DNA of 64,000 nucleotides from Phoronis australis (lineage: Eukaryota > Animalia > Phoronida): NCBI GenBank assembly GCA_002633005.1, contig NMRA01000014.1, forward strand, positions 920,955 through 984,954, read 5' to 3'. The notes beneath the pieces were generated by a model. The model ran no database searches and was not told the DNA's origin. It saw only the letters and a list, made by a program, of their open reading frames with translations. Below are positions 1 to 64,000 of this stretch, one piece after another (position 1 is the stretch's first letter; each line of letters opens with the position of its first letter). The translations under genes were made by a program, and so were the position numbers.

Positions 1-621
1 GAGCTAAGTCCCACGCCTCAAATAGTGAAGCGTTTTAAGTGTATTTAAGTGGTAAATATACCGGCCTCGATTTCAGCTAATGTCCAGCAAACACTGGGCG
101 AAAATAAGTGATTTGTAATTGTAAAGAGCAGGGTGGTATGATGCGGGTTTTAGTTCTGCAAGTCGTATTTAGTTGTTCTATTTGTTCGCTAACAATCGGC
201 AATTGACGCTACCCAGTCATTGCACTCTAGCGATAGAATTGTAATTTTTCTTTCAACAGCAGACCTAGGAACATTCTAGTAGGTTCTAGCATAGAACCAC
301 GGCCTGCATCGTTCTAAGGCCTAGTTTATGTTTATGGAATGATTGGGTAGCTTCTAGAAAGTACAAGGGCTTTTGCATGACTTTCTAATGATATGACGCT
401 TATGTAATTTGGTCGAAAAACGTAGGAGTTGTAAAGCGTTTTAGTGACAGTAAAGGAAGTGACTTTTCCCATTGGCCTAGTTTTAAAATATATATTTGTT
501 ATTATTTGTTCTAGGCATATGATATTGGTATCGTATTAGAGCTCCGGTGGTGCTTGATGATGTGAATATATTTTAGGGAAATTGTAAACTTCCGAAATGA
601 TCACAATCCATGTAGATGGCT
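1..621. mobile_element. Truncated non-autonomous DNA transposon end (TTAA-terminated, Kolobok-like)
   Basis: Sequence ends ...ATCCATGTAGATGGCT followed by TTAA at ~621-625, resembling a TTAA-flanked terminus. The other end would lie outside the window. Confidence 0.3.
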
Positions 622-1284
622 TTAAGTGTTGCCTGACATCTAGGCAGTGGTAGTACCCACGACCGACTACCCACACGGAATGGTAAACAGGTGAACCTCC
701 GTTTGACATTGTTTGAGGTCATTACACAGCATAATATTCCCAAAATATGGATGAACTTTGCTCGAAAGAAGTTTTCTGTGATAGAAGTTTAAATTCACTC
801 ATTTCTACTTAACAAACACGCCACTGGAACAAGCGAATAAAAACAAAAACAAATTCCACTCCGTTGCAACCTCAGTGGCACGAGATCGAGTTAGGCACTC
901 TAAGTCTAAAATTCTATGCTGTAAGTAACTCCACTGAAGACCTACTCGATCAAGTCAACCCTTGACAGCACTGACTGGACAGGCATTACATTGGACGTTT
1001 TGTTCGAGTAGACTTTCTATGTTCAGTTGAGATGAATAATTCGAGTAACTCAAACCGGTCTTCAATCTATCATCGTACGGAAAAATTTAAACGTCGATCA
1101 GCGACAACTGTGCTCACCAATCCACCATGCAAAACGTGAATAGTATTAATAAAATCACAAAATCCCGACGAATTTTGTAGTTGTATAGCTTTGATCAAAG
1201 TATATAAGAAGTCTATCCCATCCAACAATAATCCCACAACGGCCGTAAGACCGATGATGTCCCTATATGAGCAGAGAGAGGGAG

Positions 1285-1500
1285 GAGGGAATGTGGTCTA
1301 GCGGGATAAGTGTCCGCTTCGTTTGCTCAAGGTCGTGCGTTCGAGTCCCACTGGGACAGACTGCTGGTTCTTTGAGTCACGTCTCTAACTCCTCAGCTCG
1401 GTTTTAACTATACATTGAATAAAGCATAAAATGGCCCCAGGTGATCAGTGTAATGGGCACACATGAGTGGCCTGCGCACATCTGGTACATGTGCAACGTG
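1285..1500 (+). mobile_element. tRNA-derived SINE
   Basis: Pol III A box TGGTCTAGCGG (1294-1304) and B box GTTCGAGTCC (1339-1348), without a clean cloverleaf. The downstream body (GGTTTTAACTATA..AATAAAGCATAAA..CCAGGTGATCAGTG) recurs at ~5995-6075. Confidence 0.65.
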
Positions 1501-1958
1501 TACCAATGCTAGTATTACGGTCAGTCACGAGCGAAAGGCGGGAAATCCCTCATTCATCGACAAAGACCTGGCGGACCAGGTCGAAACGTCTGCTAACAAC
1601 CAGCCACGTCTTTAAGTGACTTTTTTACATCTACTCTGCCAATATTGTAACCGCAACTGTAACTTCGATTGCAGTTGGGAGCGATTGCAACTTCAACCAC
1701 GCATGTAATAATTATTACATCAGCAATTAACTCCGCTACATGCTATTTCAACCGCAAATATTGTGGCATTTCATTTGAATTGGTGGACCTATATACTATG
1801 CCGCAAGAGGCGAGAAGCAATCACACATTCGAAGAAAAATATCCACGTAAAAACAGCGTTCTTTTATTTTTGTTCGTGTCCCTGGGAGTTCCGGCATCTG
1901 CCCTCCCCCACCCCTTATTATTCATTCTGTTACTTGCGGCTGCCACGATACAGCTTAC

Positions 1959-2118
1959 CATTTCTTGAAGCGCTCGTCTGAGAAGCCGTTCGAATGGGTT
2001 CCTTTGTGAATGCTATTTCCTCAGAAGGTGTGGCTGGCTTTCTTAATCTGGTGACTTTTTCTTTTACTTCCACTTCATCGTCATCAAAGAGTACTAATTG
2101 TGAGTAAGAACGGTGCAT
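1959..2118 (-). CDS. Possible first coding exon of a separate downstream gene (MHRSYSQLVLFDDDEVEVKEKVTRLRKPATPSEE...)
   Basis: Open frame from the ATG at 2118 to a strong donor AATG|gtaagc at 1958 (phase 1). Protein-like composition but no recognised domain. Confidence 0.35.
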
Positions 2119-5100
2119 TAGATCCGTGGCGATAAAACACGAGCAAAGCACGAACTTGCGAAAATTAATTGGTTTTTAATCAATCAAACACTCATCAGTA
2201 GTGATAATGTTTGAATAATTCTCCTAGCTCTAAAATTACTCGTTATTAAATCAACACGAACAAAAAAACGCCGTCATCGAATCTACACAAGCTGAGTGGC
2301 CAAGAGTCGCACAGAATCTGTGCATCCAGAGGCTGTGTCGTGTACGTGATGCGGAATCTACTCTTAGCTGTTCAAGGTTAGTAGCCTATTTGTCGACGAC
2401 AGCAAAAGTTTTCTGATATGGAGTCCAGAAAGGAATCGAATCGTGAAACTCCGCAAGCGCAGTATAACGCTCTGCTGCTAAGCTAATAGGTCCCACTCGA
2501 CAAAGGGCAAAGTATAGATGTTAAAGACACTGGCCTAGGTTTCAGTAGACGATCGTGAGAATTGTCAATTTGCATTGGTTTTACGCCACATCTATTAACT
2601 AAATTAAATGAGATCGCTGAAAATTTTGTGGGGAGAATAGCAAAAATGATTAATTTGTTCGGCTTTTCGGGTAAATAATTACTTTCTTGTACAGAAACAT
2701 GTTGGTTTAAAGAGGTTTTACTCTCCCGTACACGTACATGGGAAACGCGCGTGAGTTGGTTTGTTTAGTCTACCTGACAAAGTATTCAAGTTTTGTTGGA
2801 ACCGCAGCGCGATTCCAAGCTGTTGCTAATTTTCGACTTCTTTCGTAATTTCGTGCGTCCAGCTCAGTGATCAGTCATTACTGCAACTGTGCAGATTTGA
2901 GAAACACCATTCCAAAACAAATTTGTTGCGTCATTCTTTGAAATGTCACGCAGTGTTGATGTGCTTCGCAACATCATCATGTGACATACAGTTTGAAATG
3001 TTTCCAATAATTGATATCCTCAGTGTTAAAAGCGTTTCAAAAACATGTTCTGGAATGTCTTCTGTTGGACCAATCAGAGGTGACCTTTACGCCACGTGAC
3101 AAAATAAAACGGTAGCTGTTGTCAGAGGAAAGTGAAAAATTTCATTGGGATCAAGAAAATTTAGAGAAATCAATTGATATGAAGAGCGATATCCCTCCCT
3201 TCCTTAAAGAATATAAAAACCAGATAATAGGAAAGCCACACCATCACCATGGTCCACAGCATCGCCTTCCGTCTTCGTTTCCGGTTTATCATAACCAGTT
3301 ATGGCAGCTGAAATAGCCAAAAATGCACAACCTGCTGTGGGTGTCATGCTTCTTTCAAGATTCTCATTTCCCATATAATTTCTTTGTATCATCTATGTAA
3401 CATTCGGAAAAAAGGTTTTTAGAAAATTTCCAGTGTTCGATACTTTGAACCATAGAACTCTAGCCCTGGAATGCCAACTTCGATCTCGCGCTGCTGAGGT
3501 TGCGCCGCTCATTCCTTTGCAATCGTTTGTTCCGTGTTGATTCTTCCTATGGAATTTACTGCCACTAAAACTTTTCACAACTCCGTCGTTTCTCAACCTA
3601 ATTGCATAAGAGTCATATCATTAGAAAGCCTCTCGACAGTTCTTGATGGTGTAGCATTACAGCAAAAGAAAACACATAACTCAATTCATACATAATCATC
3701 ATTTCGCATACCTGACCAGTTAAAAAATATTTTTCGTTACCAAAATGCAATAATTAACAGGGTGTAATAGTGACATAAAAAGGAAATAGACTAGAAGGGT
3801 TATACAAAGGACTAATTAAACCAGCAGGGAAATAAATTCAATGATTCAAAAGGTTTCTATCACATCAACACACAGATTTTAGAATATGTATCCCTCACAG
3901 TTGCTTTGAAAAATTTTGTAAGGCATTCATCCAAAATTATCCATCTTTATGTATCAATTGGATCTTTGGTGTCGTTTCCTACAGTTCTTCAATAAAAATT
4001 GAGGATGCATTGACATTTTCAAAGATGTGACCAATTAATTACTCCAACTACATGAGCGAAAATTGCAGAAAAAGGCTTTCTGATGGACAAAAACTGAGCA
4101 AACTTCTATTATATAGGTTTGAAATGTATTTTGGATAGGTCATTACATGGGCCGCAGTGCTGGACATTTCACAATAGTTTGTAAATGAGTTCATTTTTTT
4201 CAGAAAGTAAACTATTTTTAGTGAATCTTATACATGTAGTTTGTGTGAGACAGGGTTACACATTTTTATGATTGTTATGTTACTGAAGAAAAGTGGAAAA
4301 TAACAATATTCTTGACAAAGAGACAAATGAACACCGATTCCAAAGGTGTTAACATTCGAGAATGAAAAAAACGGGACAACTGGATTGAAAAGCATGACTT
4401 CCGGATACAAAACGGAGCATCGGTCTTTAACAAAACGCAAGGGTGGAATGTTCGCCGCAACACACAAAACGTCCCGAACGCGTTTTTGTTTTTGTTTTTG
4501 TTTGACGGTAGACGTTGCACCCAAAAGTGCGTCTTTTGTTTTTTAAGTCGAATAGGCAGTTGCGGGTGCTTCAAAAAGCCATGAAAGTCCCGTTTCGCTC
4601 TTTTTAGTCGAGCGGAAAAATACTGCTATGTCACGTGGAAATTTACAATTATGATAATATTTTGATGGTGTGGCGGGATGGGTGTGGCGGGATGGCGAGA
4701 AAAATTCAACAAGTGGGATAGTTCGCCAAGAGCGGGATATTTGGCAAATACAATGTACGCTGTCTGCAACACAACATATTGGATTGGATTTTTACAAGGT
4801 AAATTTTTCATTTTTTAAATTTTATTTCTCGGTTACAGCTAAATACTGACACTGCTCAAAAATCAAATTATCAAAAAGTATTTGGGCAACAGGTAAACAT
4901 TGCACAAACGAATTATTAGAAAACAATTGAAAAGGGTAATTATTTATGCAAATACAACCACTCACACGTAGCTACGCAAATACGAGTACTTTTTTTGAAA
5001 GTTACGTTAACACACCTGTTTGCAGGGGCTAAACTTTTCGTTTATAATTGCAGAACAAAATCTCGATCCAAGTCACTTGTATCCGTAAAATATTGTAACG

Positions 5101-5332
5101 TGATTTTAACACGCAAAAATGTCTTATTGAAAAACTCCTAGCATGTAGTTTGATAGGTTGTCGAAAGTGGTTTCTTAAACGACTGGAGAAGGAAAGATAT
5201 CAGAGGCCAGACTATTCCCGGTAACCGGCCAGGGTCACGGGCCGGTGCATATAAAAATGACCAATGTAATTGTCTGGTTTGTTGACAAATCTTACGGAGA
5301 AAACGCTGGTTGTCTAGATCCGTAGCTCAAGG

Positions 5333-5354
5333 TAGTAGTAGTAGTAGTAGTAGT
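5333..5354. repeat. (TAG)n microsatellite
   Basis: tagtagtag... run seen directly. Confidence 0.9.
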
Positions 5355-5994
5355 AATACACTTTATTCACTTTAAGTCAAAACCAAAAAATACAGTTGAT
5401 ACAAATTTACGCTTAAGGATCTCGCTTGACGAACAAAAATGCCAAAATGAAAATGAATCAATGAAATTAGGCTATTACAATACTCGATCAAAACTCTGTC
5501 GGGCTGAGTACCGGAAATTCACAATGCAAACTCTCGCATCTAGTCTCGGGGTCGCAAGCTCTAATAATAGAAAAAAAAAATGGTCACCAGCGGGAGTTGG
5601 CATTCTGAGGCTAGAGTTTTCTGCTTTTTACAGGCGTCACACTAAGCTAGATGTATATACGTGTTGTTCTTTATACGGCACTCACTTTGAGAGCCTGCAG
5701 TTGTGACTGGCCTCTGTGATACGCTTGGCTTTGCTCTACCCTTAGTCATCATTTCCTGTGGTGTCGGGCCTTTAACACTCGTCACTTCAGTTCATTAAAC
5801 GAAAAAACTAAGCTTAATTTTTAAGTTACGTTTCAACCTTTTCAACTCCGTCAATTATGATGCAAAATTGAAACGGGAACCTACTGGCTTTTCAACTAAT
5901 ATATATTTTCACAGTTACTCGGCGATCGAAATTTGGTAGGTCCGTTGATACCTCATCCCATGGGTCAATGCCAATTCCATTCATTTGGCTACAG

Positions 5995-6075
5995 TTTGGT
6001 TTTAACTATAAATCAATAAAGCATAAACATGATTCCAGGTGATCAGTGCAATGGGCCTGTACACGTCTGCTACAC
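5995..6075 (+). mobile_element. SINE body fragment, same family as 1285-1500
   Basis: Direct similarity to ~1398-1490. Confidence 0.55.
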
Positions 6076-6514
6076 CGTGTAGATCTACGAGACCGTCAAC
6101 AATTACTTTTTCACAGTTCTACACTTGAACTATTCGTGCTGTGTAGTACAGCAGACTTTACGGGTGTACTGTCGTCGTTTTGTGAGGTGTATCACAGTGC
6201 ATGTTATTTCATTCATTACAACAATAACTGCACCAGCTCCGACTTGTGGACACTTTTTAAAAGAAGCAAGGGCCCCGCAACCATCGAAAACACAGTTAAT
6301 TTACCAGTGTTTCTATTTCCGTCACATGCACCAAAGTTGCTGTACATACACTTGTAAGTGGAAAACTTACATGAACCTGCTGCCATTTGGATTGCTTGCG
6401 GGGCCCCAATTTGTGAATCTATTAATTTTTAAGAAAATGTAAATTAATTTCTTCTAGAATACAATGAATGAGTCTGAAGGTATTGTTTTTTATTATTGTA
6501 CTGTAATATTTGTT

Positions 6515-6831
6515 TTAGGGAACAGCCAAATTTTGACTTGCGTTAAGTGATTTATTAAGAGTCGATGATGACTGTTCATTCTTCATATTTTCTGATAGGT
6601 ATTGGTCGTCAGCGTATTCCTCTGGTACCTCGGGTACGACTGAAAGCTCGCCAAGCGTCGCCACTTCAAGGTTTGTAAAGCTGCCAGGCTCTGCCTGTGC
6701 GACCGGCTCTTCATTGGGAGTCGGCCGTGTCCGGCAACTGAACCAAATGACCACACCAGCGATTACAATGACAAATATTCCGAGAGTAACGCCTATGATA
6801 ATCCAGTACGTTACCGGTAATCCGAGCAATT
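6515..6831 (-). CDS. Gene A terminal exon: TM helix (YWIIIGVTLGIFVIVIAGVVIWFSC) plus ~70-aa acidic, probably disordered tail
   Basis: Acceptor tttttccttgtag|AA, stop at 6515, and AATAAA on the minus strand at ~6489-6494. Confidence 0.85.
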
Positions 6832-9800
6832 CTACAAGGAAAAATAATTTTATTGCCAAACGGTTTCGGGAGAACCATACTAGGCCCCGTAGTCATGGAA
6901 ATAGTTGTTTCCCTCTCAATAGTAAATTCCACAAGGGATGAGGTTCCGTAGACGCAAGAATTTTGCGAAATAGTCAGATCACGCAAGACCACGTAAAATC
7001 AAATGAGTGGCAAGTGTTTAGCGAGTGTTCTCTGGAACTTATAGCTTATCCTGGTAAAATGCCGCCCACCGATCAAAAAGTTTAGCCGGTGAGTTTGGAA
7101 TGTTGACTTGTGGGATAGAATTTTTTATTTCTGTTCCATACCAGAAAATGCAAGTGCATCGCGAGTGTCTTGGATCTACGGGACACAGCACAAAAGCTTT
7201 CCTTTCACTCAAGAAGATACATATGATTTGTCTAGTTTTGGCGTAGCGGAATGCCGCTGGCTTCTCACAAGAAAACCAAAATATTTGAAGCAAGGTACTT
7301 TGGATAATGATAAACTTGACAATGCTACGTGCTTTTTTAAGCTTGTGATCGGAAACATCGACAGGTGCGAGGCCCTCCAGCAATTTGCATCTCGTTCTTC
7401 CACTAAGAGGTTCTGAAAAGTCGCTTAAAACAATCATTCTGTTTGGTAATCGCGTTGGCATTCTAAAATTTTGACATAACGTTAAGGTCCAACTTTCTTT
7501 TAAATGATTTTTGTAATGTCTTAGGTAAAGTCTCTACATTGGTAGTTACTGCACCTGAGAGTGCTGAAATTGTCTACGTGACGTGGACAGAGAGGTTTTA
7601 GCATGCCTACGTGACCTGGAAAGAGCGTGTTAACATGCCTACCTGACATGGGTAGAGTGTGTTAAACATGCCCACGTGACATGGAGTCTTAAATATCTGT
7701 ATATAGACCCATTCACGCCGACAGGAGGCGCGTTCCAAAACGAGGCTCGCTACGATAGCTCTGTTATGGCTTATCGGCATACTTCGGGGTTGTATTCCGC
7801 GTTGGTCGGACGGGCTAGAAAAATACGGACACTCAACTGTCTGTTTTACACTCCCTAAGGACGTTGAGATTTGAAAGCGTTGGGTCGTTGCCATACACCG
7901 CGAGGAAGGAAAACATGTCCGTGTAAAATTTAAATGTTTTCGAAAAGTTAGATCATATTTTGTCGCATCTCGATTGCCGAGCATCATAGCAACGACCGGA
8001 GAATCTCGGCCAGCCAGGCTACGTTTTCATGACTACGGGATGAAAAATGATGCATTTTTCTTTCCAGAAAGGACAGGGCCCTCAATCCCTCAATTTTGGG
8101 GCCGAATATCAGCCTAATTCCCCTCTCAAAAATATTGAAAAATTCCCCGAAATGCCCAGGCCCCACGAGGCCAGTAAAAATTCCCATAGGGATAGAAAAG
8201 CTCTCTCCGAAGTTCAAATCACATGTAACCACACAAGTGACAATTTGAAAGAGCACAAAATGCTACTTGAGAGAGAGCCCATGAGAGCTTGCAANNNNNN
8301 NNNNNNNNNNNNNNNNNNNNNNNNNNNNNNNNNNNNNNNNNNNNNNNNNNNNNNNNNNNNNNNNNNNNNNNNNNNNNNNNNNNNNNNNNNNNNNNNNNNN
8401 NNNNNNNNNNNNNNNNNNNNNGGGGGGGGGGTGCTATTGATGATGATCGGGAGGTACATTTTTCCCCTCACTTCGCTCGGCGAAAAAATTCCCCTCTCTC
8501 AGAAGGCACAGGCACCTTTTCCCTTGGATGAACGAGGCCCCTGAAGAAACATGATAACTATGTTTGCTCTGTCCAGTTAACTGAAATTGAGCTCTAAAAC
8601 GAGGTTATAGTTTGGACGAACGAAGGTGTTTGAATTTTAAAATTCAACTTGGTCCAGATTGATATTTGAAACCTAACACATAAAATAGACGTAAGAATTA
8701 TTAAAACCAAGAAAGCATAATTGATGGTCAAATAATTACTTGTGAATGTGTGCCAGGGAGTGGATGAGAACCTGGATATAATGCCAAAGTGGGGCTGTGC
8801 TCGTTAATTTTTGTTTCAAGTTCAAAATTTAAAACTTAAATGGTCAAATAATTTTTATTTTCAATTACGAGCCTGGTTTTTTATTTTAATAAAAATATAT
8901 TTAATAACATCAGTTATTCTTTCAGATCAATAAAAAATCAACTGTTAATCCCGGTAGTCCTTACCTCACCAGGAGGCAGTATGCTTTGTGATTCTTGATC
9001 AACAAAATAAACCAGATGTGACTAATTGCACATGACAGCAAAATGCGATGAGCCACCACTGTCGAATATATCTTCAACTCGTCAACAATACAAGCAGATA
9101 ACCTGGTTCGTGTAGAAAGCATTTTTATCAACAATTTGCAAGAAGAAAAGTAACCCTACTTCAGCCTAATACTTAATCCGTAACACTACGATCGCCGCAG
9201 TTTGGTCATATTTACTTTCCATGTTTCGAAAGTAGTTTTCCGAAAAAAATATACTCTTTCGTCAGACAATTCTTTGGTGCATTGACTTGTTCTCTAATGT
9301 ATTTTTCTACGTCTCTGTGGTTCATTATCGACACATTTTTAAGATTTAATATTCAGGTTGGACTCGAAAGACCGGCCATTTATTTCACGCAATGTCAATT
9401 TCCGCTTTGTTTATCGCAGTGAGCCTCGCTTTGGATTCTAATGTCCGCCGCGTGAATTGGGTCTATAACATGAAAGAGTTTTAAACATGCCCACGTGACA
9501 TGAGAAGAGAGGGTTAAACATGCCTATGTGACATGGAAAACAGAGATTCGAATGATAACAACACTCATTGTATTTACTTTGGGAGCTGCTTCCACCTTCT
9601 TCATTGTCGCTTTGAGGACCAACCAGCTGCTGCTCATCAACGTATTTTACTACAAATGTAAACATTGAAATTATATGGCGCTTACTATTCTTTGAACATC
9701 TGTGTGATCCAAAGGTTACAAACAACAGTAATATTTAAGATCCAAAGGACTTAGTATTGAGTTATTTCGTCGTTACTCATCTGTACAAGACACATGACTC

Positions 9801-12800
9801 TGCATCTAATGAGCGTGCTTCTAACTAACTGAGGGTAATGTGGCGTTTACCTTTGCATCGATTTGGAAGGTCACACCACATTATCTGATAGTCCGGGTTC
9901 GCTCCTGGAAGTGCCACGTTGACGAAACAGTACAGGTCTTTTAGCTGTCCGGGATTCCGGCAAAAGTTCTCAACTTTGTTCAAGTCATATCCATTATCGG
10001 TAAGCGTGTCTGGGAACCAGAGGGGTGTGATGTAGTTGGAGACGACGTCTATCACTGTACTCCACCGTTCGCAAGTCGTCCCTTCACGTGACTGATCCAG
10101 TCTTCCAGTATACGCCCTCTTTAGGTCATCGATATAACACTCCTGCCCTTTTGAGATGGCTGTGAAACAGATATTACTGTTAGTCAACGAACAAATTGCA
10201 GGGCTGAATATGAGCACGCTTGTGCTTTCGTAATTTGCGTGGTGCAAGGTAATCTCGTGACATTCTTTACAGTTACAGTCTGTTTCTGCCTCAAATCCAG
10301 ACATCCTTGCACTGCTTGTTGAAGCAACTCGTTGTCAATGGAGATGCCTAAACTAATGAAGCGTAACCAAGCCAAAGTCTTTCGGATGCAATTTTAAGTT
10401 GTGACTTCATTACATTGATCATAGATTTTTAAGAGATGAAGGTCACTAATAATTTCGAGGTCGATTTCGTGTCAGACCCCGGACCCAGGTGCTCAATTTC
10501 TTCAGTGTCACAAGAGATGTCATAAAGGTAGGGTGAACAACATAACGAAAATTTAGAAACAACACTGGATTTTGTATGCATTTACAAAGTCATAATCATT
10601 AACTAAATGGTGAAAAGGGCAACTTATAGTGAGTCAACTTCAGCTGTTGATATCCATTACAAACAATTCAATGACCTCTTGAATTTTTTAAAAAAAAATC
10701 AAGTGTGCTACTTGCAGTTGTTCTTACAACTGACAGTGATTTTTCGTGACCTAGTAGGCCTAGTTTGAGTCAAACTTTCTGTTGTTCAACCGATGGGTTT
10801 TACTAATTTGTCTCTTTTTTAAATTCTGCAAACTTCATTTTTAAACCACAATAAAAACATGTACACACAATGTCATCATTATCACTTTTTAATCCATTCC
10901 ACACACCGTTATATTTTTGTATGAAATATGCTCTGTTCGGGAACACTTCCAGAAAGATACATTAATATTTAATCATTTTTACATCCTCGTTGACCTTTGT
11001 TGACCTTTTCAGTGTTTTAAAGCTTGTTGTTGCTACAACCAGTCAACAACTTCTTTAAAACACAAAACAGTGGCAACATAATTTCATTAACTAATTTTTA
11101 ACTTCAGGTTGAGAACAATGGCATTTTTTCTGTTTTATTCTGAAACGTTTTGGTTAACTTTTTAGATCCACAGCACCGTTTCCCGATACTAATATGTTTT
11201 CACCCACTGATGACCCTTCCAGTGACGATTTTCAATATTCAGAGTTGTGCTACCGTTGTTTTCCATACGTCATGCTCCCTTATTTTTATGATCTACCGTC
11301 CCGATGTACCCCCGGCTCCAAAATTTCTGGTTCGACCTTTCCAATGACTGGTTCCATTTTAATTTGGGTTTCATTCTCAATTTTTATTTTTACCGGTTAT
11401 TCAAAAGTTTTTTATGCTAGTTGTCTGTTAAACCCTGAAGCAAAACGTTTGCGTTCGCCAACGAATATGCTCTCTGACCATATGTATGTCCGTGTGTTTT
11501 TATACAAAAAATCAATCCCTGATAAGCAATTGAGGTATGGCAATTATTCAACTCCACAGAGGACTTCTCAGTCTCGTGTCGCCTTATCTGAATGCCGAAG
11601 TGTGTTAAATTCGAAACAAAATGAAAGTGTCTTGCATTTGTCATTTCTGGTACTGGCAGAGCCACTAGTGGAGGGGGGGGGGCAACCCGTTCACTGGAAT
11701 AAACTCCCCCCTTGGTTGAAGCTTATTTCAATTTCCATTCCACCAGTCTACTCAAAGGTGTTCCTAGATTGCCACCCATTTCAATTGAACCCGCCCCTAA
11801 AAGTATAGTGCTTTGCGCATACGGACTCATGCCTATTATGCACACCAAGAAGTCGCACAGAAACTGAACTAACGGGTAGAAGGACTAACCGAGCTTGAGG
11901 AACATCGGTTTCGGGGCTACAAAGGCGAGGGGACACGGTGGAACTTCGAGATGGGTATCATTAGGTTGGGATAACATACAGAGTTTCAGTGGAGATTTGG
12001 GGACGAGTTTCTTCTTTTGCCCCCACATATATGTATGTGGGTGGATATTGACGTCATCTGTGTCCGACATTCGGCGCCAGCCTGTATCTCCTAAACGACT
12101 TGAATAATCTGCATGTGCGGTTGAGATAAATAAAGTGATTTATTCGAACCAGCCTTCAGTCTATCATCCTACCGAATGCTAATAGCACCGGTCTATGTCG
12201 ACCTGCGCCCACCCATCCACGGGGGAAAACGTGACACCACTCTTCGAAGACCCCAGAGCTGTGCCAGTCCACTTCCTGGTTCCTCGCGTATCGGTCGTTT
12301 AGCGATACTTCACTTTGTTTTCTTACGTATATTTCACAATTTTGTCTCTTGCTTTTTATTTTACGTATTCTTATTGATTTTTCTATTTTGATTTGTCTAT
12401 TTATGTAAAGGGAATCTTCTTGTTAGCGGTCGAAAACCTTTAGGAGACCTNAAGTGCCATTGAATATTTTCAAATATTCAATATTTCAAATATTTTCAAA
12501 TATTCAATGACGCTTGAATTTTTGAAAAAATTCAAGTGTGCTACTTGCAGTTGTTCTTACAACTGACAGTGATTTTTCGTGATCTAGTAGGCCTACTTTG
12601 AGTCAAACTTTCTGTTGTTTAACCGATGGGTTTTACTAATTTGTCTTTTTATGCTAGTTGTCTGTTAAACCCTGAAGCAAAACGTTTGCGTTCGCCAACG
12701 AATATGCTCTCTGACCATATGTATGTCCGTGTATTTTTATACAAAAAATCAATCCCTAAAAAGCAATTGAGGTATGGTGATTATTCAACTCCACAGAGGA

Positions 12801-14740
12801 CTTCTCAGTCTCGTGTCGCCATATCTGAATGCCGAAGTGTGTTAAATTCGAAACAACAGTGTCTTGCATTTGTCATTTATGGTGCTGGCAAAGCCACTAG
12901 AGGGGGAGGCAACCCGTTCACTGGAAAAACAAACTCTCCCCTTGGTTAAAGCTTATTTCAATTTCCATTCCACCTGTCTACTCAAAAGTGTTCCCAGATT
13001 GCCACCCATTTCAACTGAAACCCCCTAAAAGTGTAGTGCTTTGCGCATGCGGGCTCATGCCTTTGATGCCCACCAAGAAGTCGCACAGAAACTGAACTAA
13101 TGGGCAGAAGGACTACCGAGCTTGGGGAACATTGGTTTCGGGGCAACAAAGGCGAGGGAACACGGTGGAACTTCGAGATGGGTATCATTAGGTTGCGATA
13201 ACATACAGAGTTTCAGCGGAGATTTGGGGACGAGCTTCTTTTCATGAACCCACAAATATGTATGTGGGTGGATATTGACGTCATCTGTGTCCGACATTCG
13301 GCGCCGGTCACTGTATTTCCTAAACGGCTTAAAGAATCAGCATGCGCGGTTGAGATAAATAAAGTGATTTACTCGAACCAGCCTTCAGTCTATCATCCTA
13401 CCGAATGCTATTAGCACCGGTCTATGACGACCTGCGCCCACTCATCCACGAGGGAAACGTGACACCACTCTTCGGAGACCCCAGAGCTGTGCCAGTCCAC
13501 TTCCTGGTTCCTCGCGTGTTGGTCGTTTAGCGATACTTCACTTTGTTTTCTTACGTTTATTTCACAATTTTGTCTCTTGTTTTTTATTGTACGTATTGTT
13601 ATTGATTTTTCTATTTTGATTTGTTTATTTTTGTACAGGGAATCTTCTTGTTAGCGGTCGAAAACCTTTAGGAGACCTTCCAAATTAACTTGCAATTCAT
13701 CAAGTTTTGTATTGTGTCGTACTGTAAATAAAAATGTTTCTCTCTCTCCCCCTCCTCCACCCGCCCCCTCTCTGTCTCCGGCTTCCTAAGTATTTCAATT
13801 TATTCGAAAATGAGGAAAACCCGTCAAAAGAAAAATATATACTATATGTAGTAATGCACATGATGACGTTACACGGAAATAACGAATTTCGTATGGATGA
13901 GCATGCTAGAACCATATCGTTTGCTGAATATTCGTAGGCGCATTACAGCACTGCGTTACTCAATCAGTTTCTCATCAGAAAATATATTTTCCTTTCATAC
14001 AAAGTCAAATCAACATTGCAATAAACCCCAACACTCTATTTTCATGTGGAGGAATATTAAACGGTTCTAACGCTTACCTGGAACACACACATAATAAAAG
14101 CTAAGATAGAGCATTTTATCACTGTCGCCCTGTTGTTTCTCAAACCACAAGTCGTCATCCTCAGTCAGCGAATACCTGCATTTATCAACATAGCGGCAGT
14201 TGGACAAGATATTGTTGACTTCCAAAACTGCTTCTCTCTGTATCTCTACACCTTCTTTCGTTCTATACACGTTCACGTTGGGGTCTGTAGTTGAAGGACA
14301 ACATCTCTCTGGACAGTTGCTGCGTGTAAGGTTCCAGTCACTAAGAATGGTTATGACACGTGGGACACCATTGCTTGGGGCGCACTCTAGTGTTAAAGTT
14401 CCACCCGTGCATAAAGTCGCGTGTCTGCCTTCTAGAAACATATCAGAAAAAGTTTATTCCCAATTGCCTACAATCTGGAAGCATGGTTCACGCTGAATAG
14501 TAACACATTCTTAAAGATTTACACAAAGAAGCGTGTCACAATTGAATCACAAACAGGATGCATTGACCTTAATTCCGTCTTGTAAAAAGCCTACGAAGAC
14601 AATATGTATATATATATATAAAACGTACGAAGTAGATACGCATGAACTTGAGACCCAAAACCACACCTACTTACCTAAATTACCATAGTATTTTGTTCCT
14701 TGTATGCCCACCAAACCCCCTACGACTAAAACAAAAGACA
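6515..14740 (-). CDS. Gene A (spliced): type I membrane protein with signal peptide, SUEL-like lectin, kringle, TM and short tail; ~350 aa; start codon exon not found
   Basis: Exons 14675-14740, 14078-14431, 9851-10159 and 6515-6831 join in frame via AG/GT sites, all phase 1. Paralogous to genes B and C. Confidence 0.8.
7575..7690. repeat. Short tandem repeat (~31-bp unit, AACATGCCYACGTGACATGG), also at ~9478-9540
   Basis: Three to four units seen here and two units at 9480-9540. Confidence 0.7.
8295..8421. other. Assembly gap (N run) in a gene A intron
   Basis: Run of Ns. Confidence 0.99.
9851..10159 (-). CDS. Gene A kringle domain exon
   Basis: ECY..AYTG..S.EG.TCERW...NFCRNPG...YCFV...WCDLPNRC, a six-Cys kringle pattern. 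Boundaries ttcacag|CC and AAAG|gtaaac; 309 bp. Confidence 0.9.
10668..13678. repeat. Tandem segmental duplication in a gene A intron (copy 1 ~10668-12450, copy 2 ~12503-13678, which lacks ~10815-11408)
   Basis: Long, highly similar blocks (e.g. TGCTAGTTGTCTGTTAAACCCTGAAGC...AAAACCTTTAGGAGACCT) occur twice. A single N at 12451 lies at the junction. Confidence 0.85.
14078..14431 (-). CDS. Gene A divergent SUEL (rhamnose/galactose-binding lectin)-like domain exon
   Basis: LC....L.L.C....R.I.I....C...CC......C....C.Y......YL..YYVC follows the SUEL Cys spacing. Boundaries tttctag|AA and CCAG|gtaagc; 354 bp. Confidence 0.75.
14675..14740 (-). CDS. Gene A signal-peptide exon (xSFVLVVGGLVGIQG-TKYYGNL)
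   Basis: gtttcag|TG to TTAG|gtaagt, 66 bp, phase 1-1, with a hydrophobic core and a cleavage-like site. Confidence 0.75.
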
Positions 14741-16719
14741 CTGAAACGAGATAACAATGAAAGAATATTTCAGTAAAATGCTGTTTTGGCGTGCTATAAT
14801 TAAGACGGAGAACAGAATGTAGTGATTCATCGTAAGGTGGCCCCCTCATTCGTAACTGGAAAAGTATCCCAGTTCTCCAATGAGTAAAGTGGCAGAACGT
14901 GAATACGAGTTTACACAACGAAACCCTAACATAAGAGAATTCCTAAAATTTCTTTAAAATTTTTTGAGACATTGCCACAGTGTTATTTAAAACCAATCAT
15001 ATAAAGTTTTAATAGCCTTTAGGGTTTATACCTATGTAGAGGTAAGGCCGGTATAATCCGCAAATGCGTGGACGCGTAGAGACCAATCACTGGCGTCCGC
15101 GACCGACCTCGGTAAGTTGGCCTACCGAACTTTGAAGGCTACGGTGCGTTCCCAGTTTCTATAAATCCGTAACAATGAAATGAAACAACTCTTTTGTTTA
15201 AAAACTCAATGGATTTGTTAGGGTTCTGCATCGAATTTTGATGATTTATTGGTGTAAAGCGATGAAGTCAAGCGATGAGATGACACAAGTAATCGTGTTG
15301 TGAACAGACTGTGTTGGAACCTATGACGTCATAGATTAATTTCAGCACCTCCGGCTGCCGTCTGGTGTCAGGTAAAAGAACTGAACTGAGTGGAACTACT
15401 CGATCTTGATGCAAAAAACGTTGTTTTTGGTGGCATTCTCCTTTGATATATATTGTAGACGATTTCATTAATAAGAGAAAAATGCAAATGGCGAAGTAAA
15501 ATCCAGTGAGTAACGCATATTTGAGTGAATATATCCCTTTGAAGGGGAGGATTTCAGATCAGTTATATTCGCTGTAACATTTCTTTTTGCAATTGGAATT
15601 TAGACGTGTTCGGGTCAAACTTTGCTGTGCAGTGCGAGTGTAATATGTATGACACTAGATCCTACACTTTCAACGACCATACTTCAACCCTTTTGGTCTA
15701 AGGGTTGGTTTACAGACTACAATCTATTTCTAGAAACATTTGCTTTAATTAGGATGCAAGAAGTGTTTACACAATGTCAATGGAGTGATTAAGCCGATTA
15801 TTAGTTGCCTCCAATCTATCTAAAGACTTTTAGTGATCCTGTAGACCTACAAAGGCCTTAATAACAAAAGAATTTCGAAGCATCAAATATCTATCATCCA
15901 TATGCTCAGTGCTGCATAATTTGAATGAACAAAGACCAAAAAGCTGTTGCTAATTATACTTACGCAACCAAAGTTCAAAGGCAACCATTCGTCAAAGTTA
16001 GTTGTTTCCGTTTTCTTAGTAAGTTCCCTTGTTTACAGTTTTTGAATTTAGTTTATGACCGAAATGGTTGCCGTCTTTTGTTTGCCCTGAACGTCATGAC
16101 GGCATGCTTCACGTTCATTGAACACAGTGCAACATTTGCGCTCGAAAATTACGCTGGCATGACGAAGGATGTTCATTCGATACAAAGTTCGACCATTTCC
16201 GTGTGACGTATTGTGTACATTACTACATATTGTAGTATCAACTTTTGAAACCGTATTTTGGAATAAATTGCTGAGCTCGGCGCTTAGCTTAACGCAGCCA
16301 ACTCGCCCTGGTCGCTAAATGAAATCGCCGAAACTGACGTCGGACGTCATCGACCTAAAAGTCATGCTGTTGACAACATTATTCACATATTGCACATTCT
16401 TCTTCGATTTCAAGTCGTCTTTCGAACGTATGCACCATTCAATCTCTGACTCAATTCTTCCTGTCAACAGAGAAGGCAGACGATCGGATACAAGGGAGGC
16501 GCGTATTTCATGGTCCGATCTCGCCCGATTTTAGCCGAACTATTCCTACCTCCGTCTCTTTACTTCCTGTTTACAGCGGGATCCGAGAGTTTTTTTGGGC
16601 GTGAAAAGGTAGCCAATTTTCTTTGGTGCCACAGTACTCTTTGGATATCCTCATGCTTGGAAATGGCAGTCTGACAGGTTTGCTCTGGTGGGTGTGGTCA
16701 GGGGACCCTAGAGAACAAC

Positions 16720-17050
16720 GCTAAAAATTGAGCTAGATCAACTTTTCTGGTAACCACTTAAAACTGCCTTCGATACCTACTATTACATTATCCACTGTAT
16801 CAAAACTGGTCACTGCCAGACAATTTCAGGGGAGTATCATACAGATGGTTATAAACAGGGTAAAAAATTGAGCTAGCTCAACCCGGCCAAGAGGTAACCT
16901 CATAAAACCAGTTGCAAAATATTCACCGTAAGCCCAGGTATCACGAATAAACACTGCCAGACAAAACTACTGGTGGGTTAGCCCCGCCACACATACCCAA
17001 ATACCTGAGTTGAGCTAGATCAACTTACCAGGTCATCGTTTGAAACCAAT
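16720..17050 (+). repeat. Degenerate ~140-bp tandem repeat (AAATTGAGCTAGATCAAC core); related units at ~29340-29500
   Basis: Core motif at ~16726, ~16865 and ~17011; similar AAAAATGAGCTA cores at ~29343 and ~29485. Confidence 0.55.
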
Positions 17051-18519
17051 TGCATGATGTTCAGCATCATTCCACATGGCACAACAGTAAGATGCTAAAC
17101 GATTTCAGTGGTGGGGTGCACTAAAGAGTCGAAAAGAAATTCATTATATAATCCCATTTAAGCTGAATAAGCACCAAATCAGAGGAATCAGGCACTTCGA
17201 TTTTCAATAAAGCCAGTGACTCCGTACGACGTAGGTCAATAGACAAGGTGAGAGATTGTTGTCCGCAAATTTACGTCAGAGCATGAAAACCAGAAACATC
17301 ACGGCTGAGGCGGAACCGACCTCACAAGTCTATGCGACAACAACGGAATACTCCAATTCACTACTAAAAGCAACAAACCTAAAAACCCGACCATGACGAA
17401 TGGCACATTGTGTTTGCACGAATCTCGATTTTTCGTTGTCTTTTTTACCAGTCTAAACTAAGGCCTCGGTTTTCGGACGAATTTTACCCAAATCCACTTC
17501 CTCATTTGATGCAACTGCTAGAACGAGGAATAATCGAAATTCCGTCTTTTGCTGTCGTGTGCGTTATGTATGCGCGCCACCTACCTTCATTTATGGCGTG
17601 CAAGTGCATAGCCGCAAAGAGCCATACGACCTGGGCGATGAAAGCTGGTAACAACGGTGGTTTCGGGAGATTCTTGACAATTATCAGTAAGTAGTTCTAC
17701 ATTATAATAGTCCAAATGTGATGACTGCCAATTAGTAGCGTGATTCACATGGGTGGATTACAATTAGTCATGAGTCCCGACACGGACTATCAATTGACCA
17801 TTGGACAGGCTATTTTCTTGGTAAATCTATATTCACATGTGCCCTTTGACATGTACAGTGAAGATAAGTGGAATTCTTAATCAAAACACGTGTTAATTTA
17901 GGGGAGGAGCCTTACGCAGTACACACGACCAAAATGGCACAGGTATGCACGTTTGTTTTTCCTTCGGAAATTGTCGCCCCCTCGCGACATTCTAGACGCG
18001 CCTGTGTCGCCATTATATATTCAGATAAGTGCGTGCGTACATTAGACTCACGCATGGCGAAATGTTTGGTTTTTGTTTACGATTTAGATGGGATGCCTGT
18101 GGTCTAGTTAATTCAAAATTAATTATACATTGTCAGCATCATGTTAATGGGGTATTGGTCTGTACATAGGTGAAATACAACCGAGGTCAGTGCTCAATTG
18201 TCAGAAATAACTACTCCCCTTTTTGTTCATTTGAATAGCTGGTCAATAAATGCCTGCTTTATATAATCTAAATAATTTGCCAGAGAAAGAGATGAAAATT
18301 TCATGTTTGAGCATTTTTAACCTTTTTGACAGCATTACGCGTGATTCCAGCTTTTTATGAATATCTCGTAATAAACACCACCTTAAATAATGGATCCACA
18401 TGACGATACTAATGAACAGGATTCCGTACTGAAAGACTTGCCTCAAGAATCAAGCAGAATACTCACTTTTAGTTTTTACTATTTAATGAAAATACTGTTT
18501 GTTTTGACCGTGGTTTTTT

Positions 18520-19210
18520 GGTTCCGTATCGATGTTCCTCAGACTCTGTATTACCCCGTCTCTATATTCCGCAACCGATATTTCTTCGGCCCTATGTTCC
18601 CACGTCCCGATGGTCTCTTGACACAAAATATATTCTTCCCCAACCCAATGTTCCCTCGTCCAGATGTTCCCCCGGCCCTATATTTCCCTGCCCTGATGCT
18701 CCCTCGCCCACACCCATTTTCTATACATCTTTGTGTTGATTATCTAATCTATAGATCGTGCGATTGAAAAGCGCCGGAATCCTGGCCAATCCAAAGCATT
18801 ACCAAGATGTGATTTTAATTACAAAAACTGGGTTGGCCTGTCATTTATCAGTTGCTTTACTTGATTTTCTGTAAGCATCAATCATTAACCGAATAATTAT
18901 AATCTTAAGCGCCCCACCTGTAAGACGCAAGCGCAGACAAGTGGCACACACAACGTGTTTTTCTCAGAAAGTTGGGTGTTTTTTCGTTATCGTTTCGGCG
19001 CAAATGCTCCTGAGGCCTGCCGGAATATCACCCTTTAAACGTAGAAAATAAATTAACGAGTAGGGGGATGCATAGGGACGAAGGAATAGGGCCGGTGAAT
19101 ATAGGGCCAAGGTAACGTCGGGACGGGGGAACATGGGGACGGGAGAACATCGGAACTGGGGAACATCCTGACGGTGGAATACTGGTTGGGGAATATAGAG
19201 CCGACCGCGT
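18520..19210. mobile_element. Foldback/MITE with arms built of ~15-bp CCCGATGTTCCC-like tandem units
   Basis: The arm at ~18520-18710 is inverted relative to ~19065-19205 (CTCTATATTCC.CAACC / GGTTGGGGAATATAGAG). Confidence 0.7.
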
Positions 19211-19787
19211 TTCGTTATTTAGGGCAAAATGACACTGACAGATATAATGAAAATCAAACAACTTAAACCAAATGGACGTTTTTCATTTCAGGTTCTTGAA
19301 AGCAAAGGTTCTGTATGCTGCTTCATCAGTGCCAAACATCAACCGGCGAGCACAGCAGGCTGAAAATTTTCAACGAAAACACACACTTGGTCAACACTGA
19401 AGAACGTCACCACGTGCGTAAAAATGTTAAAAATACTCCCTTGTTATGCAAAGAATAGCTGAAGCTAGTGCAATGGAATTATACCTCCGCTGTCATCCAT
19501 CCTGTCACAATAAGTACTGAACACTGCTGTTAATCGGCAAAGAGATGGACCGTCAGCTGACAACACAACTCCAAGTAAAATGGCCTGTATCATTATTCCC
19601 AACTAGGTGACCAAATTCTATACCAAGGAAACAAACTCCAGACCCGCACCAATGGTTCCGGGAGAAAAATCTAGTTCCTGGTTATGGATGAATTTTCTGT
19701 GCGTGTGTGGACTTTAGGTTGCGGGTGTGGAACTTGTGCCGCTGGTTTGTAGATTCTCGGCCCTGGACAGGGTTTTAGGTATCGTAC

Positions 19788-20023
19788 ATAGGCGGATTTA
19801 GGGTGGGGGGCAGGGAGCCCCCCTCCCCCCCCTTGGCTGCCGCAAGCAAACTAAACCAGCAAAACAGAGTGAAGCGGGAGGAAATACTGAGTTCAGAGGA
19901 GCTAGGAGCGGTAGCGGATTAGGGGGAAAAACACGTTCTCGTTTTTTTAGTCCAACGATAGATTTGCTGAGCAGAAGGTATACATCCTCGACCCCCCCTC
20001 GTGGTATCCTAGATCCGCCACTG
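19788..20023. mobile_element. MITE of the GGCGGAT...ATCCGCC(A/C)CTG family
   Basis: Termini AGGCGGATTTAGGG and CCTAGATCCGCCACTG; many relatives in the window. Confidence 0.75.
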
Positions 20024-20870
20024 TCGTAATGGAATTTAGAGGCGCTGCCATGGAATCGTTTCCACCCCCTGTGAGAAAACATTATCTGATTATTCAACCA
20101 GGGAAACCGGATTAATCCATCTGCTGCTCTCACTGGGGACACTCGGGAACTATTTAGATATGAACCCACCAGTGATTACAATTCTAAAAATATTCGTTGT
20201 TCTAGCGAAGGCTTTTTACGAGCTCCTAGGACCGTAGGATAATATTCCGCAGACATGAATATCTTCAAACTCTGGAATTCGTACTATTAGGAGACTCGTA
20301 CGAACCAATTTTTCCTAACAATCTTCGTGACCCAAGGAGGCGACTCGCCTTAGGAAAGTTGCTAATCTTGTTAAGTGTTCCATTGTTCCTACTGATTTGA
20401 AAGCCGATGACAGATCCCTGGGAGATATGTTGACACTATCGTTCACGCCCAGGTTGAATTTATGCATTTGCACTTATGTATGAAACTTGTTTGTGATTTG
20501 AAGTGCTTGATAGGCCTACATGTTTACGAATTCAATGTTGACTTCAACCTCCATGGTGTATAACCAATAGAGAAGGTAGTACGACTTGCACAAAATCAGA
20601 GTTAAGATGTGCTTCCAATGTTTAAGATGAGAGTTTAAATATGTTGCTTTTGTTATAAATTTGTATTGAAACTTAATTATTCTGAAATTTCAAGATTTAA
20701 ATCCCTACAGGTCAATCTAGAAAAACGGAATCTACCAGGGTTATACATATATTTAAATGTATTGAATATACTGTGAAATGGTTTTTAAATCGGTAAATTC
20801 TGAGGCAGGCGTCTTATTTCAACACTATTGTGGGCCACTAGGCTCTATTGTAAGTGTCACGTGTCCCTTA

Positions 20871-22168
20871 TCACACTTCTTCTACAGCGGGCAGTCGTTC
20901 ATCAGACGTGCAAGGGGATATCGACGTGTCGTATCCAGACCCAGACGTATAATACTCGCTCTTCTTTCTAACAGACATTTTACTGTCCCTTTCTACCTCC
21001 TTCATTTCCTTTCTAGCTTTATCATTCTCTTCATCCAATTCACAGTTTCTTAACATTTCATCCAATAATTCTTGCTGTCGGTCCCCTGTTGCAGGAGCAG
21101 AAATATCTGGAGATAGTTTCAGACATTCTGCGCATGTTCCAACAGTCCACAAGTACAAACTTGCTACTGCGCTACACTCGTCTTCTAACGGTTTCTGAGC
21201 CACGTGTTCTAGTATATCGAGGGCGCGAGTTGCCAGGTCAGAGTGAAGGTACTTAAACTTAAATTTGCGCACACGCTTTAGGATCCCTGCTGTTATGATC
21301 TTCTGGCACATTTCCCAGTCGTACTCGGTTTTGTCTTCGTGCTCGCCGAGAATGAGTAAAGCTGCAACCACGGCATCGTGAACTTGGTGAGACGGCTCTT
21401 CAAAGTCAGCAATCTTATTAATTTCCTCGCGGTTGATTGCCAATAAAGTCATCTTCAATTTGTCAACATGTAGCAAACTTTCCTGTGTCTTCTTCGCAGT
21501 CTCAAGCTCTTCTTTCAACCAAGTAGCAGCCCCAGATTTTTCAACATTCGTAATAATCTTGTTAAGTCGCCTGGCACTTTTGGTTTCGATTGCTTTAAGC
21601 AAAGCTGACTTTCTGTTAAGATTCACCAAGTTAAACTCTGATTCATCTATAAGATCCTTATTGCGCTGCACTCCAAGACATGACTTGTGTTTGTCAACAA
21701 ATTCGTTATAATTGCTGAGGGCGTGCTTAATTTCAGTCTCGTCCAAGTTAGTGTTGGCGTTGACCAGGTTCATCTTGAGTAGATCCAAGTCATGGTTTAG
21801 CTGCTCCGTCGTCTCATCCTTTACATCAACTATAGCCTTTGCTCTGATAAGAAGCTCGTCATCTGGAACTGCTGTGCTTCGCTTACAAGATTCTTCGTAA
21901 GCATTCAAAGCAAACTTCACTGACGTTTTGTCGGGACATGCTGACGTCTCCGCTGCATTGACAGTTTTCTTTAGAACCTCATATTTATAGTTGAGAGCTT
22001 CTAAGTTGGGTTTTCCATCGTCTGTTGTATCAATGGGAATGACGACTAGCTGTTTGGTCTTGGTTTTGTGATACCATATTAACAGTATAATACAAATTAA
22101 GAGAACAGCTGCCCCCACACCTATCCACACCCCATACTTCTTCAGGAATCGTATGACCTCTGGTTCAT
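20871..22168 (-). CDS. Gene B terminal exon: TM (YGVWIGVGAAVLLICIILLIWY) plus ~400-aa cytoplasmic tail with a dynein stalk-head-like domain
   Basis: 436-aa ORF with acceptor tttttccag|AT. Clear paralogy to 43928-45240 (e.g. EPSHQVHD..VA.LL.LGE....EYDW). Confidence 0.92.
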
Positions 22169-25100
22169 CTGGAAAAAGCATAAAGGTTTAATATCCAAAG
22201 GTTTTCGTCATCCATTTGACGTATAAATTTTGTTTTTGACTTAACAACAGTTATATGAAGCAAACGTTTTTGTATTACTATACATCACATTTTCAAGTTC
22301 ATACTCGGTTACAATAAAAAAACTTTCCCAGTAACCGTAAATTCCAAAGTCAGAAACCTGAATTCACACGGTGTCACCGCTACTGTACACGTATCGCCCC
22401 TTCGAGATCGGCTTCTGTGTTATGTGAGGCTTCGCGTCTACACAAAATCCAGGGCCGGCTTTAATCTTGTTACCCGAAATCAAACTGTAAATCGCATTTC
22501 ACATTTTCTATTCCTTTTTTCTGAACTGAAGATGGGTATCTATTATTTCGTGCTCGAGTGCAAAACGACTTACGCCCAATCCTAGTTTGCACTTAATGAC
22601 CTTGGCATTAAGGCTTAAAGTTCGAAAATACGAAATTTTGAATTTTTATTCAAAATCTCGAGGTTTCACAAGAGTCTGTAGTTAGAATATAGGGGTCAAA
22701 AGAACGAAATTTTCTCGAGTTCGCACAAAAGTAGTAACAAAAGTGTCGAAAATAACTTCATGTTCACTTAGAGTACAAATATTAGACCCCGGCACCATGG
22801 GTCTGTGTCATGAAAGCGACTTAAGACTTAAGACAAAAATTTGGTCTTACGCCTCCACTTCAAAATTGTTGAAAAAAGGTTTAGCCAAGCAACCACAAGT
22901 GTATCAAACTATTGAAATAATTTATAGAAAATATACGTGTATATTCCCATAGACTTTGCAATAATTTATCCCAAGTGAGATTTAACTATTTTTGAAAAAA
23001 TAGTGGAGTCGTGGATCGTAAGACCAGAATTCGGACTCAAAATCGCACTTTTTGATATTTTCCAATCTATTTTTGTCCAAATTCAGGATGACTGTTCTGT
23101 CATTTTTCCCGAGTACACTATATACAGTTTATATTGATGATTGCCTAATGCCAGTCTGCACTTAAGGACCGCAGTCTGACCTTGAAATTGCAGGTCATCA
23201 AGTGCGAGCCTGCATAAATCATAGCACATCCGAGGTCAGAATAACAGACGCTTATCTAAAATAAGTAGAGCGTAAAAAATCAGTAATAATTTTGAGTGCG
23301 AATTTGAATACAAATATTAGACCCCGGGTCACGGAGAACTGATTTTGTCTACAACAATGCCAGTGTCATGGAACTGATTGCAGTGGTCAGTTTCCAATGC
23401 TATATGCCATACGCTCTGCACGGATAAAACGTGTGTACGTACATCAGAGTTTTTTTAAAGTTTTGTTTCGTTTGCCTTAACTAGGGCATTTCTGGTTTTC
23501 GACGAGTGCATTATCAATTGCACAACTTTAATACGAGTGGGGAGCTTAACAAAAATGTTTAACTTGTTTGTTTGAAAGGGTGTGATGTTTGTTAGCAAAA
23601 TAATTTGTCATTGGCGACGTTTAAACGTAAAACGAAACATGTAAACTCTTTGATGAATAAATGTAGGTTATCCACATACGTAAGAATTCTACTGGTACAT
23701 GTACCAGCCAGAGCGAAGGTCGAGTTGGGACATTTCTGTTGAAATGAAAAGGAAACAGGATATCGCAGTTGTATTCCTTTGTATGTGAGATTTTCTATTT
23801 ATTCCACATATACGATGTCGTGTTGTCATGTGCTTTGGTTTACTTGTTATATGTAGTAGTATTATTATAGTTCAGTCGTACGATCAACACGGAGGAAATA
23901 TTTTTATTGTTGTTTCCATTCCAGAAGCCAAGAAACGAAAATAGTTTTAAAAAACTCAGAAATTCACCGGAGCTCTAAAACGACACAGTGCTGCACGTTC
24001 ATGCTTCAATTTTTATATTCCCGGGTGGATTGTTTTTAATTTTTCAGCGAACTTTTAATATTGTTGAGCGGGTCATTGTTTTAACTTTTACTTTCCAGAA
24101 ACAGAAAATTCTTACACATTCATTATGAAATAAAACATTACGAGTTTCGTCACAGAAAACATTGTGACTTAACGGGCAGGGATACACTTGGCATTTAATA
24201 AATAAATGTGACGTCACATAACTACAAACTAAAGCACATGGAAAAATGACATCGCCGTGATGTAAATAAGTCCATATATATATGGGATTATAGGTTACCT
24301 TACATACATAGGAATACTATTGCCATATCCTGTCTCGAATTCATTTCATTCTCAGATGACATTGCAAGGCCCGGCCAAACACTTTGGTGGGCCGTTGAGG
24401 GGAAAGTGTCGCCGTAAAATTACGCTCGTAATTACCAGCGTAAATTAAATTGCAGGAGTGTCGCCGTACAATTACGCTCGTAAATTAAATGGTGAAAAGT
24501 TTCGTCGTAAAATTACGCTCGTAATTACGAGCGTAAGTTAAATTGCAAAAGTGTTGCGGTAAAATTACGCCCGTAAATTAAATGGGGTAAATGTCGCCGT
24601 AAATTACGCTCGTAAAATACCTTAAGAACGTTCCAAATTTGAACCAATCAGTGATGACCTACTGAACATACACGACTGTTGCTGGGCAGCTCGTTCTTGC
24701 ACAATCGCTGACATTGCAGCAACGATTTGATCCGCCATGATTCAGAGTTCGTATCGTAGACATGAAACCCGCCAATAAATAAGTATTTCCATGAGCGTAC
24801 GCGATCTTTGTAAAATCCAACGTCATTGGCTAAGAGTTTAACTAAATTACGAGCGTAATTTTACGCCGTAAAGAATTAAATTACGCTCGTAATTTTACGG
24901 CGTAATTAACGGCGTAAATAACGGCGTAATGTACACAATTACGCTCGTATTTTTCCGGCGACACTTTCCCCTCAACGGCCCATCATAAAACCCAGCATAG
25001 GGCAAGGCAAGTATGATGATTGAGGAGAGCTTGGCAGACCGGATGCCGACTGGGGGGTGGACAAGGTCCAGAACATTTATTACTTAATCTATATAGCTGG

Positions 25101-28100
25101 AATATAAATGGCTTGGCACGAAAATTTATAAACTATGATTTTAAACGTTAAGTTGTTTGATGTCATACAATCGCAAGACACGTACGTGGGCTAATACTAT
25201 CTAAGATTTTGATATTGAGAGTTATGAACCTCTCACTATAACTAGGAAAAGCATGAGAAAAGGAATACCGGAGAATTATCTTGTTTGGTCGAAGTCTAAC
25301 ATATCTATTTCCAGAAGCTGAATCGAGGTCAGATGGCATTATTGTCATAAGTATTTTAATGCAAAGGTACTTTTTACAGGGCTTAGTATATCTCCAAAGG
25401 AACCCAGCATTTATTCAGACAAGGAGCCCAGCATTCATTCAGACGACTTTTAGTGTGCGAATGTGTTAAGTCAGACAGTTGCTTTCATTGTTGTGATCTG
25501 TCGGTATTTGGTGATATCAATGTCACCTCCTCAGCAGAATTGGAAAGCTGCAGTTGAGCAAGGCTGTGGACTTTGATGTTGTTCCAGTTAAGGTCTACAA
25601 ATATTCTACACCAGCGTTGAAGAGTTGGTGTGTGTACAGATTAGTGGATTAGAGCTGTGATAGTTCCTTTGTTATAAACGCTTCCAAAAAAGAAGACCCA
25701 CAGAGTTACAACACGTAAAGTGGTCTGTTGGCCGGTTTTGAAAGAAGTTTTCTCCCACGCACCAACGACTGTGTAGTTTCATGTGTGACCTGTAGTTTCC
25801 AAGGAATAATTGAACAAATCAGTCACGGAAAGCTGCTGCTGGTTTAGGTATACTTGTTAGGAATAGAAGTAGCTGTGATTGGGCAGCATTGAATAATGTG
25901 TCATTACCTGAAGTTGTGATAGACTGGTAATAATTAGTACGTCATTAGCTGAAGCTGTGATTGGCCAGTAATAAGATGTGAGATTTTTTCGATTCATAAT
26001 GTCGTTATTTGATCATTCATTCACCATATTTCATCACGAGAGGAAAATTCAAAAGTGCCGATAAGTTTGTTGCAAAACATACATATTGGCGTACAATCTT
26101 GAAACTTGAGTTCGTGTTTGGCGGGTTTTGCAACTGAAATTAAAAGTCACGTTTGGCATGAGATCGCTCAGCGTGAAGTCACCGTCAAAATGGCATCGGA
26201 TTTCACGACCTGGTATTTGTCAAATCAGTTTCAGCATGAAATATTTCACGTATGCTGTAGTCCGTAGGCCCCGGAAGTCGCCTTCAGTTGCCTGGCAAAT
26301 ACGTTCTTCTATCTACATGCTTTCCTCGTTTTTTGATGCCTTTAACACGACGTCATTCACAAACTTACCTCCAGCCAGTAGAGCGCATGGAGTGGAGCAG
26401 ACTATATTTTCCTGCGAGTCGCCAAGGCAATGTTTGCCACCGTGGGCTGGTTTCGGGTTGGTGCATGTTCTCTCACGCGTCTTCACCCCTGGACCACACG
26501 TCTTTGAGCAGGTGCTATAGTTTCCCCAAGAACTCCATCCACCTTGAACTAGAAGAAAGAGACTTATTGAGAGAAGCAGCCCCTCTCGTGCAAGATATGT
26601 TTGTTAGTTGGTTTATCAGGGCTTCACTTTAGCTATAGACCGTCGTCACGCAGTCGCCATTTTAGTAGTGAGCCTCTTTTTGGTTTATAAAAACAATACA
26701 TTTGACAAACGAATATAACGAGGCACGCGAAAAAAGTCACACTTTACGCTGTATTTAAGCTCAAAATGCATTGTTTTTAAAACCTAAAATGAGGCTCACT
26801 TTTAAAATGGCGACCGCGTGAATACGGTGTATTGTAGGTAGTTCACAAGTTAACTCAGTTTTATGAAATTGGCTAATAGGGCCTACAGCATGGTAGGTTC
26901 TGTTCTGTATCACTGGAAATTGATGAAATGGTGCAGCTTTTATGTTAGTTTTAATACTTTCAAAAACAAAATCCATCTGATATCAGCTATATTGGGACAG
27001 GGCTTTTTTCTCAATCAAACCCACTTTACAAACCAGATTCAGAGGTTGGCTGTCCACCAGGAACAAGCCATTTAGTTTAAGAAATGGCTCAGAGATGTGC
27101 TTGCATGGCTTTTGAATAAGAATTTGAAGAACTTTGCTAGAATGATGTGTACCGGCATTTTATTCTGCAGGAGCACGGTGCAGGCTTAAAATGAATCGGG
27201 GCGCACGACGGAACCAATCGTGCTTTTTTAGCATTACAATTTCTGAATACTATTGGTGTCTAACTCACTTGGACAAGGTGGCTTCTGGCACAATTGGGTG
27301 ACATTAGAGGATCCCTGGCAGTACTTGCCGCCAAGTGTCGGCGCTGGATCATTACACTGACGCCGCTTAGATAGTTTTCCAGTGCCGCATTGCCCAACGC
27401 AGCTCGATTCTGTCCATTCTCCCCAATTACCCGGTTCTGAAATCGACATCATTAGCCAATTATCGACTACTAGAGCTAGTCATTAAGTCCAGTAGCCGAT
27501 GTCAGTAAACACAGAGGCCCGAAATTAATACAGTTTCCAAATAAAAACCCTTTGCGACGGAGCCAGTCCCAGGTAAGCCTATGAAAAGGAACACCAAGGA
27601 TTATTCCAACGTTGAATATGTGTACATATGTAACGTGATATCCTGTACTTCAAGTTTGAACCGTTAAACGTGACAAGTGCCACAATTAGTGAACGGGTAT
27701 TCTCACGTGAAAAAGACCGTCTTTAAAGTTTTACATTTTCGCGCTTTCTAAAGATGCAGGATCACTATCGTAAGCAAAACCCAACGACGTGGCCGGGCTG
27801 TATTAGTGCTGGCATACGCTATGACAGCACTGGAAACTCATTTCAGGGATGAATGAACTTCAAAGAAACTTGACATTGCTGCCTTAATCCTGTCGTTACG
27901 ATCCTAACTGCAGTTGCGAAAAAGAAACCCAGACAGAATATGAATTACCGTAAAGTCCCCTATGCAAAGTCATGACATAATGTTGGAGAATAATGTCATG
28001 GCTTTATATTCGGGATCGGTGTATTTTAAGTGTTCCGAAAAAATGTTTTATTTCAATTTGATCAAGTCAAGAGGCGTCGCATTTTAATTTTGCACACGCA

Positions 28101-31100
28101 ATGTATTCCTAGTGACACCTATGGGCAATATGTTGCATATACCAACAGTAATGGCACGGAAAAACAAGTTGTCGCTACTTCGGCTTCGTTCTCTTATCCT
28201 GGTTATCGCTTTAGTGTGCGTTGCTCGACTACCGTTCCCCCTCTTCCTTCACCAATGTCCAACACAGCTAATTAGTGTGGGAATTTGAGCATTTGTTCAA
28301 ATGTTGTGGTTCAATGAATTTGGCTCGTCTCAAAGTATGCTTAGTGACCCCTATTCACTACAATAGACGATGAAATAGTATACGTAACCACATGGAACAT
28401 GGGAGCCTTTATTTACTGTTTTCCATAAAATTTGGAATAATAAAGTCCAGTTGTGCCGTTGGACCATGTGTTGATTTCTGATAGAGGTCGCGAGTGTCAT
28501 GTTCTGTCTGTTCGTCTCCGAATAAAGGTATAAGCTACTTAATCGAGCGCTGAAGCTTCACCAAACATGAAATGAATATCCAGTCCATGGCGTTATAGTG
28601 TGTTCTGGATTGTAATCGCACCTTAGATGCGTGGTCAACGGTGACGAAGTACCGTACTGTGAATATGTTCCAGTAAAATAAATCGTCGTATTATCACGTG
28701 GTTTATTTGTTTCACTGTCACGTCTCTGCCGGTGGAATAGACCTTGTGTGAATCAAATGTTTGATGCTAATTACTGGTTTTATAAAGCATAAAAGTACCA
28801 AATATATATCGTTTGTAGCTTGCAAGTAACTGGAGCTCAGAACACGGTCAGAATTCGAGTGAATCGGCCGTGGATTAATTTTCTTCGGGGCAGAAATGGA
28901 AACGCTCTACCACTGAGCAAAATGCTCGCCAGCACATTGAATTTGACTTCATCATGTTTCTGAAGAAAGATGGTCCAAAGTGAAGTGTTATTGCAATAAT
29001 CCTTGACACATCTCTCCGAGCTTTTAAAGTTTTGGAGGCAGTAACCACGTTAAATTTATCTTGAGATGTCGGTTAATTTTTCATAACAGAATTATAAGAG
29101 TCATTAACTAATAGACAGGCAGCCCAGGGCACTTAGCATAGATAGATGAACGAGCTACCAACATCTGACCACCGGAGCACTTAGTGTGCAAACCAGTAGG
29201 CCTATGTACAGAAATGGATGGCCGCCGGTGTCTTGCCGTGTGGTCCCTGGGGACCTTACAACATGGGCGGCGCAGCACTGGAATAAGTGGGAAGCTGTAG
29301 CCCCCAGCCCTCTATGGTGCGCCTCCCATGTACAAGGGGACCAAAAATGAGCTAAATTAGATATTCGAGATACCGCCAAACCTGATTTAAAGCGAACAAC
29401 CGTGCCGTACGAAACACAGAATGATCCATGGCAGACAAATTGCATTGTAGAAAGAGTCCGCCTGTGAACCCAGATATGACCCCAAAAAATGAGCTAGCTG
29501 ATACATCCGAGGAACCACAAAAAGTAATTCCATACGATTCTTAACATCCTAGTATTCCACTGAGCACTAAATGGCCTTTGACACTCAAAATACTCTGGAC
29601 GGTGCCAGCTTGAAACTCCCTTGGACACTCGCGTCACACTGAGTTACGAATAGTCGATGACAGAAAGTAACCATTTTGGAAAACACTTGATAAAACTCAA
29701 ACTTTGAGATACCAGAGAATCTCAAAAAGCCAGCCTGTTTCGGTGATGCTTAAGACGGCAACTAGTGAGGTTTAATGGGGTATCAAAACTGCTAGCTGGA
29801 AAGATACTTCAACAACAAAGCATGACCCCTAAATTTGTGCTATATCGCGGAACAACTTCCAGTGAGATCTCTCATTCCATTGGCAGCTAATCAATGTTTT
29901 TAAAGAAATGAAACAACCGTATTTTAATGTTAAATGTCTGTGAAGCGTTACACTTGTGTATATACGCACGTTTGCAGAGAGGAATTTTGTCACCGTCACA
30001 CGTGTGCAAATCAATAAGTCCGTTCACTTCCATGGGACACACCAACGTGTCTCCCACGCGTCTTGTTCGGCAATAGTTTTCGGATCCTTCAACGCTTAGT
30101 AATTCATGTCTGGTCATTGTAATTCTGTTCCATGTGACACAATTTCCATTCATTGACCAACTCCCAGTGTATCCTTTTCCCAAGGGATCTTCCTCGAATC
30201 GACATTCGGGGCCCTTTACAGTCGCTGAGAAGACAAGTAAATTTATAGTTATACATAACAGAAGTTTTGTCCATCGAGAACGTTTAAGTTGATTTCAGTG
30301 GAGATTAACACAAACTTTCCGCGAAAACACTTGAAATTGAAACTGAAATTGGGAGTAATTCGATGCTTGAGCAACCAATTGGGATTTACTAGGGTTAGAC
30401 AGTCATGCATAAAACCATAATGTCCTCGAAAACAAAGTTTGTACAAAAGAAAAATAACTTTAATTTCAAGTACAAAGATTAGACCCCAAATTCTAATAGA
30501 ACAGAAACTGATCTTAAACTTGCAATTGGCCCTGTTTAGCTGGCTATATCAACCAATATCGAATTAGGTGTGCACTTTCATCAAATCCATAAAATCGGTT
30601 TTGAACAGGAATTTTCCTTAACACGAAAGGGCTTGATTTTTGCAAACATGGAGAAGATGTAAACTTCCAACCGGTCAAATGAAAGCGCTCTGACTGACCG
30701 AGCGACAGAAACCGATTAAAAAAAAGGGATCCTGCCTACGACGGCATTGGAATCATAGACAAAAATGCTCAATACATCATTGACAGCGTACGAAGACCAC
30801 GACAACGACGCCGACGATGTAGCCAACACCGATGTCTATGGCAGCAACACTAACAATAGCCTTGACAAAGACGACGACGTCACCTTCAAAACTGATGACA
30901 ACGCCGAAGTATCACGAAGCGGCTACCATTAAAGAGGGTTTGCAAAGCGACACGAACGTGAATTATAACGCATATGTGCTGATTCACGTTACAATAAGAA
31001 AAAGATTTCGCAACAGCTATGCTTACGTGAACGTGAAAGTAAGCGTGAACTGTAACTGGACACCCTGAGCTCAGTTATTTTAATAACTGAGCTCAGGGTG

Positions 31101-34100
31101 ACCAGTTATTGTAGGACCAGTACATGTCAGCTATTTTACAAGAAACTCAAGTCATTCTGCCAATGCAATTTCTTTTACGTAAAAGTCTTTTCCACGAACT
31201 CCTGCGAGAAATGGTGAACTCTTACAATGCGAAATATATTTGCAGTTTAAAATAAATATATGCATGTAAATTAAGCATGTAAAAATAGCAACAAAAATTT
31301 TATCTGTTAAAAATCCATTCTAGTTCGATGATATCCAGCTTCCCCCGGCAGAATAAGGGTTTTTGGAAAACGTGCTTTCTTGCAAATAAATTTAAGAATA
31401 TTTATAGACAAAAAAAATCGTGTTCATTTTATACTGAAACAAAGAAGAAAGATTGAGAACCATATCAAAATAAAAATCATTTTGATTCTTACCAAATAAG
31501 AATTAAAATGGGGCCACAGGTTTCGCGTTTAAAGCGACGCGAATCTCTCTGTATTCGCGTAAAATATTCGAACACTAACGGGATTAAATCACGGCCAACA
31601 ATGATATGTATGACGCAGTACTAAAAATGCGCTGATAATTCACGTTCACGTCGCTTGGCGAAACCTCTCTAATGACGACATTACCGACGCGAAACCACCG
31701 TCGACACTGTCGTCATAGCCATCATCGGCGAATAACCATGACACCGCCGCTGGCACAGTCAACAACGACGATAATGCTTCAAGAAACACCAATAAACAGG
31801 AACGACTAAGAAAGCCACTAATAATACTAGTGCGTCAACAACTGCGACAAAAGGTCGATCACCAAATCCAATCTGTCCACTGCTTCGCACAATTTAACTA
31901 AATCAAGACTTCTCCGTCCATTCACAGTAATGCCACGTTCCATGAGCCATTTTCGCAACTGAGGCACAGTCAATCCACCAAACTGACTCATTTTCCGACA
32001 AATAACACAAAAATAACTCTCAAATACTCGATACACAACATTCGATACAAGACCACGCTAGCCGATTTTTTGCCCCACATCCGGTGACGTCATTCATACT
32101 TCGGTACATGCGCATTAAAACTCGCAACTGAACTATTGACGACAGTGTTGACCTGAAGTTACCTCCAAAACCTATATCCCCAACACCACCAGCGCCACTG
32201 ACTATGATAGCGCCACAATTAGCCATTACCGGCAAGGCTAAAGCCGACAACACCTCAGACACAAACGCAAGTTAGGAAATTTTGGCGTATATGAAACCTC
32301 CCAACTGTATTTCATATTTTTTGTATGGTGCTCACGTCGTTAGTTTGCCCAAGTTAGCCTTGTCCGAGTAGTAGGCCAAGTTGTGACATGCTGTTGCAGT
32401 GGGAACATTGAGACGCATTCTCGTTACTGCGATCTCAATGTTCCAATGATCTTCCTCAATAGTTGAATACCACTATGTACACAGAAAAATTACTATTAAA
32501 ACTTACGTGAAACACATATGTGCTTAAGGTGCAAGTAGACACGTCCAGAGTTTTCTGGCGGAGTATACATATATTTAAGTCTTTCCTCTAATTCCACATT
32601 GAAAACAAATGCGCAGTTTCGTTTATACGAGCAGACACCCTGAATATCTTGCCATACAAAATCCGTTGCTCTTGCCTCAGCCCCGCTGTCTGTTTCCGGG
32701 TTAGCGTCTTGACATGATGCAGTCGATGTGATTTTTGCTGCGATGGACACTATGACAATCACACGGTTCTCAGAGCAGGATAGTTTTGTTGGGGGGCTAT
32801 CTCGTGGACCGCAGAGTGTTTCACGAATCACTTCTGTAACAAAGCCAGGTATGGTTACAGGCCGGGGGAGCGTATCTATCACCTATCGGCCCCGAGCTTT
32901 ATGTGTCCTGCATCCACAAAGACCCGGGACAAAAATAAACCAGGACACATAAAGGATGACCCCTGTTAACATGGGGGAAGTTAGCAGTCCGCTGCATATG
33001 TTAAAACTTGTTATAACTAAGCCATCATCACCTACGGGGTCATTCTAACGAAAGCCTTGTGCAACAAATCCATAGAAATTTGTTCTCGTCACGACGAGCC
33101 GAGTGACACTCAGTCATTTTAGATTGAATTAAATTATGTAATAGCATTGAATGCGCAAGATAAGATCGAATTATCGTGCAATCGGCATTAACTTAAGTAA
33201 ATGGAATTGAAAATACAACTTGATGTCCTCCTATATCCATCAATCTCTTAAAAGGTTAATAGTTCTCATAGGCGGATTTAGGGGAGTAAAATGTTCAAAT
33301 CATAAATGCTGCATATATTCAAAGGTAGTTTCAGACACTTGCATGAAATTACGGGCTGGTTAGTCCTGTGTCACACTGCCGCGGCAGACCTTAGCTAGCC
33401 TCAGTGCCAGCTACCAGTGAAGACTACCGTCAAAATACAGCTTGTTAGTTAGGCCTATACAGCTTTGCGCCAAGGCTACCCTTAGGCCTAACTGGTCGCT
33501 GGCCACAGCGCTCGCTCAAACGAGGTTTATTTAGAACTTGGGTACTTCTGGCGAACTGTGCAAAGTTTTTGGCTTTCAATAGAGATTTGCCCAGACTTTT
33601 TATGAGCGCACCAAGCCTAAAAGAAAACGGGGGCTGGAATTTTTGGGAATGTCTATCTCTTACTATAAGATTCACTGGGCATGTTCATGCAGAGCTATGA
33701 ATTGCAGACACTAAATTTTGGTACTTCCTGTCTTCTAGTGGAATATTGTCTCATTTTCTACTTTTTTCGGAGTTCGTTCTTCTCTGACTGAGACATACCT
33801 TTTTCCATTTCTCCAAATAGGAGGCTCCTTCGAGCACATAAGTATGACAAGTCCAATACAAAATGTTAACATTTTTATTCATTAACCCAAAATGATTCAA
33901 ACTTTTAACATAATAAGTAACTTAAAATGCACAATACTTTACAACATTTAGCATTACAAACACTATGAAAGTGGACATACATGTAACTATTACCATGGTG
34001 ACCGAATAGTGTTTTCTTACTGTAACAGAGCAAGTCTCCACTGAACATAAGAAATATGTATTTCCTCTCATCAGCATACGTTTCAGTTCAATTGCATATG

Positions 34101-36411
34101 ACAACGATCAATTTCCATGATAGCAAAGGAAGGAAATACCCTTCTTCTAAGCCTGTCGCTAGCGAAGTGCCCGACACATACAGTCGCGCCCACATGCCCA
34201 CGTAACAAAGGCGCACTGTGACGCAACAAAGACATTAGCATAAGAATAACTGAACATTTGCAACTAAATAAGAATAACAATAAAGTTACGAACGTCCCGT
34301 CACATTACGACCCATATTGGTTCCTAGGTTCGACCGGCCTACATAAGGAACTAAACACCAATGCTATTTTAACATAATAAGTACGCTTAACATTCCAAAA
34401 AAATTCAACGACCAATGACTACAACTACTATAAATACACTACATATGCAAACAAATCACGAGATATTACTAATAAAACAAAATAATGAAGACTTTTCGAG
34501 CAAGCGATAGCACATTCAGTTACAAGGAAAAAATGGCGGCATTCAGGACAAGTTCCTGAACTGATGAGCCGGAAATGTGGGTACGGAAATAACCGATGAC
34601 AGCCGGTAATTATACACTCACAGAGAAGGGTCAAATACTGTTAAAAAATCGCTTTTGGCAAGAAAGGCGAAAAGAATATAAATGAAGGGTGTCGAAAATA
34701 AGATTTTATGTAGTAAGTATTTTCGGATACTGGAACCACATGGGCATTTTGAGACCAGCCTCCCGTTCAGTAATGCTAGGACCTCGCTAAAAAGCAAGAC
34801 TTCGCGAGATTACGTGAGATGTTGCCGTGCATTTTAAATAAGAGCACGTGACTTTGACTAGGTTTTAGCTAGGTCCTAGCGTAGGTCCTAGCGTACACTA
34901 AACTCACGCCAGGTCTTTAAGACGATTTCCAAAGCAGTCCCGTCATTATTGCCAACACAAAAAACGGATTTGGTCTTTTGGGCATTTGAAGACTATTTTA
35001 AATACAACAAAATTGTTATGAACCAAGTGCACAAAATATAAAACGTGTAATAAGCATTACAAAAAGAAGTAGGTTTCGCGCGCAAACGCTGTGGACCATA
35101 AACAAGTAGGTCTCTTACTATCGGATTAGTAGTTAATGGTGTAGTGGTCAAGCACGCGCGTTCTATCTGCCAGGTCGTGAGTTCGAGTCTTTAGAATGTG
35201 CAGTTTATCCTGTTTGACACGTTCTCCTTTTTAGCCTTTTTTTCTTGGATAATACTTCAAGAATCAAGGAAAATGCTTGATTTTTAGAGGAAAAAACAGA
35301 AAAAATTCCTGGGCGGGAGGGGGGCAAACTCCCCTCCCGACCTCCCCCCATTCGGTGCTATGCTCATATACAATAGTGGTTTGCGCAAATGCTTACAGAA
35401 AAAAATGTTGCCCCCCCCTGTGATATCCTAGATCCGCCACTGGTTCTTCAGACATGAGTCATACAGTTCTGACCAGAAATCTTCAGATATAAAACGAAAC
35501 TGAATTATTACCCATAATTTAAGCCGACTCCACCGACCAATCATTTTCGTCGCCGCTATTTTAAGTTGTTATGCAATGTTTCGGGGTCGCGAAACACTGG
35601 CCTATCACTCTTGTGATTTTGTGTCTGATCTTGTGTTATCTCGCTTTTCTCGCAAAAAAATATTCTGCGGAACACATCACAGGTAAAATTTTCCCTATTT
35701 CAGCCCTCACTTTGCCAAGCAGACGTTCGCCTACGTACGCCGTAACTTTGTACGTGACACACTGCTATTCGTGAAAGATCAATACGTCACCACCTTACAA
35801 TCACGTGGTTTCGACCTTGTCATTAGTTTACTACATGAATGCCACTAAGCGTTTTTCATTCGCAATGATGCTGTATATACGGTGATAATGTATTGCTCCA
35901 GGAAAATGTTTGCCGTTTGACAGATGCGAATTTCACGTATTTGCAGCAATTTATTTGAGGACATACCCGTGCGAATTTCAAACTTGCAATAATTAGTTTA
36001 AAAAATTACAGGTGTGGACTACGCTAGAACTAAAAATGAGCATGCGCAAACGTGATCTAAACAAATGCAAGTGTAGCTACCATTCAAAATCATGTTTTAC
36101 GTATGTTTTACAACTCACAAACTGCGTCCACAAGAGCAAACTTCAGCGGATTTTACGTTTCAATGTTTCACTTGACATCAAAGTGTGTCCATTCAAGTCC
36201 AGATTAGTGAAAGCCATGCCTCTACTCGCCTACCAGCATGGTGATATAGTAAAATAATTACATTGTGTGTCTATATTGCATGGTAAAACAGTTTCATGGC
36301 AGCTCTTCGCCATCACTTTTTATTTAATTTACTCGCATATATAAAAACTCTTACCAGGACTATAAGGCGAGTCTAGCCTGGTAGTACCAATAGCTAGAAT
36401 AAACACGGTCA
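20871..36411 (-). CDS. Gene B (spliced): receptor with signal peptide, SUEL-like, kringle-like, 2x TSP1, TM, helical repeats and dynein-MTBD-like domain; ~760 aa; start unresolved
   Basis: Exons 36355-36411, 32507-32833, 29970-30224, 27269-27436, 26369-26548 and 20871-22168 all join in frame (phase 1). The exon organisation is identical to gene C. Confidence 0.85.
22575..23330. mobile_element. Dispersed repeat/MITE fragments (AAATATTAGACCCC family); relatives at ~30470-30535 and ~41720-41920
   Basis: Recurrent AAATATTAGACCCCGG and AGAATA.CAGACGCTTATCT motifs, plus an inverted copy of the GCACTTAATGACC..TTAAAG..TCGAA segment at ~41800-41855. Confidence 0.45.
24388..24982. mobile_element. MITE with ~27-bp perfect TIR (TGGGCCGTTGAGGGGAAAGTGTCGCCG) and subterminal AATTACGCTCGTAA arrays
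   Basis: The TIR at 24388 matches the reverse complement ending at 24982. Multiple internal AATTACGCTCGTAA units in both orientations. TSD not evident. Confidence 0.85.
26369..26548 (-). CDS. Gene B TSP1 domain exon 2 (QGGWSSWGNYSTCSKTCGPGVKTRERTCTNPKPAHGGKHCLG...)
   Basis: WxxW..CSxTCG..RxRxC TSP1 signature. Boundaries ttcttctag|TT and GGAG|gtaagt; 180 bp. Not in the ORF track. Confidence 0.92.
26634..26832. mobile_element. ~200-bp hairpin MITE
   Basis: TATAGACCG..CACGCAGTCGCCATTTT...AAAATGGCGACCGCGTGAATACGGTGTATT inverted arms; second copy at 36970-37165. Confidence 0.8.
27269..27436 (-). CDS. Gene B TSP1 domain exon 1 (PGNWGEWTESSCVGQCGTGKLSKRRQCNDPAPTLGGKYCQG...CP)
   Basis: TSP1 signature. 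Boundaries atttcag|AA and CCAA|gtgagt; 168 bp. Confidence 0.92.
29970..30224 (-). CDS. Gene B divergent kringle-like exon
   Basis: GPECRF...GYTG.WS..G.CVTW...NYCRT...VCP....C...PLC. Boundaries cttctcag|CG and AAAC|gtgcgt; 255 bp. Confidence 0.85.
30929..31672. mobile_element. MITE with degenerate ~35-bp TIR and TTA/TAA ends (PIF/Harbinger-like), inserted in an ACG-rich low-complexity tract
   Basis: TTAAAGAGGGTTTGCAAAGCGACACGAACGTGAATTA versus the reverse complement of the right end, TTAGAGAGGTTTCGCCAAGCGACGTGAACGTGAAATTA. Confidence 0.65.
31827..31990 (-). pseudogene. Truncated SAP-domain ORF (MSQFGGLTVPQLRKWLMERGITVNGRRSLDLVKLC), probably a DNA-transposon fragment
   Basis: SAP consensus LTVxxLxxxLxxRGLxxxGxKxxLV; the ORF ends right after it; intronic location. 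Confidence 0.6.
32507..32833 (-). CDS. Gene B divergent SUEL-like domain exon
   Basis: LC......LSC.ENRVIVI....C....I...CS.K..C......YL.L..IC. Boundaries tttgttacag|AA and TCAC|gtaagt; 327 bp. Confidence 0.8.
35130..35195 (+). mobile_element. tRNA-like SINE head / tRNA pseudogene
   Basis: A box TGGTGTAGTGG (35137-35147) and B box GTTCGAGTC (35181-35189); acceptor stem degenerate. Confidence 0.5.
35300..35442. mobile_element. GGCGGAT-family MITE half; close relative at 43135-43249
   Basis: Shared CCCGACCTCCCCCCATTCGGTGCTATGC...GTGATATCCTAGATCCGCCACTG. Confidence 0.7.
36355..36411 (-). CDS. Gene B signal-peptide exon (xTVFILAIGTTRLDSPYSP)
   Basis: ctgttttag|TG to CCTG|gtaaga, 57 bp, phase 1-1. 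Same 3' junction (CCTG|gtaaga) as the gene C equivalent. Confidence 0.7.
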
Positions 36412-36969
36412 CTAAAACAGAAACAAACAGATAGTACAGTTACGCTTCGTAAGGTACACTAATCAAACGACACAATGCACGAATGTACACAAACTCCCAA
36501 GAAATCAGATGTGAAACAATTAGAAAAGATTATTACCGAAATATAATGTAAAAAACAGAATTCGTTTTCTGATTAGTATGTTTTCTGTTTGACAATAAGT
36601 TTGGTAAATATTGAAGTAGTTCGTACTTTTACAACACCAGCTAGATATCGTTTGAATGAATATGTTAAGTTAATCCGAAGCCGGTCGTCGAGGTCTACCT
36701 ATTTAAAGCATAAACTGAAAGAGTCCATATGAAAACAAAACTGCAATCACGAATTCATTGCGTAAATTTATGACTTAAGCTATTTACTCGCTATGTTAAA
36801 AAGAAATCTGCATAATGCCAAATCCCCTTGAAGTGCAACGCAAAACGCAGGTTGTGCATGCGGCTTTAACAATACAGTTCACTCTCGACTTGCTTTAGAT
36901 TCGACATTTCAATTCCAATACTGAAACAAACATACGCGTGCAAGAAATGAATTTGTACATGAAGCACTG

Positions 36970-37165
36970 TATAGACCTGATTCATGCAATCGCCATTAGT
37001 AGTGAGCCTCTTCTTAGGTTTAAAAACAATGCATTTGAGACATGAATATAATGAGGCACTCGAAAAAATCACGTTTTTCGTTGTATTTAAGCGTAAAATG
37101 TATTGTTTTTAAAACCTAAAAAGAGGCTCACTATCAAAATGGCGACTGTATGAACATGTTGTATA
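36970..37165. mobile_element. Second copy of the ~200-bp hairpin MITE (see 26634-26832)
   Basis: Direct similarity along its length. Confidence 0.8.
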
Positions 37166-37533
37166 TGTATACACACTACACATAACATTGCGACCAAGCC
37201 CTCATGAAAGGCCAACCCCACAGTTGACTTTTTGACGGTGAGATCGAATATCCATGTATCTTGTGTGAATAACTGGCCGATGCAAACTCGATCATGTGCA
37301 CTGAACAGCTTACTACGTAGATTGGTTGATGTCAAAAACCACCACCACAACCTCCAGTCTCATCAAGAATAATTAACAGTCTCAAATTCAGCTTATGTCC
37401 GCATTTGAATAAAAAATAAAAGTTTAATTACAATAGATTTAAGTTTTTGTTTACAAGAAATGTGAGCTTTGACTCGATGTATGATATTCCTACGCGGTTG
37501 CAGTAGCGTGGTTTGTCTTGCTCACGTACTTAC

Positions 37534-37586
37534 TGTATAACGAAAGTGAATGAAGAAGTACGCAAACAGTGTCGGTCCCTTATATA
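37534..37586 (-). promoter_or_regulatory. Candidate gene B core promoter: TATA box, TCATTC initiator and short leader exon
   Basis: Minus-strand TATATAAG at 37586-37579, Inr-like TCATTC with A at 37551, donor ACA|gtaagt at 37533. Confidence 0.4.
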
Positions 37587-37716
37587 AATGTGAGCAATTC
37601 TTAATCAAAAATACGGCTGCTTTAAATTTTTGTTGGTGGCGTAATACAAAGAAATACATTAGCAGTGTCAGGCAGAGAACGTATTGCCCTGCGTAAACAA
37701 GCCTCACAGAACTTAA

Positions 37717-39007
37717 AGGCGAAGGCAACCTTTTTTCATGTCACGTTTAGCAAAAATAAGGTCTGTTGAGTATCCCAGACATTTTTTCATTTAATTACAG
37801 CTTTTCGTAATTTAATTAATTTCTCGTCCTCTACTCCGGAAGTGACGCTTTGGGATGCAAGAGTTTCGCGCCAATTTCTTTTCATACAGTCAGACTGTGA
37901 GAGCTGTCAATTCAGTCATTGTTCTACCTCGGATGACATAAGTTCGGTCGTCGTTTGCTTTTGTTTACGAGTCAGTCAACATGCCACGCTGTTGCTGCGT
38001 ACCAGGACGTACTCATTATCGTCTCACACACGCTTTGGGTACCTTGCATCGCTTTCCAAAGGATGACAAACTTCGCCGTACTTGGCTAGCTCGTTCGTGT
38101 GAAGAACACAGCGCTACCCGCTCACGCAACGTACAAAGCAGTGGCAAGCATTTTCAGCCGTCAGAGTGCGACAGAGATATACATTGATGAAGGTCCCTGC
38201 GAAACAACGCCTGACGGGTTCCATACCGTCGCTGCTGATTCCCGGCAGTGCCCCGTCGCCACCCCCGAGAAGTGCGTTTTTGAAGAGAGAAGCCTCGCGA
38301 CCTGTGGCCACTATAAACAGTGACTGGAGGCACTTCATCTACTGTCATCCATGCCTCCGAACGTACCCCATAGCGTGCAATTCCAGGAACTAGCAGTGAT
38401 TCCCCATGTGCTGTTGTCTCTAGCCCAGAGCCTGTAAGCACCCCTGCAGCGATAGTGGGAGTGCAGGCCCAGTTTGACACCCAGTGATCGAAAGTACAGT
38501 TCGTCATATCCAGTGAACAGATCGCTGAGCCTAAGATTGATAAGTTTATTGTGGACTTGTATTGGAGCTATTTAGAAGGTGCCAGGTGTGTGTCGAGGGA
38601 GTCGCACGACGGGACTTTGTAGGCCTAAGCAGTTTGGGTGCTCAAGTCAGCATCCACTGGGAGTGTGTCGCGGTACACTCGGGCAAGTGGGACAGTTCTT
38701 CCTCTGTAGGTGAGACAATAATGAATACATCTCGGTAGGCAGCAACAGCGTGGCATGTTGACTGACTCATAAAAGCAAACGACGACCGAACTTATCACCA
38801 CCGAGGTAGAACAATGACTGACTCGACTGCTCTCACAGTCAGACTGTGTGAAAAGAAATTGGCGCGAAAGTCTTGCTTCCCAAAACGTCACTTCCGGAGT
38901 AGACGACGAGTAATTAATTAAATTACGAAAAGCTGTAAATAAGTGAAAAATCTGGGATAATCAACGAATTTTGCTAAAAATGACATGAAGAAAGGTTGCC
39001 TCCGCCT
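37717..39007. mobile_element. Non-autonomous Kolobok-like DNA transposon with long inverted arms and a frameshifted THAP-domain relic
   Basis: TTAA on both flanks (37713-16, 39008-11), termini AGGCG.AGGCAACCTT, ~300-bp inverted arms. ORF MPRCCCVPG....LHRFPKD..LRR.W......S.KHF matches the THAP pattern. Confidence 0.85.
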
Positions 39008-42000
39008 TTAAGGGACAACCAGGCAGTAAAGTGGCAGTCTCAGATAGTGTATCCTATATTGCGTAAACATACATCACTAGACAACCAAGTTCAGTAACTG
39101 TCTCGCGGCGATAAAAATCTAGCCAAAATCACGCCCTTTCATTGAAAATACAAGGTGATATCTCGCGAGATCTTGCTTTTCTCGCGTCGTTACTGAACTC
39201 CACTCAGGTATCGCATGCAGCTGTTTTTAATGCAGTTTTTTGGTAATGAAATGATAAAAATACGATTGTGAACTGCAAAAATAGATCGTAAACGTGAAAT
39301 ACATGGTTTCAACAGTAAGTAACAGGTCGTTTGATTACTGCAGACAAGCGACCTAATATTCATGTTGCCGCCAGAGCGTTCGACATATGCGTAGCGGGTT
39401 TTTGTTTGTTTCTAGTTTGCAGCCGGTCAAGTGGAAATATTTGTATTAATTAGTAATTATTGACTCGAAGGATAATGTCGTGACATAATTTTCCTTTTAA
39501 AGAGGCCTGAAACGCGATAAACAGACTTAAATTGTGATATTGAAAGGGGTTCTCTACCACTGAAACAGAATTCAACCTGCTCACCAGGTATTTGTAGAGT
39601 TTGTCTGAAAAGATTTTTAATTTCTGTTGATATCAAAGCATTTTCTTTTAGTTTCAAAAACAAAAACGATCTGTCAACTGCTCGTCATTTTTGTCCCACA
39701 AGGCAAAGCACGTCTCCCTATTTCTATGGCAAGATATAGATGTAGCATATTTCCCTCATATGGAAAATCTGACCTTTGACCTCAAATGACTTCAAGCAAC
39801 TGACTGCGTGCATTTATCTGAAGTGGGAGGGAGACTAGAAACTGTGCTTCGCGCATATTTCAAAAATCGTGAATTTTGTGATTTTTTCTGGAAATTTCCT
39901 CACAGGGGAAAGTGAATTACCCTGCACTAGACGTTGCGAGATGGTACTTTCATCAGGATTTGTTCAAAAGATATTTTTGACGAGCTTTCGCGTTCCATGC
40001 TTCTTTAAATTCTTTTAAGTTTGTAGAATTGCTACCACTTTTTTAATGCGGAAGAGTAAATTTGCTTCAAAACAAAAACAAAGCTTTTTACAACTTTTGT
40101 TTAGTTTGTATAACATCAATGTTTCGAAAATATCTAAAAAGACTTTGGAGACTCTTGTGGAAAAAATACGAACCATTTTTGATGTTCCAAAGGTTTTAAA
40201 CCTTTTGTTTTAGCTCAAAGTGAAAGTCACTTTAATTGAAGGTAAAAGTAACTATGGAAAACACAAAACCGATCTTTAGGCCTATTATTATGTTTCAACG
40301 TGCCCAAGATAGAAATAAACGTCATGGATGAAGCTACAGCCTAGAATTACTGGATCAGTACGAGTTTCTGGTTCATCTTCTCTTATTCTTTAGAGCATAC
40401 CTTTGCAAAGCCGGATAACCGCTGTGCATCCCTGCCTTCCAGCTCTGTGCTTCATGTGCATCGGTGCGTCGTTACGTTGGCATGACCATCGCCTTCACTA
40501 AATTGGCATTCTGTGTAAATGACGTCATCGCTTACGTCGCGCAATTGATGACGCATTAAGCGATACCTTATTGGATGCGTGGATGTTTCCAACACTACTA
40601 CATGCCCGTCATTAGTATGCTAACATCAAAATTTCATAGGGGTACATAACAGTTTTCACTGGAATTTGCCTATCAGAACACACGTCAATGGACTCGTCAC
40701 TCTTTCTTCACTCTGTCGAAAACTGCATGCAAAAAATGAAAAGTTTTTGAGTCATTTCACATCACAAGCCCTACACGTGAACACAGAAACTTTATTCTCC
40801 TTTGTATTTTTGACCCTCTCACTCCTACTAGAAAGCAAAATAGGCTTAGAAAAAGGGGGTAAAAACACAAAATCGGCACCTTTTCAGCCCAAAACCACCA
40901 CTTCTCTGCCGATGCACGACATAAGCCAACATTAGATTCTGAAAGCAAATTTCCTACAGATTCCAAAAATGTGGCCCAAAAGTATTGTCGACCAACAAGT
41001 TTATTTTTGCAATTCTGGCTTCTTTGAGGGTTCGATTTCTCAGTCGCTACCTAGCAATGCACAAATGCAACAGGGGACCGCCATCTTGAAGAAGGGACTG
41101 CAAATTGGACGCGGCCGCAGCCTAATGTTTCAGTGACACCATGTGAAAGGATCCGCATAGGCCAAATGTAGAAATTCTAGTAAAGTGTCAATTTATGTAT
41201 CAGTGTGGACTACTCAACGATACGTACGGTTTCGTACCCTGTTCAAGTTGGATTGACTACTCGACGGTACAAGTATTAATATAATTTAAATATTCAATGT
41301 AGGGGCAGTTGTTTAAGAAATGCTTTGTTAAAGAAAATACAACGTTCCATCTTCAGTTAACAACCTCGAATTGATACTTTGTGCAAGAACTGACTGCCTC
41401 TGAGAGACCATCGTATATCTGCAGACATGTCGCCTTGTTTACTTTGTACTGCATGCGTTCCATACTTTTTAACTAACCCGGCTCGGTTTTTATGTATAGC
41501 CTGCCTTCAATAAAACAACCCCTTCCAGAACTGTAGTGCTTTCTATCACATAACATGCTGTACCACGGCATGAGAATAACCACGTCCACACATGTCCATG
41601 ACATCGAAAGCTAGGCTACGGATCTAGGCCTAATTTTTTTACTCAAAATCAACTCGAAAATATATTTGGCATTTCCACTTCCAATTCTCCTTCAATAACA
41701 ATTTAAGATATGGATTACGCAAGCCATTCTGCAGTTCAAATTTGGACTTGATGGCCCCTAGATTAGAGTCACAAACTCGAGTAAAAACTCGAGATTTCGA
41801 GTTCAGCTTCGATCTGAAAGCTTTAATACTGGGGTCATAAAGTGCAAAATAGGATTATCCAGTTATTCACGTACTCCATTAGGTAATCGAGAACAGAATA
41901 CTAGACGCTTATCTCGAATTCACACCAAAGTAGAACGGAAAATGTCAAACATAATTTCGAGTCGATTTCGAATAAAAAGGCTTCATCCCGGTTCGTGAAC

Positions 42001-42009
42001 TTATCCATC

Positions 42010-42990
42010 AGCGTACTACCATATGTAATCCGGCTCCGGCTAATCACCCAGGCATCATAAACCAATTAGTTCCCTGAAATCAAGTCGTAGGTGGTTGAAG
42101 AATATGCTTTCGTCGAGAAGTTGAGTAGATTTCGGCTTCGTTCGCCTTCAAGAGATGGCGCCTCTTTCTACTGATAATATTTCAAGCTGGTGTTCTAATG
42201 TTATAAGACCGAGGTCTATCACCAGATGGAAAGACCAACTCGGCTTAATGGGGTCCATGTGGGACCTGTCTTATGTCTGCTATAGTCTTGAGGTCCGTCA
42301 AGGGTCTGCCTTTGCCAGCATAGTAAGCCTTGCTGCTATAACGATAATTAGAGAGTCTATCTACCACCTGTTGTGTCCTATACCACATTATGCTTCAGCA
42401 GTAGGTCAATAGTAGGTAAGAGTGTCCGGGTGCGTCTACCCATGCACCGTTGCACCTGCGAACCAAGTACCGGTATGCCATGCCTTGCGGTATTCGACTA
42501 GTGAAGAAGTGACAACTAAGTCACGATCTTTCTGTTTGGCTTTTTTCATAAGGTTCTTTGCAATCTGTACGGGTTTCTCCACCACGCCATTTGCTTGTGA
42601 ATACTTGGCACTGAAACACTGTACACGAAACCCACACTGTCCATTAATTAAAGCCAACTCGTGACTGGAGATTTGAGTAGCCTGATCACAATACACTATT
42701 TCTGGCATACCGTACCATCCACTGCAATCATACCTTCCAAAACCTTAACAGACTGAGTGATGTGGTCGGTCAGCTCTTCTACCTCAAGATATCTTGAATA
42801 GTGGTCCACAGTTGCAATATAATGTAGCCTTTCAAATTCGAATACATCTACAGACACAACTTGCAGTGTTGGCACTGCTGACGTCATCACAGACTCGCGC
42901 TGCTGAGCACTTCAAAATTGTTGACAAGTAGGACAGTTACTGACGGCATCATCCTTACTAATACTTTTCCAAAATAATTCATCTTTTTGC
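42010..42990 (-). mobile_element. Degenerate Ty3/Gypsy LTR-retrotransposon integrase (rve) remnant
   Basis: VSVDVFEF...YIATVDHYSRYLEV, PEIVYCD..Q, S.KYSQANG.VEK.VQIAKNLMKK across frameshifted ORFs 42436-42890. Confidence 0.85.
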
Positions 42991-43927
42991 GCTTCCCTTT
43001 GCCTTGATGGCTACAATGAATCAACTTCAAACTTGGACTAGAAACTCATATTCGTAAACTATAATATATTCGAGCACAATCTAACAACCAATAATCTTGA
43101 ATTTGCACAACAGTAGAAGAGAAATTGCAAACCCGCCTCCCGACCTCCCCCCATTCGGTGCTATGCGCATCTACAATCGTGGTTTGCGCAAATGCTTACA
43201 GCCGGACAAAATGTTGGACCCCCCTTGTGATATCCTAGATCCGCCACTGAGTACTCACAAGAAACTTTCGATTTAAGTGTACTTGCTGCAATCACAGTAG
43301 ATAATTTGTACTAAACTTTTTCAGAAAATGTCTAGATTAGTGTAATTACGTCCATCCTAAAGTATGTTCAGCAAATCATTAACCCACGTAGCTCACGCCA
43401 AAGCGTGTTCAACATGTTTCTTTAGTCACACTTTCTGTGAATTTACCTCAGTCTCTAAAAGATACACGGTAGCTAATCGTTATCGCTTTAGATTCTCACT
43501 AACTGCAACCTTAAAATGTCTAGTAAACCCTATCTTCTCATTGTGAGTGTGTATGTGAAATAATTGCATGAGAACTATAAGCAAGCGTCTTTTGAATGTC
43601 CAAGCGCTTGGAAAATCCCTCCGGCTTGCTCCCGTTTTCCTCGTCTTTACACCATGACTTGAACCAGGTCAGTGTTTCACTCGGAACTTTGTATATTACA
43701 TTCTTAAGCAAATTAATGTCACATTATTGCTTAACAACTCGTGTTTTGGGATCTCTTACATCTGCAGTAACTGTGTGAACGCAGTAATCGCGTTTCCCGA
43801 ACAACTTTAGGCCAGCAGTCGATACTGGTCACCAACGTCAGTGCATATAGCACACAGTAAATTCGACGCTAGCGTCATTTGTATTTATCTTTTACTTGTT
43901 AGAACACGTTTTCATATTGTCGACAAC

Positions 43928-45240
43928 TTATTTTTCTGGGACAGTGGACAGTTGCGGTCTGGACGCTTCTTTTGCTTCAGGAGAATCGCACTCGGAAGAT
44001 GTCCCAGTCAAATAGAAGTCTCTTCCACTACTTGGATCTCTCTTGATACTTCTACTTGATTTCTCTGCTGCTCTTAATTCTTTACGTGCGCGTTCATTCT
44101 CTTCGTCTATTGCCATCTGGTGTGTAATAGAACTGAGGAGCTCCTCTTGTCGTTCTCCAATAGCTGGCCATGGCTCTGTGAAAGATAATTTAATGGCCTC
44201 TTCGCATGCACCCAACGTCCACACGTAAAGGCACACCGCTGCCGACGACTCTGCTTCAAGTGCAGACTGAGATACGTGCTCTAGAATTTCTATTGCTCTG
44301 GCGGCAATGTCTGGGTGCAGATATCTAAATTTGAATTGCAGCAACCGCTCTTGAAACCCATCGCTCATGATAGCTTGGCATGCAGACCAGTCGTATTCTG
44401 TTGTGGTTTCACTCTCACCCAAGAGAAGCAACACTGCCACCATAACATCATGTACTTGATGGGACGGTTCGTCATCTTCTGCAATCTTTTTGATTTCTTC
44501 TGTATCTATATCTAGAAGCTCTGTTTGCAATTTATCGACGCGCTGAATGCTCTTCTGGACATTTTTGGCTACTTCCAGTTCTTTCTGGAGCCATCTCGAA
44601 GCCCCTGACCTTTCCACGTTAACAACAACTTTGGCGATGTGCTTAATGTTTCTACTCTCTATTGCTTTCAATAGAGCAGCCTTTCTGTTGCTTGCAAACA
44701 GGACGAATTCAGACTCTTGTACTAATTCCTTATTTAACTGGAAACCCTTTTCGGCATGTCTCTCAACGAATGCTTTGTAAAGCTCTAGCGACTTCGTGAT
44801 TTCTTCTTCGTCCATCGCATGGTTGGCGTTGGTTACGTTCAATTTCAGCAAATCGTGATCCTGAATGAGTTGGTCGGTCGCTTCTTCTCGAGTGTCAATA
44901 ATCTCCTTGGCTCGCGTCATCAATTTTTCGTCCATTTTGATCTGTGTACTGCGCTGGCACGCGTCCTCGTACATAGACATAGCATAACGCATTGTCGGTT
45001 TGTCTGGATATTTGGAACATTCTGCGGCTGTAACACACTTCCTTAAAACTTCTTGCTTGTAGTGTATTGATTCTACGGAAGCTTTTTTTGCCATTTCCTC
45101 TGAAGTAGCTATACGAATACGCTGCCTATTTTTGCAGTAGCACACTAAACCAATAACAATGATGATAACTAGTGCAGCTCCCACAACACCTACCCATACA
45201 CCGTAGCGTTGGAAGAAATCGGAGATTTTCCATTCCGTCA
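43928..45240 (-). CDS. Gene C terminal exon: TM (YGVWVGVVGAALVIIIVIGLVCYC) plus cytoplasmic tail with a dynein stalk-head-like domain
   Basis: 437-aa ORF with acceptor tcatttttcag|TG. Paralogous to 20871-22168. Confidence 0.92.
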
Positions 45241-48200
45241 CTGAAAAATGAAAGAGTTTTCGTTGTCAGCAAAGTCAGCTGCCAACCTGCAAACAGGCTG
45301 TACATGCATTTAAAGGTCGCCAAGTTACCATTTACGTGACGGCAATGACTATGAGCCTACTGATAGTAAGACAGATTTTGCAAAAGTAGAAGTGTTTTTT
45401 ATAATGGCCTCTAAAGAATTAGTTGTCCCAGCAAGAAGTGCAATTTCAACAGCCGCGCCCTGGCCAAAAGTAGAATGATTTTGTTGAAAGCAAAACCCGT
45501 TTGAATGAGAGAAATTATATCGGTATATAATTGTTATTACAGTTTTCATGTTTTGACATTTCAATTCCATTTTGTTTGTTTGACACTAACGAACATAATA
45601 CCCATCTGTTCTGCTCTTAGCACCATAGAAAATCAAAAGGTTATCATGGCATAATGATTATACAACAAAATGCTTGTAAAATCAGGGTGCAAAACTCGTA
45701 TTCAAACGTAAGCCAATGCCGTAAAACAACGGCTGCGTTACACCTTTATACAATATATGAGTACACGAGCTAGATGAATATTTATTAGCTGTGGTTGCAA
45801 AACCACCTACTTTTGTCAAACATATTTTGTCGAATAAAAGTAGACTTGTTTGTTGAAAAAAGTCAAAACTTTGGAAAAACTAGTAAACCTTTGTTTAGTT
45901 TCAATTCCAAAATAATTCAAACTTAAACCAATCAAATTGGCTAAAACAATTATTCAGCAACTTTATGCACCTGCAGCCGGGTTGCTGTCAAAAACGGCGG
46001 TGCCAAAGTTATGGACAATACCAATGAGGGTTTGGAAAACAATAATGAGAGTGACCTGTCTGGACGCACAGGCGTCCTCAGCTTCTGATCGTCCCCAATA
46101 CACTACATATAATACTACAAGGTATGACACTTCCGACCAGAAATTCCACGGGTGCTTCACTTCAGCCGTCCATAGCAAACATAAAACTCAATAAATTTAC
46201 ACAAAACAGAGGTTCAACAAACCATGAAGAATTGTTCTTTCTCTCAATACCATCCACGGTGTCCTGTTCCGGCGACTTCGTAAGAAATTCGCAGTCAAAG
46301 AACAAAAATGTTCACAAAAAAACCCCGCGCACGTCCATCGGTTGCCGCTCGAGGTCAAGGACGGTACGGAAATTGCCGGTGAGTTACGGAAGTACCGACA
46401 TCGGTCGCGTAAAGTCCCGATGTCGGTACTTCCGTAACTCACCGGCAATTTCCGTACCGTCCTTGACCTCGAGCGGCAACCGATGGACGTGTGCGGGTTT
46501 TTTTGTGAACATTTTTGTTCTTTGCGAATTTCTTACGAAGTCGCCGGAACAGGACACCGTGAATGGTATTGGGAAAAAGAACAATTCTTCATGGTTTGTT
46601 GAACCTCTGTTTTGTGTAAATTTATTGAGTTTTATGTTTGCTATGGACGGCTGAAGTGAAGCACCCGTGGAATTTCTGGTCGGAAGTGTCATACTTTGTA
46701 GTATTACATGTAGTGTATTGGGGACGATCAGAAGCTGAGGACGCCTGTGTATGGACGTAAGTCGCTAATGAAAGACTGCTAGAATGGTTTCAGTTTTTGG
46801 TGCAAATTAATTGGTATAAAATCACATAAACAATGTTGTCAAGGGCAGTGTACACTAGGGCGGATCCAGGATTTTGAGTTGGGGGACCAGGACAGAGTAT
46901 TAGACAAGATTCTTCCCGTCAAACATTCGCACCCCGAACTTCCAAATGGAATCTTGTAGAGTTTTAGGGGGGGGCATGGCCCCCTTGCCCCCCCCCCCCC
47001 CTAAATCCACCACTGGTACAGTTTGTGTTTAGTTGTTGTACATTCATAGTTTGTCTATTCCAGCAGAGGTCGCATAAGCGCACTCAGGGGGGCCTAGTGG
47101 ACAAAAATGTCTGCCTCAGAAAAACAAAAACTCGAAAAAGTAGAAAATGAGAAAAAAGTCCACTAAAAGGCAAGGACTATCAAAATTCGGCAAATGCACA
47201 ATGCATAGCTCTGAAGGTACCCATGAATCTTAGTAAAAGGTCCAAATTCTCCAATATTCGAGTCCCCCATTTTTTAGGCTGGGTGCGCGTATGGATCGGT
47301 ACATGACCATTGAAATAATTATTTGAACTTTGTTTAAGTAGAGCTATAAGATATTGACTTGTCCGAACTTCAGTAATTTACGCCAAAATCCTCCGAAACG
47401 TCAATATCTTAGAGTTACTTCAAGTTTGCAAAAAATTCGTCCATGGAATTTCCTTTCGGAGGTCGAAAGAAACAAATTTTCCCGAATTTCAACAAGCACC
47501 AAAATTCATCGAATCGTCATTAAAAGATGCTTTCTCAATAAGTAAAAACCATGCACGAATTTGTCGGCTTGTAGAAGCATAAACATTATCTCGGAAAGGA
47601 ATGAAAACGTGATATGATGAGCCATCTCTTACAGATAATACTGGGTAAACACTACGTACTTTTCGAATTTTTATTTTCGCACGTTGAGTCTACATTAAAA
47701 ACTCTGTCGCCATTTCCGGAAGAAGTGGCTACAATTGGTTGATCTCGGGTATTCGGTGAAAAGTATAGGTGTCGAGGTAACCCATGGAGTCTGGGCACCA
47801 GGACATTTTCAGATTTTCATTGTGTTAACGTGAATTCCGGTGTAAGTTTGTTACGGTTTCAGAATTGAATTTGTATATTCAAAAACTGCATAAATTTCCA
47901 GTTACCCCTACTATTAATATCTTACTGACCGTAAAATATAAGAATGTTTAGCATGACGTCATTTTAACGTCATTATGAAATTTTGGACCCAGTGTGATGG
48001 CATTTCTATTCTCATGTACCGGTCCAAATTGCGTCATCTACTGTCAGTTAAGTATGACGTCATGATGACGTTTTGAACCTAGTATGACGGTATGTCTATT
48101 CTTGTCTCTGGGTCCAAATTGCGTCATTTATTGTCATGACACGTCATCACTAAACATCCGAATACAGATAATCCCAAAACAAAATACATCGCAACAGTCT

Positions 48201-51200
48201 GATCCACACAGTGTCGGGCGAAAACAACACGCTTCCTGGTAATGATTTCCTAAGCCTCCTTTTGGGGAAAATACGATTTTTTTACTATCACTTCAGAATC
48301 AGGAATATTGCCTACGGGCGTGCTCAACAAGTAGTGGTCTTCAAGTTTGCCAAAAATTTTATCATTCTCATTCTGGTCAATCCTATCGCATGGTCTTTGA
48401 CTTCAGTTTCACATTTTAATTGTCTGAGTCGCATGATGCTTCGGTGCCTTTCCATGAAAATGCTTTATATTTTTGTTGGACAATTTAATTGAAAATTCTA
48501 CCCCCCCCGCGTGAATAGTTGATAGTATGTTCATTTTTGAATTCTAGATGATGCATCTTTCGTATACTTCTGTGATATCTTTCTCGTGCTGCGCCTCCTG
48601 AACTTCCCATCGGTGTCCCCAAAACGTCACGTGATCCCCCTGCCTAAAACGCTAGCCTTACGCTCAGGACTATCAAGCTTTCATATCTCACCAGCTTTAG
48701 CCTACGTGGTGAGGAATTAACAGCCATTGGCAGTGGCGGATTTAGGGGGGGGGCAGGGGGGGCCCTGCCCCCCCTAAAATTCTTCCTGATTCCATTTAGC
48801 AGTTCGGGGATGTGAATGTCTGAAGGCAAAATCCTGGCTAATGCTCTGCCCTGGCCCCCTTAATTCAAAATCCTGAATCCGCCCCTGACTGCCATCACAC
48901 CTCTTCCCAACATTCGTACCGTCTGTAGTAGCGGCTAGAATGTCTTTACAAGAACCAGGTGTACAGGGTGTAGCCTCTGTCTTAGAGCCTGGACAGTCTT
49001 TGCCTCCGTATTTTGGAATCGGATCACTACACACTCTGTTGCGCTTGCGTATGCCGAAGTCACAGCTGGCACTGCACTTGCTCCAAGCTGTCCACAGTCC
49101 CCAGCCTCCATCCCCTGCAACATAACCAAAGTGTCAGTACAACAACTTACAACAAAATCTGCTGTTTGTGGATTTTGGTAAACAAAAAGTTATTTCCGGG
49201 ATCCGGAGTTGGAGTGAAAATTACAGAAAACCACCAACTCCAACAAAATGGGAGTTTATTGCTTTTCGATTCCTTTCTTCTTACGATTAAATATTAATGT
49301 GGATTGTACTTTAAAATACAACCTTACTACCATGCGAAAGAGGTTCGTTGCTATGTTATCGTATGATAACGGGTGCGACTTATTTTGGTCAAAATACCAA
49401 GCATCAAGGACAGAGGGCTATGGCCTACCCGGACACTTATCTTTAACACCGCCATTTCAGGGATTTTATAGACGATGTATGGAATCAATCTCTACTGTTG
49501 ACCCTAGCTCAGGGAATCCTCGCTGGTTACCTGAGTGCCTGGCCAGCACACTGGTTACCGACCACCTAGCTAGCGGCACGCAGGGAACCAGCGAATAGCG
49601 TATACTACGTAAGCCAACTCTGCGTCGCCAACCGACTAGAGCGAGTAGGGAATCAAGGACCCTACCGCCATGGCCACAATGAAAGAGACATGACCAGACT
49701 TGCTCTGCGGAATTAAGAAATCACCGATCCTTCTGGGAAGAAGGTTTAGTGAAATGACCAGACAAGCGGAAGAACAGTAGCGGTTGTGGACGATATCTAT
49801 ATGTTTGTGTGTGTGTGTGTGTGTGTGTGCGTGCGTTCGTGGTTGTGCGTATAAATATAGATGTACTTATTCATATATATTGATACATATGCGTGCGTTT
49901 TGTGCAATAGGCCCAGCCCTACGTGACCTTTGCACATCCGAACGGTTCAAGTATCGGCCCGCCTGCAATCTTTTTATTAGTTTTGGTCTGTTTGTTATAC
50001 CCAAACACTGTGCAGTTGTATAAATGCATTTGTAATAAAGCATATTATTCACAGGTAACCGTTTTCTGATTGATTTGTTGTCGTTTTTACTTCACCAATT
50101 GACGGTAGAGCGGCGGTGTATTGCCTTCAGCGTTACACGTGATTTCGTTGCTTAGTTACCGAAACAGTAAAAATCTCGTACTCGATCTGGACAATCACCA
50201 AAATAACTTACTTGGACAAGTAACGTTCGTGTTACAACTTTCTTCCTGTGTGTTACCTCCAGGGCATGTTCTTCCACCAAGAGTCGTCGCAGGACTGTCA
50301 CAAGCCCTGTTCTGTACGCGGCGGCCTTGACCACAGGTGACGCTACATGTCGACATTTTAGACCAAGAACCCCACTTTCCATCAACTACAACGGTATTGA
50401 AATCGTAGTGTTATCTGGAGTAGTCGAGGGTAGCAGTCACTTACAGGGTTACCAGGTTTCGCAAGAACCACTGGCTGAAGAACGGCTGGAGTCTCATCAT
50501 CGTTTATGAAGAGTGTGTGGAGTTCAGTGGTGTGGTATATAAGCCACAGGTGTTTCTGATGGGAAAAGCGCACTGGTGAAGATTAGAGGGTTTTGGCTGG
50601 AATTTAGAGGCGCCGTCATGGACTGTTTCCATCTCTTGTCTGGTAAAAAGTTTTATTGTTGGTGACAAGGACAAAGTGAATGTTCCCCGTTCCTGGTAAT
50701 AACCTATTAAAAAAGTTATTGTTGCCTAAGCCGCGTAGCGATCTACGGTGACTAGCCTAAGGTCAGTGCCCTAGGAGCGTTATCACAGAAGCATCACATA
50801 CTTGCTACAGATAATCATTATACATTCAGTAGATATTCGTTTATTCAAAATCGTGAAATTTTTTATTGCATTTTGCTCCCGATGTCATCATTAATATGCA
50901 CAAACCTTCACATTCTGGCGGCGCTGTACATTTAGTTAACTTAGTTATTCCTTTGTCCAGTCGAGGGCACACCATTATTCCGTTGCTTGTGCTGGTACGA
51001 CAATAGTTGTTGGCGGTATTCAACACCTGAGGGCTTTCCCCGCGTGGATCTCGATTGGTAAGAACGTCTGCTATGGAAACCGTCTTCCAATCTTCACATG
51101 GACCCTCTTCAGTCAATGCATGAGTTCCCAAATAACCCACAGCGTGAACGTCGCCCTTATACACGCACTCGGGTCCTGGCTCAGTCTCTGTGGATACAAC

Positions 51201-51961
51201 GTGTGGCATTCAGAAACGATTTCTAAGCAAAACTGCGTCGGCCAAACTTCACCAGAAGTAAATACGGAAAATGACTTGCACACAGAATTGAATGAAAACA
51301 AACAAACCTGATACACAAATGTACTTGATCTGAAGATATGCTATTTTTGTGTAGTTTGATTCCGTGGCGTCGAGCATCCTCTGTTCCATTTCGGCGATTT
51401 CGTTAAGCTTATAGGAGCAGCTACTTCTAAAGCTGCATTTTTTCTGAACGGTCGTCCAGAAGATTTTGGGTGAAACTTTAGTGCCCGCAACGCCACAGGT
51501 CCGGGACACCATTATGTAAGTCTGTGTTATCGCGACAACCTTGCTACCATGGCAAGACAGTTCGGCTGTTTCATCGCCACAGATATCTATAGTTGACACG
51601 TCTGCAAATGGCATGCAACTAAAGCGTCTGTCTGCTTAGAGAGAAGAAACGTCTCAGTGAAATTCATTACTTATATTAAAAGATTAGGAACAACAGAAAA
51701 AAGATAGAACAAGAAGAGGGCTAAACAAGAGAGTTTGGGTAGAGGTGGATTTAGGGGGCACCAAAGGACCAGAACCCCTAAAATTCTCCCAATATTCATG
51801 AGAGTTACAACCTGCAGATGGACAAGGAGTTTTCATTTCAGTATCGTATCAACAAGTCTTTGATATTCCAAGTTACAGAGTGACGGTGCCGTATTTCGTG
51901 GTTGGGGCCCTAGTTTTGTTCCTGCAATAACACCAGTTTGGGTTTGATAGCAAGATACGCA

Positions 51962-52042
<81 letters not shown>

Positions 52043-53729
52043 TTTGAAATATGCGCTAAGGAAACACTCTGTAGCTGTTAATCTCCCTCACACTTTCGAT
52101 AAATAAGCGCATGCGCTCAGTCATTCGGCAAACAGCTGACTGACAAGATGGATATTAATACGGCAGATTATCACATGTTATGGCATTCCGAATCGAATGG
52201 CAGACTCAGAGGGGGGCCAAGTGGGCCATGCCCCCCCCAAAAAAAAAACACTCCTAGATTCCATTTGGCAGTTCGGAGGTGCGAATGTTTGACTGGCAAA
52301 ATCCTGGCTAATACACTTCCCTGCCCCCTCACCAACTAAAAATCCTGGATCCACCCCTGGAATCTGAAGCTGACAGCACAGTATGACGCAAGCCAGTGAA
52401 GCAAGTGATTTCCTAAAAATAATTCCAGGTGCATTCTAGAATACATTGGTATACTGCGATACCTTTATAACTAATTTTAAACGCTTTTAATCTGGCTGCT
52501 GCTTGAAGACGCCATTGTTTTGTTTACTTCAAAGGTCACATTTTCCACACAACGGAAATGTGCTACGTCTATGTCTTGCCACACCAAATAAGAAACATGC
52601 TTTACGCAAGCTGGCTCGTGGTCATTTCCATTAATTTCGAGTCCATTATGTGTTACATATCGTATTTCCGAAGGTGCAACTATGAATTCTAATTACCGGT
52701 TGGGACTACGTAGGCACTTATTACATCGCCTGGACGTTTACGACCGGCTTTTTTGTTTGGGGATTTGGAACAGGGATGGATGTCAGTGATTACTGCTGCC
52801 TGTAGGGTCACGGAGGCAACATTCTTTCCCGCCTATAGACACTGCGCTGGAGTAAGAAACCTAAATCCATCATTTAAAATTTACCTTTTTCATTACTTCA
52901 AGGACAAAAATCAGTTAACGACAACTGCAGTTGTATAACCTCGAATGTGTAACCTGCCTGAGCAACGGTATGGTGGGGCTTGACTAGTTGTCTACACCAG
53001 CCCTTATCAGAGAGTGACCTTAAGTGAAATTTGAACGGGAAGAGTGCATACTGACAATTTTTCTTTTTGGAGACCGCCTCTTTATCTGCAAAACAGCTCA
53101 AAGCATCGTGAAAATTGTCAGATGTCAAGAGAAGAGCAGGATGGACCTTCATTTCTTCATTTGTGTGTACCGGTATTGCTACGAAAGTGACAACTTCTTT
53201 AGGACGGATGCGACTCCCAGGTGCTGTCTTCTAGTGGCAATTTTAGTTTTTACGTTTCGCCTCCATATCTCCGAAGTTCCTTGACGGATTTTCATGAAAT
53301 TTATGAAAGTGTATCTATTATGGAGACGATGACGCCTTTCTGGTTTCGTATCAGTTCGACGTGCTATGTGCCATCTAGTGGCTATTTTGTTATATTAATA
53401 ATCACACCTATAGGCATACCCATTGCACTACAGTACTGGGAGCGCTCTTGTTACAGAAACTTGAACTGTCAGTGAACCGTTTGTACGTAGTTTTGTACAC
53501 TAAAGAAAGCACCCTTTCCCATAAAAGTGGTCGTGATAATAACTACTCTCAGTGTCCGTGTACATTTCTTTTACGAAAGCACCCCATGCGAATTTCAGCA
53601 ATGATGGTGGAAATCTCGAACGCGCAGTGGCATTGTGGCACTGTTTGGGCATTCAAATATAAGTCTTACCAGGCCTATACTTGGTGGCTGCTATCGTCAA
53701 GTCTACCATAAGAACGAGGAAAAGCCCTC
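43928..53729 (-). CDS. Gene C (spliced): receptor with signal peptide, SUEL-like, kringle-like, 2x TSP1, TM, helical repeats and dynein-MTBD-like domain; ~770 aa; start unresolved
   Basis: Exons 53670-53729, 51308-51601, 50906-51187, 50212-50385, 48920-49114 and 43928-45240 join in frame (phase 1). Confidence 0.85.
46067..46749. mobile_element. ~680-bp near-perfect foldback element with 8-bp TSD (P/hAT-type)
   Basis: Arms CACAGGCGTCCTCAGC... and ...GCTGAGGACGCCTGTG, ~335 bp each with a ~12-nt spacer. Flanks TCTGGACG and TATGGACG (7/8 match). Confidence 0.9.
46857..47014. mobile_element. GGCGGAT-family MITE
   Basis: AGGGCGGATCCAGG...CTAAATCCACCACTG; inverted relative of 48731-48887. Confidence 0.75.
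47950..48135. repeat. Two-copy ~90-bp tandem repeat
   Basis: ATGACGTCAT...CTATTCT...GGTCCAAATTGCGTCAT occurs twice. Confidence 0.6.
48731..48887. mobile_element. GGCGGAT-family MITE
   Basis: CAGTGGCGGATTTAGG...AATCCGCCCCTG termini; similar copy at ~52198-52359. Confidence 0.8.
48920..49114 (-). CDS. Gene C TSP1 domain exon 2 (DGGWGLWTAWSKCSASCDFGIRKRNRVCSDPIPKYGGKDCPG...)
   Basis: WxxWxxW.CS..C..G..RxRxC signature. Boundaries gttgcag|GG and GACG|gtacga; 195 bp. Confidence 0.92.
49805..49830. repeat. (GT)n microsatellite
   Basis: Seen directly. Confidence 0.9.
50212..50385 (-). CDS. Gene C TSP1 domain exon 1 (DGKWGSWSKMSTCSVTCGQGRRVQNRACDSPATTLGGRTCPG...CP)
   Basis: Canonical CSVTCG motif. 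Boundaries gttgtag|TT and CCAA|gtaagt; 174 bp. The ORF track shows a different frame here. Confidence 0.93.
50906..51187 (-). CDS. Gene C divergent kringle-like exon
   Basis: GPECVY...GYLG...T.EG.CEDW...NYCRT....VCP.....C..PPEC. Boundaries tccacag|AG and GAAG|gtttgt; 282 bp. Confidence 0.85.
51308..51601 (-). CDS. Gene C divergent SUEL-like domain exon
   Basis: IC.DE...LSC....V.I.....C......VQKKCS.R.SC......AYLQIKYICV. Boundaries tttgcag|AC and TCAG|gtttgt; 294 bp. Confidence 0.85.
51966..52038. repeat. (CA)n microsatellite
   Basis: Seen directly. Confidence 0.97.
52198..52359. mobile_element. GGCGGAT-family MITE (diverged)
   Basis: Shares GGCAAAATCCTGGCTAAT..CT.CCCTG.CCCC..AAAATCCTG.ATCC.CCCCTG with 48731-48887. 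Confidence 0.7.
53670..53729 (-). CDS. Gene C signal-peptide exon (xGLFLVLMVDLTIAA-TKYRP)
   Basis: Strong acceptor ttcttttacag|GA and donor CCTG|gtaaga; 60 bp, phase 1-1. TKY after the predicted cleavage site, as in gene A. Confidence 0.75.
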
Positions 53730-54789
53730 CTGTAAAAGAATAATAAGAAAGTTAAATCTCTGCACGATAAACCTAAAGTAAATATCTCATTCGAAACTTT
53801 AGGAAGCACAACACTAATGCAAAGAAGGAAATTGATCATTAAACGACACCTGTGTTGTGACACTCGACACATGTTGTTACCGTGCCACAATAGGTGCCGA
53901 GTGCGATAGTATATGCAGTCAGCCTCGCCACAAATTGTCGCCCCGTCAGTGGACAGATATGTGACACATCACTGGTAGCCCGCTACACGGATCTGTAGCG
54001 AATTGAACCAGGCAAATGTGCAAAAAATAGTTTGCGGCTAATTGACGACACGCAGACCTCATACTTTGAATAACTACCCCCGAAAACTCGTTTAATTGCG
54101 AGAGCTTTGTTTGCAAACAATGACCTTGGGTCCATTTAAAAACGTATTTTATTGCGCACTACTGGAGAGGATCAACATTTTCCAGATTGGACGATACATG
54201 TATAAACATTACATAGAGTCGATGAGTGGGGGAGAGTGTGCCCCACTCGCGCCTTTGTTTTTCTGGGGATTCAGACTTTTAGCCGGGGAAATAAAGTCCG
54301 TTCGGTCTATCTGTCCGGCGTCCGCTGTTGTATTTCTAAAATCCTCTGATGGATGTTGGTAAAATTTCGCAATACTTCCCTATAATGAATAGGGCGATAC
54401 AAGCGAATTTCCTGACAGACACTGTTCCCGCTGTGCCCTGGTGACATTTTAATGTATCTTCGGAGTTCCATAACTTTCATGAAACTTGGCAAATAAGTAT
54501 CTCAAATAAGGAGACCAGTCAACATATCCTGCTCCACCCAATGGAATTTTACTGTTTCTGGTGTCCGTCTCTCTCGTTCCTACAAAACTGACAGAAAATT
54601 GGCAACTGCTTTCCTCGGGAAATGCTAGGTTGACGTTACTTTCCGGACAACATCGACCACTGTGACATCCCATAGTGGTGGTTTCTTTTCTTGCATCACT
54701 TGCCCCTTTTCAGACTGATTTGACATTCGTGGCCAGTGATCATTTAATTTTTTTGGGGTTAGGCATGGGTTTTGTAGCCCGATACATCA

Positions 54790-55720
54790 CGCAATGTGGG
54801 GTCTAATTCTTCATTGAGCCAAGCTGAGAGTATCTTGCAGTTCAGAGACATCTTCGGCAGCATTTATGTGGATGGAACGGCAGGGATTGGGCGCATCCCA
54901 ATTCCAACAGTGGGTAGAAGCGCGCGAGAAGCAGCGGAGAGAGATGGCTCCAGCAAGGGTGAGATCATCATAAGAGAAGGAACCTCGGAAAGGTATGCCA
55001 ACTAAGTCAGCAAGGTGCGTGGTCCAGCAAAATCCTTACTGAGAGGAATTTATGGTGGATACCTGGAGAATGAAGCCTGTGCGTATTCAATTCCTACTTC
55101 GCTCCGAATACGAACCGTCTACGTTGGGGCCTAAAAGACGACTCAACCTATCAGTTGTGTGGCGGAAGAAGAACTTTCACCCTCGTCCAATCTGGGTGTA
55201 AGAGAGTGCTTCAACAAGGCCGATACAGGTGGACTCACGACGAAGCTTTAAAGACACTTGCAGATATCATAGAAGGGAAGTGGAAGGCGAGAGCAGCACA
55301 GCAAGTAGTTACATTAAATTCAGCACAAGAGAGCGAAGATAAAGGACACGCCAAGAACACTGCATCCTGGATGATGTGACATGGGAGATGAGAGTTGACC
55401 TGGAAAGAAAGGCAGTATTTCCCAGCCTGATGGAAATTACTCTCGATCTGACTTGATCCTGTGGTAAGAAATCTAGCAGCGCATAATAATAATCGAGCTT
55501 TCAGTCACTTGACAGAAAGTCATCGAAGTACAGTTAGCTAACCGTGAAATTCAGAGGTAAGTGGTGGAAATCTTAGTTGTTTCCTCCTGAAGTGGGATGC
55601 AGAAAGTTCCCCTCAAGGTCCCTTTGGAGGTTGATGGGGAGGCTTGGTGTACGAGGGAGGGCTAAGGGAGCAGCAGTGAGAAGGCTGGGTTAAGCGGCTG
55701 AAAGAACGTCATGCTGACTG
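54790..55720 (+). mobile_element. Degenerate non-LTR retrotransposon 3' part with restriction-like endonuclease (HERO/NeSL-like)
   Basis: Frameshifted peptides QAES.L..RDI.G....G.AGIG, RIQFLLRS.Y, LCG....SGCK..LQQGRY.W.HD..L, WEM.VDL, LRSDLILW....IIIIELSV (zinc knuckle plus PD-(D/E)xK region). Confidence 0.75.
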
Positions 55721-57019
55721 TTTATAACTGGTATTTTCTCGGACATGTTTTCGTTATTTGCTTGGGTATGAAAAATGGATTCGATGGCTAGCGTGGAGTG
55801 AATAAATTAAACGACGGTGGCGATCAGTTTTCAAAAATGCAATTCGTCAGTAGTTAGCTGCCAAAATGAATTTAGGCACTTGATCACATGAACTCGTGTC
55901 ATAACATTCCTTACCATGAAGGGACAGCAAACCTGCAAGCCGAGCTTCAAAGGTTTTTGGGGGTTGGCCATCCCTAAAACTGTGAAATGGCGCAAGTCAA
56001 GTAAGCCAGTGACTTGAGGTGCCAGTTCATTCGGCTCAATTCAGGATCGCATGAATGTGATCGTGTTTTTAAACTTCAAAGCGCTACAAATAAGAGCGGC
56101 AATGTTTGTAGGGTACGACAATATATGATGTTAACGGGCGACAATACCTGTATGTTGATGTTGACAGCATATGATTGTAGCACTTGGTATATATTATCGC
56201 CCAAACGAGATATGTGTCGAGTACGACAATATATGCCGCAACAACGCGTGCTGCGTGAAGTATTGATAATATTATCACCCATAACCTTACCCAGAGTTGG
56301 CGACAGAAAATAAACGAGAAACATACGAGCAATTGTAGGAATTTCACAAATTACAAAATAAATGATTAAGTTATTCTAAAATAAAGATTAAGAACTATGA
56401 AAATGCAGAGTGAGTGGGTTTACTTTTAGACCGCCACTGAAAACGCAACATCAAAATAATAAGCCGTATGTTCGGACTACATGACAATGTTAGGCCTACT
56501 TAATCTCAGCATGTATCAAAAATAGGTAAACATTGTAACTTAAACTACTAACCATATTTAAAAGTCTTTAGCATAGCCGTGGAAACCGTTTGTAAGCACC
56601 GACACCACTGGCGAAGGTCTTTGATGCAGAACAGAGAGAGTGCCACATAACTTCAACATCAGCTAAATGTTGTATATTATATCACACACGCACGTTAGTA
56701 AGTCTTGTGTCACAATATGTGTCAACTAGATGTTGTGCATCATATCACATACGCACGTTAGTATTTGTTGTATCAATCGAGACTGCGTCACGTTAATACG
56801 GGAATTTTCGTATTGGCGCTCTCTGTAGTAACGAGATCGAGAAGTGACTTCCGATTGATCCCGACTCAAATTTGGTGGACAAAAACTCAATTACTGCATA
56901 GTGGTTCATTAATTTAAAAACAGAGGAACAAATTCCACCGTCTGTAGGTGCCACTGAAGGCCTGTCCACCAAAGATATGATCGCCGTCTGGTGGGATAGT
57001 GAATTTCAATATGGCGCTG

Positions 57020-57450
57020 CTGCATGTGCGTGAACTTGGAATCCTGCTTAATCTCAAGATACCGTATGCGTGAACTTGGAATTGAGTATTCATTTGGGCA
57101 ATCAGGTGAAATTTTTTGTTCAGCGTAAAGAATTGTTGTAATAATTTTCCTCATGATCACCCATTTTTTTTCCTTTATCGTAACTTGTGCTAAATATTTG
57201 GAGGTTTATTTGAATGGTTAAGTGATCAGTATTTCCTGGTGAATAGGATCGCCAATAGTTGAAAAAAAGATTGATTAAAATCTACTTTATTTTATTAACA
57301 TGTAATTTCATTTAGTGCAGTGAAAATTTTTGTCAACGTGAACTTGATTATTTTAGTGAACTTGTCAAGTTTCAACGTGTATTCCAAGTTCACGCATTCG
57401 CGATCTTGAGATTAAGCAACAGAGATTGCAAGTTCACGCGCATCAGTGCG
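57020..57450. mobile_element. MITE with GCGTGAACTTG-repeat inverted arms
   Basis: GCGTGAACTTGGAAT..CTTAATCTCAAGAT..GCGTGAACTTGGAAT (57028-57082) is inverted at ~57380-57440. Confidence 0.7.
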
Positions 57451-60264
57451 GCTATTTCCAGTTTTTGGCCAATACTCATATTACAAAAAGTCGACAATTA
57501 GCCTTTTTGGTCTCAATCCTCGCAAAGATGTTCAATGCTGAAAACGTACGCAAGCAAGCGTTTGACATAAGTTTTATCAGTGTAGAACAGACCAGTGGTT
57601 AGCGGAAAGAACGTGAAGAGCAAAAATCGAGAAACTATCATACGGTTAAAACCCGTTGTTTAGCACCAGAAGGGGTAATGTTTTGTGATCTAGGAAAGGC
57701 TGGGTGCCACTCACATTACAAGGCACAAAGTGTAATAGACGAAACTCGTAACCAATACCTTTTTAAAAGGTATTTTACCCGTTTAAAACAGGTGGTGAAT
57801 CTACTTCTTTGGAATGCTAGCGTGAGAGAAAAAAAATGCTTTTACGTAACAGAAATTCCAAAATCTTCCCGATCAAACTGTGCATTTTAGTCTGTTTTTC
57901 GCGTAATATGCCACTACCAAACCCTGTTTCGATGATTTCAACCAATCCTCGTTTTGTCACCTGCTAATGCATCATTCGGCGCCCCACTTGAGTTCGTAGA
58001 AGCAGGATTCAACTAAAAATTCACACTCTCCGTGTCACAGATAAGATATCATGGTTTTTGGTGGGTAGTCTTGCCCTACAGTTGTCGTGTAACTCACCTA
58101 AAGCGTAGGTCACGTTTGCCCGTTCAGTAGACTTTGCAACTGTTCAGTGTTGTCGAGCGTTACAGTGCATTATTTTGTTTCGGAGAATTTGATGGAAGCC
58201 ACATTTTGAATATCTGGTGATAGCCAAACCGGGTTTTGTAATTTTAATGGACGTACCAGTATTAAAATGAATTTCCTGTCCAATTGTTTGAAACAAAATG
58301 TTCGGTAATCATCGACAACCTCAGCTTTCGGAATACGCCGCCTATGTTCAACCTGTGGGGCCTGAGAAAAGGTTTCGGGAGTACTTGCACTTGGCATTCA
58401 TTGGTATATTTTTAATGTAAAACGTTACCACGTTCAAAGCTTTCGTGTAATTAGCCAATGAATTTCACGAAAAATGAATACCGTAGAAAATAAACCTGAA
58501 ACTTAAAGAGGCGATCCACTCCTCTAAAAGGATACCGTTGTTTAACGAAATTTAGGTAATAAATGGCAGTTGTTTAATTGTGGGGAAAGGTTCTCTTACT
58601 AGATTAATTGCAATGCAGTACACAGCTTACAAGAAGGTGTTTGTGATAAAAGGTATGACGCCGGGAATAAAATTTCAGTGCGTGTTTTGTTTCCTTCACA
58701 ATATCAGCTTGCATGACGTGTTTTCTCATGAGTGATAAATTATTTTGTATACATGGTATTCTTCATTTTCGGATGCTGTAAATGTTTCATAGGTATCGAA
58801 CGTCAACAGTTTCAAAAGCTAGTAAATTTCCTGGGTTGTCGTTATCTTCTGCGAAACATTCGGAATCTCATCAAAGCTGCATACTGGCGATCGCAATAAA
58901 GATTTGCTTTTATTAGTTATGCATGACCTTAGGATAGTGCCCGTTTTCCTTTATCGGCGCTCCCACATTAGCATCAGTCTATGACAGACTCAATGCTTTT
59001 CTGTGGATCTATGACCTTAGGCACCTCTTCCATCGAGTCTATAGCTCACATGAAGTAGTGTATTGATGACACTGATTTACTTTCAACACAAGTAGACTTT
59101 CTCATTGACCAAGCATTTGCCGATAGACCTAAGTCAACTCGTTTCTGAGTGTTGTGAACAGGCAGCAGTGCCCACGTCGGGATTTTCTTCAAGAAAACAC
59201 GGAGCATTGATTATAAAAGTCTCCTTTTTTAGTAACATGAGTTGTCAGCAGTGAAGTTACGAATGTTGCATTTAAAAGAATGTAAACGCATACATGCATA
59301 TGAATTTTTGAACGCATCGGATAGGCAGGGGCTCGACCTTTTCGGCGGGGNNNNNNNCCCCCCCCCCCCCGACTGACGTCCCTAGCTACGGACTTGGTTG
59401 TGCTGCTTGCCCTGCTGCAGACCTGTGATTTCTGGACTGCATGTCACCAAAAATTAGGGAACCCAAAAATTAGGACGGCGAGTCAACGGGACCCCAGCAG
59501 TGGAAAGCGAAAGTACTCAAGACCAGATGGCTCATAACCAATCATTTTTAAGCACACAATAGGAATCTCTAAATGGTTAAATGGAAACAACCAACAGGTT
59601 TGGTTTCAATGTTTTATTAATAGCACCTGTTTAAACATCACGGGAAAATGAAATCTTGTAAACCTAGAAGCACGAACCACTAACGTTTAACTGGAATGTA
59701 TGTTTAAGAAAAACATAATGAAAACATACGTGGGGATCAATTTTCTGGGTACTCTGGTACATGACATGCCAATAGCTCAGAGTATGCTTTTAAAAGTTAC
59801 TGGCAATAAAGGTCACATTTAAAATTCTTCAGTTACAGCACCTTTTTCACACACTTCTATTACCACCAATCCCAGCAAAGCCTATATGGTCACAGAAAAA
59901 CAAAAGTATTATGTTCTAATCCTTCATGAGATCAAGATTAATGGATTGTTTAGCTGGTGAGTCTTGATTGAGAAAGGCCCTCACTCACTCTTGGGAAGAA
60001 ACCCTTGTGCTTTCTAAAAAGGGTAATTTTTGTCTGAGTGGAAATTCTCCCATTGTAAAGAAAATTCGGGTTCTCCATCCAGGGTACTAGACATTTCACC
60101 AGGGACTATGTTTCAAGGGTGTTCTTTTAAATATACTCTGGAATTAGTGGGTCATCCCCAAAGATTTGCAAAGCTTTAATGAAGGATCCTCAAACTGGGA
60201 CATGAATAAGCACACACAAATACATTGCTTTGATGTTATGATGAACCATGCATGGGAAATAAGA

Positions 60265-60625
60265 ATGTATAACAGTGTTAGCAGTAACACCAGACAATGT
60301 ATAACAGTGTTCACAGCAACACCAAACAATGTATAATAATGTTACCAGCAACACCAGGCCATGAATAACTTTGTTAGCATTAACACCATACAATGTATAA
60401 CAGTGTTAGCAGCAACACCAGACAATGCATAACTTTGTTAGCATTATGAGACCATACAATGTATAACAGTGTAACTAGCAGCAACACCAAGCCATGTACA
60501 ATTTCGTTAGCATTGTAAGACCATACAGTATATAACAGTGCTAGCAGCAACACCAGACAATGTATAACTTTTGTTAGCAGCAGCACCAGACCACACAGTG
60601 TTCTAAGCAACAACACTATACAATG
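60265..60625. repeat. Minisatellite, ~30-35-bp unit ACAATGTATAACAGTGTTAGCAGCAACACCAG
   Basis: About 11 degenerate tandem units. Confidence 0.9.
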
Positions 60626-61349
60626 TATTCAATGCTCATGCTTTCAGTCCTTTCCTGGTATGTAACCAATGAGAAATATAGCAAAAACAAATGCAAAGAT
60701 ATCAACATCAGATCATCTTAGACCTACTATAGGAACAGTCATAATTACAAGAAAACAACTGAATTACATTTATATGAGCATTCGCAACAAAAAACTTTTA
60801 AAACATACAACAAAACTGAAAAGTCAGTTTCTAACAATGCTTACACCTTTCAGATAAATAAGCTGGCTTTATTTCACAAGGTAAACTCAGTTGACCCAGC
60901 GAACCTGCAGTCAATCACTGTAGTTGTCCCCCAACAAACCAGGGAACATATCCTTACAGTGCCCCAAGCTGGAGTACAACGGTTTATGGAAACATGCAGC
61001 CCATATGATGAGGGGTGTAAGAGACAGACAGCCCACAACTGCGGTAGTGACAGCCAACATCCTGGTGTTTGAACCAAAGCTGGAACATGAACTTTAGGTT
61101 GTAATACTGATGATTGGAGAATGATATCCAACATTATAGTTTTATACAGTATCACATTTGTTTGAAAATGTTTCATACCAACACAAAAAGAGAAATTCAA
61201 AACACAGTATTTCCAGTATTCCGGTAAAGAAAGTTAGGTAAAAAAGGTACTACACTGCCGTACCATTTAGGTCCATAGGCATCTGTATGGAACTGCGCTT
61301 ATATACGAAACTTGCTAAGCCCCTGTGGTAATATGCTTACCACTTAACT

Positions 61350-61690
61350 AAAAAAGGGCCGCAAAAACGGCATTATTTCAGAAATTGGCGCATGGGCCTG
61401 AAGGCAAAGCAATACGGTAATGCAAAATCATTTAACAAATTTCATGAAAATGCACCAAAGAACTACAAAGATACAGACGCAAACGTAAAAAATGCCATTA
61501 GGAGGCACAGTAGTATTCAAAACGTGTGCGCCTATATGCAAATTAATGTATAGGCCTATGCAGGGACATTATCTGGCATATATGCAAAAGTTTGGCACAA
61601 GTGATAATATGTAAAAAAGGCCGCAAAAAGGGCATTATTTCAGATATATGCCCACTCCATGGGCCTAAAGGCGCAACAATACGGTAAACA
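61350..61690. repeat. Direct repeat pair (~80 bp, AAAAAGGCCGCAAAAA.GGCATTATTTCAGA...CAATACGGTAA)
   Basis: Copies at ~61350 and ~61613. Confidence 0.65.
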
Positions 61691-63632
61691 AAATTAAAAT
61701 CATGAGCAAGTTGAAACTAAAAATTTTTAATTTGCCACAGGGAGTATGAAATCCCACCAATAGCTGATTATTAGTAGGGAAAATGCAGAGCACAATCCAC
61801 AAGATTAAGACTTCAAGAACTTGGGAAAAACAGTGCAAACAAAACTATTCAAGCGAGTCTGACGCTCACTCAAACGGCTTCCAGAACCCCAAGTCTAGCA
61901 TCACCCACTCAGAAAATAATGCCAATGACCACTACCTAAACTTTCAATTCCTTGACCAGTGAGGGGGACAAGTTGCTCAAAACCTAAATTTGAAAAAAAA
62001 TGTATTTCGGCCCTCACCTTTCATGTGATGTAAATCTTAGAACAAGAAGCCAAGCAATAACGATCATCGTCCCTGCTAATTCTCTGAAAATATAACAAAC
62101 GAATAAGAGAGGCCAGCAAGACAGTCACAAATGAACGAACCATTCCTGGGGTATTGCATAAAATATTCCCCTTTTACAATATAAACTAAATAAAGCAGAT
62201 ACATAAAATCATTGATTTCATATTTTGATGTCTACATCGGCAAATCAGCTGTTGTGTACTGTTGTTGATTGTATTTATTAAAGATATATTGACTCCTGGT
62301 ACATTACCAATGGCTTCAAAAATGGCAGAGTTTAAGGTGAAATAAAATCGAAGTGATTTATTAAAGCCAAAATAAAACCTATGAGCTCCATTCGAATTTT
62401 AGTATAACCAGTGTTAACTTGGCCTCACTTCACGGCTCAGTTTCTCATGACTGGTTGCAAACCAAAACAATCAGGATTCGGCATTGCATTTTGAACTTGG
62501 AGGGGTACCTAGTCCCCACAGTGGCTTAGAGTTTTCAAGAACGGTTGTAAATCATTGATGTCATTCACACACAGCAGGTTTTTTGAAACTGACACACAAT
62601 GTCAGTGAAAATAGTTCTTTATGAACCCCGCTTATAGTCATACAACAGTCCCAGTTGGCCTTTGTAAGTAAACACAGCTTAACAAAGAGTTTCTGGTCCT
62701 GGCTGACAAGGTAATTGTTTTATTACCCTTTTAGGTTTTGAATATGGCAGCCCAAAATGGTATATTTCAGATGGGAATCAGGAAGACACTACCAGTGGCA
62801 ATAGACAAATTGACGAATCAGCTCTAAGTATAACATAAGTATAGGTTGTACCCAGAAGTACGCCACTCACCTTCCTTCTTCATGCTGTAGAGGATTCACA
62901 AAGTTTTCTTTTAATATCCCAGTCAAAACCATAAATAAATAAATAGAATGTAATGTACTCAAGATGACGACCAAGCCACACGTTACTTTCCACAATGTTT
63001 TTCCTGAAAACAAAATTAATTCAATTAATTCTTGAAAATGTGCAGTTTTGTACCTTGATAGGCAGAGTTGTTTATAACATTTTGTGACCCAGCTCCTCAT
63101 GCTTGGAGTGATTAATTCTGTCCCTGCCTGTGAGCACAGCACGAATGATTATTGCTGGGAAATTTTAAGTTCGCACACCTTTGGCTTAGCATTGAGCTTA
63201 TAGTGACCAATTAGTCAATGTTGTAGGTGGCTACAACAACATTCACTACACTTTAGCTATTTTACTCTTTGAGTTTCCTGAAGAACCTGTGCTACCCAAA
63301 GAGTGTCAAGCTTTCATCAAAACTACTTTTGTATAGTACGGGCTTCAGCTTAGTTTGTGGTGATATCAGCAACTTCTTCAATATCAGCATGAGGTAATGA
63401 CAAGAGCGGAGAGTTGGTAGAATACACTTTTAACCCCATTAAAAGTTGCTTAAGCACATACATTGATTTAAAAGGCCTGGAGAAGTCAGAGTCTATACCC
63501 TCCAGCACTCAACAGAATACAATAGGGTAAAAGCTCACCAGTTTAGGAAACAACATGGCCGACAAATGAAAACTTATTTTGTCATTTTTCCATGTAACAT
63601 ATGTAACACAAACTCAAATGATTTTCCGTCAT

Positions 63633-63937
63633 GCGGATTTAGGAGGGGGGGGCAGTGCCGCCTTAGCTGCCGCAAGGAAAATGAAAGAGCAACAACGAGA
63701 AGCGTGAGGAAATATTGAAGACAGTATGAAGTGGGAGCGGAATCGGATGAGGGGGGGCTCAGATCGCAGATCGCGGCAACCGTGTTCCTGTTTTTTCTTA
63801 GTCTACCAATAGACTTTGCGAACAGGAAGTGCACATCCTTGGCCTCGCAACTTTCAGGCCGCTTGTGCATACAATCACGCTTTGCCCAAGAGGCAACATG
63901 TTGGGCCTCCCCTTATGTTATCCTAGATCCACCACTG
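63633..63937. mobile_element. GGCGGAT-family MITE
   Basis: GCGGATTTAGGAGGGG...TATCCTAGATCCACCACTG; shares CTT.GCTGCCGCAAG with 19788-20023. Confidence 0.7.
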
Positions 63938-64000
63938 TATTCCATATTCAAGTGTTGTTCCACACAGCTACCAACAAGGTTTTGAAAATTTATGGGCATA

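Follow-up and report, generated by a model that had tools for sequence, protein, structure and literature searches.

Can the cytoplasmic tail of a membrane receptor end in the stalk-head domain (MTBD) of dynein, a domain usually regarded as part of the motor, and, if so, from where was it gained and what would it hold? This question is raised by two genes, B and C, in the window (the whole 64-kb stretch of Phoronis australis DNA analysed), for which the original prediction proposed a motor-derived domain grafted onto a receptor. Our main reading, to which as a whole we give a probability of about 0.6, is that both genes encode expressed, predicted receptors in which a helical spacer leads to an MTBD-fold tail that docks a non-tubulin partner, the module having been captured from a KY/hillarin-type family. 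The features are listed in Table 1.

Table 1. Coordinates of the features of genes A, B, and C in the window, with the evidence for each.
Feature	Position	Strand	Evidence
Gene A, tandem paralogue	6515..14740	-	Pfam kringle E 1.3e-7, six-frame profile scans, predicted splice model
Gene A, SUEL-like	14078-14431	-	
Gene A, kringle	9851-10159	-	
Gene A, TM and short tail	6515-6831	-	
Gene B exon 1, coding part, ATG 40461 or 40455	40401..40461	-	Loose read ends, model
Gene B exon 2, remainder of predicted signal peptide	36355..36411	-	Joint 32833-36355
Gene B exon 3, SUEL-like	32507..32833	-	RNA joints; weak profile match
Gene B exon 4, divergent kringle	29970..30224	-	RNA joints; profile
Gene B exon 5, TSP1	27269..27436	-	Pfam TSP_1 E 4.8e-5, above cut-off; joints
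Gene B exon 6, TSP1	26369..26548	-	Pfam TSP_1 E 1.1e-11; joints
Gene B last exon, coding part: TM (about 22071-22133) and entire tail	20871..22168	-	Joint 22168-26369; hydropathy
Gene B tail, hairpin shared with family	21471-21614	-	Family profile
Gene B tail, predicted dynein-MTBD-fold domain, H1 21393-21437	21120..21470	-	AF2 pLDDT 96.6; Foldseek TM 0.82 to 3err; VIA Z 16.5 to 5ayh
Gene C exon 1, coding part, start of predicted signal peptide	56553..56574	-	Loose read ends, exact match, model; outside the range of the original prediction
Gene C exon 2, remainder of predicted signal peptide	53670..53729	-	Joint 51601-53670
Gene C exon 3, divergent SUEL/latrophilin-lectin-like	51308..51601	-	RNA joints; weak match E 0.005
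Gene C exon 4, divergent kringle	50906..51187	-	RNA joints; profile
Gene C exon 5, TSP1	50212..50385	-	Pfam TSP_1 E 4.2e-9; joints
Gene C exon 6, TSP1	48920..49114	-	Pfam TSP_1 E 8.2e-12; joints
Gene C last exon, coding part: TM (about 45134-45202) and entire cytoplasmic tail	43928..45240	-	Joint 45240-48920; hydropathy
Gene C tail, membrane-proximal helical bundles	44687..45088	-	AF2 model
Gene C tail, helical hairpin common to motor-less family	44543..44686	-	31.9 bits, family-only profile
Gene C tail, predicted dynein-MTBD-fold domain, acidic H1/H3/H6 face, H1 44465-44509	44192..44542	-	Family profile, AF2, charge count

The tail peptides of the original prediction lie where it had put them (about 21138-21446 and 44210-44518), on the minus strand, within long single ORFs (B, 20874-22187; C, 43931-45265). 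RNA reads from runs X1 and X2 provided GT-AG joints for five of six introns in gene B and gene C alike, and the proposed RNA-seq check confirmed that the ectodomain is spliced to the terminal exon: the TSP1b exon is joined to the TM/tail exon by 75 and 79 reads of even depth in gene C (joint 45240-48920), and by 41 and 33 reads in gene B (joint 22168-26369), where an extra row with one letter changed, probably an allele, added 33 and 35 reads. Further upstream, joint 51601-53670 of gene C was covered by 49 and 24 reads, and joint 32833-36355 of gene B by 91 and 63. The first introns were set by loose read ends matching the window at 56554-56583 (C) and 40403 (B), so that gene C begins (ATG 56574) beyond the range of the original prediction. 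Run X3 had zero depth over the tail exons of B and C, as had run X4 (contigs), left out of the results, over that of C. The resulting models are uninterrupted (C, 779 aa; B, 781 aa), and B and C are two adjacent, expressed, and spliced genes. An artefactual exon fusion is ruled out by the RNA joints, and a pseudogene by open frames, expression, and conservation.

Regarding the ectodomain, the order SUEL-kringle-TSP1x2-TM given by the original prediction stands for the kringle, TSP1, and TM parts, with a weaker match for SUEL. All four TSP1 exons of B and C scored above the Pfam PF00090 cut-off, and a three-sequence kringle profile with the six-cysteine pattern retrieved HGF (E 2.9e-14), with the ROR1 kringle also among its matches, the Pfam kringle match being confined to the gene A copy and below cut-off. 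A SUEL-like or lectin-like domain is likely in both ectodomains; its sole PDB match was the latrophilin lectin domain, at full length and with a weak E of 0.005, and Pfam gave zero lectin matches in the window's exon ORFs. Hydropathy showed one strong hydrophobic segment per protein, and signal peptides were judged by eye and hydropathy (1.65 in B; below the 1.6 threshold in C). B and C are predicted single-pass receptors with a likely lectin-like domain, a kringle, two TSP1 domains, and one membrane helix. Such extracellular building blocks are common with adhesion receptors that have lectin, kringle or TSP1 ectodomains (latrophilins, ROR/Kremen, BAI/UNC5), of which, to our knowledge, none unites lectin, kringle, and TSP1 in one single-pass chain and none carries a tail of the MTBD fold.

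Within the 64-kb window, to which the paralogue count applies, gene A is a tandem paralogue, in which six-frame profile scans found neither TSP1 nor an MTBD-like domain; its first exon was not found either. In its TM exon, gene A did not resemble B or C significantly (best E 0.25), so that a common origin of the TM exons is at most conjectural. 

The likeness of the tails to the dynein MTBD, as originally proposed, was upheld by fold and by profile. In its AF2 model, the terminal domain of B (pLDDT 96.6) takes a predicted six-helix MTBD fold with antiparallel entry and exit helices, matching 5ayh (VIA) with Z 16.5 and rmsd 2.0 Å over 134 aligned residues; among dynein MTBD structures the values were Z 13-16.5 and rmsd 2.0-3.5 Å at 12-16% identity, and the best structural match without the MTBD fold had Z 5.7. 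The suggested Foldseek check gave TM 0.81-0.82 to MTBD structures (0.82 to 3err), though with E of 1e-3 to 2.5e-3. At the sequence level the link is transitive, via a family profile including the tails, which reached the yeast MTBD in the PDB with E 1.3e-10 and the core motif kept. The other check proposed, Pfam MT, had zero matches for the window's own sequences, tails included; phmmer with them against the PDB returned zero dynein (phosphodiesterase noise only, E >= 0.24), and word-indexed homologue searches with single sequences returned none at E 0.001. Considering the family profile and the fold, the tail domain is homologous to the dynein MTBD, with a likeness far beyond chance, and prediction gives the last domain of the tail the same fold.

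The remainder of the motor is absent from B and C. While fold and core motif are like those of the dynein heavy chain MTBD (centre of Pfam PF12777 MT; PDB 5AYH, 3ERR, 6RZB, 6KJN/6KJO, and 8I3J), the tails sit on a membrane receptor, and the RNA-supported models of 779 and 781 aa hold no AAA+ motor ring. Instead of a long coiled-coil stalk, the AF2 model shows short flanking helices and helical bundles; against stalk structures, the match is tight over the MTBD alone, with rmsd 5.8-9.4 Å when extended. The membrane-proximal helical part gave generic bundle matches only (Z <= 8.6) and no Atlas match.

The nearest kin of the tails are not dyneins, but 195 invertebrate proteins that end in a helical hairpin followed by an MTBD-like module, mostly KY/hillarin-type transglutaminase-like proteins, other membrane proteins being included too, from annelids, molluscs, a brachiopod, a rotifer, an echinoderm, a hemichordate, lancelets, and a tunicate. 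"Hillarin-type" is our own label, given to invertebrate KY-like proteins with PF01841 and PF23265, which we take to be of this type; source annotations are "KY-like immunoglobulin-like domain-containing protein" or "Kyphoscoliosis peptidase". Among 105 scanned relatives, 39 carry PF23265, 12 match Pfam MT (2 above cut-off), and none matches the dynein motor families; the best 150 matches are all 2303 aa or shorter and free of any Walker-A-like motif. Both C and B have the hairpin and then the MTBD-like domain near the C-terminus, and profiles built without the window's rows scored 83 and 74 bits for the MTBD-like domain and 32 and 27 bits for the hairpin; with the family-only hairpin profile, C reached 31.9 bits versus <= 0.4 bits for three dyneins, which have no such hairpin. 

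The same C-terminal module occurs in the KY/hillarin-type proteins of Lingula (XP_013404632), Helobdella (XP_009018530), and Owenia (CAH1802903), whereas the receptors are membrane-anchored and differ from them in the absence of transglutaminase-like and KY Ig domains (no Pfam match to Transglut_core or Ig-like_KY in the exon ORFs scanned, and no space left for them in the models). They also differ at a putative family intron, deduced from protein fragments: a Val at a fixed place before the H3 Trp occurs in 43/48 truncated family proteins vs 5/103 full ones, as expected of GT read-through into an intron, and both tails are unbroken at this place. A metagenome scan for this intron in DNA returned 122 pattern matches, 0 confirmed.

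The tails were also compared with dyneins at the tubulin-contact residues. According to PMC7042235, six residues of the yeast dynein MTBD form salt bridges (K3117, E3122, R3124, R3152, R3159, and R3201), and other residues of H3 serve in the dynein of Dictyostelium; the yeast K3116A/K3117A/E3122A/R3124A mutant is a weak binder (PMC4046564). In the profile alignment, where the R3159 position falls at a gap, C retains 0/6 and B 1/6 of these residues, and the E3122 position, occupied by E in 107/111 full family domains and 3/3 dyneins, is K in both tails. The net charge of H1+H3+H6, counted within segment limits set by us on the profile alignment and not as surface electrostatics, is -8 in C and -5 in B, whereas the family averages +1.7 (sd 1.8, lowest -4) and the dyneins have +3, +4, and +3; indeed, the H1 segments of B and C are the two most acidic among 163. 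The H1 E-x-R/K motif, present in 86/111 family domains, 26/40 KY-type domains, and 6/8 other membrane carriers, is lost in both receptors. B still has an Arg where K3117 aligns, a Lys halfway along H3, and, right after H3, a basic run that is missing in C. Neither tail has the full set of salt-bridge residues on H1, H3, and H6 or the basic face of a functional dynein MTBD, and, as aligned, their tubulin-contact residues are mostly lost or charge-reversed. Of the two couplings originally envisaged, to microtubules or to a new partner, the second fits better for this reason, and, with the gripping face turned acidic, the domain likely docks some other protein than tubulin, as a pseudo-MTBD.

The best reading of the receptor, on sequence grounds, is an adhesion- or recognition-type protein with a pseudo-MTBD docking tail. 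Adhesion receptors use lectin, kringle, and TSP1 modules to bind cell-surface or matrix ligands, and the ectodomain may bind likewise; clustering driven by a ligand would bring the tails together, and the acidic H1 face, near-identical in B and C, would recruit a cortical or signalling partner, non-tubulin, cytoplasmic, and probably basic. A working microtubule anchor, in which an altered interface would still suffice to tie the receptor directly to cortical or ciliary microtubules, seems rather unlikely, even though the predicted fold is intact, the E-x-R/K motif is widely kept among relatives, basic residues are present in and after H3 of B, and dyneins differ in the H3 residues they use, because an acidic face would have to meet an acidic lattice with its contact residues mostly gone and the basic run of B is not kept in C. 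We find it very improbable that the tail acts only as a structural passenger or spacer (in stability, trafficking, or self-association) and that its old binding face lacks a specific partner, as the short tail of gene A beneath its lectin-like and kringle ectodomain might suggest. The MTBD-like domain is the best-conserved part of the paralogues, with 57% identity between B and C versus 30-45% in ectodomain exons, and, with third positions saturated (41% identical), is judged to be under selection. Core residues alone could explain much of this conservation, but where residues have changed on the predicted H1 face and in the H1-H2 loop, B and C have the same or similar ones even though silent sites are saturated, a sign of selection on the surface.

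As for the origin, the "motor-derived" part of the original prediction did not hold well, and the module was probably borrowed from the widespread motor-less invertebrate family, not from dynein itself. On the tails, three-sequence profiles from dyneins gave 10-17 bits and those from the family gave medians of 59-65 bits (range 36-82), scores that are favoured because the family was gathered by querying with the tails. The nearest family members share 33-39% identity with the tails and the three dyneins 12-21%, and besides the hairpin, the tails share a C-terminal P-x-RQ-x-E extension motif with 12 relatives (a family subgroup). Free trees (quick trees, with three dyneins included) set the dyneins apart with support 100. 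Direct acquisition from a dynein heavy-chain gene, independent of the KY/hillarin-type family, is thus highly unlikely, although on the tree test by itself a dynein origin may apply: the grouping of tails with dyneins stands in the AU test (p-AU 0.706), the constrained tree beating the free quick tree by 4.55 log units. Moreover, in the MTBD-only tree, the tails lie on a long branch with an uncertain place within the family (support 80), and the H3-H4 stretch is shortened in tails as in dyneins. For the preferred source, the KY/hillarin-type family, the C-terminal hairpin and MTBD-like module would have been copied; a lectin-kringle receptor resembling gene A would have captured the copy, probably as a last exon left without introns by retrocopying, and tandem duplication of the receptor gene would then have given B and C.

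The original prediction knew of no characterised protein with this architecture, which stands insofar as no second lectin-kringle-TSP1 carrier of the module was found in these searches. A whole-receptor orthologue was not found either: none of the best 150 matches reaches the first 55 profile positions, and proteins of 764-2180 aa and 1051-3000 aa yielded none, in searches that are weak for animal proteins; the literature search returned no paper on the receptor architecture or combining all its elements, and the "MTBD-like" of PMC12366701 refers to TTLL enzymes, unrelated to the tails. However, the module itself occurs on other membrane proteins, in which a membrane anchor is followed by a helical tail ending in the MTBD-like domain, namely Branchiostoma CLCA-VWA-TM (XP_035689228, XP_078700756), mucin-like (XP_066263927), and CD20-like (XP_066272931) proteins, and a Saccoglossus (hemichordate) EGF-repeat-TM protein (XP_077867321). 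These automatically annotated carriers have ectodomains unlike those of B and C, and fall outside the clade of the tails, so they likely are separate fusions; the literature search found no paper on their tails. 

On a more tentative note, and with the odds against it, there may be an undescribed class of invertebrate membrane proteins with a cytoplasmic motor-less dynein MTBD head, gained repeatedly and independently from the KY/hillarin-type module, with B and C as such anchors or as a rewired branch. If so, members that keep the motif, such as the lancelet CLCA-like proteins, would link membrane directly to microtubules without an adaptor. The MTBD is here a mobile C-terminal module across invertebrates, also on the inner side of receptors. 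KY/hillarin-type proteins have been tied to the cleavage furrow, septins, and the axon hillock (PMC3718969, PMC3081291), which raises the question of whether they hold microtubules via an overlooked MTBD-like domain. How the track-binding fold of a motor gets turned to a new ligand is a further question, for which B and C offer a natural charge-reversed pair to compare with family members of intact motif. Finally, MTBD-like folds were matched in chains not labelled as dynein, belonging to cytoskeletal complexes and not to receptors, at 8-10% identity: 7JTK chain C (Chlamydomonas radial spoke, Z 12.8), which we take to be RSP2, 9FQR chain Xl (bovine sperm axoneme, Z 10.9), and 9YA2 chain L (Toxoplasma intraconoidal microtubule, Z 9.6); by structural comparison, they are likely a precedent for this fold outside a motor.

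The receptor architecture of genes B and C, in which an ectodomain is joined to a cytoplasmic tail resembling the dynein microtubule-binding domain (MTBD), is real and expressed. In each gene a single exon encodes the transmembrane (TM) helix and the entire tail (~400 residues), and the predicted proteins (781 aa in B, 779 aa in C) each have a single strong hydrophobic segment. RNA reads from runs labelled Phoronis australis (X1-X4 for gene C, three runs for gene B), counted in about one fifth of each raw run, join the tail exon to the ectodomain exons in both genes, as the original prediction had proposed; depth was zero over the gene C tail exon in X3 and X4, and over the gene B tail exon in X3. 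A literature search covering few subscription journals listed no paper on a receptor with the dynein MTBD fold, nor any that gives KY/hillarin-type proteins an MTBD-like domain, and the architecture is apparently undescribed so far. "MTBD-like" has an unrelated meaning elsewhere (PMC12366701), and hillarin is placed at the cleavage furrow, with septins and at the axon hillock (PMC3718969; PMC3081291).

Features of genes A, B and C and their surroundings (window positions)
Feature	Position	Strand	Remarks
Gene C joint	45240-48920	minus	GT-AG; 75 (X1) + 79 (X2) reads
Gene C joint	49113-50211	minus	GT-AG; 78 (X1) + 75 (X2) reads
Gene C joint	50385-50906	minus	GT-AG; 70 (X1) + 42 (X2) reads
Gene C joint	51187-51308	minus	GT-AG; 124 (X1) + 101 (X2) reads
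Gene C joint	51601-53670	minus	GT-AG; 49 (X1) + 24 (X2) reads
Gene B joint	22168-26369	minus	41 + 33 reads; a further 33 + 35 for a version differing by one letter
Gene B joint	26548-27269	minus	116 + 135 reads
Gene B joint	27436-29970	minus	109 + 84 reads
Gene B joint	30224-32507	minus	100 + 72 reads
Gene B joint	32833-36355	minus	91 + 63 reads
Gene B rare alternative joint	32833-34021		3 reads (X1); CT..AC ends; within repeat-rich stretch
Gene C long ORF	43931-45265	minus	holds originally quoted tail peptide (six-frame translation)
Gene B long ORF	20874-22187	minus	holds originally quoted tail peptide (six-frame translation)
Gene C H1 motif	44465-44509		
Gene B H1 motif	21393-21437		
Gene C first exon	56553		placed from loose read ends
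Gene B first exon	40401		placed from loose read ends
Gene A	6515-14740	minus	acidic tail
Gene A possible linker exon	9596-9649		54 bases
Assembly gap	8295-8421		inside one gene A intron
Tandem duplication	11409-13678		gene A intron; ~1.23 kb; 91-97% identical; single N at 12451
Palindromic element	46067-46749		gene C last intron; near-perfect; 227-base arms, 98%
Inverted repeat	37783-38950		gene B first intron; 180-base arms separated by 808 bases
Short ORF	42416-42911	minus	by its motifs, may resemble a decayed Gypsy-type integrase
Short ORF	55074-55376	plus	by its motifs, may resemble a non-LTR retroelement C-terminus
Short ORF	31830-32057	minus	by its motifs, may resemble a SAP-like domain
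Minisatellite	60233-60578		32-base unit; ~7 copies in register

Searches with single tails gave no Pfam MT match and no dynein match in PDB. A two-tail profile run against 1.84 billion representatives matched 195 proteins at E <=0.001, of which the best 150 were analysed. From an alignment of the tails with 101 of these best 150 (chosen as <=600 aa), the profile reached the yeast dynein MTBD in PDB across the entire domain (E 1.3e-10); among the rows at E <=0.001, 24 named dynein or axonemal AAA+ protein were all dyneins, and the remaining one is the mouse MTBD construct 6rzb. The family profile from the same alignment also matched three dynein heavy chains in a 5.8-billion set (E 2e-7 to 1.4e-6). 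AF2 models were confident (pLDDT 95.2 for the gene C tail, 96.6 for the gene B domain) and mirror the family fold because family alignments served as input. With Foldseek, the gene B domain matched dynein at TM 0.81-0.82 (E 1e-3 to 2.5e-3, zero rows under the 0.001 line), and with VIA it matched 5ayh at Z 16.5 (rmsd 2.0 A, 134 residues), 13 chains having Z >=8 and the next best 5.7. A Foldseek-independent structure search with the gene C tail placed dynein MTBDs at ranks 1-5 of 48,161, and ESM Atlas returned hypothetical clusters, mostly mollusc, at 0.89-0.92 and another at 0.81, 54% of whose members carry Pfam MT. VIA further matched the MTBD fold in three chains lacking a dynein label (9ya2 chain L 1207-1457, 9fqr chain Xl 1333-1491 and 7jtk chain C 447-588; Z 9.6-12.8). 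A text search of the Toxoplasma paper showed "dynein" in the reference list only (PMC12819142), so the likeness of 9ya2 chain L may be unremarked there.

A larger lead than the receptors lies in the motor-less invertebrate module, a helical hairpin followed by an MTBD-like domain. In a Pfam scan of 105 family proteins, out of the best 150 of 195 matches, none had dynein motor families; Ig-like_KY was found in 39, many also with Transglut_core, and MT in 12 (2 above cut-off), with others having CLCA/VWA, EGF, CD20-like, EF-hand or CARD domains. A weak CARD match lies shortly upstream of the module in three KY-type proteins (P0030, P0069, P0127). Between the end of the module and the C-terminus there is a median of 1 residue (63 matches >450 aa among the best 150 of 195; the envelope includes the extension). 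The 20 proteins looked up range from annelids to tunicates (Ridgeia, Owenia, Helobdella, Pinctada, Gigantopelta, Lingula, Adineta, Apostichopus, Saccoglossus, Branchiostoma, Styela). A hydrophobic window >1.9 occurs in 13 of the best 150 of 195 matches; 7 of these, plus P0053 by eye, were judged to be membrane proteins ending in the module. Some family C-termini may already carry InterPro/Gene3D tags.

On balance, sequence comparison points to this module, itself sharing ancestry with dynein, as the donor of the tails. Tail identity is 33-39% to the nearest family members versus 12-21% to three dyneins, and tail scores are 36-82 bits from 30 random three-member family profiles versus 17 and 10 bits from a three-dynein profile, although the family was collected using the tails as query, which counts against this comparison. 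The upstream hairpin is common to tails and family (32 and 27 bits; dyneins <=0.4), and both tails share a C-terminal P-x-RQ-x-E motif with 12 of the relatives collected, two of which are cluster mates. A quick tree was built from 105 domains (of 112 past the coverage filter, 7 rows with ids P0150 and up were dropped); in it the tails fall inside a 29-row group holding 11 KY-type rows (SH-aLRT 99), and 8 other membrane carriers fall outside it. The tails might instead group with dyneins: an AU test (36 rows, only three dyneins, these and the tails both being long branches) did not reject that grouping (p 0.706, the constrained tree scoring better by 4.55 log units), and in an MTBD-only tree of 65 rows the tails had no settled place in the family, even though the dyneins separated at support 100. 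Identity, profile scores and hairpin nevertheless all bring the family nearer to the tails. The predicted link to dynein stands by fold and homology but is most likely indirect.

A valine at one fixed place just upstream of the H3 Trp (H1, H3 and H6 being the helices with tubulin contacts) is present in 43/48 family proteins truncated mid-domain versus 5/103 complete domains. A gene caller reading through a phase-0 GT donor would produce this pattern, so family genes likely have an intron there; none was seen in DNA in a metagenome scan. Neither the DNA nor the RNA of genes B and C shows a break at this site. Capture of a family gene's retrocopied 3' end as the last exon of a receptor would fit; so would plain loss of the intron in the tail exon.

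PMC7042235 lists six salt bridges (H1 K3117, E3122, R3124; H3 R3152, R3159; H6 R3201) on a positive-charge-rich binding face, and in PMC4046564 a four-residue H1 mutant serves as a weak binder. Judging from profile alignments, this face is remodelled in the tails, which have T, K, A, S, (S or gap), A in gene C and R, K, A, E, (T or gap), D in gene B. At 4 of 5 tabulated positions the three dyneins retain K, E, K and K/R; the fifth, R3152, is kept in one of them. Net charge over H1, H3 and H6 is -8 (C) and -5 (B), versus +1.7 (sd 1.8) in the family and +3, +4 and +3 in dyneins, and the tails' two H1 segments rank most acidic among 163. Even so, B and C are best conserved in the MTBD-like domain (57% identity, versus 52% in the hairpin, 48% in the proximal bundles and 30-45% in the ectodomain exons) and the remodelled H1 motif is almost identical in both, despite saturated silent sites, which suggests a pseudo-MTBD retained for a new partner (probability about 0.6). 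The main caveat to this reading is that gene B has additional basic residues within H3 and just past it. Direct anchoring to microtubules seems unlikely, given that the tubulin-contact residues are mostly replaced and the charge is negative. Better candidates for real microtubule binding would be the family members keeping the H1 E-x-R/K (86/111 full domains; 26/40 KY-type, 6/8 membrane-bound, 5/5 EF-hand-type, e.g. P0004, P0041, P0017). The E3122 position is retained in 107/111, and family H6 is less dynein-like, with D/E at the R3201 position in 53/111 and R/K one place earlier in 59/111.

All four TSP1 exons of genes B and C are above the Pfam cut-off. The kringle-like exons of A, B and C, as one profile, matched HGF (E 2.9e-14) and many kringles; the exon-3 domains had the latrophilin lectin domain as sole PDB match (E 0.005), so that their SUEL identity is likely but weak. 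Gene A, modelled from its sequence, is a third tandem gene, in which lectin-like and kringle exons are followed by a TM exon with a short tail; its first exon was not found in the window, and six-frame profile scans of the window found TSP1 and MTBD-like domains in B and C and none in A. The duplication in its intron could be an assembly artefact. The gene B inverted repeat is likely a small DNA transposon. Both-strand reads in X1-X3 cover the gene C palindrome, which is thus likely a repeated MITE-like element.
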